A stretch of 62,203 nucleotides of DNA, filler included, from Sanchytrium tribonematis (lineage: Eukaryota): the NCBI GenBank assembly GCA_018985235.1. It is 9 parts of 9 records of this genome, joined end to end, with 100 filler letters (N's around TTAATTAATTAA, not from the genome) between each part and the next. Parts side by side here need not be neighbours in the genome. Positions count along the whole stretch, not along the records: positions 14,035 to 18,603 come from JADGIG010000705.1; positions 18,704 to 23,252 come from JADGIG010000706.1; positions 23,353 to 27,896 come from JADGIG010000707.1; positions 27,997 to 52,936 come from JADGIG010000069.1; 5 more parts are not named here. The stretch is one strand, 5' to 3'. Each line of letters begins with the position of its first letter. Position 1 is the stretch's first letter. The notes beneath the pieces were generated by a model. That model ran no database searches and was not told the origin of the DNA. It saw only the letters and a program-made list of their open reading frames with translations. The position numbers were made by a program, and so were the translations under genes. Below are positions 1 to 62,203 of this stretch, in pieces.

Positions 1-207
1 GGGTGTGGATGGCCAGCATATTATGAGGGATTACCGGGTGCTATAAAGCGAACAGAGGATAAAAGTATGGGGATGAGTCGAATTGAGATAAAATGTGCGA
101 AATGTGATGGACATTTGGGACATGTTTTCAAGGGAGAAGGCTACAAGACACCTACAGATGAAAGACATTGTGTGAATGGCATTTCATTGACATTTAAAAA
201 GGAATAA
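1..207 (+). CDS. msrB: Methionine-R-sulfoxide reductase B, 5'-truncated
   Basis: Manual frame-1 translation GCGWPAY...RIEIKCAKCDGHLGHVFKGEG...RHCVN shows MsrB signature motifs; not in the ORF track. Confidence 0.95.
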   Translation, partial: GCGWPAYYEGLPGAIKRTEDKSMGMSRIEIKCAKCDGHLGHVFKGEGYKTPTDERHCVNGISLTFKKE

Positions 208-227
208 ATTATGAAAAATGACAAATT

Positions 228-518
228 TTATTTTACATATTTAAAGAGAACAAGCACTAAAATCAAGATGGATTGAGTAGCAATTAACCAAATTTTCATT
301 CTTGACGGTTCTGCAGCCAATCTTTTTTCTATTTCTGCAAATTTCTTTTCACTTTCTGCAAATCTTTTTTCACTTTCTGCAAATTTCTCTTCATATAATT
401 TTTCAAGCACTTCAGAAAGTCTACCTTCTAATTGTTGAGCCCTCAATTTGTCTAATTGTGGAATCTCATCCATGATTAAGTTGTGTGACACTATCAGGTC
501 AGTATTTAAATAAATCAT
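228..518 (-). CDS. Small coiled-coil protein with heptad repeats and C-terminal TM (CCDC90/DUF1640-like architecture)
   Basis: EEKFAES-EKRFAES-EKKFAEI repeats encoded by 21-nt tandem repeats; hydrophobic C-terminus. Confidence 0.6.
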   Translation of the reverse strand: MIYLNTDLIVSHNLIMDEIPQLDKLRAQQLEGRLSEVLEKLYEEKFAESEKRFAESEKKFAEIEKRLAAEPSRMKIWLIATQSILILVLVLFKYVK

Positions 519-559
519 GATGGTCTAAATTAAAAAAATGCCAATTAAATTTGAGACGT

Positions 560-1075
560 TTATTTATTTTTCATTATTTCAATCTTTTCTTTAATAAATG
601 TGATATTATCTGCTTGTTGTTGTTCATTTTCACTCTGTAATTCCACCACATTATCAAATAATTCCATGGCTTCGTCCAAAATCACCTGCATGATTTCCGC
701 ACTAATATTCTCAGAAATCTTCAAATCTGAATAATTTCTATCTTTCATTCTACTATGTAATATCCCATTATTGCATCTCAATACAATTACCAAATCAAAA
801 TAATCTCGTGGAAATAAATCAATGACGTGTGAATCTACCAAACAATTGCCATTTTGCAATTTCTCATGCATAAAATCCAATAATTTATCATCATTAATAT
901 AATATGCATCATATAATTCATCATATCCATCATGTAATTCATATTCCTTTACTAAATCACTCACATTTAAACAATTAAAATTGCAATGTTTTGCCAACAA
1001 CTTTGAAAAGGATGTTTTACCAACAGCGGGTGTTCCAGTGACTAGAATATTCAATTTGGATTTCATTTGAGTCAT
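560..1075 (-). CDS. FAP7: Adenylate kinase 6 / Fap7
   Basis: NILVTGTPAVGKT P-loop, VDSH, FDLVIVLRC, KISENISAEIMQV. Confidence 0.93.
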   Translation of the reverse strand: MTQMKSKLNILVTGTPAVGKTSFSKLLAKHCNFNCLNVSDLVKEYELHDGYDELYDAYYINDDKLLDFMHEKLQNGNCLVDSHVIDLFPRDYFDLVIVLRCNNGILHSRMKDRNYSDLKISENISAEIMQVILDEAMELFDNVVELQSENEQQQADNITFIKEKIEIMKNK

Positions 1076-1322
1076 TTGATGGATTGTGAATTGACCCGTT
1101 GTTTGTGTGTACGAATTTGCGAATCATAGAGATGAAAAATATCCCCTTTCAATTTGTGCTACCAATCGAGACTGGAGAATGTCGTCATACTATTGGCTAT
1201 AAAAATAAAATATTTGGCGATTCTCCGGGCACATCCAGCAACTATATTTCTTCACCAATTATGAAAAAACCTGTGTCCAGTTTTGCATTCGAAACTTTTG
1301 GTCCACATTTTTGTAAATTTCT

Positions 1323-2237
1323 TTAAACTGTTTCTTTATTAATCAAAGTCATACTCTGTCTACTCGTACTATTATGCAAACTATTTCTCCAATGTGATTG
1401 ATTAGTAGAATTTAATGTATTTCCAGAATGAGTCTGTCTTGCACGTAACGCATCCACGCCTTTTCCGAGAAACAATTTAGGTGCCATTTTAAATAAAATA
1501 TTCAATACACAATCAGGTACATCAGCATACAACAAGAATTCCACAATAAAAGTGAAAAATGACCCCAAACTTTGCAAAACTAAAGAATTGCAATCCCCTA
1601 CTTGATAAAATGCACTAGCAATATAAAATGCTCTACTGGCTATACATGGCAATATCATAACAATCCCAATCCATAACACACATCTCCAAATCTTTGGATT
1701 TACGTCTATCATTTCACTTTTCTTGACATGTTCATAAAATGGAATGGCAAAGAAGATGAAAGATGAAAACATGCCTAATAATCCACACAACACCATTAAA
1801 ATCAACGGATAATAATAGTCAGTGGATACAAGGGGATTAACCAGGTAATAAATGGCAAATATCCATGTGGATAATAAAAATGCGACTTGAAAGAAAATGT
1901 ACAAATAAACCAGAATGTTGCTTGGTGATTTAGTGTACAGCTTTCTACCAATATTACAGAATGCGTAGCCATATAGCGTTGGAAATGGGACCATGACACA
2001 CATTCCAAAACTAAAAACAGCTGAGAATGAAATGGTGTCTAATTCAATCAAATTAGATCTTAGTAGTGGTGAAATAGCATTTAGAAATCCAAATACACGC
2101 ACAGCATTTGCGAATACCACTGGAATATCGTATTTGCGAGTACGGTGTAAAATGATGGATGACCAGATCACAAGGAAAGTGGAGATGCACAAGGTGTAAA
2201 TGGCACCAATTTGAGATGGACTGCACTGCAGATACAT
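1323..2237 (-). CDS. Multi-pass (~7 TM) membrane protein
   Basis: About seven hydrophobic segments and a polar Ser/Thr-rich C-terminal tail. Confidence 0.7.
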   Translation of the reverse strand: MYLQCSPSQIGAIYTLCISTFLVIWSSIILHRTRKYDIPVVFANAVRVFGFLNAISPLLRSNLIELDTISFSAVFSFGMCVMVPFPTLYGYAFCNIGRKLYTKSPSNILVYLYIFFQVAFLLSTWIFAIYYLVNPLVSTDYYYPLILMVLCGLLGMFSSFIFFAIPFYEHVKKSEMIDVNPKIWRCVLWIGIVMILPCIASRAFYIASAFYQVGDCNSLVLQSLGSFFTFIVEFLLYADVPDCVLNILFKMAPKLFLGKGVDALRARQTHSGNTLNSTNQSHWRNSLHNSTSRQSMTLINKETV

Positions 2238-2314
2238 GAAGATTCACGGAGAGTATCCACTCGCCTCCGTTTGAAAGCACGTGGCTCAGTTAGATTCGCT
2301 AAAATTTTATTTTT

Positions 2315-2695
2315 TTATTGGGTCGTATCACAAGATACATTGACAAATGAGCTAATATTGCTATTTGACAAGTCTACTTCAATGTGGAATGGATCAATTG
2401 ACTTGCTAGTTTCATTGAATGGGATTGTCGTTGTTTTTGCCTCTCTTTCAATAAAATGAGTTTCATTCAAGCCATGCTCGTCTAATTTGAAAGTCATGTT
2501 GCCAAATGCTTCTAATGGATCTTTAAAGATGGCTTGGGACGTATTGGTGACTGTATATCCCTCAAAAATCTGACTATAAGAGGATGCCTCTACAAACGAG
2601 TATGTTGTATTTTTAGAGGCACTTGCCCCAATGACTAAATTGCACTGCAACTCAATGGTAGATACCGATGCACTTGCCAATACAGTAAGAATCAT
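2315..2695 (-). CDS. Small putative secreted protein
   Basis: Short hydrophobic N-terminus; 126-aa ORF with several N-glycosylation sequons. Confidence 0.55.
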   Translation of the reverse strand: MILTVLASASVSTIELQCNLVIGASASKNTTYSFVEASSYSQIFEGYTVTNTSQAIFKDPLEAFGNMTFKLDEHGLNETHFIEREAKTTTIPFNETSKSIDPFHIEVDLSNSNISSFVNVSCDTTQ

Positions 2696-2775
2696 ACAAT
2701 TGGGGTACCGAGTTGCATTTAAAATTCACGTGTGTCTCACAATGTTACACAAGGAGTTTTCTCGAACATTTGCAC

Positions 2776-3162
2776 ATGTGGTATTGGTACGGCGCAATTG
2801 TTCTCTTCTTTGCTATCAAATTATACATGGATTACTCTGAAAAACCAATTAAACTAGAACCTAAGAAACCAGTAGATCCCAAGCCATTTACCCTCAAAGA
2901 ATTATCAAATTACACTTCTAATCCCATTTATATCGCCATTAAAGGCAAAGTATATGATGTGACTAGTGGCAAGTCATTTTATGGGGTTGATGGACCCTAT
3001 GGTGGATTAGCTGGCAGAGATGCCACATTTGCATTGGCTAAAATGAAAACAGACCCAGATGAATGTGATACTACATTAAATGATAAAGAAATGCAGGTAT
3101 TACAAGATTGGATCCTCAAATTTGATTCCAAATATCCTGTAGTTGGATTTATTAAAGAATAA
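2776..3162 (+). CDS. Membrane-associated progesterone receptor family (cytochrome b5-like heme/steroid-binding, Dap1/PGRMC-like)
   Basis: N-terminal TM, FTLKELSNY, IYIAIKGKVYDVT, FYG..GPY..LAGRDAT, KYPVVG; ATG at 2776 chosen as start. Confidence 0.92.
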   Translation: MWYWYGAIVLFFAIKLYMDYSEKPIKLEPKKPVDPKPFTLKELSNYTSNPIYIAIKGKVYDVTSGKSFYGVDGPYGGLAGRDATFALAKMKTDPDECDTTLNDKEMQVLQDWILKFDSKYPVVGFIKE

Positions 3163-3506
3163 ATAAAATTTGAAACCAGTTTAAAATGAATAGAGCAGCT
3201 CATTTATTTGAACAAATGTTGGAATCTTTACATGACAAGGTTAAATTTAATATCCATGAGCTAAATGAGAGTTCATTTGATGAATTAAGAGAATGGATTG
3301 AGCAATAAATGAAGATTTAAAATATTGTTGATTTTCTTCATATTCCTCCCCAGATTTATTCAAGATTGAAATGCACATAGTCAGTTGAGATTATTAATGT
3401 ATCATGACAAATCCGTTACACCGTGCACAAGACGCTTTGTACCCAATCAAAGTTCCTGCTATTTTATTAAATCAGATTAAAATGCAGAGATCTCTCTTTC
3501 TCCAAA

Positions 3507-3902
3507 ATGATCTTTTCAATTACTTTATTCGCATCTCAAGCCTCGCCAAAAGATAGATGTCATGATCTTTATCTCAAATTCGGTTGTGAACAGACAAAAG
3601 ACGCAAATTGTGAAACTGATGCGAAAGACTACTGCAACAAAACCACACCAAAATTGCCAGATGATTGCAAAGGAAATTGCCATGTATTGGAAGGTTTAGC
3701 ATACTATGTTTGCATTGAAAATCATAAATTCCAGTACAAATCAAATTTACCAATTTGCAAATCCAAATCAAACGAATCAGAATGTGACACATTAGGCGAA
3801 ATAAAAGCAAGGTTTTATTGTAGACCATTATTTGGTAAATCTAATAGCTACAATCAATGTAGTGGTAATACATGTTTTGCCAAATCCTATCCAAATCAAT
3901 AA
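3507..3902 (+). CDS. Small secreted cysteine-rich protein
   Basis: Short signal-like N-terminus, 12 Cys in 131 aa. Confidence 0.75.
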   Translation: MIFSITLFASQASPKDRCHDLYLKFGCEQTKDANCETDAKDYCNKTTPKLPDDCKGNCHVLEGLAYYVCIENHKFQYKSNLPICKSKSNESECDTLGEIKARFYCRPLFGKSNSYNQCSGNTCFAKSYPNQ

Positions 3903-3913
3903 ATCCAAATTTA

Positions 3914-4578
3914 TTAAAATAATGTCCCATTCTTTTTCAAATTTCCCAATAGCATTTTTGCAATCGTTTCAGCCATTTGACAACTCTTTAATTTACACAC
4001 AGCACCCATTAATTGAATATCTTCACCTTGCTCATAACAATGTGCACCTAAATAGGTTAATTGTGCAATTTGTAGATATTCTGAGAATAAATCAGCCATT
4101 TGGAATTGCATGCCTTGGAAATCACTGATTTTGGTGTTAAATTGGGATCTATCGAGTGTATATTGCATGGAATGTTGTAAAGCACCATAACCAATGCCAA
4201 TCATTTGAGCCGCAATGCCGATTCTGCCTGCATTCAATGTTTGGATGGCATATTTGTAACCATCTCCTTCTTTACCAATTAATTGATGAGATGGGATTTT
4301 AATATCATCAAATGCGAGTACAGCTGTGCTAGATGCTCTAATTCCTAATTTATCTTCTTTTTTCAAAACTTGGATGCCTTGATTTTTATGGACTGCAAAA
4401 CAAGAAATGCCTTTATAGCCTTTGGATGGGTCTTGGTTAGCGAATACTAAGAATATATCTGCTTCTGATCCATTGGTAATCCAGCATTTGGTGCCATTTA
4501 AAATGTAATAATCTTTGTGTTTTTTGGCTGTTGATTTTAATGAAAATGCATCACTGCCACTGGATGGCTCACTTAAAC
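3914..4578 (-). CDS. Short/branched-chain acyl-CoA dehydrogenase, 5' cut by contig end, with apparent internal deletion near the C-terminus
   Basis: LSEPSSGSDAF, LNGTKCWITNG, KEDKLGIRASST, GRIGIAAQMIG, RSQF; frame open from the contig edge. Confidence 0.9.
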
Positions 4579-4678
4579 NNNNNNNNNNNNNNNNNNNNNN
4601 NNNNNNNNNNNNNNNNNNNNNNTTAATTAATTAANNNNNNNNNNNNNNNNNNNNNNNNNNNNNNNNNNNNNNNNNNNN
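4579..4678. other. Artificial contig linker (N44-TTAATTAATTAA-N44); same linker at 9257-9356, 13935-14034, 18604-18703, 23253-23352, 27897-27996, 52937-53036, 57574-57673
   Basis: Identical 100-nt spacer with six-frame stops, eight copies. Confidence 0.99.
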
Positions 4679-4791
4679 AGCATGTCTAATGAATATGATT
4701 TCTTTGGGATACATGGAATAAGATGGAAGTAATTGGAAAATCAACATGATTCTTTGAAATGTTGCAAGGAGGGCTCCTGAAACAGATCATT

Positions 4792-5568
4792 TTAAATCAA
4801 TTTATTAAGTATTTGAATGAGAGTCAAGAGTGGCATCTTTAATTTCTCATCATTAAAATGCTGTCTAATAGGTAATGCAACATGTAAATGTAAATGTTTA
4901 ATAGTGGCATGTGGATAAATATGAAAATACATATTATCACTCAATAACAACTCATCTACTGACATTTTCAGAAACATCTTTTTATCCTTTTCAAATTCAT
5001 TTTCCCAGTTATCAATTAATGCATCTTTAGATTGATCAATTTGTGCTTTCAACAAATCCAAAATCAATTCCTTTTCATTTTCAATCGTATCTTGTAATCC
5101 TTGATGCATCTCGATTAACAACTGATTATTTTGTAAATCCACACAATTAAAGATTCTATGTTTTGGAATCAAAAACATGACAGCAAATGATTTCACTGGA
5201 TTAAATTGATAATAAGCGTGTCTATGATGCAATACAATCATAAATGACTCTGTTGGTTCATTTCTAATGATCTGATGTTGATAATGAGATGGTGATTCTA
5301 CCATTTTAGTAAATATTGGCAAATTCATTACTTCATGATTTTTAAATTGTTTGACCCAATATTGCATTTCATTATCATTATAATAGGCAATTTTGTGTTT
5401 AACATATTCAGTAACCACATGACAGTAATTGTGACATCTATCTCGGACAATGCATTGATGATTCCATTCATTGATTGCAAATTCATTGGCGAATCGGTGT
5501 TCTTTGGCCATTGTGTTTAATACATTTAAAGTATTAGGAAGTGGCAGACACATCTGTGGAATAATCAT
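4792..5568 (-). CDS. HIT-superfamily protein (DcpS-C/HINT3-like C-terminus)
   Basis: FLIPKHRI motif and C-terminal FHIYPHATIKHLHLHV histidine triad; start uncertain. Confidence 0.7.
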   Translation of the reverse strand: MIIPQMCLPLPNTLNVLNTMAKEHRFANEFAINEWNHQCIVRDRCHNYCHVVTEYVKHKIAYYNDNEMQYWVKQFKNHEVMNLPIFTKMVESPSHYQHQIIRNEPTESFMIVLHHRHAYYQFNPVKSFAVMFLIPKHRIFNCVDLQNNQLLIEMHQGLQDTIENEKELILDLLKAQIDQSKDALIDNWENEFEKDKKMFLKMSVDELLLSDNMYFHIYPHATIKHLHLHVALPIRQHFNDEKLKMPLLTLIQILNKLI

Positions 5569-5801
5569 CAAGGAGAAATCATCAATTCACGATGTAGAAT
5601 ATCTCCAGTCAGGGAAATGCTCAGGATTATTTGAAACGATCATTATAATAATAATCAAAATGACACAAACTAGCAAAGAGATGCTGCTTGTGGCAAATAA
5701 AACACAAGTAGCTCAAGTGTGTTAGCAAACGTGCATAACCCAAACACCATCAATCATTCAGAATTCGACCGTTTTACGAGTACAAAGAAAAAGCATACAA
5801 A

Positions 5802-6542
5802 TTGGGTTTTTTCGATCCAAACCAGAGATTCAAGGATTTCAACCTCGAATTCGATGAATCTGGTAACTTTTGGCACGGAGATGATGATCCTATAATGGAA
5901 GTTCATGATGGGATTGATTGTCGTATTCAACAAGACATCAAAGTAAAAATGAGTTGTTGGAAGGCTGTAGAAGGTGTTAGACTTTTTAGTTCTATGGATG
6001 TTCGATCTAATCAGGGATCTATGACATTTACTGATGTAAATGAGTACACGATTTTGACTGAAATGGCATTAAAATGTAAAAAGAAGAATTGTGAGTTCCA
6101 AATTTCAAATCAAGGTCAAGTCACCAAAAATGTTGTTAAGTATGGCAAATTGACACCATTGCAACCATTTGAGATTATTCATGGTGATTTGTATTGCAGA
6201 CAATCTAGAGATGGCGACAATCAATACACGCCGCTGTCAAAATTGATCCTAATTGTAGACAATGGTAAGAAATCAAATCAATATGAATTGAGAGATGAGA
6301 CTAGAGTGACCATTGATGGTGTGACCATATTTATTGCAAATAGCAAGTTAAAATTCGAATTTAAAGGAGAGATTAAAGAAATGGAATTGTTAGAGGTTGA
6401 TGGTGATCAGTCTGATAAATCATTGAAATTAAATAATCCAGTGAAATTGAGTATTAAGCACAAATGGATCAGATCCAAATCATTTGTTATTAGTGATCTG
6501 TCTGCCTTAAATAGTCAAGAAATGACTGAAATTGAATTTTAA
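5802..6542 (+). CDS. Hypothetical beta-rich protein
   Basis: 246-codon open frame, no family recognised, start uncertain. Confidence 0.55.
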   Translation: MGFFDPNQRFKDFNLEFDESGNFWHGDDDPIMEVHDGIDCRIQQDIKVKMSCWKAVEGVRLFSSMDVRSNQGSMTFTDVNEYTILTEMALKCKKKNCEFQISNQGQVTKNVVKYGKLTPLQPFEIIHGDLYCRQSRDGDNQYTPLSKLILIVDNGKKSNQYELRDETRVTIDGVTIFIANSKLKFEFKGEIKEMELLEVDGDQSDKSLKLNNPVKLSIKHKWIRSKSFVISDLSALNSQEMTEIEF

Positions 6543-6571
6543 AAATCAATAAATCAATTCATCAATTTCAT

Positions 6572-7936
6572 TTATTTCTTTTTCAAGTTCTCTTTGACTT
6601 GTTTGACGCGATCTTTACAATCTGCTTCACTAATTCCAATTTCTTTACTGATTTTCTCCCATCGTTTTACATCAGATTTATCAGCATATTTCTTCATGGC
6701 ATTTTCTAATGATTTCTGTTGTTCAGTGGTCCATGTCATTTGTCTGTCATAATTGACGGTGGCTTCTGATTGATCACCAGATTTCTCAACTTTAGTCTGC
6801 ATCTCTTTTAATGATTGTAAATTACCATTTTTAATGGCTTTCATTTGTTCAATCACTTGTGCTTTGGTTCTTAAATGGTCTGTTTTACACTGTTTTTGGA
6901 CATGATCTGCAATTCTTTCAAATCTTTCACGGGTGCCACCAGGGATCTTTTTAGTACCATCTAATAATGCTGCTAATTCTGCAGATGTCCATGGTTCATC
7001 AGTAGATGGAGCAGAAGTGGGTCGAGATGTTTTGGGGGTCGATTTGTTTGAATTGGGCGTATTTGGCAATTTACCCCCATTTCGTTTCATGATCAACTCT
7101 AATTTTTTTTGCTTTAATTCATCTTTCTTGCGTTGCTTTTCTGCCATTTCTGATTCCTGTAATTTGACACATCTAGGATCTAATTTCATGGCTAATTGGA
7201 TCATATTAGAAGTTTCTACTGCAAATTCTCTTCTTTTTAATTCCCATGCTTTTGCCAATTCTTTTTGACGGTGTCGTCTTTCATCTCTACCACCACTAGT
7301 TGATTTTAATTCCATCAATGAATCTAAATCAAATGTTCTCCATGATTTGTATTTTAACCACTGATTATAAAACAAATTCACTTTTTCATCTTTAATTTCA
7401 CTAAAAAGTGGCATTTTCTTTTCTCCATAATGGGATAGATCATTGAAATATTGTTCAAATACCTTGTAGAACTTGGATTCATTCAATACATCCCCATCCA
7501 TGTATTCTTGAGGAATTGGCAAATGAATTGGATTCTTTAAATCCATAGAATCATACGATTTACGCGCTTTTGGATCTGTTAAAATATCATATGCCAATTG
7601 GATACCCTTAAACATCTCATCTTTAACTCCCAAATGTCCACATTTATCAGGATGGTACTTTAAAATCATTGATTTATATTTTACCAACATCTCATCTTTA
7701 TTGGTTTTGGATCGATCTGGACAGTCAATTAATGCATATAAATCAACTGTAGACAATGGTTCACCATGTTCAATCTTCATAGCTTGCTCAATCAAGTATT
7801 TGGCTTCATTGTCAAATTTATCGATTTTAGTTTCATATTTGGTGATTTCTTGATAATATTCATCATCGAATTCCTTGATGGTTTTATGCAAGTCAGTTGG
7901 GTCGAGATAGTAAAATGTAATCGGATTTAGAATCAT
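6572..7936 (-). CDS. ZUO1: Zuotin/DNAJC2 (MPP11-type) ribosome-associated J protein with two SANT domains
   Basis: J domain HPD, SWRTF, DPR, two C-terminal WT..E SANT repeats. Confidence 0.9.
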   Translation of the reverse strand: MILNPITFYYLDPTDLHKTIKEFDDEYYQEITKYETKIDKFDNEAKYLIEQAMKIEHGEPLSTVDLYALIDCPDRSKTNKDEMLVKYKSMILKYHPDKCGHLGVKDEMFKGIQLAYDILTDPKARKSYDSMDLKNPIHLPIPQEYMDGDVLNESKFYKVFEQYFNDLSHYGEKKMPLFSEIKDEKVNLFYNQWLKYKSWRTFDLDSLMELKSTSGGRDERRHRQKELAKAWELKRREFAVETSNMIQLAMKLDPRCVKLQESEMAEKQRKKDELKQKKLELIMKRNGGKLPNTPNSNKSTPKTSRPTSAPSTDEPWTSAELAALLDGTKKIPGGTRERFERIADHVQKQCKTDHLRTKAQVIEQMKAIKNGNLQSLKEMQTKVEKSGDQSEATVNYDRQMTWTTEQQKSLENAMKKYADKSDVKRWEKISKEIGISEADCKDRVKQVKENLKKK

Positions 7937-8142
7937 AGCTCCTTGTTAGATCCGTGTTTGATTCGCAATAGATTTTCACATGTATTTTTTGAAACAATGA
8001 AATTTATACAATTATGGAGCGATTATTGGTTATTGATATACGGACAGTACTGTTGATCTCCTAAACAATTTTACTTCTTTGTACGACGGGGAGTCAAGGG
8101 ACTGATCACAAATATTTTGATCAACCTTCCCCCCAATTTGCC

Positions 8143-9072
8143 ATGTTGCTTTCTATCATCTATGCCACATCAACCATTGTATTTATCCCGGATCTTCCTT
8201 TTAGATTTTTTCAATTTCATCCATCTCGTTATCGTTTGATTACAGAAAATGTCAAAGACAATTCTGTCACTTATTTATATCAGGACATCAATAAACCATC
8301 TAGTGCCATTAAAGTTGTATGTGGCAATATATACAGAAGTAACATTTACAAAAGCGTCAAAACAGAAGTTTATTTTTTAGAGACTTTGAGCCATAAAAAT
8401 ATTATAAATGGCAACTATTTAGGACAGAGTCAAACACAAGAATCAATTTGCCTGTATATGGAAATACAGTATTTAGAATATGACATGTTTGATTATATTG
8501 TCTATCGTTATCAAGTGACTGAATCTAATTTTGTCATTTTGGCCAAATTGTTTGAACTTCTTATTAAAGAATTGAGCAGTGATATTCTAAGTGCATTGGC
8601 TTATTTACATCAAAATCATATTGCACATTTGGATGTTAAATCTGAGAATATCATGTATTCTAAAGGTACTTACTACTTAATAGATTTTGATTTGGCAATT
8701 GAAACCACTGGACCAAATGATGTTTATGACAGAGTTGTGGGTACGCGTAGATACTATTCACCAGAATTGTTGATTGAAAATTACTCAATGCAGAATTTTG
8801 ATGAATTTATAACATATTGCAAAGCCTATAATCCATTTGCGAGTGACATGTTTTCATTTGGTGCATTTATAGCTGCATTTATATTTGCATTATTTACTAA
8901 TGTAAAATATGACTTTAATGCGGATCAGCAAATACAGTGCGGACATCCATTTTTTAACCAGGCACATCCACCATTTACAAAAGATTTTATGGATTTTATT
9001 GCCAAATTGATTAAATGTGATCCAAATGAAAGAATGACTGCACAAAAAGCATTAAAGCATTCATTTCTATAA
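8143..9072 (+). CDS. Atypical Ser/Thr protein kinase with hydrophobic N-terminus
   Basis: HLDVKSEN, LIDFD, GTRRYYSPE, DPNERMTA; no Gly-rich loop. Confidence 0.85.
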   Translation: MLLSIIYATSTIVFIPDLPFRFFQFHPSRYRLITENVKDNSVTYLYQDINKPSSAIKVVCGNIYRSNIYKSVKTEVYFLETLSHKNIINGNYLGQSQTQESICLYMEIQYLEYDMFDYIVYRYQVTESNFVILAKLFELLIKELSSDILSALAYLHQNHIAHLDVKSENIMYSKGTYYLIDFDLAIETTGPNDVYDRVVGTRRYYSPELLIENYSMQNFDEFITYCKAYNPFASDMFSFGAFIAAFIFALFTNVKYDFNADQQIQCGHPFFNQAHPPFTKDFMDFIAKLIKCDPNERMTAQKALKHSFL

Positions 9073-9356
9073 TAAATAGGGTAATTTACTGTAATGTAAA
9101 GCTGCGACTATGTACAACAAGGAGTCGACGGAGAAAACACAAATCAAATCAAAAGTCATTTCCCCTTCATGCTGATTTTGAACATCTTCGCCACACTACA
9201 ATCACGTCTCCCAATGTATTCTGCTCTATTTAACAAACCATTTCAATTTGATGATCNNNNNNNNNNNNNNNNNNNNNNNNNNNNNNNNNNNNNNNNNNNN
9301 TTAATTAATTAANNNNNNNNNNNNNNNNNNNNNNNNNNNNNNNNNNNNNNNNNNNN

Positions 9357-10010
9357 TATTTACGATTATTGACGGATATTATTATATTTATATAATATAG
9401 CAGGGTATTATTATATCCTAATATAATAGAAGGTTATTGACGGATATTATTATTATTATTATTATATTCTAGCTATTTATACGGTTATTTATATGATATT
9501 TGATATTGATATTGATATTGATATTGATATTGATATTGACGGATATTATTATTATATTATTATATTATTATATTATTATATTATTGACGGATATTATTAT
9601 ATTTATATAATATAATATAATAGAAGGTTATTGACGGATATTATTATACTTTATAATTATAATTAACACGTTAGTGCTTGTACTTAATTATAATTATATT
9701 CTCTATTCTATTATTGACTGATATATTATTATTATTATAATTATATATCAATAAGAGAGAGATATATTATTTAATATATTGAAGGATATTCTTATTATAT
9801 TAATATTTACGAATATTGACTGATATTATTATATTTATATAATATAATAGAAGGTTATATAATATAATATAATAATATATAATAGATGGTTATATAATAG
9901 ATGGTTATATAATAGATGGTTATAATATAATATAATATAATATAATAGATGGTTATAATTATAATTAACAAGAACTTGTGCTTGTATTTAATTATAATTA
10001 TATATAAAGA
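9357..10010. repeat. Mitochondrial AT-rich non-coding region with iterated TTGAC(G/T)GATATTATT motifs, (GATATT)n array and two hairpins
   Basis: About seven motif copies in 9367-9830; TATAATTATAATTAA..TTAATTATAATTATA inverted repeats near 9652 and 9954. Confidence 0.85.
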
Positions 10011-10034
10011 GAAGAATAAATAGAGAGTAGATGG

Positions 10035-10105
10035 AGGAATATAATTTAATGGTAAAATATGGTACTTCAAATACCAATTTAGCAGTTCAAATCTGCTTGT
10101 TCCTG
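10035..10105 (+). tRNA. trnW: mt tRNA-Trp (UCA)
   Basis: AGGAATA/TGTTCCT acceptor; TGGTA-CT-TCA-AA-TACCA anticodon arm; AGCAG-TTCAAAT-CTGCT T arm. Confidence 0.93.
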
Positions 10106-10320
10106 ACAAGAAGAATTATAATTATATTTATAGAATTATAATTATATTTATAGAATTATAATTATATGTATAGAATATAGCAGGATATTATTAATTATTA
10201 TAATTATATGTATAGAATATAGCAGTGTATTATTATAATTATATGTATAGAATATAGCAGGGTATTATGAATAAATATAAGAGGAAGAATTATAAGAGGA
10301 AATAAATAAAATAAAGAAAT

Positions 10321-10605
10321 ATGAATGATTGAATGATATATAAATTAGCTTTAATTTTATTTTTTATTGGTTTTATAGGTTATATGATAAATAGAAAAAG
10401 TATATTATTCATGCTATTAGCACTTGAAATTATGCTTTTAGCTGTTGCTTATTTATTTATTTATGAAGCTCTTTCTTTTGACGACCTTTATGGTCTTATT
10501 TATGCCCTCTATGTTCTTGTTTTAGCTGGTGCTGAAGCAGCTGTAGGACTCGGTTTATTAATCTCTTTCTTTAGAAGTAGAGGATCTTTAGAATTCCCTC
10601 TATAA
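10321..10605 (+). CDS. nad4L: NADH dehydrogenase subunit 4L
   Basis: LLALEIMLL, LAGAEAAVGLGLL; start 10321 (via TGA-Trp) or 10333. Confidence 0.95.
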
Positions 10606-10613
10606 TTTATTAC

Positions 10614-10685
10614 GCCTAATAAACATTTATGGTGATGTAATGGTCTGAAAAATCATGTAAAGTAGTTCAAGTCTACTATTAGGCA
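10614..10685 (+). tRNA. trnF: mt tRNA-Phe (GAA)
   Basis: GCCTAAT/ATTAGGC acceptor; ATGGT-CT-GAA-AA-ATCAT arm; GTTCAA T loop. Confidence 0.9.
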
Positions 10686-10702
10686 TATATATATATATAA
10701 TA

Positions 10703-10774
10703 GTACTCATAGTATAATGGTTAGTACATTGGCTTTTCATGCCAAGAATCTGGGATCATTCCCCAGTGAGTATA
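10703..10774 (+). tRNA. trnE: mt tRNA-Glu (UUC)
   Basis: TTGGC-TT-TTC-AT-GCCAA arm; CTGGG/CCCAG T stem; paired acceptor. Confidence 0.9.
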
Positions 10775-10820
10775 ATAATAAAGTAAGTGAGTATATATAG
10801 TATATATAGTATATATAAAA

Positions 10821-10902
10821 GCCTGCATGATGAAATGGTAAACATATATAACTTAAAATTATATGAGCACTGCTCTTGTGGGTTCAAGTCCTACTGCAGG
10901 TA
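10821..10902 (+). tRNA. trnL: mt tRNA-Leu (UAA)
   Basis: GCCTGCA/TGCAGGT acceptor; TATAA-CT-TAA-AA-TTATA arm; long variable arm GAGC/GCTC. Confidence 0.93.
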
Positions 10903-10933
10903 TATTAAATAAAGAAAAATAAAAAAGTAATTA

Positions 10934-11437
10934 ATGATAAATTTGTTCTTAGTACTAATTATATTGTCTTCTATTATTGTTGTTATAAGTAGGCAAATTG
11001 AAATCTCTGTATTTTCTCTTATTCTTACTTTTGCCTTATCTGGTGTTTTCTTTATTCTTATTGGTGTTCCTCTCTTTGGTTTCATCTACCTTATTGTCTA
11101 TACTGCTGCCATTAGTATTCTCTTCTTATTCGTTATTATGATGCTTGATATTCCCAAAAAATCAAGTAATCCTCTACCTCTTATTCTTATTTTATTAGCT
11201 TTTATACCTTTAGTTTATAGTCTTGACTTTACTACTCAATCTACTTTACAAAAAAAATCTTTGCTTTTATTTCATCATGAATGAAATATTCTCTTATTAG
11301 ATACTATGCAATCTCTTGCTTATGTCCTCTATTCTGAACAGTTAAGTCTCTTATTGATTTTAGCCATTATCTTATTAATTATTATGGTTGCCATTATTAA
11401 CTTTCTTTATTCTCATAATACTCATAATACTCCTTAA
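10934..11437 (+). CDS. nad6: NADH dehydrogenase subunit 6
   Basis: YLIVYTAAISILFLFVIMML; reads through TGA(Trp) at 11282 into SLAYVLYS and a final TM. Confidence 0.93.
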
Positions 11438-11960
11438 TTCTCCTTCCTTCTTCCTCTTCCTTCTTCCTTCTTCCTCTTCCTTCTTTCTTCTTCCTTCTTT
11501 CTTCTTTCTTCTTCCTTATCATTTCTTTTTTCTTTAATCTTTAATCCTTTTTTCTTCCTCTACAATTTTATAAGAATATAATAATATAATAATATAATAA
11601 TATAATAATATAATAATATAATAATATAATCAAGAGCTAATTATAAGAATATAAGAATATAAGAATATAAGAATATAAGAATATAATAATATAAGAATAT
11701 AATCTTATTTTATGAATAATAATGATAATGTTATAGATATTATGTTAGATATTACTTTAGAATAATAATTATGAAATAATTCTATCATTTATTCTAAAGT
11801 TAATTATTATATTAATTCATCTATTTATGCATTATAAATAATAAGATAATTATTAATGTTATATTTTATTAATTATAATTATATCGTCAATATAATAATA
11901 ATATAGATAATAATATAGATAATAATATAGATAATAATATAGATAATAAAAAGAATTAAG
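11438..11960. repeat. Polypyrimidine tract followed by (ATAAT)n, (ATAAGAA)n and (ATAGATAATAAT)n microsatellites
   Basis: Directly visible low-complexity tandem arrays. Confidence 0.85.
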
Positions 11961-11968
11961 TGGAAATT

Positions 11969-12039
11969 CTGAAGTTGATGTAATGGTAGCATTTACCTTT
12001 TGGGAAGGTACTATATAGGTTCGACTCCTATACTTTAGA
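11969..12039 (+). tRNA. trnP: mt tRNA-Pro (UGG)
   Basis: CTGAAGT/ACTTTAG acceptor; TACCT-TT-TGG-GA-AGGTA arm; ATAGG-TTCGACT-CCTAT T arm. Confidence 0.88.
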
Positions 12040-12264
12040 TACATCTTAAATTAATGATATATTCTTTTAATTATTATAAGATAGGAAGAAAAGAAAAATA
12101 GGGTATTAATTGAGACAAAAGATATATAAAATTAAAGAAAAAAGAAATGAGAAGGAAGATAAAAAGATGGTAAATAGATAAAAATAGATAAAGATGGTAA
12201 ATAGATAAAAAGATGATAAATAGATAAAGAAGGTAATAAATAAAAGAGTATATATATATAAAGA

Positions 12265-12337
12265 GAGGATATCGTCTAATAGGTAAGACACAATGTTGTC
12301 AATATTGTAGATGCAGGTTCGAGTCCTGTTATTCTCG
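12265..12337 (+). tRNA. trnD: mt tRNA-Asp (GUC)
   Basis: GAGGATA/TATTCTC acceptor; CAATG-TT-GTC-AA-TATTG arm; GGTTCGAGTCC T arm. Confidence 0.92.
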
Positions 12338-12363
12338 TGAAATAAAAAAGAAAGTAAATAAGT

Positions 12364-13854
12364 ATGTTATTAACATTAATATTAATACCCTTAGGAGGGG
12401 CATTTTTGACAATAGGATGATCAAAAAAAGAAAAAGAAGTGGCATTAATATCAAGTATATTGACATTTATATATTCATTATATATTTGACTATTATTTGA
12501 TAATAATATCTATAGTTTTCAATTCTCTTTATTTAATATATTAGCAATAGATGGAATATCATTATTTTTAATAATATTAACAACATTATTATCAGTATTA
12601 ATAATATTAAATGGGCCGTTTGAAAAAAGATATTTATTTTGAATCTTATTATCAGAAAGTATATTAATAGGAGTATTTAGTGTATTGGATGTCTTATATT
12701 TTTATATTTTATTTGAAATGGTATTAATTCCATTATATTTTATTATGAAAAGATCAATAGATATGTATCCATATAGAAAAAATAAAATTCAAAGAGCTAT
12801 CTATAAATTATTAGGTTATACTCTTTTTGGTTCTTTTTTAATGTTATTAGGTATTATATTATTATATATTCAAACTGGTAATACTCATTATCTTTATTTA
12901 ATTTCTATTGTTGATCAATTAGAAGATGGTAATAGTATATGAATAAAGACAATATGATTATGTTTTTTTATTGCTTTTGCTGTTAAAGTACCTGTTATGC
13001 CTTTTCATGTTTGACTACCTGAAGCTCATAGTGAAGCTCCAACAGGAGGATCCATGTTATTAGCCGGTATATTATTAAAATTAGGAACTTATGGTATGAT
13101 AAGATATTTAATACCCTTATTTCCCTTAACAACAATATATTTTAAACCTTTTATTCAAGTATTATTAGTTATTAGTATTCTTTATAGTGCTTTAACTATA
13201 TTAAGACAAGTTGAAATTAAAAAATTTATAGCTTATTCTTCGATTTCTCATATGAATCTTTGTTTATTAGGTCTTTTTTCACATGAATTTGACTCTATTA
13301 CTGGTTCTTATTTTATTATGATTAATCATGGTCTTATTTCAGCTGGTCTTTTCTTTTGTGCAGGTCTTCTTTTTAATCGTTATTCTTTAAGAGCTATTAA
13401 ATATTATAGAGGTCTCTTTTTCTCTATGCCTTTATTTAGTATTTTCTTTTTTATTCTTAATCTTGCTAATATTGGTTTCCCTCCTTTTGGTAGTTTTGTT
13501 TCCGAAATTCTTATCTTTTTTGGTTCTTTTAAACAATCTTTTTCTGCTTCTCTTTTCGCCAGTCTTTCTATCCTTCTTAGTGGTGCTTATGGTATCTGAT
13601 TTATTACTCGTATTCTTTATGGACGTCCTAAAGCTAATCATCTTATTTCTTCTAATACTCCTAATCTTCCTTCTGCAAAAAATATAAATCATAATATAAA
13701 TCATAATGTTCATCATCTTGCCCTCTTTACTAATGATCTTACTCGTAAAGAATTCCTTATCCTTTCTGTACTCCTTATTCTCTCTCTTCTTCTTGGTCTC
13801 TTTCCTTTTGTCCTTTTTGATAGTCTTTTCTTCTCTCTTTCCTCTCTCCTTTAA
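12364..13854 (+). CDS. nad4: NADH dehydrogenase subunit 4
   Basis: One frame with TGA=Trp: PFHVWLPEAHSEAP, LAGILLKLG, IAYSSISHM, NHGL, ANIGFPP. Confidence 0.96.
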
Positions 13855-14034
13855 TTCTCTCTCCTTTAATTCTCTCTCCTTTAATTCTCTCTCCTTTAAT
13901 TCACTCTCTCAATATAACTCCTCCCTCCCCCCCCNNNNNNNNNNNNNNNNNNNNNNNNNNNNNNNNNNNNNNNNNNNNTTAATTAATTAANNNNNNNNNN
14001 NNNNNNNNNNNNNNNNNNNNNNNNNNNNNNNNNN

Positions 14035-15076
14035 TGGCGCATATCAACTGAATTCATTGAATGTTTCAAAAAACATGATTTCAAATATGGCTTTGGTGCC
14101 AAATAACGTCAAGATTTTAGATGTATCGTATAATTTATTGACCAAAGTATTTACATTGCCAGGAAATATCACTACATTTATTGCCAATAATAATGTATTT
14201 TCTGGTAGTTGATATCTACCGTATTGTTGTCTTTAAAATCAATCAATTACTTGGATGTATCTAATAATCTATTTAATGGTCATTTCCGAATATCCCATCC
14301 ACCATCACGTATTTGGATATCTCTAATAATTCCTTTTCTGGTGATTTCCCAGTGCTTCCAATCAATTTGAAATATTTAGATGTTTCTACAAATCTATTGA
14401 GAGGGTTGCCCAATTGCCATCCACTTTGACTTATTTCAATGCGTCTCATGATTTGTTGAGTGGATCTATTGAAATACCATCCAATGTTGCCACTGTAGAT
14501 GTCAGTTTCAACGCATTTAATAGGATATTAAATGTGACTGGTGCGCCTACCTATTTAGATGCATCTAATAATCAGTTTACGTCTATTTTCGTTAAAAATG
14601 CAACTCAATTGACATTTTGTAATTTAACAAATAATCCCAAACTAGGAGGAGATTTTTCCATTGCTATTATTCCATTACAAACATCCATCATAACTGAATC
14701 ATTAGATTTATCCACAAATCAATTCATCTCAGAAATCAACTCAGAAATCAACCCATCTGCCATTTTACAAGATATCAAAATCATTAAAACGAGAATCATT
14801 TATAAAACATCCATTCCCATGGCTACACCATCCAATCTATTTCAATTTACCCCATTTACCACTCAATTAACAAATTCAAGTGTATTCACTATTTCCACAA
14901 TTCCCATCAAACCAAGTCAATTGATTCCCAACCTCTCCCAATCCTCATTCAATGCATTTGTGATTATTAAAATGGCATTCGATGTGATTTTATTAATGAT
15001 AATTATAAAGAAAGTACCCAAACATTTATTGATGAAAAAGAAAGTAGCGAGTAGTAAATTTGATACCTGGAAATAA
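14035..15076 (+). pseudogene. LRR/stalk/TM receptor-like gene, 5'-truncated, with two frameshifts (~14210, ~14285)
   Basis: LDVSxN LRR repeats switch frames with no matching GT-AG intron; TM and basic tail at the 3' end. Confidence 0.7.
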
Positions 15077-15104
15077 ATAAACTTCACTCTTAAATTATAT
15101 TTCA

Positions 15105-17523
15105 TTAAAATTTACTTACATTTGTATCATAAAATGATCTAGGTTGCTTGGTCCTTAGATTGCGCTCGTGTTTGATTAAATACGGCAATCCAGCAATCAA
15201 AATAGAATTGACAACCAATTTCACAATGGATAGAATACTAAAATTGAGAAATGCATTCAGTTTGTAGTTTGGTTTGATATATAGATTGGCCATCGTGGTT
15301 TGGACCAATTTGGTTGAAGATTGATCAATTATCGTTGAGGTTGCCTCTATCAAATTCTTTGAACTGGTGGCTTTTACAAATACTCTTCTGGTTAAAATAG
15401 ACTCTAAATAAATAAGATTTACGCTGTATTTCAAAATCATTAGAAGTTGAAGAAATCACTTGTTTCAAAAAAGAATCTGACGCATTTAGACAAATTCCCA
15501 AATCTGTCCTGTTTAAAATTGGATTCTTGGTGATATCACAATATTTTAAAGTATTTGGTGCTGCAATATATACATTTGAGATTAAATTATTGTATAAATA
15601 CAAGTATTTGTCAGAATTTAATTCCAATAATGCAATTTCACCACTAATCTGGTTAGAATTCACCTGGCCGGGCATTCCCAATAACAATTGCAACATATTG
15701 GGTGGTAGTATAGGTAAGACGGCATTGATTTTGTTGCTCTGTAAATATAATGTGACCAAACTAGACGGAAATGGACCAGTCATATTTGTAAATTGATTAA
15801 ATGACAAATCTAAAAATGACACACCCTCCGGAATCAATGGAATTGTGCCACTTAATAGATTATGACTCATAAGAACCACAGAAATGACGCCAAAACCGGG
15901 TAATTCGCCACTCAATACATTGCTTTGTACAGAAAAATAAACAGCTTTTGGTGGGATATATTTTAAACTATCAAATTGATTGTAATCAACACTATACCAA
16001 GAAGCATTTGGCGCCTCTGGTAATGTGCCATTGAATTGGTTTCCATCGAAAACGATCGTATCTGCATTTTCAAATTTCTGTTTGATTGGACCACTAAATT
16101 GATTGTATGAAACCCCTAGATAGAACAATTTCGAAAAGTTTGGGAGTGAGCCCTTGATCATATTATTTTTAATTCGAAGATAAATCAAATTGGGTGGGGA
16201 TTGGCCAATAATTTTAACAAAGTTATTATCAAACAAAGAAACAACAGTGATGCCTTTTGGCAATAAATCCAGATTTAATGTAATTAGAGGACCAAATTGA
16301 TTTAAAAAATCCCAATCAATGCGGTCAACAATCCCTTGTTTACAATTAACATTTGTCATTAGACAATTTGGCAGTGTGACATCCAGCTGCATTGATTTTG
16401 CAAATATAGCAAGTTGTTCACACCCATATTCCCTATTTGGAGTTAATTTCGACTGGCAATTCACTGGTAAAACCGAGAAATTTGAAATCGGATTATTTTC
16501 AAAATTGCAAAAATTACCAGAACCACCAACTAAACATGCAGAATCAATTATTTTTACACTTGTTATATTATTGTGAGTCGCATTCAACGCGCAATTGCTA
16601 CTATAAATGCTAATTTCACCATAAAAATGATTATTTGAAATATCCAAATTTTGAACACTTTCAGCCGACAACCAATTGGACATATTGCCCGTCAAACTGT
16701 TGTGACTGATAGTCAATTCTAATATATTGGTGACATTAGGTTTAAATAACCCACTTAGCTTGTTGTGGTCTAAATGCAAAAATTTTAAATTGGGCACCAA
16801 ATATGGAATCATTCCAGTAAGTAAATTATGGCTAGCAGAGAAATTTTTTAGACTAACGGGGAAATATGTAATATTACCACTCAACAGATTGTAGTCCAAT
16901 CGGATGGATTCTGCATTTGGAATTACTCCAATTGGACCATAAAATTGATTATGCGCAAATGACCCACTGATGAGTGTTTCTGGTAATTTATCAGTCAGTG
17001 TACCATTAAAGTGATTCATTTGACAATATAAATCAGTGGTAGTTTTCATCCTTGGTAAATCTCCGATAAATTTGTTATATGAAACATCAAGGGTTGTTCC
17101 ATAAAAATTAAAATCCAAATACCCGCTCAATTGATTCTTAGAAACAGCCAAATAATACAAACTAGATGGAATAGTGGTGTTAAGACTACCAGTTAATCTG
17201 TTACCGGTGATATCAAAATACAACAAAGGTAATTTGAAGTTCAAATGTCCCGTCAATTCATTGAAACTCAGAATCAAACTATTCAATTTGGAAGGAATGA
17301 CTAAATCTGTCACATCACCATTTAATCCCCACAATCTCCAATCAATATCCAAAACGTTTTCATTTGAACACGAGATATAGGTGATATCCCAACTTAAACA
17401 ACAATCTATTTTGATAAACGCGTACGCGTGTGGTGCTGAACGATCTAGACCTAATTTTTTGGCCATTTGGATGACGATTTGACAATCTGAAATGACTCCG
17501 AAAATAAAATGGAATAAAATCAT
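15105..17523 (-). CDS. Large LRR receptor-like membrane protein; exons 17523-15423 and 15403-15105
   Basis: Signal-like N-terminus, Cys caps, plant-type LRRs; removing the 19-nt intron joins the LRR region to stalk+TM. Confidence 0.88.
15404..15422 (-). other. 19-nt spliceosomal intron GTAAATCTTATTTATTTAG
   Basis: Removal gives EIQQSILTR and fuses the 732-aa ORF to the TM-encoding frame. Confidence 0.85.
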
Positions 17524-17819
17524 TTTTCTAAAATCAAGCCACGTTGTTTAAAAACTATTGAGATTTATAATATCTGAAATACTTGACAGGATATCTTGCA
17601 TCTATTGTCAATTACAATAAAACGAGTAGCATTGCTATTTAGCCTGATAAAAAAGAAAGTAGCGAGTAGTAAATTTGATACCTGGAAATAAATAAATTCT
17701 TTTGCAGCAAGCATATAAATTGTTTTGTAAACCACTCACAGAAATGTTGGCAAGATGTTTTATACCAATCAGATTGACTTGTTATGATGAAAACAATTTT
17801 ACTACTCTGAGAGATTCAA

Positions 17820-18095
17820 ATGATGGTCATAGCATCAATTTTTGCAGTGACTTTGATATGTGGACCAAATAATGGTAGATCCTGTGATCCAGGTTTTTAT
17901 TGCAATGCAAAAAACCAATGCGGCAAGCGAGCTTCAGATCGTCTAAGTTGTCAATTTGCATATACGCCAATGGGAATGTGCAAAGCAGATACAAGACAAA
18001 TTTTTGGATATTATCATAACGGGTTGCAGGCATTTGGTGCAACCAATGACACCTCAATACATGCTTATTTAATATTAATTCACTGCCATTTGTAA
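17820..18095 (+). CDS. Secreted hevein/CBM18-like Cys-rich protein (shorter paralog)
   Basis: CG..NG..C....YC....CG; near-identical CQFAYTPMGMCK block shared with its neighbour. Confidence 0.7.
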   Translation: MMVIASIFAVTLICGPNNGRSCDPGFYCNAKNQCGKRASDRLSCQFAYTPMGMCKADTRQIFGYYHNGLQAFGATNDTSIHAYLILIHCHL

Positions 18096-18472
18096 TGATT
18101 TTCATTTTCACTCTATTTGCAGCCATTAAAAGATCTGTTAAGAAACCATCCATTGTCACAAATTGTGGCATCCAATTTAATGGTGCCACATGTAGCACAG
18201 GGTATTACTGTAGCAATAATGGCAAATGCGGTAAATCAGCAGCATTTCGAAATAACTGTCAATTTGCGTATACGCCAATGGGAATGTGTAAAACAGATAA
18301 AAGACAAGCATATGGGGTGTATCATGATGGACTAGATCCATTAAAATGTCCTGATATGTATTCATGTTCTCAATTACAACAAGTGGGTGCAGATTGGATT
18401 GGAACTTGCAATTATGGGATTCAAAAAGGATGTATTGCTGCATTGAGTGGTGTGGGATCTTGTTTTTCATGA
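18095..18472 (+). CDS. Secreted hevein/CBM18-like Cys-rich protein
   Basis: CGIQFNGATCSTGYYCSNNGKCG, plus a second Cys-rich module. Confidence 0.75.
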   Translation: MIFIFTLFAAIKRSVKKPSIVTNCGIQFNGATCSTGYYCSNNGKCGKSAAFRNNCQFAYTPMGMCKTDKRQAYGVYHDGLDPLKCPDMYSCSQLQQVGADWIGTCNYGIQKGCIAALSGVGSCFS

Positions 18473-19511
18473 GTAAATAAGAATTTATTGACCAAACAGT
18501 TGCAATTTGCGAATTATAGAGTTTATTTAAATAAAGTAAGCGATGTGAACTCAAAATTAAGTAGTTTTTTGAAAAGCATTGACATATTTTAAAAATCCCG
18601 AGTNNNNNNNNNNNNNNNNNNNNNNNNNNNNNNNNNNNNNNNNNNNNTTAATTAATTAANNNNNNNNNNNNNNNNNNNNNNNNNNNNNNNNNNNNNNNNN
18701 NNNTGTGGTTGGCTTATAGGCTTTTCAAGATTACTGGGCGCGAATGAAAAAAAATCGTAACATCCGCTTAACCGTTTGATTGTTGAGCGATAATAAGTGA
18801 TTTATTTAATTCCGTTTTAATGCAGCTTTCTGGATGCTTTTCCTAAATAAAACAAATCGTGTTTCAACCTAAGAATTCGAGATATGCAGTCCCAATATGG
18901 GAGCTGCATTGACCCCGAAATATTGGTAATATATGAGAACCAATCACAGCCATCAGCAGGACACGTGATTGGTACAAAGGGCTTCCAAGAGAGATAAATA
19001 GCGACTCTTTCCCAAATAAACATCTTACTTCACTTTATCATTCTCACTCTGCATTACCTTTTAAAAGAACAGCAGATCAATATTGTGCTGCTAAAAGGAT
19101 ATAAACTTGTGAATTCTTTCATCAAATTTAAATACAAATTTTACGGATCCTCCAAGCACAATAGATAAAGATCCACCAGATAGACTAGACGATTTGGAAA
19201 GATACATTTCATATATATAAGATAATTTTAGAAGTACAATTGCAATGGACATGGCAAATTAAATTACGGAGTTCCATGGTATCCTTCTACCAGATTTTGA
19301 GGGTGACTGTGTGGAGCTATCTTTTGCACAATGTAATCTTAATTTTCCACCTATGTAGAAAACTCTTTTGGCAGAAATTGACTTCCATTGACTACAATTA
19401 TTTCTTTTGGAGGCCCAAATATCTGGATCCAATTGTGATTTAATGCTGTTACTCCGTCTTCGGCTTATGTAAAGGTATTGTATTAAAGAGCCTTGTACAA
19501 TCGTCTAATAT

Positions 19512-19704
19512 TGTCAACATATATGAGTTGTTAATGTATGAGGGAGAATCAATAAATTGCTTACTCATGTTCTGGATCTGCTTCTTTTTATGTAATCTAA
19601 TATATTACAAAGGATCTGAGACCAAATGTTTTTATTAGTTCTAAACAAGGGAACCGATTAAGGATCAACTGTTGGTCAAATCACTTCCCATATTGTTGTT
19701 GACA
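19512..19704. mobile_element. Solo-LTR- or MITE-like element, copy 1
   Basis: TGTCAACA...TGTTGACA termini; homologous to 19878-20109. Confidence 0.6.
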
Positions 19705-19877
19705 GCCCTCCAACTTGCATAAAACCTTGAGGGGAACAAAATCGTTTTAAAAATATAATAAATCTTATTTGTTAATCAAACTCAACAGTGATTATTAAAT
19801 GTTAATCAAACTCAACAGTAGTTAATAAGTGATGTAATGAATAGTTTCTGTTTGTTAGATTGCAGAACACGACAGTG

Positions 19878-20109
19878 TGTTAACATCATCACCCAGAGGG
19901 GATGAGTTATTTGTGTTTGAGGGAGATATAATAAAGTTTTTATTCATAGTCTGTCTTCGTTCTCTTCTGGGGATCTGCTTCTATTTATGTAATCTGAAGT
20001 ATTACAGAGGATCTGAGACCCAATAATAATTCGACTCTAAAACAAGGGGGAACCAATCAAGAATCAAGATTAGCTATGGGTCAAATCACTTCCCATATTG
20101 TTGTTGACA
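19878..20109. mobile_element. Solo-LTR- or MITE-like element, copy 2
   Basis: TGTTAACA...TGTTGACA termini; 3' end GGTCAAATCACTTCCCATATTGTTGTTGACA identical to copy 1. Confidence 0.6.
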
Positions 20110-21580
20110 CTGTCGCAAACGTCAACTAAGGGTTGCCAGTTCAACTCCATTTCGTAGACTTTATAACGAGTAGTGCAGTTGAACTTATCATATGTCAATT
20201 GAGGTTTGTTTGATTGACCTATTATGTATTTTTATTGGGTTTTATCAGGCTTATCTGCAATTTTAATTTGATTGGCTATAAGATTTATATAAAGGTTAAG
20301 GAAGTTGATTGACCTACAAATGAAAACCCACATATTTATTTACCATATCCCTACCGAAAATTCCTAAAGGCAATGCCACAGTTACATCAATTGCTTGTTC
20401 AAAATATTCGTTTTCAGCCTCACTAAAAGTCAAATCACTTTGATGCAACGCCGAATGCATTTTCAAAAAGTGATACAAAAATCATCTACGTATCCTCATT
20501 AGTAGGTCCAATTAATTCAATAAACTGATAAAAGGCATCGCTTGTGCTTAACATTGCTTACCTGTCCGCAAATGTAGGTCCTTTGAGCCTTGTAAAATCC
20601 AGATTCGTTGCTGTAAACTCATTGCTTGATAAATTTCTAGTCGTTGCATATCAACTTCTTCCAACAATTCGCGTGTTCGCAAACTACTAATAAATACATT
20701 TATGACGTTTCTCATACACTGACTACACGGAACTAATCGTTTACGTACCTCGCTACCATGTTGTAGCTGTAAGGGCTTTTCCGGCAATTCTATTAAACAA
20801 TTACAACTCTCGTAAAATGCTCCTTCAGCTTCCTCTGACCACCCTGACTCGGTGTCAGATGTCTCTTAAATAGTAATTAAACTAATACATTCATCAAATT
20901 CACTTACTTGACTTCTATCACTATCATCGTATTCAATTAAGTCCATAAAAAAGATCATATTTGTAAAGAACGTATTTATTTGAGAAAAATTTCCTTCAAT
21001 AACTAATTAAAGATTCTAGTGTCTTCTCGTAACTTTCATCTAACTCCTGACTCCTGATTGGCTGAAATGGGTCTCAGTACCCGATTACATGGTGACTGTA
21101 CCACACACAGTAGATCACATGTCTTATGACCCCAGTCGGGGTAATTTTTCTGACATTTTTCCAAGTTGATCAGCTTCTGATGATTAGAAACATCAACCAA
21201 TTTGGAAGCAGATATTACATTCTCGCTTAACAATCAAACGGTTAAGCGGATGTTACGATTTTTTTTCATTCGCGCCCAGTAATCTTGAAAAGCCTATAAG
21301 CCAACCACATTTACATTTTCAGTCGGCTGGAAGTCAGCAACATCTTCAAAACCGAAGTAGCGCGTATCTTGCATTATCCGATACCTTACCTTACCGGTGT
21401 CATCGAATGAATTTAGACCACTTTCTTGGTAAACATCAATAAATTGTTTTTTTATAATATAGTAATCTCATATCTTGAATAAAAATAGTAATTGTTCTAT
21501 TCAAGGTTAAACGTTATTCATAAATTCATTTTTTACGTAATCAAAGTTGATGGGCAAATAAATCTTTCGCATAAATCACT

Positions 21581-23252
21581 TGTTGCAGGTCATACTCCGA
21601 CGGGAGCAGTTTTGACCCTGTAGACCCAAGGGAGGTCACGAGGGGATTTGAGAGATTTATGATTGGCTCTTATATTACAAAGACTTGTGATATATAAGGG
21701 AACCAATCAATTAAAAGACTAAAACACATATAAACGGGACATTCCCCAAATAAATATCAATGTCAACGACTTCAAACTATACGCAACATGGTAGCGGGGA
21801 AACCCATCTTCCAAAAGCAGAAGGCCACTGTTTAGGAATTGGTGTTTCAGAAATGCAAGAAAACCTCGAAATTGAGAAAACCCCAAAAGCAAAAAAAATT
21901 GAGAAAATTAATAAAGTTGAAAACATCATTTTGAAGGATTCTAAGGAAAAGCAAGAAAAACGTGTCTTAAATAAAATGGATTCGGCAGGCAAAAAAATAG
22001 TCAAACACGAAAAAAACATTAAAAACATTAAAAATAAAATTGAAAAAAGTCCTGCTTCGAAAGTAGATCCACCCACAGGAGAGGTCGAAGGCCGTTCCTC
22101 AAATGTGGCGCAAGCAATGGAACAGCTTGGGGATCCTGCGGGGTCTCCGAGACTTGCGTTAAGACCACCCTTTGAGCAAGCAATTATGTCTGATAGCATG
22201 GATGACTAGGACACCCTTCGGTCTGTACAGACGAATAACCTTCTTTCTCAATTTTTCATAAGGTACCTTTAGACGTTCTCTCAATGTGCTTGAATGCATG
22301 CTCAGGCATCAGTCTAATCATGACAAATTTCCTATACTACTTATCCAAATGGTGAAGGTCACACATAAACTTTAATTTTCTGAACCAAGGCTCAATCTCA
22401 TTTCTTGGATGATACTTATCTAAACTATTCTTACATAGTGAAGAAATAGTATCTAAACTTCTTTTATCCAAGTCAGGACTCCTAGTTTCAGTTTGCACAG
22501 GTGGTGGTGGCGCAGTGTTAGAGGTTAGACTGTTAGTCATTGATCCTCTTCTTGTTTGACTATAGTCACTTGAATCTCCTCGTGAGAGATTCGAACTGTT
22601 GTCATCATCTGACCCATTACTATGTGGATCATGATCATCTCTGATAGTTGGACTTAGTTCAATTCACGTACAAGTGACACGGATGATGAAAGATTTAATC
22701 CGGTCGAGGAAAGTGCTGAAGACATGAACTTTGGTCCTGATTTTGAAGAATCAGAGCTTTCTTATAGACTTGTTAACATGGGATTGGCACTAGGGGCTGT
22801 TCTTAAGGCCAAATTCTTTTTGTTACTGGAAAGTTTTAAGAAATTGTTTAAATTTCCGAAAGGTTGCACCACTGCTGTGGAGCATGCAATCAATTATAAA
22901 GGTGAACCCTTTAGACAAAAACAGTATCGGACATCTAAAGCTCAGCAGGAACTGATTCAGAAAGAACTTGATTATATGATTGAAAAAGGAGTCATTGTGC
23001 CTTATAGCTCTGCATTTGCAAGTCCTATCGCAATGGTTCATAAACCCAATGGGAAACGGAGATTTCGTGTTGATTTTCGTAAATTAAACGAAAAGACAGA
23101 ATCAGACAACTACCCAGTTCCAAATGTACAGGAACGATTGTCAAATCTTAAAGGCGCTAAGTTCTTTAACAAAATTGATCTATCTGCAGGATATTGGCAG
23201 ATTCCTTTAAAGAAGGATGATCAAGACAAAACAGCATTTATAGCTAATGGTC
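21581..23252 (+). mobile_element. Ty3/Gypsy LTR retrotransposon, 5' part: LTR 21581-21788, PBS 21789-21796, partly inverted gag, RT N-terminus
   Basis: TGTTGC...GCAACA LTR followed by TGGTAGCG (Ty3-type tRNA-iMet PBS); RT motifs FASPIAMVHK, VDFRKLN, IDLSAGYWQI, KTAF. Confidence 0.92.
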
Positions 23253-23352
23253 NNNNNNNNNNNNNNNNNNNNNNNNNNNNNNNNNNNNNNNNNNNNTTAA
23301 TTAATTAANNNNNNNNNNNNNNNNNNNNNNNNNNNNNNNNNNNNNNNNNNNN

Positions 23353-24187
23353 CGTAAGAGCTGAATCTAAAAAAGATATGGCAAAGTACACCCCAAATGT
23401 CGAAGGAAAGAAAGGAACTCGTAATTTAGAAATGTTGAATGAAGGATTAAATTTGCCAGAATGTTCTTCTAAAGTGCTTCATGAAAATAATCTACAATTG
23501 CGACTTGACTTACTCAAAGAAGCTCAAGACATTTGTGCTAAAGACAATGAAATGGAAGTGAGCTTTAATAGAGTCCAAATCAAAAACATTCCCAGTGAAT
23601 GGGACCAGAAAAGATTACAGAATATAATTCGTGCAGCGATGGCCAAGGTCATTTTGACTTATATTCCTGAAAAAACCAAAGATTACGAGCTTATCTTTAA
23701 AACATTGAACTATTTGTCTGAAGTTGTGTCTAAGAAAACACCATGGTTTAAAGACTGGTTAACTTTTGTGGTTGATAATATTTTGCCTGAGTTAGAATTT
23801 AAAAACGAATTATCAACAGTTCTAAAGCGTCATTTTTCAAATCCAGCAGTGACGAAAAAGCAAAAGCGAAATTTCAAAGAAAGAGTTCCAGGATTTCACT
23901 GTTTGTTTGACCAAGTTATTATTAAGAAAAACTTAGATGGTGAGTCCTTAAATTATGGCTTTGTGAGCTTTAAAGATACATGGGGGGCCGAATTTGCTAC
24001 TAAAATTTTGACTCTATTACCTGTTAATAAGGAAAGCGGTGAAAAGTTTATTGACTATGTTAAAACCAACAAGGGTCAATGCCAAGACACTCTTATTACA
24101 ACTTATGCGCTTAACAACAGAAGAATTTTGGCATTGAGAATGCAGCGTAAAATGCTTGGTAAAAAAGGAAAGCATTTGATTGAATAA
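23353..24187 (+). CDS. NOP4: Nop4/RBM28 nucleolar RRM protein, C-terminal part
   Basis: RNLEMLNEGL, RVQIKNIP (RNP2), SLNYGFVSF (RNP1) and YALNNRR resemble the last RRM of RBM28. Confidence 0.75.
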
Positions 24188-24224
24188 TAAATTATTTTAA
24201 GGAAACCTTACAATTTTACTATGA

Positions 24225-24416
24225 CTAATGGCGATAGAGAAGACTCCTATTGTATAGCTCACTTTTGAAAACCATCTGTATTTGGCCAAAGTTTTGTAAA
24301 AGAAAATCCTGACAATGGACAAGCATTAAAGACCTTTGTAAGTTGGGAGAGTTGACACGCTTTCTAATTGTATCCATTGCTAATTTACATACAAAATACT
24401 GCTCAGAGTTATTCAT
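24225..24416 (-). CDS. Small hypothetical protein
   Basis: 63-aa ATG ORF in a gene-dense context; PNLQRSL weakly SERTA-like. Confidence 0.35.
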   Translation of the reverse strand: MNNSEQYFVCKLAMDTIRKRVNSPNLQRSLMLVHCQDFLLQNFGQIQMVFKSELYNRSLLYRH

Positions 24417-24640
24417 TTCGAGACATTGCGCGTTGCAGTTGATCCTTATATCTGTGTAAAGTGGAATTCGATGAAGTCTTGGCCAATCAATATTTTTTAA
24501 TCTAGAGAAAGTAAACTGGGACTAATCTTTACTAGTGTTCTAAATTATAGGCGCAGTCTAAAGCGTCAATAATCTATTCGATTTGTAAAATTTTAATCTT
24601 TTCTAAGCCGTACTCGTCGTCGCGTTTTGTAATATATTTG

Positions 24641-25390
24641 ATGTTAAGTGTTTACGAAGATTCTTACTGGGGAGCCCCGAATTCACTAGTTAATTGGTGC
24701 GAGCCGGATTATGTCCATTCCAGATATATCGCAGAAACATGGAATTCAGTCAGTAATTTATTTACTGTATTTATGGGGTATATGTTATATCGACACTATA
24801 CGAAAAATGACGTGGAATTGAGATTTAGAATTACTGCATTGACTTTAACCATAGTCGGTTGTGGCAGTTTTCTTTTTCATGGTACATTGAAATATTCTTT
24901 TCAATTATTGGATGAACTTCCCATGCTCTACTTGACGTGTAGTATGACTTATTTGACGCTAGAGACAACGACTGAAGCTTTGAAGTATCCAAAACTTCCA
25001 TATATCTCAGTTGTAGCTAGTCTGTTGTTTAGTATTGCTCACGTGTACCTGCAAAATGCCGAGTTATTCTTCTTGGTATTTGCAATGCTACTCATCCCTT
25101 CTTTCTACTTCTCTGTAAAATACAGACATATCGAGGAATTCTTCACATCCACTACATCATCCTTAGCATTTTTAGCTGTAGGATACATGTTTTGGGAAGC
25201 TGATCGGCATTTTTGTTCCAAGATTCAAAATCTGTATTTACATGCATGGTGGCATGTATTGACTGCTTTGAGCGAGATTTACTGGCTCAATGGAATGTTA
25301 TACTTCCGTCGCAAAATAATTGGTGAGCCAGTCAGCTTAAGTCTTGGTGGATTTTGGATTAACTTTCCTAAGAATAAGAAAATAAACTAG
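24641..25390 (+). CDS. Alkaline ceramidase (ACER3/Ypc1-like), paralog 1
   Basis: VNWCEPDY, AETWNSVSN, GSFLFHGTL, QLLDELPM, HAWWH. Confidence 0.95.
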   Translation: MLSVYEDSYWGAPNSLVNWCEPDYVHSRYIAETWNSVSNLFTVFMGYMLYRHYTKNDVELRFRITALTLTIVGCGSFLFHGTLKYSFQLLDELPMLYLTCSMTYLTLETTTEALKYPKLPYISVVASLLFSIAHVYLQNAELFFLVFAMLLIPSFYFSVKYRHIEEFFTSTTSSLAFLAVGYMFWEADRHFCSKIQNLYLHAWWHVLTALSEIYWLNGMLYFRRKIIGEPVSLSLGGFWINFPKNKKIN

Positions 25391-25520
25391 ATTGTAATTA
25401 TTGAGCTTAGTGAGCTTTTACTAGTGTCACCATTTTATAATCTCCATGTGAAATTTCCACTAGGCAATTTTTAGTTGTACGCAGAAGGGAAAACTTCGAA
25501 ACAAGGACATTTTTTAAAAA

Positions 25521-26267
25521 ATGTATGAGTCAACGTTTTGGGGCAAACCGACCGCTCTCGTTAACTGGTGCGAGCCAGACTACGTTTACACTCCATTTAT
25601 TGCTGAGACATTTAATACGTTGAGTAACTTTTATACAATTTTACTTGGGATAATTCTGTATCGACATTATTCCAGACACCATGATGAAAAACGGTTTTTA
25701 GTAACCTCTTTGATTATCATTTTTGTGGGAATTGGGTCTAGTGCCTTCCATGGCACTTTGCTTTATCATTTTCAACTTCTAGATGAACTTCCGATGTTAT
25801 ACTTGACTTGTGCAATGAGTTATATGATTGCCGAAATATCTTCGAAACCCAAACAATACAAGTATCCTAATCTTCCGTATATACTTCTTGCGGGCTGTAT
25901 TTTTATGACAATAGCTCATATTTTTGTTCAAAATGCAGAGCTGTTTTTTTCTGTTTTTGGGATTCTGGTGAGCCCTTCCATTTTTTATCCCTTCACAATT
26001 TCGGATGATTTCGTGTATACAGGAGCAATGAAAAAATCGCTTTTTTTTTGCTGTGTTGGATTTATATGTTGGGAAGTAGATAGATTCTTTTGCGACTACA
26101 CGCAGTTTATGCATTTGCATTCATTCTGGCACATATTTTCAGCTATCTGTGGCACGTATTGGATGAATGGAACTATGTACATGCGCCGTAAAATTTTAAA
26201 GCTGCCTGTGACATTAAAATATGGAGGTTTATGGATAGAATTTGACAGTAGTAAGAAAACTAAATAA
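25521..26267 (+). CDS. Alkaline ceramidase (ACER3/Ypc1-like), paralog 2
   Basis: VNWCEPDY, GSSAFHGTL, QLLDELPM, HSFWH. Confidence 0.95.
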   Translation: MYESTFWGKPTALVNWCEPDYVYTPFIAETFNTLSNFYTILLGIILYRHYSRHHDEKRFLVTSLIIIFVGIGSSAFHGTLLYHFQLLDELPMLYLTCAMSYMIAEISSKPKQYKYPNLPYILLAGCIFMTIAHIFVQNAELFFSVFGILVSPSIFYPFTISDDFVYTGAMKKSLFFCCVGFICWEVDRFFCDYTQFMHLHSFWHIFSAICGTYWMNGTMYMRRKILKLPVTLKYGGLWIEFDSSKKTK

Positions 26268-26338
26268 GAATTGCTTGTTTTTAATCAATTTATAAATAAA
26301 TTTTGCAAGTCTCTATAAATTTGAAAATTTGAAACAAG

Positions 26339-27896
26339 ATGTTTTTAGGCGAAGTTCAACATTTGTTGGTACCTAAAGATGAATTTAGAAGCATTATCAA
26401 TATATCCAATGAGAAAAGTACAGTTATCGCCACTAGTGACAAGACCATTTATTTTTACAACAAGGAAAAAAGGATTGATAAGTTTAGTTCGAAAAATGTA
26501 CCAACGGCTGTACATTACAATGACCTCCTAGCAATCGGACAACGTGACGGGTATGTTTATGTTTATAAAATGGGCGAAAAAAAAGTTATTTGTAATAAGT
26601 TTTCCAGTTCTCAGCCAGTTACTCACGTTTTACTTAAAACTGATTTACTTTATGTGACAAGTGAAAACAAAATCAAATACGGAAGCTTATCAAACAATAA
26701 GGCGGTAACTGTTTACCAATGCAGCCAGACAATTACTGCGTTTGATAGCGACTTTATCAACTCATTTGTTGCCCAATTTGATGGAAATATTTTAAAAATC
26801 GCAATTAAGGAAAATCCTAGTCCTAAACTTTTAAAAAAGTTTAATGGGGAAATTCAATTAATCAAAATGTTTAAAAATAACCTAATTGTCGCTAACGAAT
26901 CCACACTGCTTATCTTGAATGAGGGTGGAAGTATTATCTGGCAGGCCAATACTGGTTATGTCAACACATTGTGCACATCCCCCAATGAAGAATATGCAGC
27001 TTTTGCAACAGATAATGCGATATATATGGTCAATTTGGAGAATTACGCATTGATCAAACTGAGCGTCAAAATTAGCATGGTCACAGCACTTTCTTTTGAC
27101 TCTGATGGCTCTGCATTGATTATTGGAACATTGGATGGTATTTGCGACAGAGTTGAACTCATTCTTAGAGCCGAGAATTATGGAAACCAATATTTAATCA
27201 CATACCACCTTTCTGGCAGTTGTACGGTCAAAAATATACATGATCAGAAACGTTATACTGTTTATAGTCCATTTGCAATTGAATATGTGGATGTCACAAA
27301 GGACTATATAGTCACAAAAACGAAGGAGTCTATTATTTTCACTCATCTGAGAACTGAAGAGACCTGTACTATTGAATGGCACAGACAGAAGAATGACGAG
27401 CTATTTATGTTTTCAAAATTCATTTTGATATTGGTAGATGATCAAGTCTTTGTGGTGCAAAACAATCAAATTTTAACCAACATAAATTGTAGCAACTTGA
27501 ATCCCAAACTTGTCACTATTTATAATGAAACAATCGCTTATTACCATGACGATTTGATTGTTATAAAAGAGTTGAAGGGGAAACAATTATTTAGCATGGA
27601 ATTCTTAAATATAAAACAAATATTACTTGGCAAATATCTAGTAGTTCAAAGTACCAACTTGGAAGTATTTTACGTCAATATCAATAATTACAACAAACAA
27701 CTTATTATGAAAGCTGACTTAGCTCAATTTTACAATGATCTATTGATTCTTCAAAATCAAAATATCGTTTACATTTATTCAGACCTAAACTCTTACACTT
27801 CTTTACAAGTAAATGGAGTCATTTACAAAATTGAAAATCATACAATTTACTGTAAATATAATGATACGGAGTACCAATATCCTCTAAATACTAGTA
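26339..27896 (+). CDS. IFT172: Intraflagellar transport protein 172, WD40 N-terminal region (3'-truncated)
   Basis: DKFSSK, LAIGQRDG.VYVYK, GEKKVICNKF, VTALSFDSDGS match the IFT172 N-terminus. Confidence 0.85.
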
Positions 27897-28080
27897 NNNN
27901 NNNNNNNNNNNNNNNNNNNNNNNNNNNNNNNNNNNNNNNNTTAATTAATTAANNNNNNNNNNNNNNNNNNNNNNNNNNNNNNNNNNNNNNNNNNNNGTGA
28001 CGTATGGTATGCCATGTGCATCATTTTTCAGACATTCTCTAGTGATGTCGTGGTGGCTTGATTCAATTTGACTTTCTATA

Positions 28081-29449
28081 ATGACTGCAGGAGACACGAG
28101 TTTTATGCTGTTATGCACTGCCCTCGTCTTCATCATGATCCCCGGCTTAGGATACTTTTATTCTGGATTAACAAATACAAAATCCAGTTTATCTGTCTTG
28201 ATATTATGTTTTGTGAGTTTCTCAGTCGTGTTAATTCAATGGTTTATCATAGGATATTCCCTCGTCTTCTCTACAGATGGTAATTCATTTATTGGATCAT
28301 TTACCATGGCCGGATTGGATACATTAACTTCCATGGATAATCCAAATACATTATTCCCGGATTACGCGTATGTGATTTACCAGTCTACATTTGCAGGAAT
28401 CACTCCAGCATTAATTTTGGGTGCTGGTGCGGATAAAACACGATTATTACCTAAAATCGTATTCATCTTTTTATGGACCACATTCGCATATGATCCCATT
28501 GCGTATTGGTGCTGGAATCCAAATGGATGGCTACATACCAATGGTGTGCTTGATTTTGCAGGGGGTTCTCCAGTTCACATTTCTTCAGGTGCTGCTGCAT
28601 TGGCATTTGTTTTAGTCGTCACTAAAAAGTATAAAAAGAATACGGAAATAAAGAAACAAAAGGTTGAACCTAATTCTCCTGCAAATGTGTTATTGGGTAC
28701 TTTATTATTATGGTTTGGATGGAATGGCTTTAATGGTGGATCTGCTAGTGCTGCAAATGGTAGAGCAGCAGCTGCTATTGTGACTACAAATATCTGTGCT
28801 GCTGCATCTTCATTAACATGGGTATTTTGGGTATATTTAAAAACCAAGAAATATTCTGCAATTGCATTTTGTAGTGGCGTGGTGACGGGTCTCGTCATTA
28901 TTACACCTGCAGCAGGATTTGTAGGACCCCCATACGCCTTATTAATGGGCATTATTGGCACATCTGTCTGTTATGGCGCAGTGCATTTAAAAGACAAATT
29001 CAAAATTGATGATCACGTTATTTAAATTGATGTAGTTGGATGTATTTGCTATTCACGGTATAGGTGGAATAATGGGTAATTTACAAACTGGTTTATTCGC
29101 GCAACGGTATTGGTCTGATTTAGATGGCACGAAAATCATTTACTCGGGTGCGATTGAAGGGGAAATGTTGATTGTTTGGCAATTTATTTCATGTCTAGTC
29201 ACATTTGCGTGGTCATTTGTGATTACTGTCATTTTATTATACGGTATTAATTTGATTCCTGGTTTATCTTTGACCATTAAGAATTTTGATGCTGAGAAAG
29301 GATTAGATGAACAAGAAATGGGAGAAGCCACATATGATTATTTGAAATTAATTAATAAACCAAAGCCAACAACGAGGGATATTGGGACATATACACATCA
29401 ACAACGATGGTTTAGACGGGATAGTGAGAAGAGTGATAAAAGTCAATAA
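28081..29449 (+). CDS. Ammonium transporter (Amt/Mep); exons 28081-29016 and 29036-29449
   Basis: MIPGLGYFYSG, DFAGGSPVH, WFGWNGFNGGS, IDDH|LDVFAIHG after removal of the 19-nt intron. Confidence 0.95.
29017..29035 (+). other. 19-nt spliceosomal intron GTTATTTAAATTGATGTAG
   Basis: Removal restores the conserved Amt motif DDxLDVFxxHG at exact spacing. Confidence 0.92.
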
Positions 29450-29614
29450 ATATTGTAAATTTGAAATCAATAATTGATTGCCTCGTATCAGACCAATGAC
29501 CCAATCAATTTGGCTAAGTAGGCTCTAATCAGACAATTATACCTGATTGTATTCCAATTAGACCTGTTTAGGGGTCATTCTAATATTTATAATCCTTTTA
29601 TTTCCAAATTCCAA

Positions 29615-30517
29615 ATGATCTTCACTCCTATATTTGCATTCAATTGCCTTACCACTCTTGAGAATGATTACGATGTTCCTCATCAAAACAATAACTACCA
29701 CGATTCCAATAATCCATCTCATGGTCCCAAAAAGCACCACATCATGAATCAATATTTCAATTCCACAAATCCAACTCAAGACATTCAAACTATTGCAAAT
29801 GCACTTAATAATACCATTCAGTTCACTGTGAATTGGTTCTACATGACGAATGGATCCACACATACCATTATGCGAATAATTGATCATTTAAATCACAAAT
29901 ATCAAAATAATGATCTCCCCATTCAATTCATCTATAATTCTTCATTTAAAATAGACAACACACCCATTGATAACAATAATAAGCAACAACAAATTGATTT
30001 ATACCATCAATACGGTATAAAAGACAGTACCGCATTAAATATATTTAGTGGTCAAATCAAAGATACGAATAATCCCATTTACGGATGGTCTAGTTATCCT
30101 AATGATTCAAGTATAGATGCCATATTCTTATCTGCTGACAAGGTATTCTCTAAATACGAAATCAAACATGCAAATACAATTAGTCATGAAATTGGGCATT
30201 GGTTGGGATTATTTCACACATTTCAAGGTGGATGTGATTCATTAAATGGTGATTATGTGGTAGATACTCCCATTAGTAATCAAAAAAGTCGACATTCATT
30301 GGATCATCAAATACCGGCTTCTAGAAAATGGAAATGTGATACTAAAATTAAAACGTGTCCAAATTCATTAGAAAATGATTTAGTAGATAATATTATGGAT
30401 TATACACCTTGCAAGACATCATTTACTAAATTACAACAATTGAGAATTATAAATTTTGCATATTTTAGAATCAAACACAGATTATTCAAAAATAGATTTA
30501 TTGAGAATATGAATTAA
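29615..30517 (+). CDS. Secreted metalloprotease, family M43B (pappalysin/ulilysin-like)
   Basis: HEIGHWLGLFHTFQGGC, GDYVVDTP, NIMDY Met-turn. Confidence 0.92.
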   Translation: MIFTPIFAFNCLTTLENDYDVPHQNNNYHDSNNPSHGPKKHHIMNQYFNSTNPTQDIQTIANALNNTIQFTVNWFYMTNGSTHTIMRIIDHLNHKYQNNDLPIQFIYNSSFKIDNTPIDNNNKQQQIDLYHQYGIKDSTALNIFSGQIKDTNNPIYGWSSYPNDSSIDAIFLSADKVFSKYEIKHANTISHEIGHWLGLFHTFQGGCDSLNGDYVVDTPISNQKSRHSLDHQIPASRKWKCDTKIKTCPNSLENDLVDNIMDYTPCKTSFTKLQQLRIINFAYFRIKHRLFKNRFIENMN

Positions 30518-31610
30518 TTGCTTCCATTAATTTGCCACTTAGTGATTCGATTGAAGTGTCTTGATTTTCGATTATTATCTGAGATAGTTCTCGGCGAATA
30601 TTAATAAATTGATTGCCCTTCACAATAAACAAAATCACACATCTCACAAATAATAAATTATCACCGTCAATCTCTTTTAATTTCGCAATAATTGCGTTGA
30701 TATTCATTGAATTCAAAATATTGTCTATAAACTCAGACAATAATGGACTTTTTGGATCTAATAACCAGTGCAAGGACCGAGTATCTCCATTGGTAATTAA
30801 TGTTCGTACCATTTGCAAATCGAACGATGGATAGACATTCTTCCAATCATCAAAATTCCAAGAGACCATGATAGTGACTACATCCAAAAAATGATCTTGT
30901 AGTTGTGATAATTGTAATGGAACATCATCTACTCCATATGACATGATAATTAATTCCTCCGTACTGAAATTTTGAAACGCAGCAGCAAAAATATATAATT
31001 TATCTCGTGGAAAATGGACCATTGTAAAACCCAATATCAAATTTGTATTACGCAATTGTAAATCGACGAAATCCATTAGCAATTGTGGCAAAACAATTTC
31101 ACCATTATAATATTTCTCTAAAAATACATTAAATCCCGCGATTTGGCGATCCCGTTGCAAATCATCACTTGACAAATTGAATATGAAATGCAGCTTACTA
31201 CTCAATTCTGCACCGTTTAATTGTAGCAATGTTAATTCTTCTTCTGAGTATTTTACATATCTCGTCACTGCTAATAAATAAATACCAGCAGTAGCAAATT
31301 CATAAGCATTCGTGTATAATTTGGATTCTGCGCGGTTTAAATACTTCAATAATAAATTCTTACGATGCGCTGTGAACCTTCTGTAATAACGACGATTGTA
31401 TAATCTTTTAATTACATGATAGGAGACTATGGATTCTTCTTTTTCAATAGTATCCCACTTTTGCCAACGCTTCTCTATTTTATCTGCAATTTGAGATACT
31501 TTCATTTCATTAAGCGGATCGTGAATCCATGACGTCAATGCACTAACAGATCCATCATTTCTCGATGGGAACATTCCAAATACAGTTGCAATCAACATGG
31601 AGAGTATCAT
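30498..31610 (-). CDS. Putative secreted alpha-helical protein of unknown function
   Basis: MILSMLIATVFG signal-like start; 370-aa frame; 3' end overlaps the convergent gene. Confidence 0.65.
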   Translation of the reverse strand: MILSMLIATVFGMFPSRNDGSVSALTSWIHDPLNEMKVSQIADKIEKRWQKWDTIEKEESIVSYHVIKRLYNRRYYRRFTAHRKNLLLKYLNRAESKLYTNAYEFATAGIYLLAVTRYVKYSEEELTLLQLNGAELSSKLHFIFNLSSDDLQRDRQIAGFNVFLEKYYNGEIVLPQLLMDFVDLQLRNTNLILGFTMVHFPRDKLYIFAAAFQNFSTEELIIMSYGVDDVPLQLSQLQDHFLDVVTIMVSWNFDDWKNVYPSFDLQMVRTLITNGDTRSLHWLLDPKSPLLSEFIDNILNSMNINAIIAKLKEIDGDNLLFVRCVILFIVKGNQFINIRRELSQIIIENQDTSIESLSGKLMEAINSYSQ

Positions 31611-31796
31611 GGGGATCTCACAAGTGAACACAATCTTTTTGTCTCCTAAAGACGATTTACATCGCACAAATATCTAATTGGTCATTACAAAATGAACCAC
31701 GTGCTATTCATTTGTTTCACTCCCATTTCTTATCTATCCAGTGATACTTGTTTTATCTGAGATTCCCCAGTCATGTGAATAAACCCCTCAAAACAC

Positions 31797-33687
31797 ATGA
31801 CATCTGCCCAACAAACCCAAAATTTACTCTCCCAAATCCAACAACAACATGAACTCATCTGTTTATCCATTGCCAATCTATCAGAACAAATGAATATTCA
31901 CACGACTGCCTTGTTATATTATGAAAAAGCAGTCGAATATAATCAAAAATCATTAGATGGCTTATCCGGAATAGCTAGAATCTATAGAGCCAACAACCAA
32001 TTAGATAAATCTATTGAATGGTTTACTAAAAGATTGACTTTGGACCAATCTAATGGCTATTTATGGATTGCTTTAGGACATGCGTATTTAATGAATGAGG
32101 AACTTCAAAAAGCATATTCCGCATACCAACAAGCACTTTACCACTTACCATCTATTAAAGAACCTAGATTATGGTATGGTATTGGTATTTTATACGATAG
32201 ATTTGGATCATTGGATCATTCTGAAGAAGCCTTTACTGCAGCATTAAATATGGATCCATCTTTTAATAAGAGCAATGAAATTTACTTTAGATTGGGTATT
32301 ATTTATAAACAACAAGGCAAATACCAACAATCTTTAGAATATTTCACTAAAATATTAAATCATCCTCCAAAACCACTTTCTAATTTAGATGTGTGGTTTC
32401 AAATTGGCCATTGTTGTGAATGTGAGCATGAATACCACATGGCTAAAGAATCTTATGAGCATATCTTATCCCATCAACCTAAAAATGCCAAAGTTTTACA
32501 ACAATTGGCGTGGTTGTATCAATCTCAAATGAATGAATTAGACAAGGCTATTGCCATTTTAAACAAGTCTATTGAGATTGACAAGGATGATCCACATGCT
32601 TGGTACTTGTTGGGAAGATGCTACATGAATAAAAAAGACTTTACAAAGGCATATGAAGCATACCAATATGCCGTGTATAAAGATAGCAAGAATCCGACGG
32701 TGTGGTGCTCTATTGGGGTATTATATTACACCAAGGGACAAGTAATTCATTTTCATGTAGTATAGAGATGCCCTAGACAGTTACACCAAAGCATTGACGA
32801 TTAATCCGTATATCCCAGAAGTGTGGTATGATTTGGGTCAATTATATGAAATATGCAATAATCAATTGACTGATGCACATGATGCATATGCTAGAGCGTA
32901 TGAATTAGCCCCACAACATGAAATTATCAAGGAAAGATACGAAATGATTCAAAAATGGAAAGAACGAGAATTGAAGAGATCTAGAGGAGAATTGGATGAA
33001 AATAGTGTAGATGATAAATTATCACCACCTAGTACCCCATTAGACATGAATCCATCTCAATTAGACCATTTAGCCAAACCATTTCATCCATCTGCTGTGA
33101 TTGCACAAACCCCAGCAACACCTACCACACAGCATGCCACACCGCATGGATTGAATGCATCTTTATCACAATTGACCAACAAGTCAGAAATGGGTGATAA
33201 AAAGGGAGAAATGGGGGCATTTAAATTTGGTGAAAAAATGACTTTGCCAAGTTTACCAGATATTAAAAAGACGCCAATGCATATTCCTCAATTACCACAA
33301 GAGAAGCGTGAAGAAGGAGAGGTGAGCAATCCATCTAATCCATCTAATCCATCGCAACAGGGAGAATCTATTGAAGATTTAGAAGCATCTCATGAATCTA
33401 ATGAAATGTCTAATGAATCTAATGGCAGCCAACCCTCTGGCATTTCCCTTCCAGTTTCCAATGGACCATCCAATGGACCCTCTATTGAAGCATCTCATAG
33501 TGCGCCTAAACCTCCATCTCCAATGAAACCCACAATTGTCGCAAATCCAACAAATCCCCCTCAATCCCCACACAGTAGTCCAAATTTAAAGAGATCTCAC
33601 ATGGATATTCATTTAGATCATGGTGAGAAGAAGATGAAATTGGATTCATCCGTGGACAGACAAGTCGATGAAGATTATGATGAATAA
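31797..33687 (+). CDS. CYC8: Cyc8/Ssn6 TPR co-repressor; exons 31797-32741 and 32761-33687
   Basis: AYSAYQQALYHL, LWYGIGILYDRFG, NEIYFRLGIIYKQQ, WCSIGVLYY..Q|YRDALD.Y. Confidence 0.95.
32742..32760 (+). other. 19-nt spliceosomal intron GTAATTCATTTTCATGTAG
   Basis: Removal restores conserved Ssn6 QYRDALDxY in frame. Confidence 0.95.
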
Positions 33688-33697
33688 AATGAGATTT

Positions 33698-34195
33698 TTA
33701 TTTTTTTTCAATCAACCAATTCTTGTAAATATTGAGTCGATGGACGATTAATCCACCAATAATCAATGTGAGCAAGATGGCAATCACATTGCCAACAATC
33801 ACAGATGTGTTGTCTCGTGTTTTGATGGCGTCCAAATCAGCATCTGATAAATTTGGATTGTCGATTTTTTCTTGCTCAATAACATCATCTGATTCAGATC
33901 CCATGATGGATAATGAGACGATGGCTAAAATGATGTTGATAGCAATGGTGGCAATGTATAGACGGAGAGTCGCAAGGGCTACTTTGACTTTTTCAGTCTT
34001 GATACTTGCAAGTCCAGCCACTGATGCTGCAAGGTAGAGCACACCCTGGATTATGGTGATAGATCCACGGGTACTAGACGATGCAATAAAGCCCGCACCA
34101 GAAACGAAGCATAAAATACTTCCAAGTAATACGAGAAGATGTAAGATAGTTAATCCTAACTTGATTCCGCAGCAACAGAATTTGGGTTGTTCCAT
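33698..34195 (-). CDS. Four-TM membrane protein
   Basis: KFCCCG N-terminus, four hydrophobic helices. Confidence 0.75.
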   Translation of the reverse strand: MEQPKFCCCGIKLGLTILHLLVLLGSILCFVSGAGFIASSSTRGSITIIQGVLYLAASVAGLASIKTEKVKVALATLRLYIATIAINIILAIVSLSIMGSESDDVIEQEKIDNPNLSDADLDAIKTRDNTSVIVGNVIAILLTLIIGGLIVHRLNIYKNWLIEKK

Positions 34196-34416
34196 TTTGA
34201 TGGAGATGGAGGGATGTGACTGTTAAATACTTGCAAAAAGACTTGGTAATAAAATGAACCAATCAAATTGTCTAAAGGCTTATGATACAGATGCTTGTTG
34301 GTAAACTCATTAAATCAGCGTGACTGTCACTTTCGGGCAAGTGCCCTTTTTAATCAGTATTGCTCTGATGGAGATGTAGCCTTTATTTTACTACATCTGA
34401 CAGATTACCCATTTAA

Positions 34417-37144
34417 ATGTACGCGTTGTTTTTGACATTGATCGCTGTTTCTTTGGATTGCTCATCACTTATCCAGTTAGCATATAATATGAATATCAAA
34501 TACACGAATCCAGACTACTATATCCAATATGAAATGGATTGTTGTTTGGGAAATGGAGTCATTTGTGAAAATGAGAGGGTTGTAGAACTACATTGGGGAT
34601 TTACTTCAACATATCTAGATAAAACATACAAAGAAGCTACGTTTCCAAGTCAATTGCGCGTATTGGACCTGGCAGGAAGTACCTCGTTTTTGAAAATTAA
34701 AACTTTACCAAATACTTTACGTGTCTTAGACTTGGGAAGATCAATTAATACAAAATGGAATATCACTCAATTTCCTGAGTTGACATATGTTGGATTGAAT
34801 GACTTTATTAAAGATAAATTGCCCATTTTACCAGATACGTTGGAGTATATCAATTTACAAGGATATCAATTCAATATCCTTCCATTCAATGCGACCAGAT
34901 TGCAATACTTATACAGTTTTGCTGGATTCGTGGACCCATCACCATTTCCCAATATTCCAGAGTCGATAAAACATCTTTTTCTATCCTATAGCAATTTATA
35001 TGGGCCTATTCCCCATAAATTTCCATCAATTGAATCACTTTATGTATCTAATAATGCATTGAATGGTACTTTGAATATCACATCTCCAAATATTACTTAT
35101 TTGAGTCTTGAAAAGACCTATTTTGATAAATTGATTTTTCCTAATTCTACAAAATTATTAACATGTAGTCTAAGTGGTCTATATTTAAATAAAACAAGCT
35201 CAGTGACAAATTTACCAAAGATTTGTTCATATCCGGAGAAGCAACCACAATCTATAGATTGTCCAAAATTGATCGAATTCGCAAACCAGTTAAATATGCA
35301 TCTTACAAATCCAGATTATTTCAATGCACTCAAGTCCCTTAGAAATTGCTGTGAAGATCCACTAGATTATGTGATTTGTAGCGGGAATAGAGTCACTAAA
35401 ATTACCTGGGATTCAATGCATTTAAATGGTACGATTAACGCTACATTGTTACCCATTACAATCACAGATTTATCATTCGGTGGCAATAATTTCCAAAAGA
35501 CATTTCCAAATCTCAAGTCTCTCTTTAATTTGCAAACTTTTCAAATTGGCTCTTCAAAATTACACGGAGAAATTCCAAAAACTTATTTACCAAATTTGAA
35601 AGAATTGCGAATGGCATACAACCAATTGAATGGAACAGTCCCATATGTTCCCGGCATGAATATACTATTTGCAAATCACAATTACTTTACAGATCATGGC
35701 TTAAACGGCAGCACATTATCGAGTATTGATTTGTCGTACAATTTGATAAAAGGCGTCATTGACATGTCCAATTTCCAGTTTTCGTATTACTGTTTTTTCA
35801 AGTTTTCTAGAAATCTATTTACTGCCATTATTACGAGAAATAGTATAGATGGAAAGAATATATTAGATTGCAATGTATCAGCCAATAATTTAACGCTCTC
35901 TTCGGTTCAAAATTTTGTAAATTGCCGCCAAGACCACCAAATTTATACAGACCAAACTTCGTGTCGATATGTCACTAGATTGTTTAAGAAAATGGGCATT
36001 ACCACCCCTGAGTTGGAACAGAATTGTTGCGCAGATCAGCCTCGTATTACTTGCAAGGGTGAAAATGTAACTAATCTCTTCTTTTATGGAGATTCTTTAA
36101 ATACGTACTACGGAAAGGCATTTTTATTGGAAGATATTCCTCCTACGCTCCAAAGCCTAAGATTTACGGATGTTGTGTATAACCAGTCTGTTTTAATTCC
36201 TGAATTACCATCCACAGTAACAGAATTAGTCATAACAAATTCGAATTTTGTTGGTGGTATTCCTAATTTGCCAACAGATTTGAATTACCTCTACTTTGAA
36301 AATTTAAATTTAAATGGCACACTAAATACTTCATTAAATGCTTTAGAGGTGATAATCGTAGTGAGTTGCAATTTAAGTGGCACCATTGCTTCATTGCCAC
36401 CCAATTTACATTTGCTGGATGTCTCAAACAACTCCTTCTCGGGCAATTTGCCAAAAATGCCTTCAAGTTTGAAGTATTTAACACTGGGAATCAAATCAGA
36501 TGAACGAAATACATTTTTGGGATCATTGGTGCTTCAGAAACCACTTTCCATCATTTTGGGAAACGTCAACATCTCTGAAATCTTTATTAATGATACATCC
36601 CAGTTATATTCTTGTGATTTGTCATTTAACCCATTAGAGAATAGCACCAATATTGCCAACTATTCCGTTTGTAGCAAATATTATTTGGCGCAATATAAGA
36701 AATCATACATTCTATTGGATAATTCGTTAATAGTTGCAACTAAAAGTGGTAAATATTACTAATTTAGTAGAAGTTTTAAAATTAAATTCAATTCAAACAA
36801 CAGATTTAATTCAGTCTTCAGAAATTGAAGCAAGGTCCATTTTAGACACTCCGGGCCCATTTTATTCTGTTGTTACCAGAATACCAGGTAAATTATTATC
36901 AAAGACTTTTTATAGTGCCACGTTATTTAACTCAAGCAGTACGGCAATCGCCAATGAAGTAACTTCAACTAAATTCCCAATTCACTTTAAATTCTCGATT
37001 CCGGTATTTGAACTTAAAATGACTATTCCAATGCTCATTAAATTAATGGCTAATTCAATGTTTCTAGGGGGCATTCTGTTTAAATTACCATGTGGAAAAA
37101 GAAAGAAAAAATATGATAAATCAGTCACTGTTAGTGGATATTAA
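34417..37144 (+). CDS. Large LRR receptor-like membrane protein with three Cys-capped LRR modules; exons 34417-36748 and 36768-37144
   Basis: Repeated DC..L..../CC...C caps and LRRs; the 19-nt intron joins them to stalk+TM. Confidence 0.88.
36749..36767 (+). other. 19-nt spliceosomal intron GTAAATATTACTAATTTAG
   Basis: CTAAT branch motif; removal gives KSVEVLK and fuses the two ORFs. Confidence 0.9.
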
Positions 37145-37155
37145 TAGTAAATAGG

Positions 37156-37780
37156 TTATTTATTAAAGTGCTTATTGCGTGCAAACACATTGTCTTTCTC
37201 TGTTGGGTCCAAATGTTTGATATAACTAAGAAATCCATTCCAAAATGTACTCAGCGTATTTACAACCACTGGCTGATAAATAATAGGCACATATCTAAAA
37301 TTAAGTAGTTGAATGGGACTCCTAAATGAATATAAATTACCAAATTAATGCTTCTACCAAATAAGTGGGTAAAAAATACGTTTTATAATGTTCTTTAAAT
37401 TGAGTCAATGAACTACCCGTCAACATGGATGTACTAAAAAAGAACAATGAAATAAAGAATGGATCAAAACTGACCATATCAATAGATAATTTAGTCGCAC
37501 TAATTCTCATTGGTGTTTTTAATATATTTAACCGCTTTAATACAAATGGAGCCAGTTTATCTAATTTCTGATACCAATAATAATATAAGCTACCTGCTGC
37601 AAAACCATATCCAGTCATCACAGATGCCCTTCTCATATCAAATTCACTTAAATTGGGTAAGTCCGTATTTTGTAGTTTATTCTTCTCAAATCCCTCATAG
37701 TATTGAGACATGACATCTCCTAACATCCATAGACCAGCACCATATATAGAATGGCGTACATAATAATTAGAAAATACCAT
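37156..37780 (-). CDS. Mpv17/PMP22 (Sym1-like) protein; exons 37780-37341 and 37321-37156
   Basis: GDVMSQ, FDMRR, WYQKLD, IW|SPIQLLNFRYVP...WNGFLSY after splicing. Confidence 0.92.
37322..37340 (-). other. 19-nt spliceosomal intron GTAATTTATATTCATTTAG
   Basis: Removal restores the Mpv17 motif WxPxQxxNFxYVP. Confidence 0.95.
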
Positions 37781-37823
37781 TTAAAAAATTAGAAAGATTT
37801 GGGAGTGTTTGAAAAGGGTCATT

Positions 37824-38216
37824 TTATTTATTGATTTCTTTCATTTTAAATTCTAATAATTCACGCATTTCTCCACTAGATATGTCTAATGCAGACTGAT
37901 TCTCACTATTTAGAATCATTAAATCGGCTTCATGCTCCAATAAATACAAAACTATCTCAAAATGTTGATTCTGGACAGCAAACATCAGTGGCGTCCATCC
38001 TAAATGATTTTGGTGATTGATTTGTGCCCAATGTTTAATAGAAGCATGATAACTAATTAATAATTTAGCAGATTCCAAAGATCCGATTTTAGAACATAAA
38101 GATAAAGGCGTATAATCCATTCCTTGATAGTCTATCATCTCTTCAATTTTATCATCATCTATTAACTGTTTAATTTGATCTGTATTATTAGAGAGAATCG
38201 CATCCACCCAATTCAT
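37824..38216 (-). CDS. Ankyrin-repeat protein
   Basis: YTPLSL, GWTPLMFAV, SALDI. Confidence 0.88.
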   Translation of the reverse strand: MNWVDAILSNNTDQIKQLIDDDKIEEMIDYQGMDYTPLSLCSKIGSLESAKLLISYHASIKHWAQINHQNHLGWTPLMFAVQNQHFEIVLYLLEHEADLMILNSENQSALDISSGEMRELLEFKMKEINK

Positions 38217-38261
38217 GTTTTGGTTGTTTTAGATTTAAATCATCAATTTATCGAATTCTTT

Positions 38262-39191
38262 TTATTTAAAATCATATTTGATGGTCATCTTTTCACTCCA
38301 TTCCCATAATTTATGAGCTAATTCCTCATTTTTAGCTAATGCATTCAATTCGCATTGTTTTGGAGATCCCCACATCTCAAAGAATGTATCTGGGCCATAA
38401 AACCCATTCGGACTCACTTTATCACTTGTAGCAGCATATAAAGAGGGTAAAGCACCTTTATCAGCAGTTTGTGCGAATAAATAATTGAAACATTTGACCA
38501 TATAGTCCATAAATGAGCCAGATTTGACTGCAGGACCATTTGGGTTGTATGGGATATTGGTAGAAGTAAGGCCAGGATGACTAGAAGTCACAGTCATGTT
38601 CAAATTGGCATTTTTAGATTTTTGTTGCAACATCAAAGAAAACCAAATATTTGCTAATTTGCTATTTGCATACGCAGTAAATGGCTTATAACCACCTTTT
38701 GCATAGTCCATATTATCAAAATCAATATTAGGACCAAGTCTAATGGCATTTGAAGAGACATTAACAATTCTAGCATTTTTAAGTAATTTTAATAAATGAC
38801 CAGTCAATGCAAAATGACCCAAATGATTTGTACCCATCTGCATTTCAAATCCGTCTTTTGTCTTTGTCAATTTAGGTGTAGTGGAAAGACCAGCATTATT
38901 CACTAATATGTCAATTTTAGTTTCATTCTTCTTGATGAAATCGGCAAATTTCTGAACAGATGATAAATCACTCAAGTCTAATTGACCAAATACCAAATTA
39001 GCTTTAGATACTTGCTTTTGCATTTCCTCAATGGCAGCTTTGGCTTTTTCTTCATTTCTACATGCCAAATATACTTTCGCATTCTTTCTAGCTAATTCTA
39101 ATGCAGTATGGTATCCTATACCAGAATTAGCACCTGTTACAATAGCCACTTTTCCATTTAAATCGGGAATATCATTAGCAGTCCATTTCAT
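38262..39191 (-). CDS. Short-chain dehydrogenase/reductase (retinol-DH/WWOX-like)
   Basis: TGANSGIG, NNAG, GTNHLGHF, YANSK, HPG. Confidence 0.95.
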   Translation of the reverse strand: MKWTANDIPDLNGKVAIVTGANSGIGYHTALELARKNAKVYLACRNEEKAKAAIEEMQKQVSKANLVFGQLDLSDLSSVQKFADFIKKNETKIDILVNNAGLSTTPKLTKTKDGFEMQMGTNHLGHFALTGHLLKLLKNARIVNVSSNAIRLGPNIDFDNMDYAKGGYKPFTAYANSKLANIWFSLMLQQKSKNANLNMTVTSSHPGLTSTNIPYNPNGPAVKSGSFMDYMVKCFNYLFAQTADKGALPSLYAATSDKVSPNGFYGPDTFFEMWGSPKQCELNALAKNEELAHKLWEWSEKMTIKYDFK

Positions 39192-39322
39192 ATTTCAATG
39201 TTGCAAACGGGGATTTCATTCAAACTTGACATTTTCAAATCACGAATAGCATTTGCCACGCTACGCCATTCACTCATCATCATAGATCAAAGAGATCAAA
39301 ATCACCAATTCCAATTCTAATC

Positions 39323-39441
39323 AGCTACGGCCATACACACCTGGAAACACCTGATCCTGTCAAATTTCAGAAGTTAAGCAGGTGCTGGCATGGTTAGTAC
39401 TGCCATCGGAGACGGGGTGGGAATCCCATGTGCTGTAGCTT
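39323..39441 (+). rRNA. 5S rRNA, dispersed copy 1
   Basis: AGCTACGGCCATAC...GAAGTTAAGC...TTAGTACTG...GCTGTAGCT with paired termini. Confidence 0.95.
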
Positions 39442-39548
39442 CTGTCATTTTACCAATTGCTATAATTTCGTCTTCATATAATCAACGAATCAAATGGCCC
39501 GTTAAATTAATGACTGTTAAATTTAAAGAGAAACTCCCTACCTCGTCC

Positions 39549-39854
39549 ATGATTTACATTGTGTTCTCTTACGCTATCCCAGCTTTGTCTCCATTGACTC
39601 CATTTAGCAACTGTGTCGTATGGCAAAGTCTATCTTGTCAAAATCAACTTCATTGTGAAACTGAAGCATTAGCTAATTGTAAGAGTATACACGGAGATGA
39701 TCTACAGCAGGAAAGCCCAGATAAAAACAAATTGGATAAGTGCAATGCTTTATGTGATGAAAATTGTCCTAAAGTTGAATATGATTGTTCAAAACAATTT
39801 AGCACTGTAATTATTGATCGGGCTCCTGTTCGTGTTAAAAATCCAATAAATTGA
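39549..39854 (+). CDS. Small secreted Cys-rich protein
   Basis: MIYIVFSYA start, 8 Cys; the upstream part of the track ORF runs through the 5S gene and is spurious. Confidence 0.6.
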   Translation: MIYIVFSYAIPALSPLTPFSNCVVWQSLSCQNQLHCETEALANCKSIHGDDLQQESPDKNKLDKCNALCDENCPKVEYDCSKQFSTVIIDRAPVRVKNPIN

Positions 39855-40442
39855 AAGTATCATAATTGGTTTTATTATACAACAAACACCGTGTTTTTTA
39901 TTTAAATTTTTTGCGTCTTTCATTTATTAAAAATGTAACAATCACTGCAATCGTTACAGATATAAAAGTACACAAATCAATCATTTTACATGGTATCTTT
40001 GTCTAACACAGATCCACTTGCTATAATTTTCATTACATGGCTGTAACAAATGCGTGTCAATATATGGAAACAGAAAAAGGGGAATTGAGAGCATCATTGG
40101 ATGAAATTGAATATTTGCATTAATTTAGAATTCGCAAACTATTAATGTATTTAAATAATCAAAATAGATATATGGCATGGCAAATGGCAAAGAAATTGAG
40201 GGATCCAGAATTTTAATGAAGAGATTTGGAAGAAAAGAGGCAAAATTATGCAAAAAGACTTTTTAAGATATTACTTTGACGGAACAAAAGATGTTTAATA
40301 AATCAATACAACCAGTAACCACTCGGATGCACCGAATCTTGTCGTCTCTTTCTCCAATTCGCTCTCTTATCTGATTGGTTCAATTTGATTGGTCAAAATC
40401 AACGAATTTTGCCAGTTAAGCAATTTGCACAATAAATGCATC

Positions 40443-40865
40443 ATGAGTTCATTATTCACTGTATTATATGCCATATCTTGTACTGATTCAATCGCATTCA
40501 CACAATGTCAATCTGCTTATAATCTCAAATTAGACACAGAATGTAATCAAAAATTGAATAGATGTTATGATTCTTGTGTCCAATTGGATATCACATTGGC
40601 AGCAAATGAGAAAACATCTGCTCAATCTCAAACAGATGCGCATTGTTTAGCTGCTAATAGCTATAAACAACCCAGTTTACCATCTACTAATGACACGACT
40701 GTATCAGCAACCCCATCAACAACATTTAATATCACTGATTATATTTCAAAAGTCAAAAATGATGGAAATATCCAAGATTCACTTAAAAAGTATTCTAAAA
40801 GTGATATCAGTGCGGGAAGTGGATTGAAGAATGTTCTATTGCTGGTAATTTTGTATTTTCAATAA
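40443..40865 (+). CDS. Small secreted, probably GPI-anchored Cys-rich protein
   Basis: Signal-like start, 6 Cys, S/T linker, SAG followed by a hydrophobic C-terminus. Confidence 0.7.
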   Translation: MSSLFTVLYAISCTDSIAFTQCQSAYNLKLDTECNQKLNRCYDSCVQLDITLAANEKTSAQSQTDAHCLAANSYKQPSLPSTNDTTVSATPSTTFNITDYISKVKNDGNIQDSLKKYSKSDISAGSGLKNVLLLVILYFQ

Positions 40866-40881
40866 ATTTATTGTGAATCAT

Positions 40882-42114
40882 TCATATTTGGCTTCCCAGC
40901 GTAGCTTGAGTTTGCCGTCTATTGAATTTACTAGGCACTTTAACAGACATCAATGTTCCCAAAGTATTCCGTCTACCATATTGTGATACTACTACTGGTG
41001 CTTTCACTAGTCTTTTAGCCACCAATAATCCCACGATAATGAAAACCAATAAAGCAACCACTAAATAGATCCAAATACTCGAGAATACATCAGACTGTGA
41101 TGCATTTGCATCTATATTTGGACTATTGGTGATACTGGTAGACCATTTGGCAGTCAATTCACTTGATTTTGAGATATATGTGTATTTGGTGGTGATCATT
41201 GGAAAAGTAGTCGTAGAAGTTTTATGCACTATGATGGGTCGTGTTTTAATGGTATAATTGGGCTGTTCATCAATTGAAGAATAGTCTTGAGTGTTTAAAT
41301 TGAGAAACTCAGAAGTATTTTGAGAAATCTGTGAAATACTCCAAGTTGTATTTAAAGCATCTGTAGAGCTATTTGACAAGAAAGACAGTGTTGTAGCTGA
41401 TGTAACAGTCTCATGAGTAGACTCTTGACTGGTCCATAAACTCATTTGTGTGGTTGATTCCTTGATTGGGTTTGTGATGCTTCCTCTGGTTGAAATTGTT
41501 GTTTGCAAGCCTCTATAAGTGGTTGTCGTCAGCATATTTGTAGTAAATCGTGTTGAAATGGTCGTAATAAGGTCATAAACACACAATTGCTTGAGTGTGG
41601 CGGAAAGAGAAGATGGATTGACTTTGGCATGGCTCAAATCACAAGTATAGGGTGCAACAAACTTGGTAGTGGATGTAATAGATACTGCAGATATCTGTGT
41701 ATATGAGATATCTAAAATAGTGGGACTATTAATGGATAAAGATCCAGAAATGAGTGTATTTGAAATATCCAAAACATTCAAATTGGTCACTACTGGCAAA
41801 GGCCCATCAATTTGAGTATTTTGAACATTAAGGGTTTTTAAAGTACCTGCTAATGTGGGTAATTGTCCTGTAATATTCGTATTTCCTTTTAAAATAATGG
41901 TTTTAATAGCCACTAAACCACTCCATGTTAAACTAGTAATAGATCCAAATAATCCACTTTTAGACCAGTCAATTGTTTGAATATTGGTATTGAAGCATGT
42001 GATGCCATATCCTCCATTACAGCAATTGGGTGCGAATGTACTGCTATACGTCGTATTCATTCCCAGTCCTTGAGCTAGCGCAATTGCTATTTTACAATCC
42101 GATGTTTGTCCCAT
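40882..42114 (-). CDS. LRR/Ser-Thr stalk/TM receptor-like protein
   Basis: DC..CC..C cap, LDISNT LRRs, mucin-like stalk, TM, YGRRNTLGTL tail. Confidence 0.88.
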   Translation of the reverse strand: MGQTSDCKIAIALAQGLGMNTTYSSTFAPNCCNGGYGITCFNTNIQTIDWSKSGLFGSITSLTWSGLVAIKTIILKGNTNITGQLPTLAGTLKTLNVQNTQIDGPLPVVTNLNVLDISNTLISGSLSINSPTILDISYTQISAVSITSTTKFVAPYTCDLSHAKVNPSSLSATLKQLCVYDLITTISTRFTTNMLTTTTYRGLQTTISTRGSITNPIKESTTQMSLWTSQESTHETVTSATTLSFLSNSSTDALNTTWSISQISQNTSEFLNLNTQDYSSIDEQPNYTIKTRPIIVHKTSTTTFPMITTKYTYISKSSELTAKWSTSITNSPNIDANASQSDVFSSIWIYLVVALLVFIIVGLLVAKRLVKAPVVVSQYGRRNTLGTLMSVKVPSKFNRRQTQATLGSQI

Positions 42115-42248
42115 TGCTGACCCACGTCAAAAAGATGCCATCTTCTCAAAAGAGCACATTTAACGTATTCCAATTGGCTCAAAAATTAGAATGTTCCAAA
42201 AATCTTTCAAAAATTCCAAAACAAAAATCGTCAAAAGAATTCAATTTA

Positions 42249-43589
42249 TTAATTCAATAGATTCGAATGTGATGTTTCAACAGTCATTTGAGTCTGTCTC
42301 TTTGTAAATCGACTCATTCTTACAGTCATTAATGTCCCCAATGTATGTCTTCTACCATATTTAGATACGACAATCGGTGCTTTAATAAAGAATCTCGCTA
42401 ATAATAATCCAATGACAATAAAGATTAATAAGACAATTAAGCCATAAATCCATAAACTAGCCAATAAATCAGAATTTGAACTAGTTTGACTATCTATACT
42501 AGCATTTAATGTGCTTGTAAATGGATTAATTGGAATAAAATGAGATTGATTTGAACTTGAGAAAGAGAGATGTGTCACAAATGTAGAATATATAGGGCGT
42601 GTTTCTATAAACTGGTGTGATTCATTGGATAGTGAAGCAATGGATTCCAATTGATTTGTAGTTTCAAGGGATTTAGCATCAAATTGTTTTGTAGAATAGA
42701 CGAGTCCATTTAAAGTATCAGTGGATACTATAGTCATAGATGGGTGTTCTGTAGTGTCACTAGAAATGAAAGATACTTGAGAGATGCTTTGGGAGTCCTT
42801 GGAATCCATTTGTGTGTTTGAAGTTGCTTGACTCTGTGAATCTGATTTTAATTCTAAATGACTAGTTTGTCCTTGATATGTAGTTTGAGATGGTGTCTTG
42901 TTAGTAATTTGCAGTCCCGTTGTTGTTAATAATGAAACATCTGAATTTGCAAGCGAATTCTTGAGGGTACTTGAAGTGGTAGTTGATGCTTTGAATAATC
43001 TAGTAATTGTAGCTGGATATGTGTTGATCAATGTCAATGGATCATAAATGCACAATTGCTTGATTATAGTTGACAATGAAGATGGATTTACTTGAGAATG
43101 ACTCAAATCACAAATATAAGGTGCTACAAAGTTGCTAGTAGATGCAATTGATACACTAGATATCCCTGAATACGAGATATTCAACATATTTGGATTATTA
43201 ATGGATAAAGATCCAGAAATGAGTGTATTTGAAATATCTAAAATACTCAAATTGGTCACTACTGGTAAAGATCCACTAATTTGAGTATTTCTAATATTCA
43301 AAGATGTCAATGCACTGGGTAATACTGGTAATGGTCCAGTAATATTCGTATTTCCTCCCAAATGAATAGATGTGATCCGACTCAATCCACTCCACGTCAT
43401 ACCATTTAATGAACCATTTAACAAACTAAATGACCAATCTAATGTCAATATGTTCCCTCTATCACAGGTTAATCCATATCCCCGTTTACAACAATTTGGA
43501 GTTGCTGAGAAACTATTTAAATTTGAATCACTCATTCCCAATCCCTGTGCTATAGCAATAATGATATTACAATCAGCAGTCTGGGGCAT
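42249..43589 (-). CDS. LRR/Ser-Thr stalk/TM receptor-like protein (tandem paralog)
   Basis: Close paralog of 40882-42114; YGRRHTLGTL tail. Confidence 0.88.
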   Translation of the reverse strand: MPQTADCNIIIAIAQGLGMSDSNLNSFSATPNCCKRGYGLTCDRGNILTLDWSFSLLNGSLNGMTWSGLSRITSIHLGGNTNITGPLPVLPSALTSLNIRNTQISGSLPVVTNLSILDISNTLISGSLSINNPNMLNISYSGISSVSIASTSNFVAPYICDLSHSQVNPSSLSTIIKQLCIYDPLTLINTYPATITRLFKASTTTSSTLKNSLANSDVSLLTTTGLQITNKTPSQTTYQGQTSHLELKSDSQSQATSNTQMDSKDSQSISQVSFISSDTTEHPSMTIVSTDTLNGLVYSTKQFDAKSLETTNQLESIASLSNESHQFIETRPIYSTFVTHLSFSSSNQSHFIPINPFTSTLNASIDSQTSSNSDLLASLWIYGLIVLLIFIVIGLLLARFFIKAPIVVSKYGRRHTLGTLMTVRMSRFTKRQTQMTVETSHSNLLN

Positions 43590-43702
43590 CTCTTAACAGC
43601 AATGGGGGGCCATCATTTTAAATAGCACATTTCAAGTATTTCATTGGATCATCATTAGAATATTCCACGTTTCAAAGTTGAAAAATAATCAAGTCTCTTT
43701 TA

Positions 43703-45661
43703 TTACATTTTATCGTGTTTTAAGCATTCAATGATTTTTTTCTCATAATCATCAACTTTACTTTGCTGCTCTTGAATCAAAGTTTTGCACTCTTCTTTTA
43801 ATTTGAAAATTTGTCGACAATATCTCATGTCATCTTCCGAATCCTCTCCAATAGTATGAGTTTCAATATCAATACTGTTATCAATTCGATTCACATATTT
43901 CACTTTGTTACGCACCGGCATTTTTGTATCCTTGGCATTTTTTCTTAGTCGTAATTCCACACTACTGTAAAAAACATATTTGGAATCTTCCATTATTAAC
44001 TGATTCTTGGGTTCAAAGCTGGTTTTTACATCTTCTCTTATGTCTCCATTTGCATCTAATAAAGACGGCATTGAAGTGGAAGGATCTCCAAAATGAATAT
44101 TTTGTGAAAAATCCAGATCTTTCAATGATCCAGTATAAATGGGTGATTTTAACATTTGGGGATGCTGTTGCAATATGTCAATCTCTTTACCACTATACAA
44201 ACACGCATAATCAGTGCCATAACTGTTTTCATTGTCTAAACATGAGAAGGAAATGGCAATATTACATTTGTCAAACGCGTCCATTAGTTCATTTTCAATC
44301 TGATACTTCAATACACCAGATTCACATACATCAAACATGATACTCAATATTTTAGTGGGTCCCTTGTTTTTTTTAACGAAGTGCTTGATGAGGTTAAAGA
44401 CCAAATCGTGTGTTTTTTGACCATCTTTGTCAAATGTAACAACTTCACCATCCTCACCATGTCCCTGAATAAATAATACATATTCCTGACATTCATTCAT
44501 TTCATCAAGTCGATACGTGATTCTTTTCTCTAATTTATCTAATTCCTTTTTATTTTTCGATTTAGAGTCTTCTTTTTGATCTGTAATTTGCCAAAAATCA
44601 CTAAATGGCATTTTGGCATCATTTCTGAGGATCTTAACAGATTCATCTAATTGATTATTAAATTGATTTGTCCCATCTTTATCATACAATGAAATGTAGC
44701 CATAATCAACTTTAATTGGCTGTAAAGTACGTCTAATACATTGAGAAATGGGTTTAAATTCATGATTAAATTCATTCATGCTTTCGAATTTACGAAATTG
44801 ATTCCAAATTGAACTTGTATTAAGATATGTATCACCAAATGACTCATGACTCATAATTAATCTAGATTTTAGTAGTTCTTTGATATCATCTTTTTTCTTC
44901 ACATCAGAATATACAATATTTTTAGACACACAATTCAATAATTTGATCATGAATAAACAACCATCTTTTAATTGTTGTAGTAATATTTCATCAATTAATT
45001 GATTCAAGATATTCCAATACTCATATTTGGGTTTTCTTAAATGACTTTTAATGGATTTAGATAAATCTTGTTGAGGTATTTTATGGTCAGTCAATTTTTG
45101 AATATTATTGGATTCGACATACCATTTGGCAACTTGTTCAATAATGGATTCTCTAGTTGAATTTGAGGAATTGATTGACTTGTACTTTTTATGAACTAAA
45201 TGCATTACATCGTGAAATAATTTAATGGATGCTTTTGGATGATAATCCATGACATCATTGAATTTGCACATATCAGGATTTGATTTAAGATATCCTGATG
45301 CCTTGACTTTTAATTCACTATTCTCTAATAGTGATTTTTTAATAATTTTAATTTTGGCTTGCTTATCCTCAGATTTAACCCCTGAAATTGATCCCCAATT
45401 TTCATAATCGAAAACACTTTGAGGATAATTTCTATTAATGAAATGTAAATCAAAAATACTTTTAGAGATACTATAATAAGTACCAACAACGATATCATCA
45501 GTGTTTGGCATGTCTTCTTCAAAAAATGCATCTGGCCATTTGAATTTATCATCAATGGATACATAGCTATAGTTTGAACGACTTAACAAATCTTTCAAGT
45601 TTAATTCGGCTGGGGTTGCGTGTGATTGATTCATAGATAAAGATGGTAAGGAGTTGCCCAC
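43703..45661 (-). CDS. Clan CD (caspase/legumain-fold) cysteine peptidase domain protein
   Basis: VLFIQGHG ... MFDVCESG ... SCLDNENSYG; first ATG at 45634. Confidence 0.75.
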   Translation of the reverse strand: MGNSLPSLSMNQSHATPAELNLKDLLSRSNYSYVSIDDKFKWPDAFFEEDMPNTDDIVVGTYYSISKSIFDLHFINRNYPQSVFDYENWGSISGVKSEDKQAKIKIIKKSLLENSELKVKASGYLKSNPDMCKFNDVMDYHPKASIKLFHDVMHLVHKKYKSINSSNSTRESIIEQVAKWYVESNNIQKLTDHKIPQQDLSKSIKSHLRKPKYEYWNILNQLIDEILLQQLKDGCLFMIKLLNCVSKNIVYSDVKKKDDIKELLKSRLIMSHESFGDTYLNTSSIWNQFRKFESMNEFNHEFKPISQCIRRTLQPIKVDYGYISLYDKDGTNQFNNQLDESVKILRNDAKMPFSDFWQITDQKEDSKSKNKKELDKLEKRITYRLDEMNECQEYVLFIQGHGEDGEVVTFDKDGQKTHDLVFNLIKHFVKKNKGPTKILSIMFDVCESGVLKYQIENELMDAFDKCNIAISFSCLDNENSYGTDYACLYSGKEIDILQQHPQMLKSPIYTGSLKDLDFSQNIHFGDPSTSMPSLLDANGDIREDVKTSFEPKNQLIMEDSKYVFYSSVELRLRKNAKDTKMPVRNKVKYVNRIDNSIDIETHTIGEDSEDDMRYCRQIFKLKEECKTLIQEQQSKVDDYEKKIIECLKHDKM

Positions 45662-45740
45662 GAAGTTTGTTAGAAGGGGAAGTTTAATTTTGAGAAAGGC
45701 AATTTTAAACAGATCAAATTCACCAATTTCATTGCTAATC

Positions 45741-45859
45741 AGCTACGGCCATACACACCTGGAAACACCTGATCCTGTCAAATTTCAGAAGTTAAGCAGG
45801 TGCTGGCATGGTTAGTACTGCCATCGGAGACGGGGTGGGAATCCCATGTGCTGTAGCTT
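45741..45859 (+). rRNA. 5S rRNA, dispersed copy 2
   Basis: Identical to copy 1 by eye; ends in an oligo-T Pol III terminator. Confidence 0.95.
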
Positions 45860-45995
45860 TTTTATTTTTGACAGATATTTAAATGCATTTGTTCCTCATT
45901 TTGTACTTTTGTAGAAAATGTACTTTGCACTCGTAATAAATGTTCCAAGTCTAAAGATTACTTAAATACAATGATTTTAGCCTGTAATTAAATAC

Positions 45996-46658
45996 TTATG
46001 ATTTATTAGCCATTGGTAATGATGCAGAATGTCTTGCTTCTAATTTCAATGACTCAATTCTCAAAATCACAAAAATAGCAAATGTGACATACCAAAACAC
46101 ATAAACAGGATGAAAAAGAGTATACGACACAATCACAAACACCAATGCACATACATAATTACAAATAATGTAATATTTAAAAGCATCATTCGTTTTGATA
46201 CAAGTTGCCAAATTGATGGTCATATTGAAAATGAACCATATTCCAGTAATATCGAATCCTAATACATCCATACATGCCACATTGAAATTACCAGGTAATA
46301 AAATGAATGTAGTAATGGCAATATTCCATGATTGACGCATTAAATGCTTTAAATTGAAAATGGAGAATCTGAAAAATACTTGACCAAAGCAATAAATTTG
46401 ATATAATCTGGGTAAATGAGATGTAGTAGTGATCATTTGATGATTTGGGAGTAAAATCAATAATAAATGGAGAGAAATGGCAATTCCAAAGAAGAATAAT
46501 GAATGAGATTGATTTTCATCTGGGAGGGGAAAGGTGTATTTGGAGTATCCTAGAATCAATAAAATGATGAGTAAATGGGTTAATATTTCAATGTAGTCCC
46601 ATATGTCCATATTCATTGCAATGAAATGGGAAATATAAAATATTGGCTCATTGCACAT
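45996..46658 (-). CDS. Multi-pass membrane protein
   Basis: 6-7 hydrophobic segments. Confidence 0.6.
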   Translation of the reverse strand: MCNEPIFYISHFIAMNMDIWDYIEILTHLLIILLILGYSKYTFPLPDENQSHSLFFFGIAISLHLLLILLPNHQMITTTSHLPRLYQIYCFGQVFFRFSIFNLKHLMRQSWNIAITTFILLPGNFNVACMDVLGFDITGIWFIFNMTINLATCIKTNDAFKYYIICNYVCALVFVIVSYTLFHPVYVFWYVTFAIFVILRIESLKLEARHSASLPMANKS

Positions 46659-46818
46659 TTTGGAGAAATATGGTAGAATATTCTAATTATGACCAATGGA
46701 GTCTATCATAGAGTAAAGAATATACGCATTGTAGCTCCATTTGTTCTAAAAAGTAATATACCCGTGTTTCCTCCCACTCATTTAAGCAAAGAACTTTGAT
46801 TGTTAAACTATTACCCCT

Positions 46819-48153
46819 ATGATTTTATTTTTTCTTCTCCATTCAAACTCATTATTTCTCAAACGTGCATGTCCAAAACAATCAGATTCTGATCAATTAC
46901 TCCAATTACTTAGGACTGAAAAAGAAAGTAACAATTTAAATGCATTTGAATTTTACATGAATTGTCCAATACAAGTCAGTGAAGCATTAAGAGGATATTA
47001 TGCTTCTCTTGAAGATATATGGGTCGATGTATTTTACAAATGTACCATGATTGATAGTGAATTGAAATTTGTAATTTTTAAAAAGAAATTAAAGTCATTT
47101 AAACGTGCATCTCGAAATGTAGTGATTTATTTTAAATCGTATTGGAAATATGCGTCACAAATAACAGATAAGGAGCAAATAGAAACTGTTAATATTGTCA
47201 CAAATCTATATAAAGATCAGAATTCGATAAAAAGAAATGAATATGTTTTTCAGATTTTAAAATACATTTATCAAAATAACAAATATTTAGTGGATCAAGA
47301 TGCCATAATGACACTCATACTACAATTTGTATTCTCAAAAACACCTGTTACAAGCCCTAGTTTAGGAGATTTATGGTATTTCAAATCTACTCAAATAATA
47401 CCTAAAGTTTTGACAGAAATGATTCGTGGATCAGTATTGCATTTAAAGAGTATGCTTTATGCGTTAAAAAGACTAAAAATCATGGATTCATTGCAAATAT
47501 TCGTATTGGAGTATCAAAATCATTTTAAACCATTTTTACCATTTATTCAGACACTTGGTGATTCTGGGAAATATGATGCATTGAAATCAACACTAGCTGT
47601 CATTTACACCATGTCCAAATACTCCCAATTTAATGGATGGCGTGAAATAATGAATGAATTGGATAAATCTAAAGGCATATTTGAAAGATTAGATTTAAGA
47701 TATATTTTATGTGTCTTTTTACTGAGAATACCAGAATATCAACATTATTTGACGGTAAATGAGCAAGAGATTATTAAATTGGGAAATGAATACTACTTTG
47801 CACAAATGCTGAAAAACCCAGGATCTACTTTACAAAGCATCCGAAATGACGAGTATTTTGATTGTCCCATTTGTCTTCAACCTAACGGCAATTTTATTTA
47901 TACAAAATGCAATCATAAATTTCATAAATCTTGTTTGAATAAAATAATCAAAAAGGAATGTCCAATGTGCAAAAACAAAGATTATATAAAAGAATATCAT
48001 ATCTCAGAGACATTTCATAGATTAGCAAATGATTTAGAAATTGAAGAACCAGTAACAATTCGACATCAAATTACATTAAAATGGCATTCGCAAACCAGAA
48101 AGAAATGGCTTTTGATTAAGCATCAGATTCGTCAAATTTATGGAACTTTCTAA
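46819..48153 (+). CDS. Signal-peptide-like protein with C-terminal RING-H2 finger
   Basis: CPIC...CNHKFHKSC...CPMC. Confidence 0.85.
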   Translation: MILFFLLHSNSLFLKRACPKQSDSDQLLQLLRTEKESNNLNAFEFYMNCPIQVSEALRGYYASLEDIWVDVFYKCTMIDSELKFVIFKKKLKSFKRASRNVVIYFKSYWKYASQITDKEQIETVNIVTNLYKDQNSIKRNEYVFQILKYIYQNNKYLVDQDAIMTLILQFVFSKTPVTSPSLGDLWYFKSTQIIPKVLTEMIRGSVLHLKSMLYALKRLKIMDSLQIFVLEYQNHFKPFLPFIQTLGDSGKYDALKSTLAVIYTMSKYSQFNGWREIMNELDKSKGIFERLDLRYILCVFLLRIPEYQHYLTVNEQEIIKLGNEYYFAQMLKNPGSTLQSIRNDEYFDCPICLQPNGNFIYTKCNHKFHKSCLNKIIKKECPMCKNKDYIKEYHISETFHRLANDLEIEEPVTIRHQITLKWHSQTRKKWLLIKHQIRQIYGTF

Positions 48154-48216
48154 TTTCATTGCCAATCAAGCATCTATACCAAGTACAAATAGCAAAAAAC
48201 GCCCAAATCAATAAAA

Positions 48217-49545
48217 ATGTTGCTTCCCCTTGACATTCTTGCAGTTGTCTTCCCTGCAGATTGTGAACCAGCCACATCATTTCTAAATGAATTACTATAC
48301 CCCACAAATACGTCTACCAGTTGTTGTACATGGCAAGGAGTAACTTGTACTTCTGGTTTTGTTTCTAAAATCAATGTAGATGGATTGGGACTGTCTGGTA
48401 GCATCAATGGTACTGCTTTATCAAAATTGACCAATTTGCAGTACTTGAAATTATCCAACAATGAAATAAAAGGAAATATTGGATCCAATTTGCCACAAAC
48501 ATTGAGATATTTAGATATTTCGAATACGCTCATTAGCGGAGTTTTGAGTCTTCCTCCTTTTATCCAATTCATAGACATTTCGAATACTCATATATATGGG
48601 TCATTGGATGTTCCCAACAATGTTGTGAATTTAAATGCAAGTTATACTTACATTTACTCGGTTGGATTCAGTACATCAGTACCACCTGCTATATGTGATT
48701 TGAGATACTCTGAAGTCACTTTGGCAGCATTAAATAGTGCTTATTGGAGTTGTTTGATGATATCGACTGCAACAAGCGGGGCACTTTCAATTACTTTTGA
48801 TGTTGCAAATCCAGTGTTACCACCATTTGCATTTACCATTCAAACAAGCTATTCAGAATCACCAAGCACAAGTAGAATGACCAGTGCGCAAATTCCAAGT
48901 ATGTCCACCCAGTTAACAACAACAACAACACCTTCGACCTCACCATCAGATGGATCTTCAACCATTTCAAGAGCAGAATATCAATCAATTGTGACAATGA
49001 ATTCCCAAACTTCCTCAATTTCATCACTAGAGACCAGTTTGATTGAAAGAAACAAGGTAGATGCTCATTTGGGTGCTACAAGCACATTGAATGCAGCAGC
49101 ACGAGTTGATACAGCTGCATCATCGTTTAATCTTGATATTTCTACTACTTTCTCTACTGCACCATCATCTAGTAGTGAAAGTCAAATTTTGACAGATATT
49201 GAGCAAATTCAAATTAAAACTAGAATCATTTTCAACAAATTGACTAGTTTATCCAATAACTTGACAGATGATAGCACAATCGGATCTGCTACCGTGGAAT
49301 CTTCTGCAATAAGTCAAACACAGTCTGAATTACCCAAAATTGACTCAAATAACTCATTTATGGGTTTATCTCCAATGATGACCACTTATATTTTATACGG
49401 CGGTATTGGATTATTGGTTTTGATCTTTATTGGTCTATTTATGGCTAAATATTTGATAAAATCTCCTCAAATCAAATCTAAATTTGGTAGAAAAAGCAGT
49501 TATGGTACTTTACAAACTATTTCAACAGTTAAAACAACCAAATAA
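48217..49545 (+). CDS. LRR/Ser-Thr stalk/TM receptor-like protein
   Basis: CCTWQGVTC plant-type LRRNT cap, LRRs, stalk, TM, FGRKSSYGTL tail. Confidence 0.88.
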   Translation: MLLPLDILAVVFPADCEPATSFLNELLYPTNTSTSCCTWQGVTCTSGFVSKINVDGLGLSGSINGTALSKLTNLQYLKLSNNEIKGNIGSNLPQTLRYLDISNTLISGVLSLPPFIQFIDISNTHIYGSLDVPNNVVNLNASYTYIYSVGFSTSVPPAICDLRYSEVTLAALNSAYWSCLMISTATSGALSITFDVANPVLPPFAFTIQTSYSESPSTSRMTSAQIPSMSTQLTTTTTPSTSPSDGSSTISRAEYQSIVTMNSQTSSISSLETSLIERNKVDAHLGATSTLNAAARVDTAASSFNLDISTTFSTAPSSSSESQILTDIEQIQIKTRIIFNKLTSLSNNLTDDSTIGSATVESSAISQTQSELPKIDSNNSFMGLSPMMTTYILYGGIGLLVLIFIGLFMAKYLIKSPQIKSKFGRKSSYGTLQTISTVKTTK

Positions 49546-49640
49546 ATACATTTTATTGGTCGATCGGGTAGAATATTCTAATTTGTTCCAATCAAACGCA
49601 TTAAAAACAACTCAAGAAGCGCATTTCCCCCGAAAATGCC

Positions 49641-50834
49641 ATGACCCTGGGTTTCCTTGCTACGGTATTAGCAGTCACAATATCACCAGATTGTCCTGTT
49701 GTAATGACTTTATTAGCAAATATGAATGCATCTTTGACGAGTCAACAATTTGTACCAGCTGATTGTTGTAAAACATCATTTGGTGGTCCATTGTGCATCT
49801 TTTGCAATCCCAATCTAGTCCCACCACGAGTCATATCCCTCACATTTGACAGTATCCAAGCAAATGGTAAAATCAACAATACGGCATTCAATCAATTGAC
49901 CAGTTTGTTCTCATTTTCAGCAATTAACAACCCATTAATGGGTTCTATCCCCCATTTCCCACCCGCATTAACCACGTTCAAAGTATCCAATAGTAGTTTG
50001 ACTGGATATGTCAATTTAACATCCACCATGAAATCAATTGCTTTGAAAAATACAAAAATTAGTGGATCTATTTATATCCCTAGTTCCATTACGTCTTTGG
50101 ATATTTCATATACTGCCGTAGATATGATTACATTCCAAAGTACATCTGCGCCTGCCAATTCATGCAATTTGGCATTTACTGGCATTAAATTGAATACTTT
50201 GCCATCTGCCATGAAAATCAAATGTAACACGACTGGATTGACATCTGATGTGACATTCAATTCTACAATGACTTATGGATCTACTACATTTGCATCTCTA
50301 GCATCTCATTCTGCAGTTTCATCCAGTTTTGCAAATTCTGCAACTATTGCGAAATCAGTCAATTCTGGAGTCAAATCAGCAAGTACTTCTCAATTTGGTA
50401 GTCAATTCAGCACCAATGCACTAGTAGATACTCAAACACAATGGATTATCAACAATTCTTTAAATAACTCAAGTGAATTGAGACAATCTAGTGAATTTGT
50501 CATGGTCGATTCCCCAATTCCAACAAGAAGACCCATTCACACCTCACCAGTGCATCAAATAGATACGACCATGATGGAATTAGCCATGACTACAGAAATT
50601 GTATCCGCAAACACGGATATTTCAAGCATTTCAACGAGTTCATCAAAAGGTATCAATGCAAATGATGCTAGTAGTATTACAGGAATATTTGGATTACCTG
50701 CTAAAGAATCAGAACCCATTTTATTAGTAGTCATTGGAATAATGGCTATTATTATCGTGTTGTTGCTAGCTGTGCAAGTATCAAATCGCCGTAAATTGAC
50801 TCGAAAATCATCTGAAGAAACCAATGATAAATAA
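49641..50834 (+). CDS. LRR/Ser-Thr stalk/TM receptor-like protein
   Basis: DC..CC..C cap, LRRs, stalk, TM, RKSS tail. Confidence 0.85.
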   Translation: MTLGFLATVLAVTISPDCPVVMTLLANMNASLTSQQFVPADCCKTSFGGPLCIFCNPNLVPPRVISLTFDSIQANGKINNTAFNQLTSLFSFSAINNPLMGSIPHFPPALTTFKVSNSSLTGYVNLTSTMKSIALKNTKISGSIYIPSSITSLDISYTAVDMITFQSTSAPANSCNLAFTGIKLNTLPSAMKIKCNTTGLTSDVTFNSTMTYGSTTFASLASHSAVSSSFANSATIAKSVNSGVKSASTSQFGSQFSTNALVDTQTQWIINNSLNNSSELRQSSEFVMVDSPIPTRRPIHTSPVHQIDTTMMELAMTTEIVSANTDISSISTSSSKGINANDASSITGIFGLPAKESEPILLVVIGIMAIIIVLLLAVQVSNRRKLTRKSSEETNDK

Positions 50835-50915
50835 ATACCCATTTATTACCAAAAAAGTGAAACACAAATTTGGTCAATGGGATTAGAATTTCTGTAATGT
50901 TCCAAAGCTGCTATT

Positions 50916-51299
50916 TTGATAGCAAGTGTGATGATATCATTAGGTAACTACATTTCAAATGAAAGAAATAGTCATATTGCTTCTAAATTAAGATCAAAAG
51001 ATATTTATTTTGGTAAATCACATTTAGAATACTCAAAATGCATGTATTTCTTAGAATCTTTCTGGAGCTCGAGTAATTATGATGAGAGTAGGTTAATTCA
51101 AAGGTTAAATCGTAAATTTTTTAATGAGCAACCTAGTGAAAAAGCCCAACATTTAAAAGAGTGTCTCATTTTGACGACGGATTACATGACGAGTATTGAG
51201 GTTTGCAATAAAAACATTTCACAGAAGATCAAATGCAAGAGCTTGATGCTAGAAAGAAAGACTGCGATGAAATTATTCCAATTTTTAAAAAGCTTTTAA
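50916..51299 (+). CDS. Hypothetical protein
   Basis: 127-codon frame only. Confidence 0.4.
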   Translation: MIASVMISLGNYISNERNSHIASKLRSKDIYFGKSHLEYSKCMYFLESFWSSSNYDESRLIQRLNRKFFNEQPSEKAQHLKECLILTTDYMTSIEVCNKNISQKIKCKSLMLERKTAMKLFQFLKSF

Positions 51300-51495
51300 A
51301 CTTTACAAATGAATAAATTTCTAGAGCATTACGAATTAGTATATATGTTAACGGATATTATCTACTAGATCGATGCAATTGACCATCTCATGGTACATCT
51401 TGCACATGGCCATAAAGTGGCTACAGAATCTTCTAATGTAAACCAATCAAATCTCAAAATATCGACATAAAGCCAACATCGCAACAACAACCAGA

Positions 51496-52936
51496 ATGTC
51501 AATTTCCATAGCAACGCAGTGTCAAGCAGTCATTGACTTGGCAACATCTCTCATGATGGATCAACCTCATTTCAAACTCCTTTCAACGAATTGTTGCAAT
51601 TCCCCAACAACAGGTGTTACTTGCGATAATGGTAATGCGAATGTTATTGATATAGAATGGACAGGATTACAATCACCCCCATTTGTACTCACTGGTGTCC
51701 TCACATCATCTCCATTTCTCAGTTTGCCACATTTAAATGGAATGCGAATTCATCATACTTCTGTTACTGGTGGTATTCCAGATATCCCACCGGGTTCATT
51801 AGGTGGTTTGGATGCTTCATATACACTACTCAATGGGATCGTGGGTTCTATTCCGACTTCAATGCAAGGATTGGTCATTTCAAATACTCAAATTTATGGC
51901 ACATTGAATTTACATGATCAAATGCAAATATTAGATGTGTCTAATACCCAATTGACTAGTGTGAGTATAGCAGGTGTTGATTACTTCAATCCTGCGTTAC
52001 ATGCAGTCAATTATTTCGGATATACGAATATGTGCAAATTAAACAATATTTTAGTGGATATTCATTCCTTATCTGCTGCTGTATTAAATGCGTGTGAGCA
52101 TAATGGTTTATTGACTGCACCATACACGAGCATTATGACTACCATACATCAATCAACAAGCAGATTGAGCACATTGGCAACGACAACTCGATTTAGTACA
52201 ATTGCAAGTACTTTTAGAGCCAGTACGGTTTCAACAACTACAACAAGAGTAACTGCAGCACCAAGTAGCACAACTAGTTTAAGATACAGCACAATTATGA
52301 CTACCAGTGCAGCTACAACATCAAAACCAAGTACAACATCTAAAAGCACCAGTGTAGGATATCCATTAACTACTGTAAAGTCAGCCACTACCTTGCTTAC
52401 TACAACAAAAGCATTTTATACGCAAAGTACCGCAAATATACTTAAGACTACTCAGCCTGCCACTCAAATGGCACCAATAATGACTGCTGTGTACTCCAGC
52501 TCAAAGGCAAAAGAAGATTCGTCATTGATCTCAAACCTATCTAGTAGTGCTGTGGTGTCAACAGATGAGGTATATTCAAGACCATCTGATATTATTGGAG
52601 AATACTCTGAAAATGTGTTTTCTACTTTGGATGGTGAAACAGTATTGGAGCAAAATCCAAATTCAATTGGCGATGTAATACAAACTATTAATACGAGACC
52701 GTTAAGATTTCTTCATACTAGTAGTGCATGTACATTAAATCATACACAGATCTATACTTCAAATAGTCTATATTCTGAAATATTATCTACTTCTTCGAAA
52801 TATACACCATTAGCAAATGAGATTACTCCGAATACCTTGGATCAGATCTCAAATACTAATAATCCATATATTTATATATTAATAGGTTTATTATTATTGA
52901 TAAGTGCTGGATTATTGATTGCTAGACATTTTATCA
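51496..52936 (+). CDS. LRR/Ser-Thr stalk/TM receptor-like protein (3'-truncated)
   Basis: Cys cap, LRRs, long Thr-rich stalk, TM at the contig end. Confidence 0.85.
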
Positions 52937-53260
52937 NNNNNNNNNNNNNNNNNNNNNNNNNNNNNNNNNNNNNNNNNNNNTTAATTAATTAANNNNNNNN
53001 NNNNNNNNNNNNNNNNNNNNNNNNNNNNNNNNNNNNTTGAATCTAATGGAGAGAATGCATCCACATACAATTTGATTTAATAAATTTGGTAATTTTATGA
53101 TAGGGTTGATAGTTTCAAAAGGAGAATCACATGAATGCAAAAATGACGCAATTCATTTTTGTTTGCGAATCAAATATTACAACAATTACACAATTACATC
53201 ACATGAGTCCCTAATGACGTCATTTCAAATTTAAAATGCGTTGCCACACTCTCTGACGCC

Positions 53261-54321
53261 ATGATACTGACATCATTTGCTACCGCCTTTTCCAAAATGT
53301 CTACAATGGCATATGTTCCACCATTTTGCCCCCAAAAAGAAATCGTAAAAGCCATTCCAATAATCACTGGAAATCCATCAAGAGAGTGTATGAAAGCCAT
53401 GATAGAACAATTGAGTCGTCGTAAGACACTAGAATGGGGATTAGTCGCCATTTGCCACCAAATAGGAAAGTTTCCCGAATTAGACCCAAATGAAAGGACA
53501 GTCTTTCAATTTCCATCTACGGGTGGAAAAGGAACAGTAGCGTATTTTATAGATAGTGGTTTCAATCAAGGAATAGGCACATTTAAGCATAAAGTTAGAA
53601 AGCTTGATTTTACTCAAAAACAGGGTCGCCGTTCTCGTAATGATTTCTCAGATCCATTAGATCATGGCACATATTGTGCAGCAATTATAGGAAGTCAAGA
53701 ATATGGTGTCGCGCCTGAGGCAGAGTTGGTCAGTCTCAAAGTCATTCAAAAAGATGGAGCTCCCTATGAAACAATTGCAAATGCGATAGAATTTGTGCTG
53801 GATGACATGTAAAAACATGGTAAAAGAGTGGTCATTAATATGTCCTTTGGCACCGATATTTCCGAATGTCCAGATACCGAAATAGAAGGTTTTGATAGAG
53901 TTGAAAAAGCCATCGATTTACTGATAGAAAAAGGCGCAGTGATCGTCAAAGCAGCAGGAAATGAGCATGTAGATAGTTATAAAGCAGACAGAATCAATAG
54001 AATACCTGGAGTCATCGTGGTAGGCGCAGTGAATGAAGACGGTTCAGTTGCCATATATTCCAATTTTGGAGAAGCTGTAGATATCTTTGCACCGGGTAGT
54101 GTGCACAAATTCAAACGTTTGTTTCCATCATTTTACCGCATGACACCAAATTATATTGAAGGTACCTCATTTGCTGCTCCATATGTCACTGGTGCCATTG
54201 CATTGCGAATGGGAGAAGGCGATCCAAATCACGCGAATCATTGTTAAAGAGCGCATCTCATTCTGTAAACCCTCAAGAATCGCGTGGTGCATCTGACTTG
54301 TTTTTGAATATCTTGAAATAA
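53261..54321 (+). pseudogene. Subtilisin S8 (proteinase K-like) protease, probably pseudogenised
   Basis: IDSG, HGTYCA and GTSFAAP triad motifs; in-frame TAA at 53810 and a frameshift near 54230. Confidence 0.8.
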
Positions 54322-54421
54322 ATTAAAATATGAGAAACTTGTAATATTCGTCATTTTAGTCACATGTTCCATAAATGGCATCATTTTTTATTTAAAATGC
54401 CAAATGTCCCATTTTTAGCAA

Positions 54422-55183
54422 ATGATCTTCTTATTTGTCATTTTATGCATTGCACACTCTGCTAATTCATATAAAGCAATGGGAAAGCAAATAAAAGCAT
54501 TTCATAATGCCATGATAGCAGCAAAATGTCCCTCTGACAAATCACAATTAACTGACAATATCCCTATTACATGCAAAGATTGGCTTACAACTGCATTAAA
54601 TCAAGCCAAAATTGTCAATCCAGACTCATGCGACAATCCTTCACTAAACAAGAGGGACGAAACATGCAATTGTGACTCAAATCAAGAATGTAAGCCACAA
54701 TCTAGAGTCAATAGATTATTAAATTGTGCCAAATCAACTCTCTCTTCGATCAACTCACCCGAATCCAAGGCATCTAGACGCGCATTATACTCTCGAATCC
54801 AATCTGCAATTGCAACTCCATTTCGCGTGTTAGGCTTTAGATTTTCAATTTTATATCAGCAATGGATGAGCGTAACATTATTTAGATTTCTAACTGCTTG
54901 GATTGCATTTCTAATCATCATTTGTTTCCCAGTGATTCCATTTTACGCCATTGGCTCGGTTCTCAACATTGCTGCGTATTTGATAGTGGTGCCCGTAAAT
55001 GTTGTAGGATTTGTATTGAGTGGAGACTTTATGATTGAGTGGAATGAATTAAATAACATATTATGGGGAGATAAGGAAGATTGTTTTGATATTGCACAAT
55101 ATTCATTCAATCCATTTATTGCCATTACGGATTACGCGTTGAACAAGTTTTTTAATTCTGACCTTGCAGATATGATTAAATAA
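54422..55183 (+). CDS. Putative secreted/membrane preproprotein
   Basis: Signal-like start, Cys-rich part with an LNKR dibasic site, hydrophobic C-terminal region. Confidence 0.65.
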   Translation: MIFLFVILCIAHSANSYKAMGKQIKAFHNAMIAAKCPSDKSQLTDNIPITCKDWLTTALNQAKIVNPDSCDNPSLNKRDETCNCDSNQECKPQSRVNRLLNCAKSTLSSINSPESKASRRALYSRIQSAIATPFRVLGFRFSILYQQWMSVTLFRFLTAWIAFLIIICFPVIPFYAIGSVLNIAAYLIVVPVNVVGFVLSGDFMIEWNELNNILWGDKEDCFDIAQYSFNPFIAITDYALNKFFNSDLADMIK

Positions 55184-55306
55184 ATTACATTAGGATATAC
55201 GTACCGCGTTGTTACTGAGTGCCATGAGAGACTAGAATTTAATAGATCTGCAAATCCAATTGGCTTCAACTCACTCAAAAAAGCATATTGCCAAAATAAA
55301 TGCATT

Positions 55307-55540
55307 CTAATTTATTTCACCATATAAACTGCATTCAGGTCGCTTGTCTATATCCATTTTTATGTTAAAATACACAATACGTGGTATTTCACAAATATCA
55401 CTGCAATTATCTATCATTCTCTGCAATTCCTCCACAATAATGCGTTCTAGTGCTTCTGTATTCACACCTGGTATCTCATTTGCATGCTCTACAGTATATA
55501 GCCATGGTGTTATTGTTGATTGAAATTCAGGAGCATGCAT
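55307..55540 (-). CDS. Small hypothetical protein
   Basis: 77-aa ATG ORF. Confidence 0.35.
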   Translation of the reverse strand: MHAPEFQSTITPWLYTVEHANEIPGVNTEALERIIVEELQRMIDNCSDICEIPRIVYFNIKMDIDKRPECSLYGEIN

Positions 55541-55613
55541 TTCGTTTTGAAAATAACCCTCTTAAAAAATCAAGCAAGATGCCAATGTGCCCTTTCATCT
55601 AAATTTAAATCAT

Positions 55614-56690
55614 TTAAATATTTACTATTTTAAATCCCATTGATTCTGTTTCAAATAAGTCTCTTCTAAATAAATTCAATTTACCTTGGGACAACAAATC
55701 TTTATATTCTTTCCCAACATTCTCAAAATATGGATGTGTTAAGCACTGATACGCGCTCCATCTCTTGGTAGGGTCGTACATCAACATCTTTTGTAATAAA
55801 TCAATAGATTGTGTATTTGCGTATTTTAATAATTTGACCAATGGCTGTGGCTGAATGATTGGGAATTTATGATCTGTGTATTGCGCATTCATGGCTAATA
55901 CATCCTGAGTGGTCGGACTACCCAATACTTTGATAATCTCCACCAATTGATCCACACCAGATTCACCTGGAAAAATGGGATGTCCCAAATACATTTCAGC
56001 AAAACAGCATCCCATGCTCCATACGTCAATTTGAGTCGTATAATATTGTGCACCAAATATTAATTCAGGTGCCCTATAGTATCTTGAGCAGATATACGCC
56101 ACATTGGGCTCAGTGGCCACCAAACATTTTGCAGATCCAAAATCGCATAATTTGATATTATTGTTATTTGGATCATATAATACATTTTGTGGTTTAATAT
56201 CTCGATGACATACCCCTAATAAGTGTAAATAACCCAATCCTCTGCACATTTGCCACAATAATACAGAATATAAATCATGAGTTTCATTGGTGACAGATTG
56301 CTTCTTTTTTTGTTTAATTAGTTTGTAAAGCGTATCAGGAATGAAATCCAATACTAAATTCAAATAATCACCCTGATAAAAATAACAACTCAAGCCCAGT
56401 ACATTTGGATGATAATGATGAGAGAGCATTTTCATAATATCTAATTCTCTATTTTTGTATCTTCGATCTTGTAGTACTTTTTTGATTGCAAATGTATGGA
56501 TATTTGGATCTACATCTGTTGTTTTGGGTATGTTTTTGATGGTGCATTGATAAACAGTTCCAAATGAACCATTTCCAATTGGAGTGATATTTTCTATTTT
56601 TAATTCGTGTTGTTGATCATTTTGAGATGGGAATGCACACGGAATGGTTAAATTAGACGGAAGACTGGTCATAGAAGCATTGGAAGACAT
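55614..56690 (-). CDS. GSK3: Glycogen synthase kinase 3 / shaggy-like kinase
   Basis: GNGSFG, AIKKVLQDRRYKNREL, HRDIKPQN, PNVAYICSRYYRAPELIFGA, FPGESGVDQLVEIIKVLG. Confidence 0.96.
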   Translation of the reverse strand: MSSNASMTSLPSNLTIPCAFPSQNDQQHELKIENITPIGNGSFGTVYQCTIKNIPKTTDVDPNIHTFAIKKVLQDRRYKNRELDIMKMLSHHYHPNVLGLSCYFYQGDYLNLVLDFIPDTLYKLIKQKKKQSVTNETHDLYSVLLWQMCRGLGYLHLLGVCHRDIKPQNVLYDPNNNNIKLCDFGSAKCLVATEPNVAYICSRYYRAPELIFGAQYYTTQIDVWSMGCCFAEMYLGHPIFPGESGVDQLVEIIKVLGSPTTQDVLAMNAQYTDHKFPIIQPQPLVKLLKYANTQSIDLLQKMLMYDPTKRWSAYQCLTHPYFENVGKEYKDLLSQGKLNLFRRDLFETESMGFKIVNI

Positions 56691-56761
56691 TTTAATGGAA
56701 TGAAACAATGTCTGAAAAAAATAAAGCCACGTATTTATTTCTAATGATTATTAAAATCTAT

Positions 56762-57573
56762 TTACTTGTCAGATTTGATAACATAAGTCTGTCCTGAATA
56801 TGCACTTGATGATTCCATACGATATTTCAATTTGTTGCGTGGTTTATTAATATTCAATCTAATCACATAAAATGCAATCATGGTATTTAATAGCAATTTC
56901 AGAAATGTAAACCAATTCAAATTCAATTTTAATGTAGTAGATTTGTTGTCATGAAATGCCAAAGTGGCAATCATCATTGTAAAATTGGATTGGACAGTTG
57001 TTTCTTGAATCATGGAACTATTTTGAGTGGATATTATATTGCTGCTTGTTGCATATCTCAAGATTCTAGTTGGAATTGGAATAGCAGATTGTTGAATGAT
57101 ATTTGTTTCGGGGAGAATCTGTGCCATGAATTGAGTTTCTGTGGTTGTTTCATCTGCAGTATTTGTAAATGTATTTGGTATTATTACAGATGTATTTGCC
57201 TGGAAAGCAATTGCTGATGATTTTAGGGATGTGATTGAATTTACAGTAGCTGTAAAAGTGGTAATAGGCGCATTTGTAGATAGTTTCAAACTTGTTAAAG
57301 ATGTCATCCAGATATTCGCAGTGGCTGCACTTGTAAAAGCATTTCCGATTGTTAAACTACTTGTCAAACTAGCTGATGCACTAGCTGATGCACTAGTTGG
57401 TGCATTACTTGCATAAGAGGTACTACTAGCCAATGGCAATATATTCGTATTTGGATGACTGCACGCATAAAGCATATTTGCATTATTGGCATTATTGGCC
57501 AATGGATTATTACTCATATCACAAACAGTCAAATAATATGTATTTAAAATGAATACATCTGTAAATTGATTAT
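56762..57573 (-). CDS. LRR/stalk/TM receptor-like protein, C-terminal part
   Basis: CDMSNNPL LRR end-cap, S/T stalk with IPTRIL, TM. Confidence 0.75.
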
Positions 57574-57673
57574 NNNNNNNNNNNNNNNNNNNNNNNNNNN
57601 NNNNNNNNNNNNNNNNNTTAATTAATTAANNNNNNNNNNNNNNNNNNNNNNNNNNNNNNNNNNNNNNNNNNNN

Positions 57674-58123
57674 CATTTAAAACAGTATCATCTAAATAGA
57701 TTTCCAAATTATCGCATCTGCAAATCATTTTCACTCCTTTATAGAATTGACTTTTCAATTCCTTCATGGCAGTCACAACAATCCTTTTCATAAAATGACT
57801 CATAATATTGTCTACCAGACCGGGACCTATTGGAAATCCTACTGAGGGCTCTTTTATACAAGCTTGCAAGGCAGTTTCTAGCTCCAAAAACCAAAGTGAT
57901 TTAGTATCTTGCGGCCAATTTCTACTCAAATCAAAGGTCATATTGCTATCAAAGCAAGCCCGTGTGTATGAAAATTTGGACATAAAGATGTAATATCCAT
58001 AGAAATACAATATTCTCGATTTTTAATTAATTCTCTTGCATTAATCAAACCAATATAGTCAAATTTATCTGAAATAAATATGATATCCTCACAATTTTCT
58101 TGATCCATATGTTTTTGTATCAT
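57674..58123 (-). pseudogene. Hypothetical gene with a frameshift near 58020, adjacent to the LINE 5' end
   Basis: Two overlapping ORFs joinable by a 1-nt change in an A run. Confidence 0.4.
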
Positions 58124-58171
58124 ATTATTGTGTAAAAAGTATTTTTTGGCTAACTTGCTGTAAAGTTAAGG

Positions 58172-61100
58172 ATGAGTGAGAGATACCAATTTATCCTTGC
58201 AGAAATCACACCATCAAGCGAATTAAATGCCTCTGAAATATTCACCAATCATTATTCTCAAGTAACACGACAAATCCCGCAAATACCGCCAGATTATCAA
58301 ACATTTACAGACTCCACCATAAATGCTATCTGTATCTACTTTAACCAAGATACGTATAAGTGCAATAGAGAGCCTGTACTATTAAATATCAGAAACACAA
58401 GATCCACAATTTACTCAGAAATTCTAAAATGTGTGCCAATTGGACGAGAAAACATCTTTTTCACATCTGTTTACAAGATTCTATTGGATAAAAAGAGAGT
58501 ACTGATAAACAAGGACACCTTTTTGTGTGAAATCACGGATTCACAAACACTGGAAATCAGATTGAAATTCACTGATGCACTGAACCAGTATTTTATTGAT
58601 TATTTAGGCAACAGGACATTCAGCACTAGTAATGATGGAATAAATTACTTTTCTGATACGCCAATAGCCTTGAATAACCTTAAAAGATCTTCTTCTCTAA
58701 TTCGTGAAAATCATAAATTCCCCTGCCAAACACTCATATCTCATCAATCTGATTATGTCGATAAATATGGGGTCATTCCGATTCATGTTCAACCAACATT
58801 GCAACTTAAATCCTTCACCCAGGATCTCCATCAATTATTTGTAAAATTAGACACCGGATCCACAATTGTTATCCAATTACCACTCCCATGCTCAATTATT
58901 GATTTATTAAACGTATTGCCATCAAATGCAACCCCCTATCATCCAAAGAACTACAAATTCATGACTCCATGCAAAGCCCTCCATGAAAAATCTATCATTG
59001 ATTTTGATATTAAAAGCATTTCTATTAGCCCAAGAACACTGGGTGGAGCACCTGCACACATCCCAGAGCACGATGATCTCTCAAACCAAGCACTCTCCAC
59101 AGACTGTACCATCCTTGATAAATTGACCAATTACAGGATTATCTCTTATAATTGTCATGGGAATCGTAATGTGTTGCATAGCGAGCTTGCTAAATTAACC
59201 CTAAGTAATCCACACATAATTCACTGCACGGAATATAGAACCAAACCCATCCATTTACAGGGATTTAAATTGATCCCATTTAATGGAGATGAAGAATGCG
59301 ACAGACAATGTGTATATGTCAAATCCGAGTTGTAAGATATCTCAAAAATATCCCCCAGATCTAAATATTGCCATTCTTTGAAGATAAATGGTGAAAATGT
59401 GGCATTTCTTTACTATCCTCCCCGTTTAAAGAATAATCCCTACTTAGTCCAATTTGAATTAGAAATAGCCATATCAAACAGATGCCTCATAATTGGGGAT
59501 AGTAATCAACTGATTCCTTCACTGCAATCTCCATTTGATAGAAATGGTAGAGATTTTGAAGCATTTATGACTGATAAATGCTATTCTGTTGTAAATACTC
59601 CCTTGGAACCAACCATGGTATACTCTACAAATGTCTTGGACCAGGTATGGGTGCCACAGAGCCATCTTGCAAGAGTATCCCAAGTGTCAGTCCTCAAAGA
59701 CTCAAAATTTGGAAGTGACCACTATCCCATTATGATTATATATAATACTTCGCAATCCTGGTTCATAATGCGTAAAATAAAGTGGAATCTGTTGCAGACT
59801 GATCCCGATAAAAGAGGACAGTTGCAAAGCCGACTGTCCCAAAAATTGTCTCCTCTTTTTCATTCCATGTCAAATATGGATGAAAATGCCATCTGGGAAG
59901 AATTTGTTCATATCTGTACTCAATCATCTGCCAAAGTACTTGGAACTATTGACCTACATAATAATCTTTGCAATTCCAATGATATTTATATCCTGAGATT
60001 GAATAAACAAAGAACAGCCAAACGGCGTCAATTAAGACGTGCTGGTATAAGAAATACACACAAAGAAAGAATTAAAGCATCTATCAAGAGAATTGATCAA
60101 AAAATCAAGAAATTTAACAAAAAAGAAAAGCAGAATTCATTTACTAATTATTTAAATAAAGCCACGGAGTCACACACAAAAGCATATATTGAGATGTGCA
60201 AGCTTCGAAATCATCTAATGCTAATAGAACCACAATATTCTGTGATCTGAATGACACACTGACCTTCCAGCAAAACCATTTTAATCAAGCAAACTCGGAA
60301 TGGCCAATTAAACCAGTTCACAATCCAGATCATATGAAATCAGTTGCAGATTCACTATTTACGTTTGATAAGGTCAAATCTACACTTCAAACTACAAATT
60401 CCACAAAGATTTCTGGGGATTCCATACCGAGTATACTTCTTAAAAATCTCCCGGAAATTGGATTTAAAATCATCCATAAACTCTTTTATAATATCTACAT
60501 CAAAAATAACATCCCTTCTCAATGGTCTCAAAGTAAAATTGTTGAAATCTTCAAATCTGGTGATTTGATCCCATCTCGATTTCGACCGATTTGCTTGATT
60601 TCCAATACCTTCAAATGTTGGCAGCAAATATTATACTACTCCCATTACAGATCCCAATTAATAGTTTCTCCACGTCAACATGGATTTACCCAAAGAAGAT
60701 CAACATCTACCCAAATTTATTCTGTTTTAAAAATTATCCAAGAATTGAATGAAGAACATCAAGAACTGCAGGCATTGGCTCTTGATTTGAGCAATGCCTT
60801 TGATCGGTTAGAACCTTCTAATATTTACAATCAACTAGAACCACATTTGGATCCTCATGACTTAAATATCATCAAATCCATAATTACCCAACAATCATTT
60901 CATTTGCGCAGAGATATTAACCAGAACAACTTCAGGTTTGGTAACGGAACACCTCAAGGGGGTGTTTTCAGTCCCATTGTCTTTTCTTTTGTTATGGATA
61001 AAATAATGGAAATTTTTCCAGACACTCCAGATTATAAAATTAGAATATATGCGGATGATTTGATATTACTTGCGCATAAAAAGCAGATACTCGTTGATAT

Positions 61101-62087
61101 TGCTCAGCGAGTTACTAATCACTTAGAATCCAATAATTTTACCGTGAATGCCACCAAATTCCAGTATATCTCAAATAATATTATCAATGACTCCATTCAA
61201 ATCAATAATTACCCACCAATTCTCAAATCACAGTCCATTAAGTACCTGGGCTGCTATTTATCCGCAGATGGAATTGACTTTGCCAGAGATATTGCATCTA
61301 AATTACTTAAAGTCAATTTGGCAGTTTCCACCATTAAATTTACCAAATCACTTCTATGTTTCCGGAAATCCTTCCAACTATTTTATAATGGTGTCTTGCT
61401 TCCACTCTATACGTATAATTGTGAGAATTACAATGAAGCTGGCATCAATCAACTAGAATTTCACAGAATTAAAACCATCAAACAACTGCATTCTAACAAA
61501 TTCAACTATTTCCAGACCATTTACAACTATATGACAATGCAAAATTACCAAAATATAAAATTAATCAGCTTAAATTATCAATTAATTGAATTAGATCTCC
61601 CAGAAATTCCAATGAATCTGGAAACCAAGAAATTGATTAAAATGGCTAATCAAATTGAAATGAATGTAAAATGGGATACAAAAAACCCAAATAACAGAGC
61701 GTCTTATTTCAAAACCGATGATTTAATCATTAAAATTGCCAAATCCAAAAATCCTAATCACATCCAAAACCTGCTGCAATCATTTTTGACTGGCAATCTA
61801 CCACGTAAACCCATTAATAATACTCGGACATACTGCACATATTGTAGAATACCAGTAAAGTCACTTAATCACCTTGAAGAGTGTGATGAAGTTTTCATAA
61901 GCAAATCAGATTTATTGAACAGATTAAAAAGTAATAATGAAGAATTAATCATTAACACATTGAAATTGATTCGTGACTCAGTACGAACAGACCGTGATTA
62001 GTGCCAGATTGAGATGCACTGGAATGCAGAAATGCAATAATTCCGCAGCAATTCTCTTAGTAAATAATCTTATTATTATTATTATTA
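58172..62087 (+). mobile_element. Non-LTR retrotransposon (LINE), one long ORF: N-terminal domain, ubiquitin-like domain, APE endonuclease, RT, C-terminal Zn knuckle; degenerate copy
   Basis: IISYNCHG, CTE, IIGDSN, LDQVW, GSDHYPI (APE); FRPICL, QHGF, LDLSNAFD, GTPQGG, YADD, KYLG (RT); CxxC..H...C; in-frame TAA at 59333, frameshift ~60210; (TTA)n tail 62070-62087. Confidence 0.95.
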
Positions 62088-62203
62088 CCAATTGTATATC
62101 AAAAGCACTTTTGATGTTTAAAAAATGGTAGGAATCAGTAAGGCTAGGAGGACTAAGATTTTCCCAATCGACCCCAAATTTAAAAGGAAGCATATGTCCA
62201 AAT

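Follow-up and report, generated by a model that had tools for sequence, protein, structure and literature searches.

The window analysed here, 62,203 nucleotides of the Sanchytrium tribonematis genome in nine pieces joined by N spacers (filler included), contains six genes that are each interrupted by a 19-nt segment: two LRR receptor-like genes, an ammonium transporter gene (Amt), SSN6/CYC8, an Mpv17/PMP22-family gene and GSK3 (Table 1). Named homologs assign the window to Sanchytriomycota, most likely to this species. Five of these segments had been proposed in an earlier note as 19-nt GT..TAG introns on two contigs. We confirmed all five in position and strand; excising each opens the frame, and four lie on one contig piece and the fifth on another. 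The sixth, in GSK3, is new and came from a search of the window with the motif given in that note. At the DNA level, our sample consists of six probable introns in ~57 kb out of an ~11-Mb genome, at a density of ~0.15 per kb of coding sequence. Each sits in the 3' half of the coding region that it interrupts, and retaining any one of them would shift the frame and truncate the protein.

Table 1. Positions of the probable 19-nt introns and of one uncounted candidate in the window.
Feature	Position	Strand	Length	Phase	Gene or context	Exon 1	Exon 2
Intron 1	15404..15422	-	19 nt	1	LRR receptor-like gene	15423-17547	15105-15403
Intron 2	29017..29035	+	19 nt	0	Ammonium transporter	28081-29016	29036-29449
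Intron 3	32742..32760	+	19 nt	0	SSN6/CYC8	31797-32741	32761-33687
Intron 4	36749..36767	+	19 nt	1	Second LRR receptor-like gene	34417-36748	36768-37144
Intron 5	37322..37340	-	19 nt	2	Mpv17/PMP22-family gene	37341-37780	37156-37321
Intron 6	55666..55684	-	19 nt	1	Near GSK3 3' end	55685-56690	55625-55665
GT..AG candidate	39993..40011	+	19 nt		Yarrowia-like 3' end, just after ATG, no convincing frame; not counted as intron		

Probable introns of the window and their reading frames

All six introns have GT...YAG ends and share G1, T2, A4, T6, Y11, T12, A14, T15, K16, T17, A18 and G19, giving the consensus GTWAWT-N4-YTNATKTAG. Judged by motif, the YTNAT element places a putative branch A at -6 in all six, and in intron 4 the branch region matches yeast TACTAAC at 6/7 positions, with the A at 14. 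Position +5 is A or T throughout, so the +5G of the usual GTAAGT-like 5' site, which is complementary to U1 and U6, is absent. The motif of the earlier note finds six matches at 19 nt; when the eight nuclear pieces are dinucleotide-shuffled 100 times, it averages 0.16 matches and never exceeds 2. The other 27 lengths within 13-40 nt yield 0 or 1 match apiece. As five of the six introns had served to define this motif, the fair held-out count is one new match (GSK3) against 0.16 expected. Looser motifs dilute the signal (10 matches against 4.45 expected at 19 nt).

The proposal that each intron repairs its frame holds by several routes. Profile scans selected the 19-nt deletion from 637-954 open alternatives in each of Amt, Ssn6 and Mpv17, and the spacing of conserved motifs is restored across all three junctions. 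In Amt, the top GT..AG deletion is the 19-nt one (154.5 bits, 116.1 for the runner-up), Pfam PF00909 continues over the junction (positions 2-303 on exon 1, 305-399 on exon 2), and the D[DE]x-LDVF-type spacing is found in 105/105 non-sanchytrid homologs. The Ssn6 deletion ranks first among 954 open deletions, with two slides tying at equal score. Its strict junction pattern occurs in 110 of the 116 homologs that carry the upstream motif (118 examined), and the six misses are five substitutions at unchanged spacing and one sanchytrid read-through. In Mpv17, the 19-nt deletion is tied for the top among 862 open deletions (138.0 bits vs 125.3 for a 22-nt option), and WxPxQxxNF is present in 38/113 homolog matches.

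For the LRR genes, the membrane helix provides the frame evidence. Intron 1 divides the LRR region on exon 1 from a Ser/Thr stalk and predicted membrane helix on exon 2, and over the final 120 aa of its product the highest 19-residue hydropathy is 2.12 spliced versus 0.68 unspliced. The second exons of the two LRR genes resemble each other with a score of 56, which 0/500 shuffles reached. The GSK3 match has the same orientation as its gene, and at its codon three relatives either diverge or stop. The A. gromovi tail is compatible with 19 nt. In one ENA relative, the only such case, the ORF continues through a 21-nt version that keeps the frame and goes on into a peptide matching exon 2; non-sanchytrid homologs gave no support for GSK3 exon 2. 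Other GT..AG pairs would also keep the frame in the two LRR genes and in GSK3 (22, 25 and 28 nt for intron 4), so the exact ends of these three introns depend on the motif.

Other candidates in the window were rejected: 32621-32639 (minus) is antisense within SSN6, and an 18-nt GT..AG segment spanning the subtilisin stop is without a branch motif. Any intron where the acyl-CoA dehydrogenase is cut short was likewise discarded. These two genes, the subtilisin with its in-frame stop and the truncated acyl-CoA dehydrogenase, are broken without an intron signal. The earlier statement that no longer intron occurs stands for this window, to which it is limited (GT..YTNAYNYAG scan of 12-80 nt, contexts inspected up to 45 nt); an unconstrained search for GT/GC..AG pairs joining open frames was too noisy for use. 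Rfam found no snRNA genes in the window. A search of sequencing runs with the window listed one DNA run (X1) and no RNA run. X1 contigs cross introns 3 and 4 without a gap, with no difference at intron 4, and differ from intron 5 only by substitutions at intron positions 6 and 16; the window may itself derive from X1, whose agreement therefore does not count as independent support.

Interrupted genes in sanchytrid relatives

We compared the window genes with ORF-called proteins of Amoeboradix gromovi and metagenomic relatives, where introns are read by back-translating protein tails rather than from DNA. These proteins break at the codons of the window introns. In Amt, 12 of 14 sanchytrid-like homologs break at the intron 2 codon, one is intronless and one breaks earlier; P0134, an S. 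tribonematis paralog without the intron, reads directly over the junction, and P0136/P0365 have a different, second intron position, likewise of 19 nt. A degenerate pattern of the Amt site allowing a 12-42-nt intron gave 0 matches in metagenome contigs. All four sanchytrid-like Ssn6 homologs break at the intron 3 codon, and in P0368, the sole close Mpv17 relative, the final tail stops at the TAG that closes a 19-nt intron. With relatives interrupted at the same places, the window segments are probably genuine spliced introns. The Ssn6 position is absent from 75/75 motif-bearing loci of other fungi (80 fetched, none sanchytrid-like, best segment <=59% identity, in a set biased to intron-poor loci), so these loci give no sign of an ancestral origin.

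We examined 21 tails, which cover five intron positions and are thus not mutually independent. Val (GT) is the first residue in 17/17 phase-0 tails. In a motif-free length test of 11 tails, the conserved exon-2 residues were readable at exactly one length in nine: seven at 19 nt, one at 20 and one at 22. A tenth gives 21 nt weakly, and P0362 is too short. In all ten long tails, YTNAY fits only one length within 14-40 nt, the same as the motif-free length, where the chance of a branch-motif fit to random AT-rich GT..AG is 0.06-0.085 each. No informative tail requires more than 22 nt; P0124, P0130, P0135 and P0003 end too early to inform on length.

The lengths in relatives, mostly 19 nt but also 20, 21 and 22, qualify the earlier claim of a uniform 19 nt, which describes all six window introns and not the wider group. 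The putative branch A keeps its position at -6 at each of these lengths, in the window and in relatives. It follows that the branch-to-AG distance is fixed, while the spacing from 5' site to branch differs by as much as 3 nt. The A4 of the proposed consensus, present in 6/6 window introns, occurs in only 7/17 relatives' tails. In their phase-0 tails, +5 is T, A or C in 17/17 and never G; what the 5' sites have in common is the loss of +5G, not A4.

As the earlier note anticipated, intron-blind gene calling cuts these genes short: the read-through ORFs are found letter for letter in the protein collection. The published sanchytrid proteomes were built by calling ORFs on genomic contigs and contain these genes in truncated, read-through form, with consequences for phylogenomics and gene-loss analyses of the entire phylum.

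Proposed splicing model and alternative explanations

We consider it highly probable, on sequence evidence, that the six 19-nt segments are genuine U2-type spliceosomal introns of this alga-parasitic sanchytrid fungus, near the smallest size that its spliceosome would accept. U12-type introns carry an RTATCCTT donor and a TCCTTAAC branch, and neither U12 signal is present in any of the six. The branch motif agrees with the general WCTRAY consensus (PMC2483917), which supports the U2-type reading. The missing +5G, a departure from the usual consensus that the commonest Stentor intron also shows, is compatible with U2-type splicing.

Frameshifted pseudogenes, or insertions from an assembly or amplification artefact, are extremely improbable: although the window does hold broken genes without an intron signal, breaks at the same codons recur in a second named species and several metagenomic relatives, and the relatives' intron middles have diverged while the branch motif is conserved and exon 2 is intact. 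Hardly more credible is removal outside the spliceosome, by Ire1/HAC1-type cleavage or ribosomal bypassing. Fungal HAC1-type introns measure ~19-26 nt, a length like that seen here, and a 19-nt substrate is sterically difficult for a spliceosome. Such introns, however, are defined by CNG/CNG cleavage motifs in twin stem-loops and follow no GT-AG rule, whereas all six of ours combine GT..YAG ends with a branch motif of the WCTRAY type, and no CNG/CNG motif is common to their flanks; nor do the flanks contain the matching take-off and landing codons of bypassing.

Two further readings accept real introns, and we regard each as unlikely. Under one, 19 nt is the mode of a broader spread, with longer, free-branch introns elsewhere in the genome. 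Lengths of 20, 21 and 22 nt already occur in relatives, the DNA-level sample is six introns, and a motif scan may miss introns with other signals; against this, six of six window introns have 19 nt, no frame-restoring longer candidate is prominent among the contexts listed to 45 nt, and none of the 21 tails, where informative, needs more than 22 nt. Under the other, which we rate no higher, the introns are mostly retained, as in microsporidia, and retention yields short isoforms, for example LRR ectodomains that lack a membrane anchor. Both LRR introns do sit shortly before the region encoding the stalk and membrane helix, all six introns are in the 3' half, and in Encephalitozoon cuniculi 30/37 introns are spliced in less than half of transcripts (PMC3629993). 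Truncated Amt, Ssn6 and Mpv17 would, however, be without conserved parts, and nucleomorph introns of equal size are efficiently spliced (PMC6009652). Retention concerns efficiency only and is compatible with the U2-type reading.

If the introns are U2-type, then U2, with BBP and U2AF, would recognise a single compact 3' module, YTNAY-N-YAG. Attack of A14 on the GT would yield a lariat with a 14-nt loop and a tail of 5 nt. The 3' splice site would be chosen at a fixed short distance past the branch, a geometry at which yeast has no need of Slu7 (dispensable when the branch-to-3' site distance is <=9 nt; PMC10158995). The degenerate 5' site without +5G would probably be a GT 13-16 nt upstream of the branch A, with distance partly substituting for sequence at the 5' end. 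At 19 nt, the branch helix (9-15) begins only about two bases after the end of the 5'-site pairing region (+1 to +6), which makes the lineage a natural test of the minimal fungal spliceosome substrate and of simultaneous U1/U2 binding. It also tests whether a constantly short branch-to-AG distance goes with loss of Slu7 and Prp18.

The earlier suggestion of a reduced spliceosome is not borne out by the A. gromovi annotation. It includes (PMC8371127, supplement file 4) U1-70K, U1A/U2B'', Prp40, BBP, U2AF65/35, SF3B1, Prp8, Brr2, Prp22 and Prp17, and U1-70K is also annotated for S. tribonematis. In A. gromovi, BBP falls on two neighbouring ORFs. Among the A. gromovi entries listed in that file, an eggNOG annotation of ORFs called without regard to introns and searched by identifier, only U1C, Prp39, Slu7 and Prp18 are missing. 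As far as this partial inventory goes, U1 proteins, BBP and U2AF appear to be retained, and there is no loss of the U1 snRNP and of most non-core proteins as in reduced spliceosomes of the microsporidian or mikrocytid type. A more far-reaching proposal, which we advance only tentatively, is that Sanchytriomycota introns would be the shortest spliceosomal introns of any opisthokont, 19-22 nt genome-wide with a mode of 19, defined by 3' module and distance without +5G. They would be excised by a machine without Slu7, Prp18 or U1C and with altered U1 or U6 pairing, and they would have been missed in proteomes, truncating many genes and possibly inflating gene losses.

Comparison with known short introns

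We found no description of sanchytrid introns in the open-access literature searched, including PMC8371127, PMC10459994, PMC9010356 and PMC6899921. By their sequence, the window introns would likely be shorter than any fungal spliceosomal intron in the surveyed literature, where the shortest fungal range is 22-76 nt. If true, this would be an independent origin of ultra-short introns within Fungi, at a length that undercuts both the 22-nt minimum reported for microsporidia and the 22-nt median put forward in 2026 as the record for animals. Tiny introns as such are already known from ciliates, mikrocytids and nucleomorphs, and a branch A at -6 has been described for the fungus Yarrowia and for Stentor. 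The sanchytrid introns would join near-minimal length with a branch site that is clear and fixed, in a genome with few introns; these two traits have been described as typical of different types of lineage. With A at -6 at 19, 20, 21 and 22 nt, they fall with the branch-anchored class of Yarrowia, Trichomonas and Giardia, in which the branch motif keeps a constant distance from the AG and a polypyrimidine tract is lacking.

The 15-16-nt introns of the heterotrich ciliate Stentor coeruleus (PMC9505925) are likewise GT-AG and AU-rich, with a 5' site of little beyond GTA and a branch A at position 10/15 or 11/16, that is at -6 with a 5-nt tail; they differ in being 3-4 nt shorter, numbering thousands and lacking a strong branch consensus, in an unrelated lineage. 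Yarrowia lipolytica (PMC2483917), itself a fungus, also keeps branch and AG at a constant distance (TACTAAC followed by 2 nt and AG, hence A at -6) and has no polypyrimidine tract, but its introns are long with a strong GTGAGT donor, whereas the sanchytrid ones have 19-22 nt, a looser branch motif and no +5G. The chlorarachniophyte nucleomorph of Bigelowiella natans (18-21 nt; PMC6009652) matches in size range and GT-AG ends, but is a relict endosymbiont nucleus with very high intron density and no discernible branch motif.

Among parasites, mikrocytids (16-17 nt; PMC10245619) share narrow sizes and conserved internal sequence, but are rhizarian, with shorter introns and a strongly reduced spliceosome of 17-19 proteins, whereas the sanchytrid seems to retain U1 proteins and U2AF. 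The microsporidian E. cuniculi (22-76 nt; PMC3629993, PMC6349667) is a fungal-related parasite with few short introns and a branch near the 3' end. Its introns are longer, however, with a strict GTAAGT donor and a strong 5' bias in ribosomal-protein genes, while the six sanchytrid introns have 19 nt, no +5G and a 3'-half location in diverse genes. Myxozoans and dicyemids (median 22-27 nt; PMC13644364) are parasites among the opisthokonts whose U2-type introns are likewise ultra-short and have reduced splice-site motifs; their median is larger, and their putative branch A recedes from the AG as length grows, whereas the sanchytrid A stays at -6.

The six probable 19-nt introns

The window has a GC content of about 33% (published S. 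tribonematis value, 34.64%; PMC8371127, parts available), and one of its nine pieces is mitochondrial and eight are nuclear. The earlier note described five introns with the motif GTWA-N6-YTNATKTAG, which fall in two LRR genes, Amt, Ssn6 and Mpv17; each interval is indeed 19 nt long, runs from GT to TAG and opens the reading frame upon removal. A search of the eight nuclear pieces with this motif gives 6 hits of 19 nt, whereas 100 shuffles average 0.16 hits and never exceed 2. Each of the other lengths from 13 to 40 nt gives one hit at most. The sixth match, held out of motif building, is at 55666-55684 on the minus strand, where it lies in sense orientation in the 3′-terminal part of GSK3. 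The six begin with the consensus GTWAWT and finish with YTNATKTAG, with G at +5 in 0/6. The intron of the second LRR gene shares six of the seven bases of the yeast branch heptamer and places the branch A at position 14. Contigs from X1, a DNA sequencing run that matches part of the window and is possibly its own source, cover the Ssn6, second LRR and Mpv17 introns without gaps; the Mpv17 intron differs internally there at positions 6 and 16 only.

Splicing regains the motif spacing that the earlier note had pointed to. The Amt spacing is found in 105/105 non-sanchytrid matches, the Ssn6 spacing in 110 of the 116 matches with the upstream motif (118 examined), and the Mpv17 WxPxQxxNF motif in 38/113 matches; the Amt Pfam domain (PF00909) ends at position 303 on exon 1 and restarts at 305 on exon 2. 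For these three genes, we scanned all 3n+1 deletions up to 70 nt long that lay no more than 45 nt from the site (2184 per gene, leaving an open frame in 954 for Ssn6, 862 for Mpv17 and 637 for Amt) and scored them with profiles from 60 non-sanchytrid homologs. The proposed intron tied for rank 1 in Ssn6 (208.1 bits vs 179.9 for the next intron-size GT..AG option) and in Mpv17 (138.0 vs 125.3). In Amt it ranked third (154.5 vs 116.1), below two shifted versions of this 19-nt deletion, neither of which has GT-AG ends. Splicing gives the LRR genes a C-terminal hydrophobic helix resembling that of intronless paralogs, and their second exons are mutually similar (0/500 shuffles); other frame-keeping ends are possible for these two introns. 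Judged from sequence, the six pieces are very probably real introns.

Interrupted relatives, intron length and branch position

Sanchytrid proteins were predicted by TransDecoder from genomic contigs, in a paper whose accessible main text has the word intron in one reference title and nowhere else (PMC8371127). The expectation that intron-blind calling breaks genes was borne out: unspliced read-through ORFs of the window are identical, letter for letter, to EukProt proteins. Because such ORF-called proteins read into the intron, the C-terminal tails of relatives carry intron sequence. The closest named homologs are Amoeboradix gromovi proteins (GSK3 84%, Ssn6 86%), and the Amt paralogs come from A. 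gromovi and S. tribonematis, which places the window among the sanchytrids, most probably in S. tribonematis. Twelve of 14 sanchytrid-like Amt matches break at the window's codon; of the other two, the S. tribonematis protein P0134 is intronless and continuous across the junction, and P0136 breaks earlier. This second position, shared by P0136 and P0365, lies about 20 codons upstream of the common one and likewise holds 19 nt; its absence from the closest S. tribonematis paralog suggests a recent gain or loss. All four sanchytrid-like Ssn6 homologs, the sole close Mpv17 homolog and three GSK3 homologs either terminate or lose similarity at the codon where the window's own gene is interrupted.

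Phase-0 tails begin with Val in 17/17. At +5, 15 of these tails have T, one has A and one has C; none has G. An A at position 4, common to the five introns of the earlier note, recurs in only 7 of these 17. Because the tails share ancestry and sample five intron positions, they do not count as independent trials. A motif-free test on conserved exon-2 residues was run on 11 tails and gave a single readable length for nine of them: seven have 19 nt, one has 20 and one has 22. P0121 gave 21 nt under weak constraints and P0362 was too short. In 10 long tails, GT..YTNAYNYAG fits one length only within 14-40 nt, identical to the motif-free length; for a random AT-rich GT..AG, the chance of such a fit is 0.06-0.085 in each case. 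By motif only, P0362, P0002 and P0368 fit 19 nt, P0129 fits 21, and P0123, P0126 and P0133 fit 20 and not 19; four tails were uninformative on length. Introns of 19 nt and of 20 nt therefore appear to coexist in A. gromovi. In summary, the fixed position of the putative branch proposed earlier holds, with A at -6 at all four lengths, whereas the uniform 19 nt does not extend to relatives (19-22 nt).

Other features of the window

Further features of the window, with positions along the whole stretch
Feature	Positions	Strand	Remarks
Acyl-CoA dehydrogenase	3917-4576	-	ends after ~104/150 positions of C-terminal Pfam domain; no intron signal
Mitochondrial piece	9357-13934		nad4L, nad6, nad4, six tRNAs; spacers with simple-sequence repeats
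LRR or LRR-like proteins, at least nine	14345-17547, 34417-37144, 40882-43592, 48193-52936, 56762-57573		Ser/Thr-rich stalks; C-terminal hydrophobic helix if end present
Small cysteine-rich proteins, tandem pair	17811-18472	+	weak chitin-binding match in one
Reverse-transcriptase pieces, two retroelements	22658-23251, 58154-62001	+
Ceramidases, tandem pair	24551-26267	+
WD40 protein	26333-27896	+	cut off at contig end
5S rRNA genes, two	39323-39441, 45741-45859	+	dispersed among protein-coding genes
Subtilisin (Peptidase S8)	53207-54247	+	in-frame TAA at 53810-53812

The acyl-CoA dehydrogenase is a pseudogene or a chimeric assembly. An 18-nt GT..AG across the subtilisin TAA was rejected as an intron, having no branch motif. 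A seventh 19-nt GT..AG (39993-40011, plus strand) with a Yarrowia-like CTAAC-AC-AG end stands right behind an ATG without a convincing reading frame, in a region with several indels in run X1. The LRR proteins look like an expanded surface-protein family, with a tiny intron right before the stalk in two members. The retroelement piece at 58154-62001 has an endonuclease domain; an in-frame stop codon and one frameshift interrupt it. The WD40 protein presumably resembles the N-terminus of an IFT172-like intraflagellar transport protein, a candidate of interest in view of the reduced sanchytrid flagellum.

Origin, putative splicing mechanism and known short introns

Six introns in 40.9 kb (41 hand-listed ORFs) give a density of about 0.15 per kb, next to 1.30 in Allomyces, 2.53 in Rozella and 0.01 in microsporidia (PMC8476143, Table 1, as available). 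All six lie at 0.51-0.97 of the coding length, in the 3′ half. A 5′ bias is usual in intron-poor genomes. The position here is opposite to the 5′ bias of microsporidia (PMC6349667, parts available), a mere hint because it rests on six cases. The Ssn6 intron position is missing at 75/75 other-fungal loci with the motif (80 fetched), so a gain within the lineage is possible.

The introns combine a compact 3′ module, an A held at -6 across four lengths and a degenerate donor. We propose U2-dependent splicing in which branching at this A would give a lariat loop of 14-17 nt plus a 5-nt tail, the 3′ site would be fixed by its distance from the branch, and the 5′ site may be selected partly by distance. 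Of the spliceosome components raised by the earlier note, U2AF (U2AF35, U2AF65) and BBP are annotated in the A. gromovi table (PMC8371127 supplement file 4, as available), along with Prp8, Brr2, SF3B1, Prp17, U1-70K, U1A/U2B″, Prp40, Prp22/Prp16-type helicases and Upf1; Slu7 and Prp18, like U1C and Prp39, were not found in this intron-blind table by name or by identifier. BBP/SF1 occupies two neighbouring ORFs there (rows 1135-1136), possibly a single gene divided by a tiny intron. Slu7 is dispensable at branch-to-3′ site distances of 9 nt or less (PMC10158995, in part); its apparent absence agrees weakly with the short distance here, the table being intron-blind. In Entamoeba, atypical donors have co-evolved with U1, but several other lineages show no such co-evolution (bioRxiv 10.1101/2022.06.08.495308, in part).

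We found no description of sanchytrid introns, splicing or spliceosome among the freely available papers that our searches listed, Sanchytriomycota genome papers since 2022 included. The earlier observation is confirmed and extended, and its interpretation is partly supported. In the accessible parts of the cited papers, Stentor introns of 15-16 nt have the branch A at -6, as here (PMC9505925), and so do those of Yarrowia, but these are long (PMC2483917); nucleomorph introns (18-21 nt) lack a branch motif, unlike those here (PMC6009652). Mikrocytid introns measure 16-17 nt (PMC10245619), E. cuniculi introns 22-76 nt (PMC3629993) and Rozella introns about 30 nt (PMC6349667), and myxozoan medians are 22-27 nt (PMC13644364). 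The separate elements are thus all already known; what is new is to find them at 19 nt in a true fungal phylum, where the branch motif is clear and G is absent from +5.
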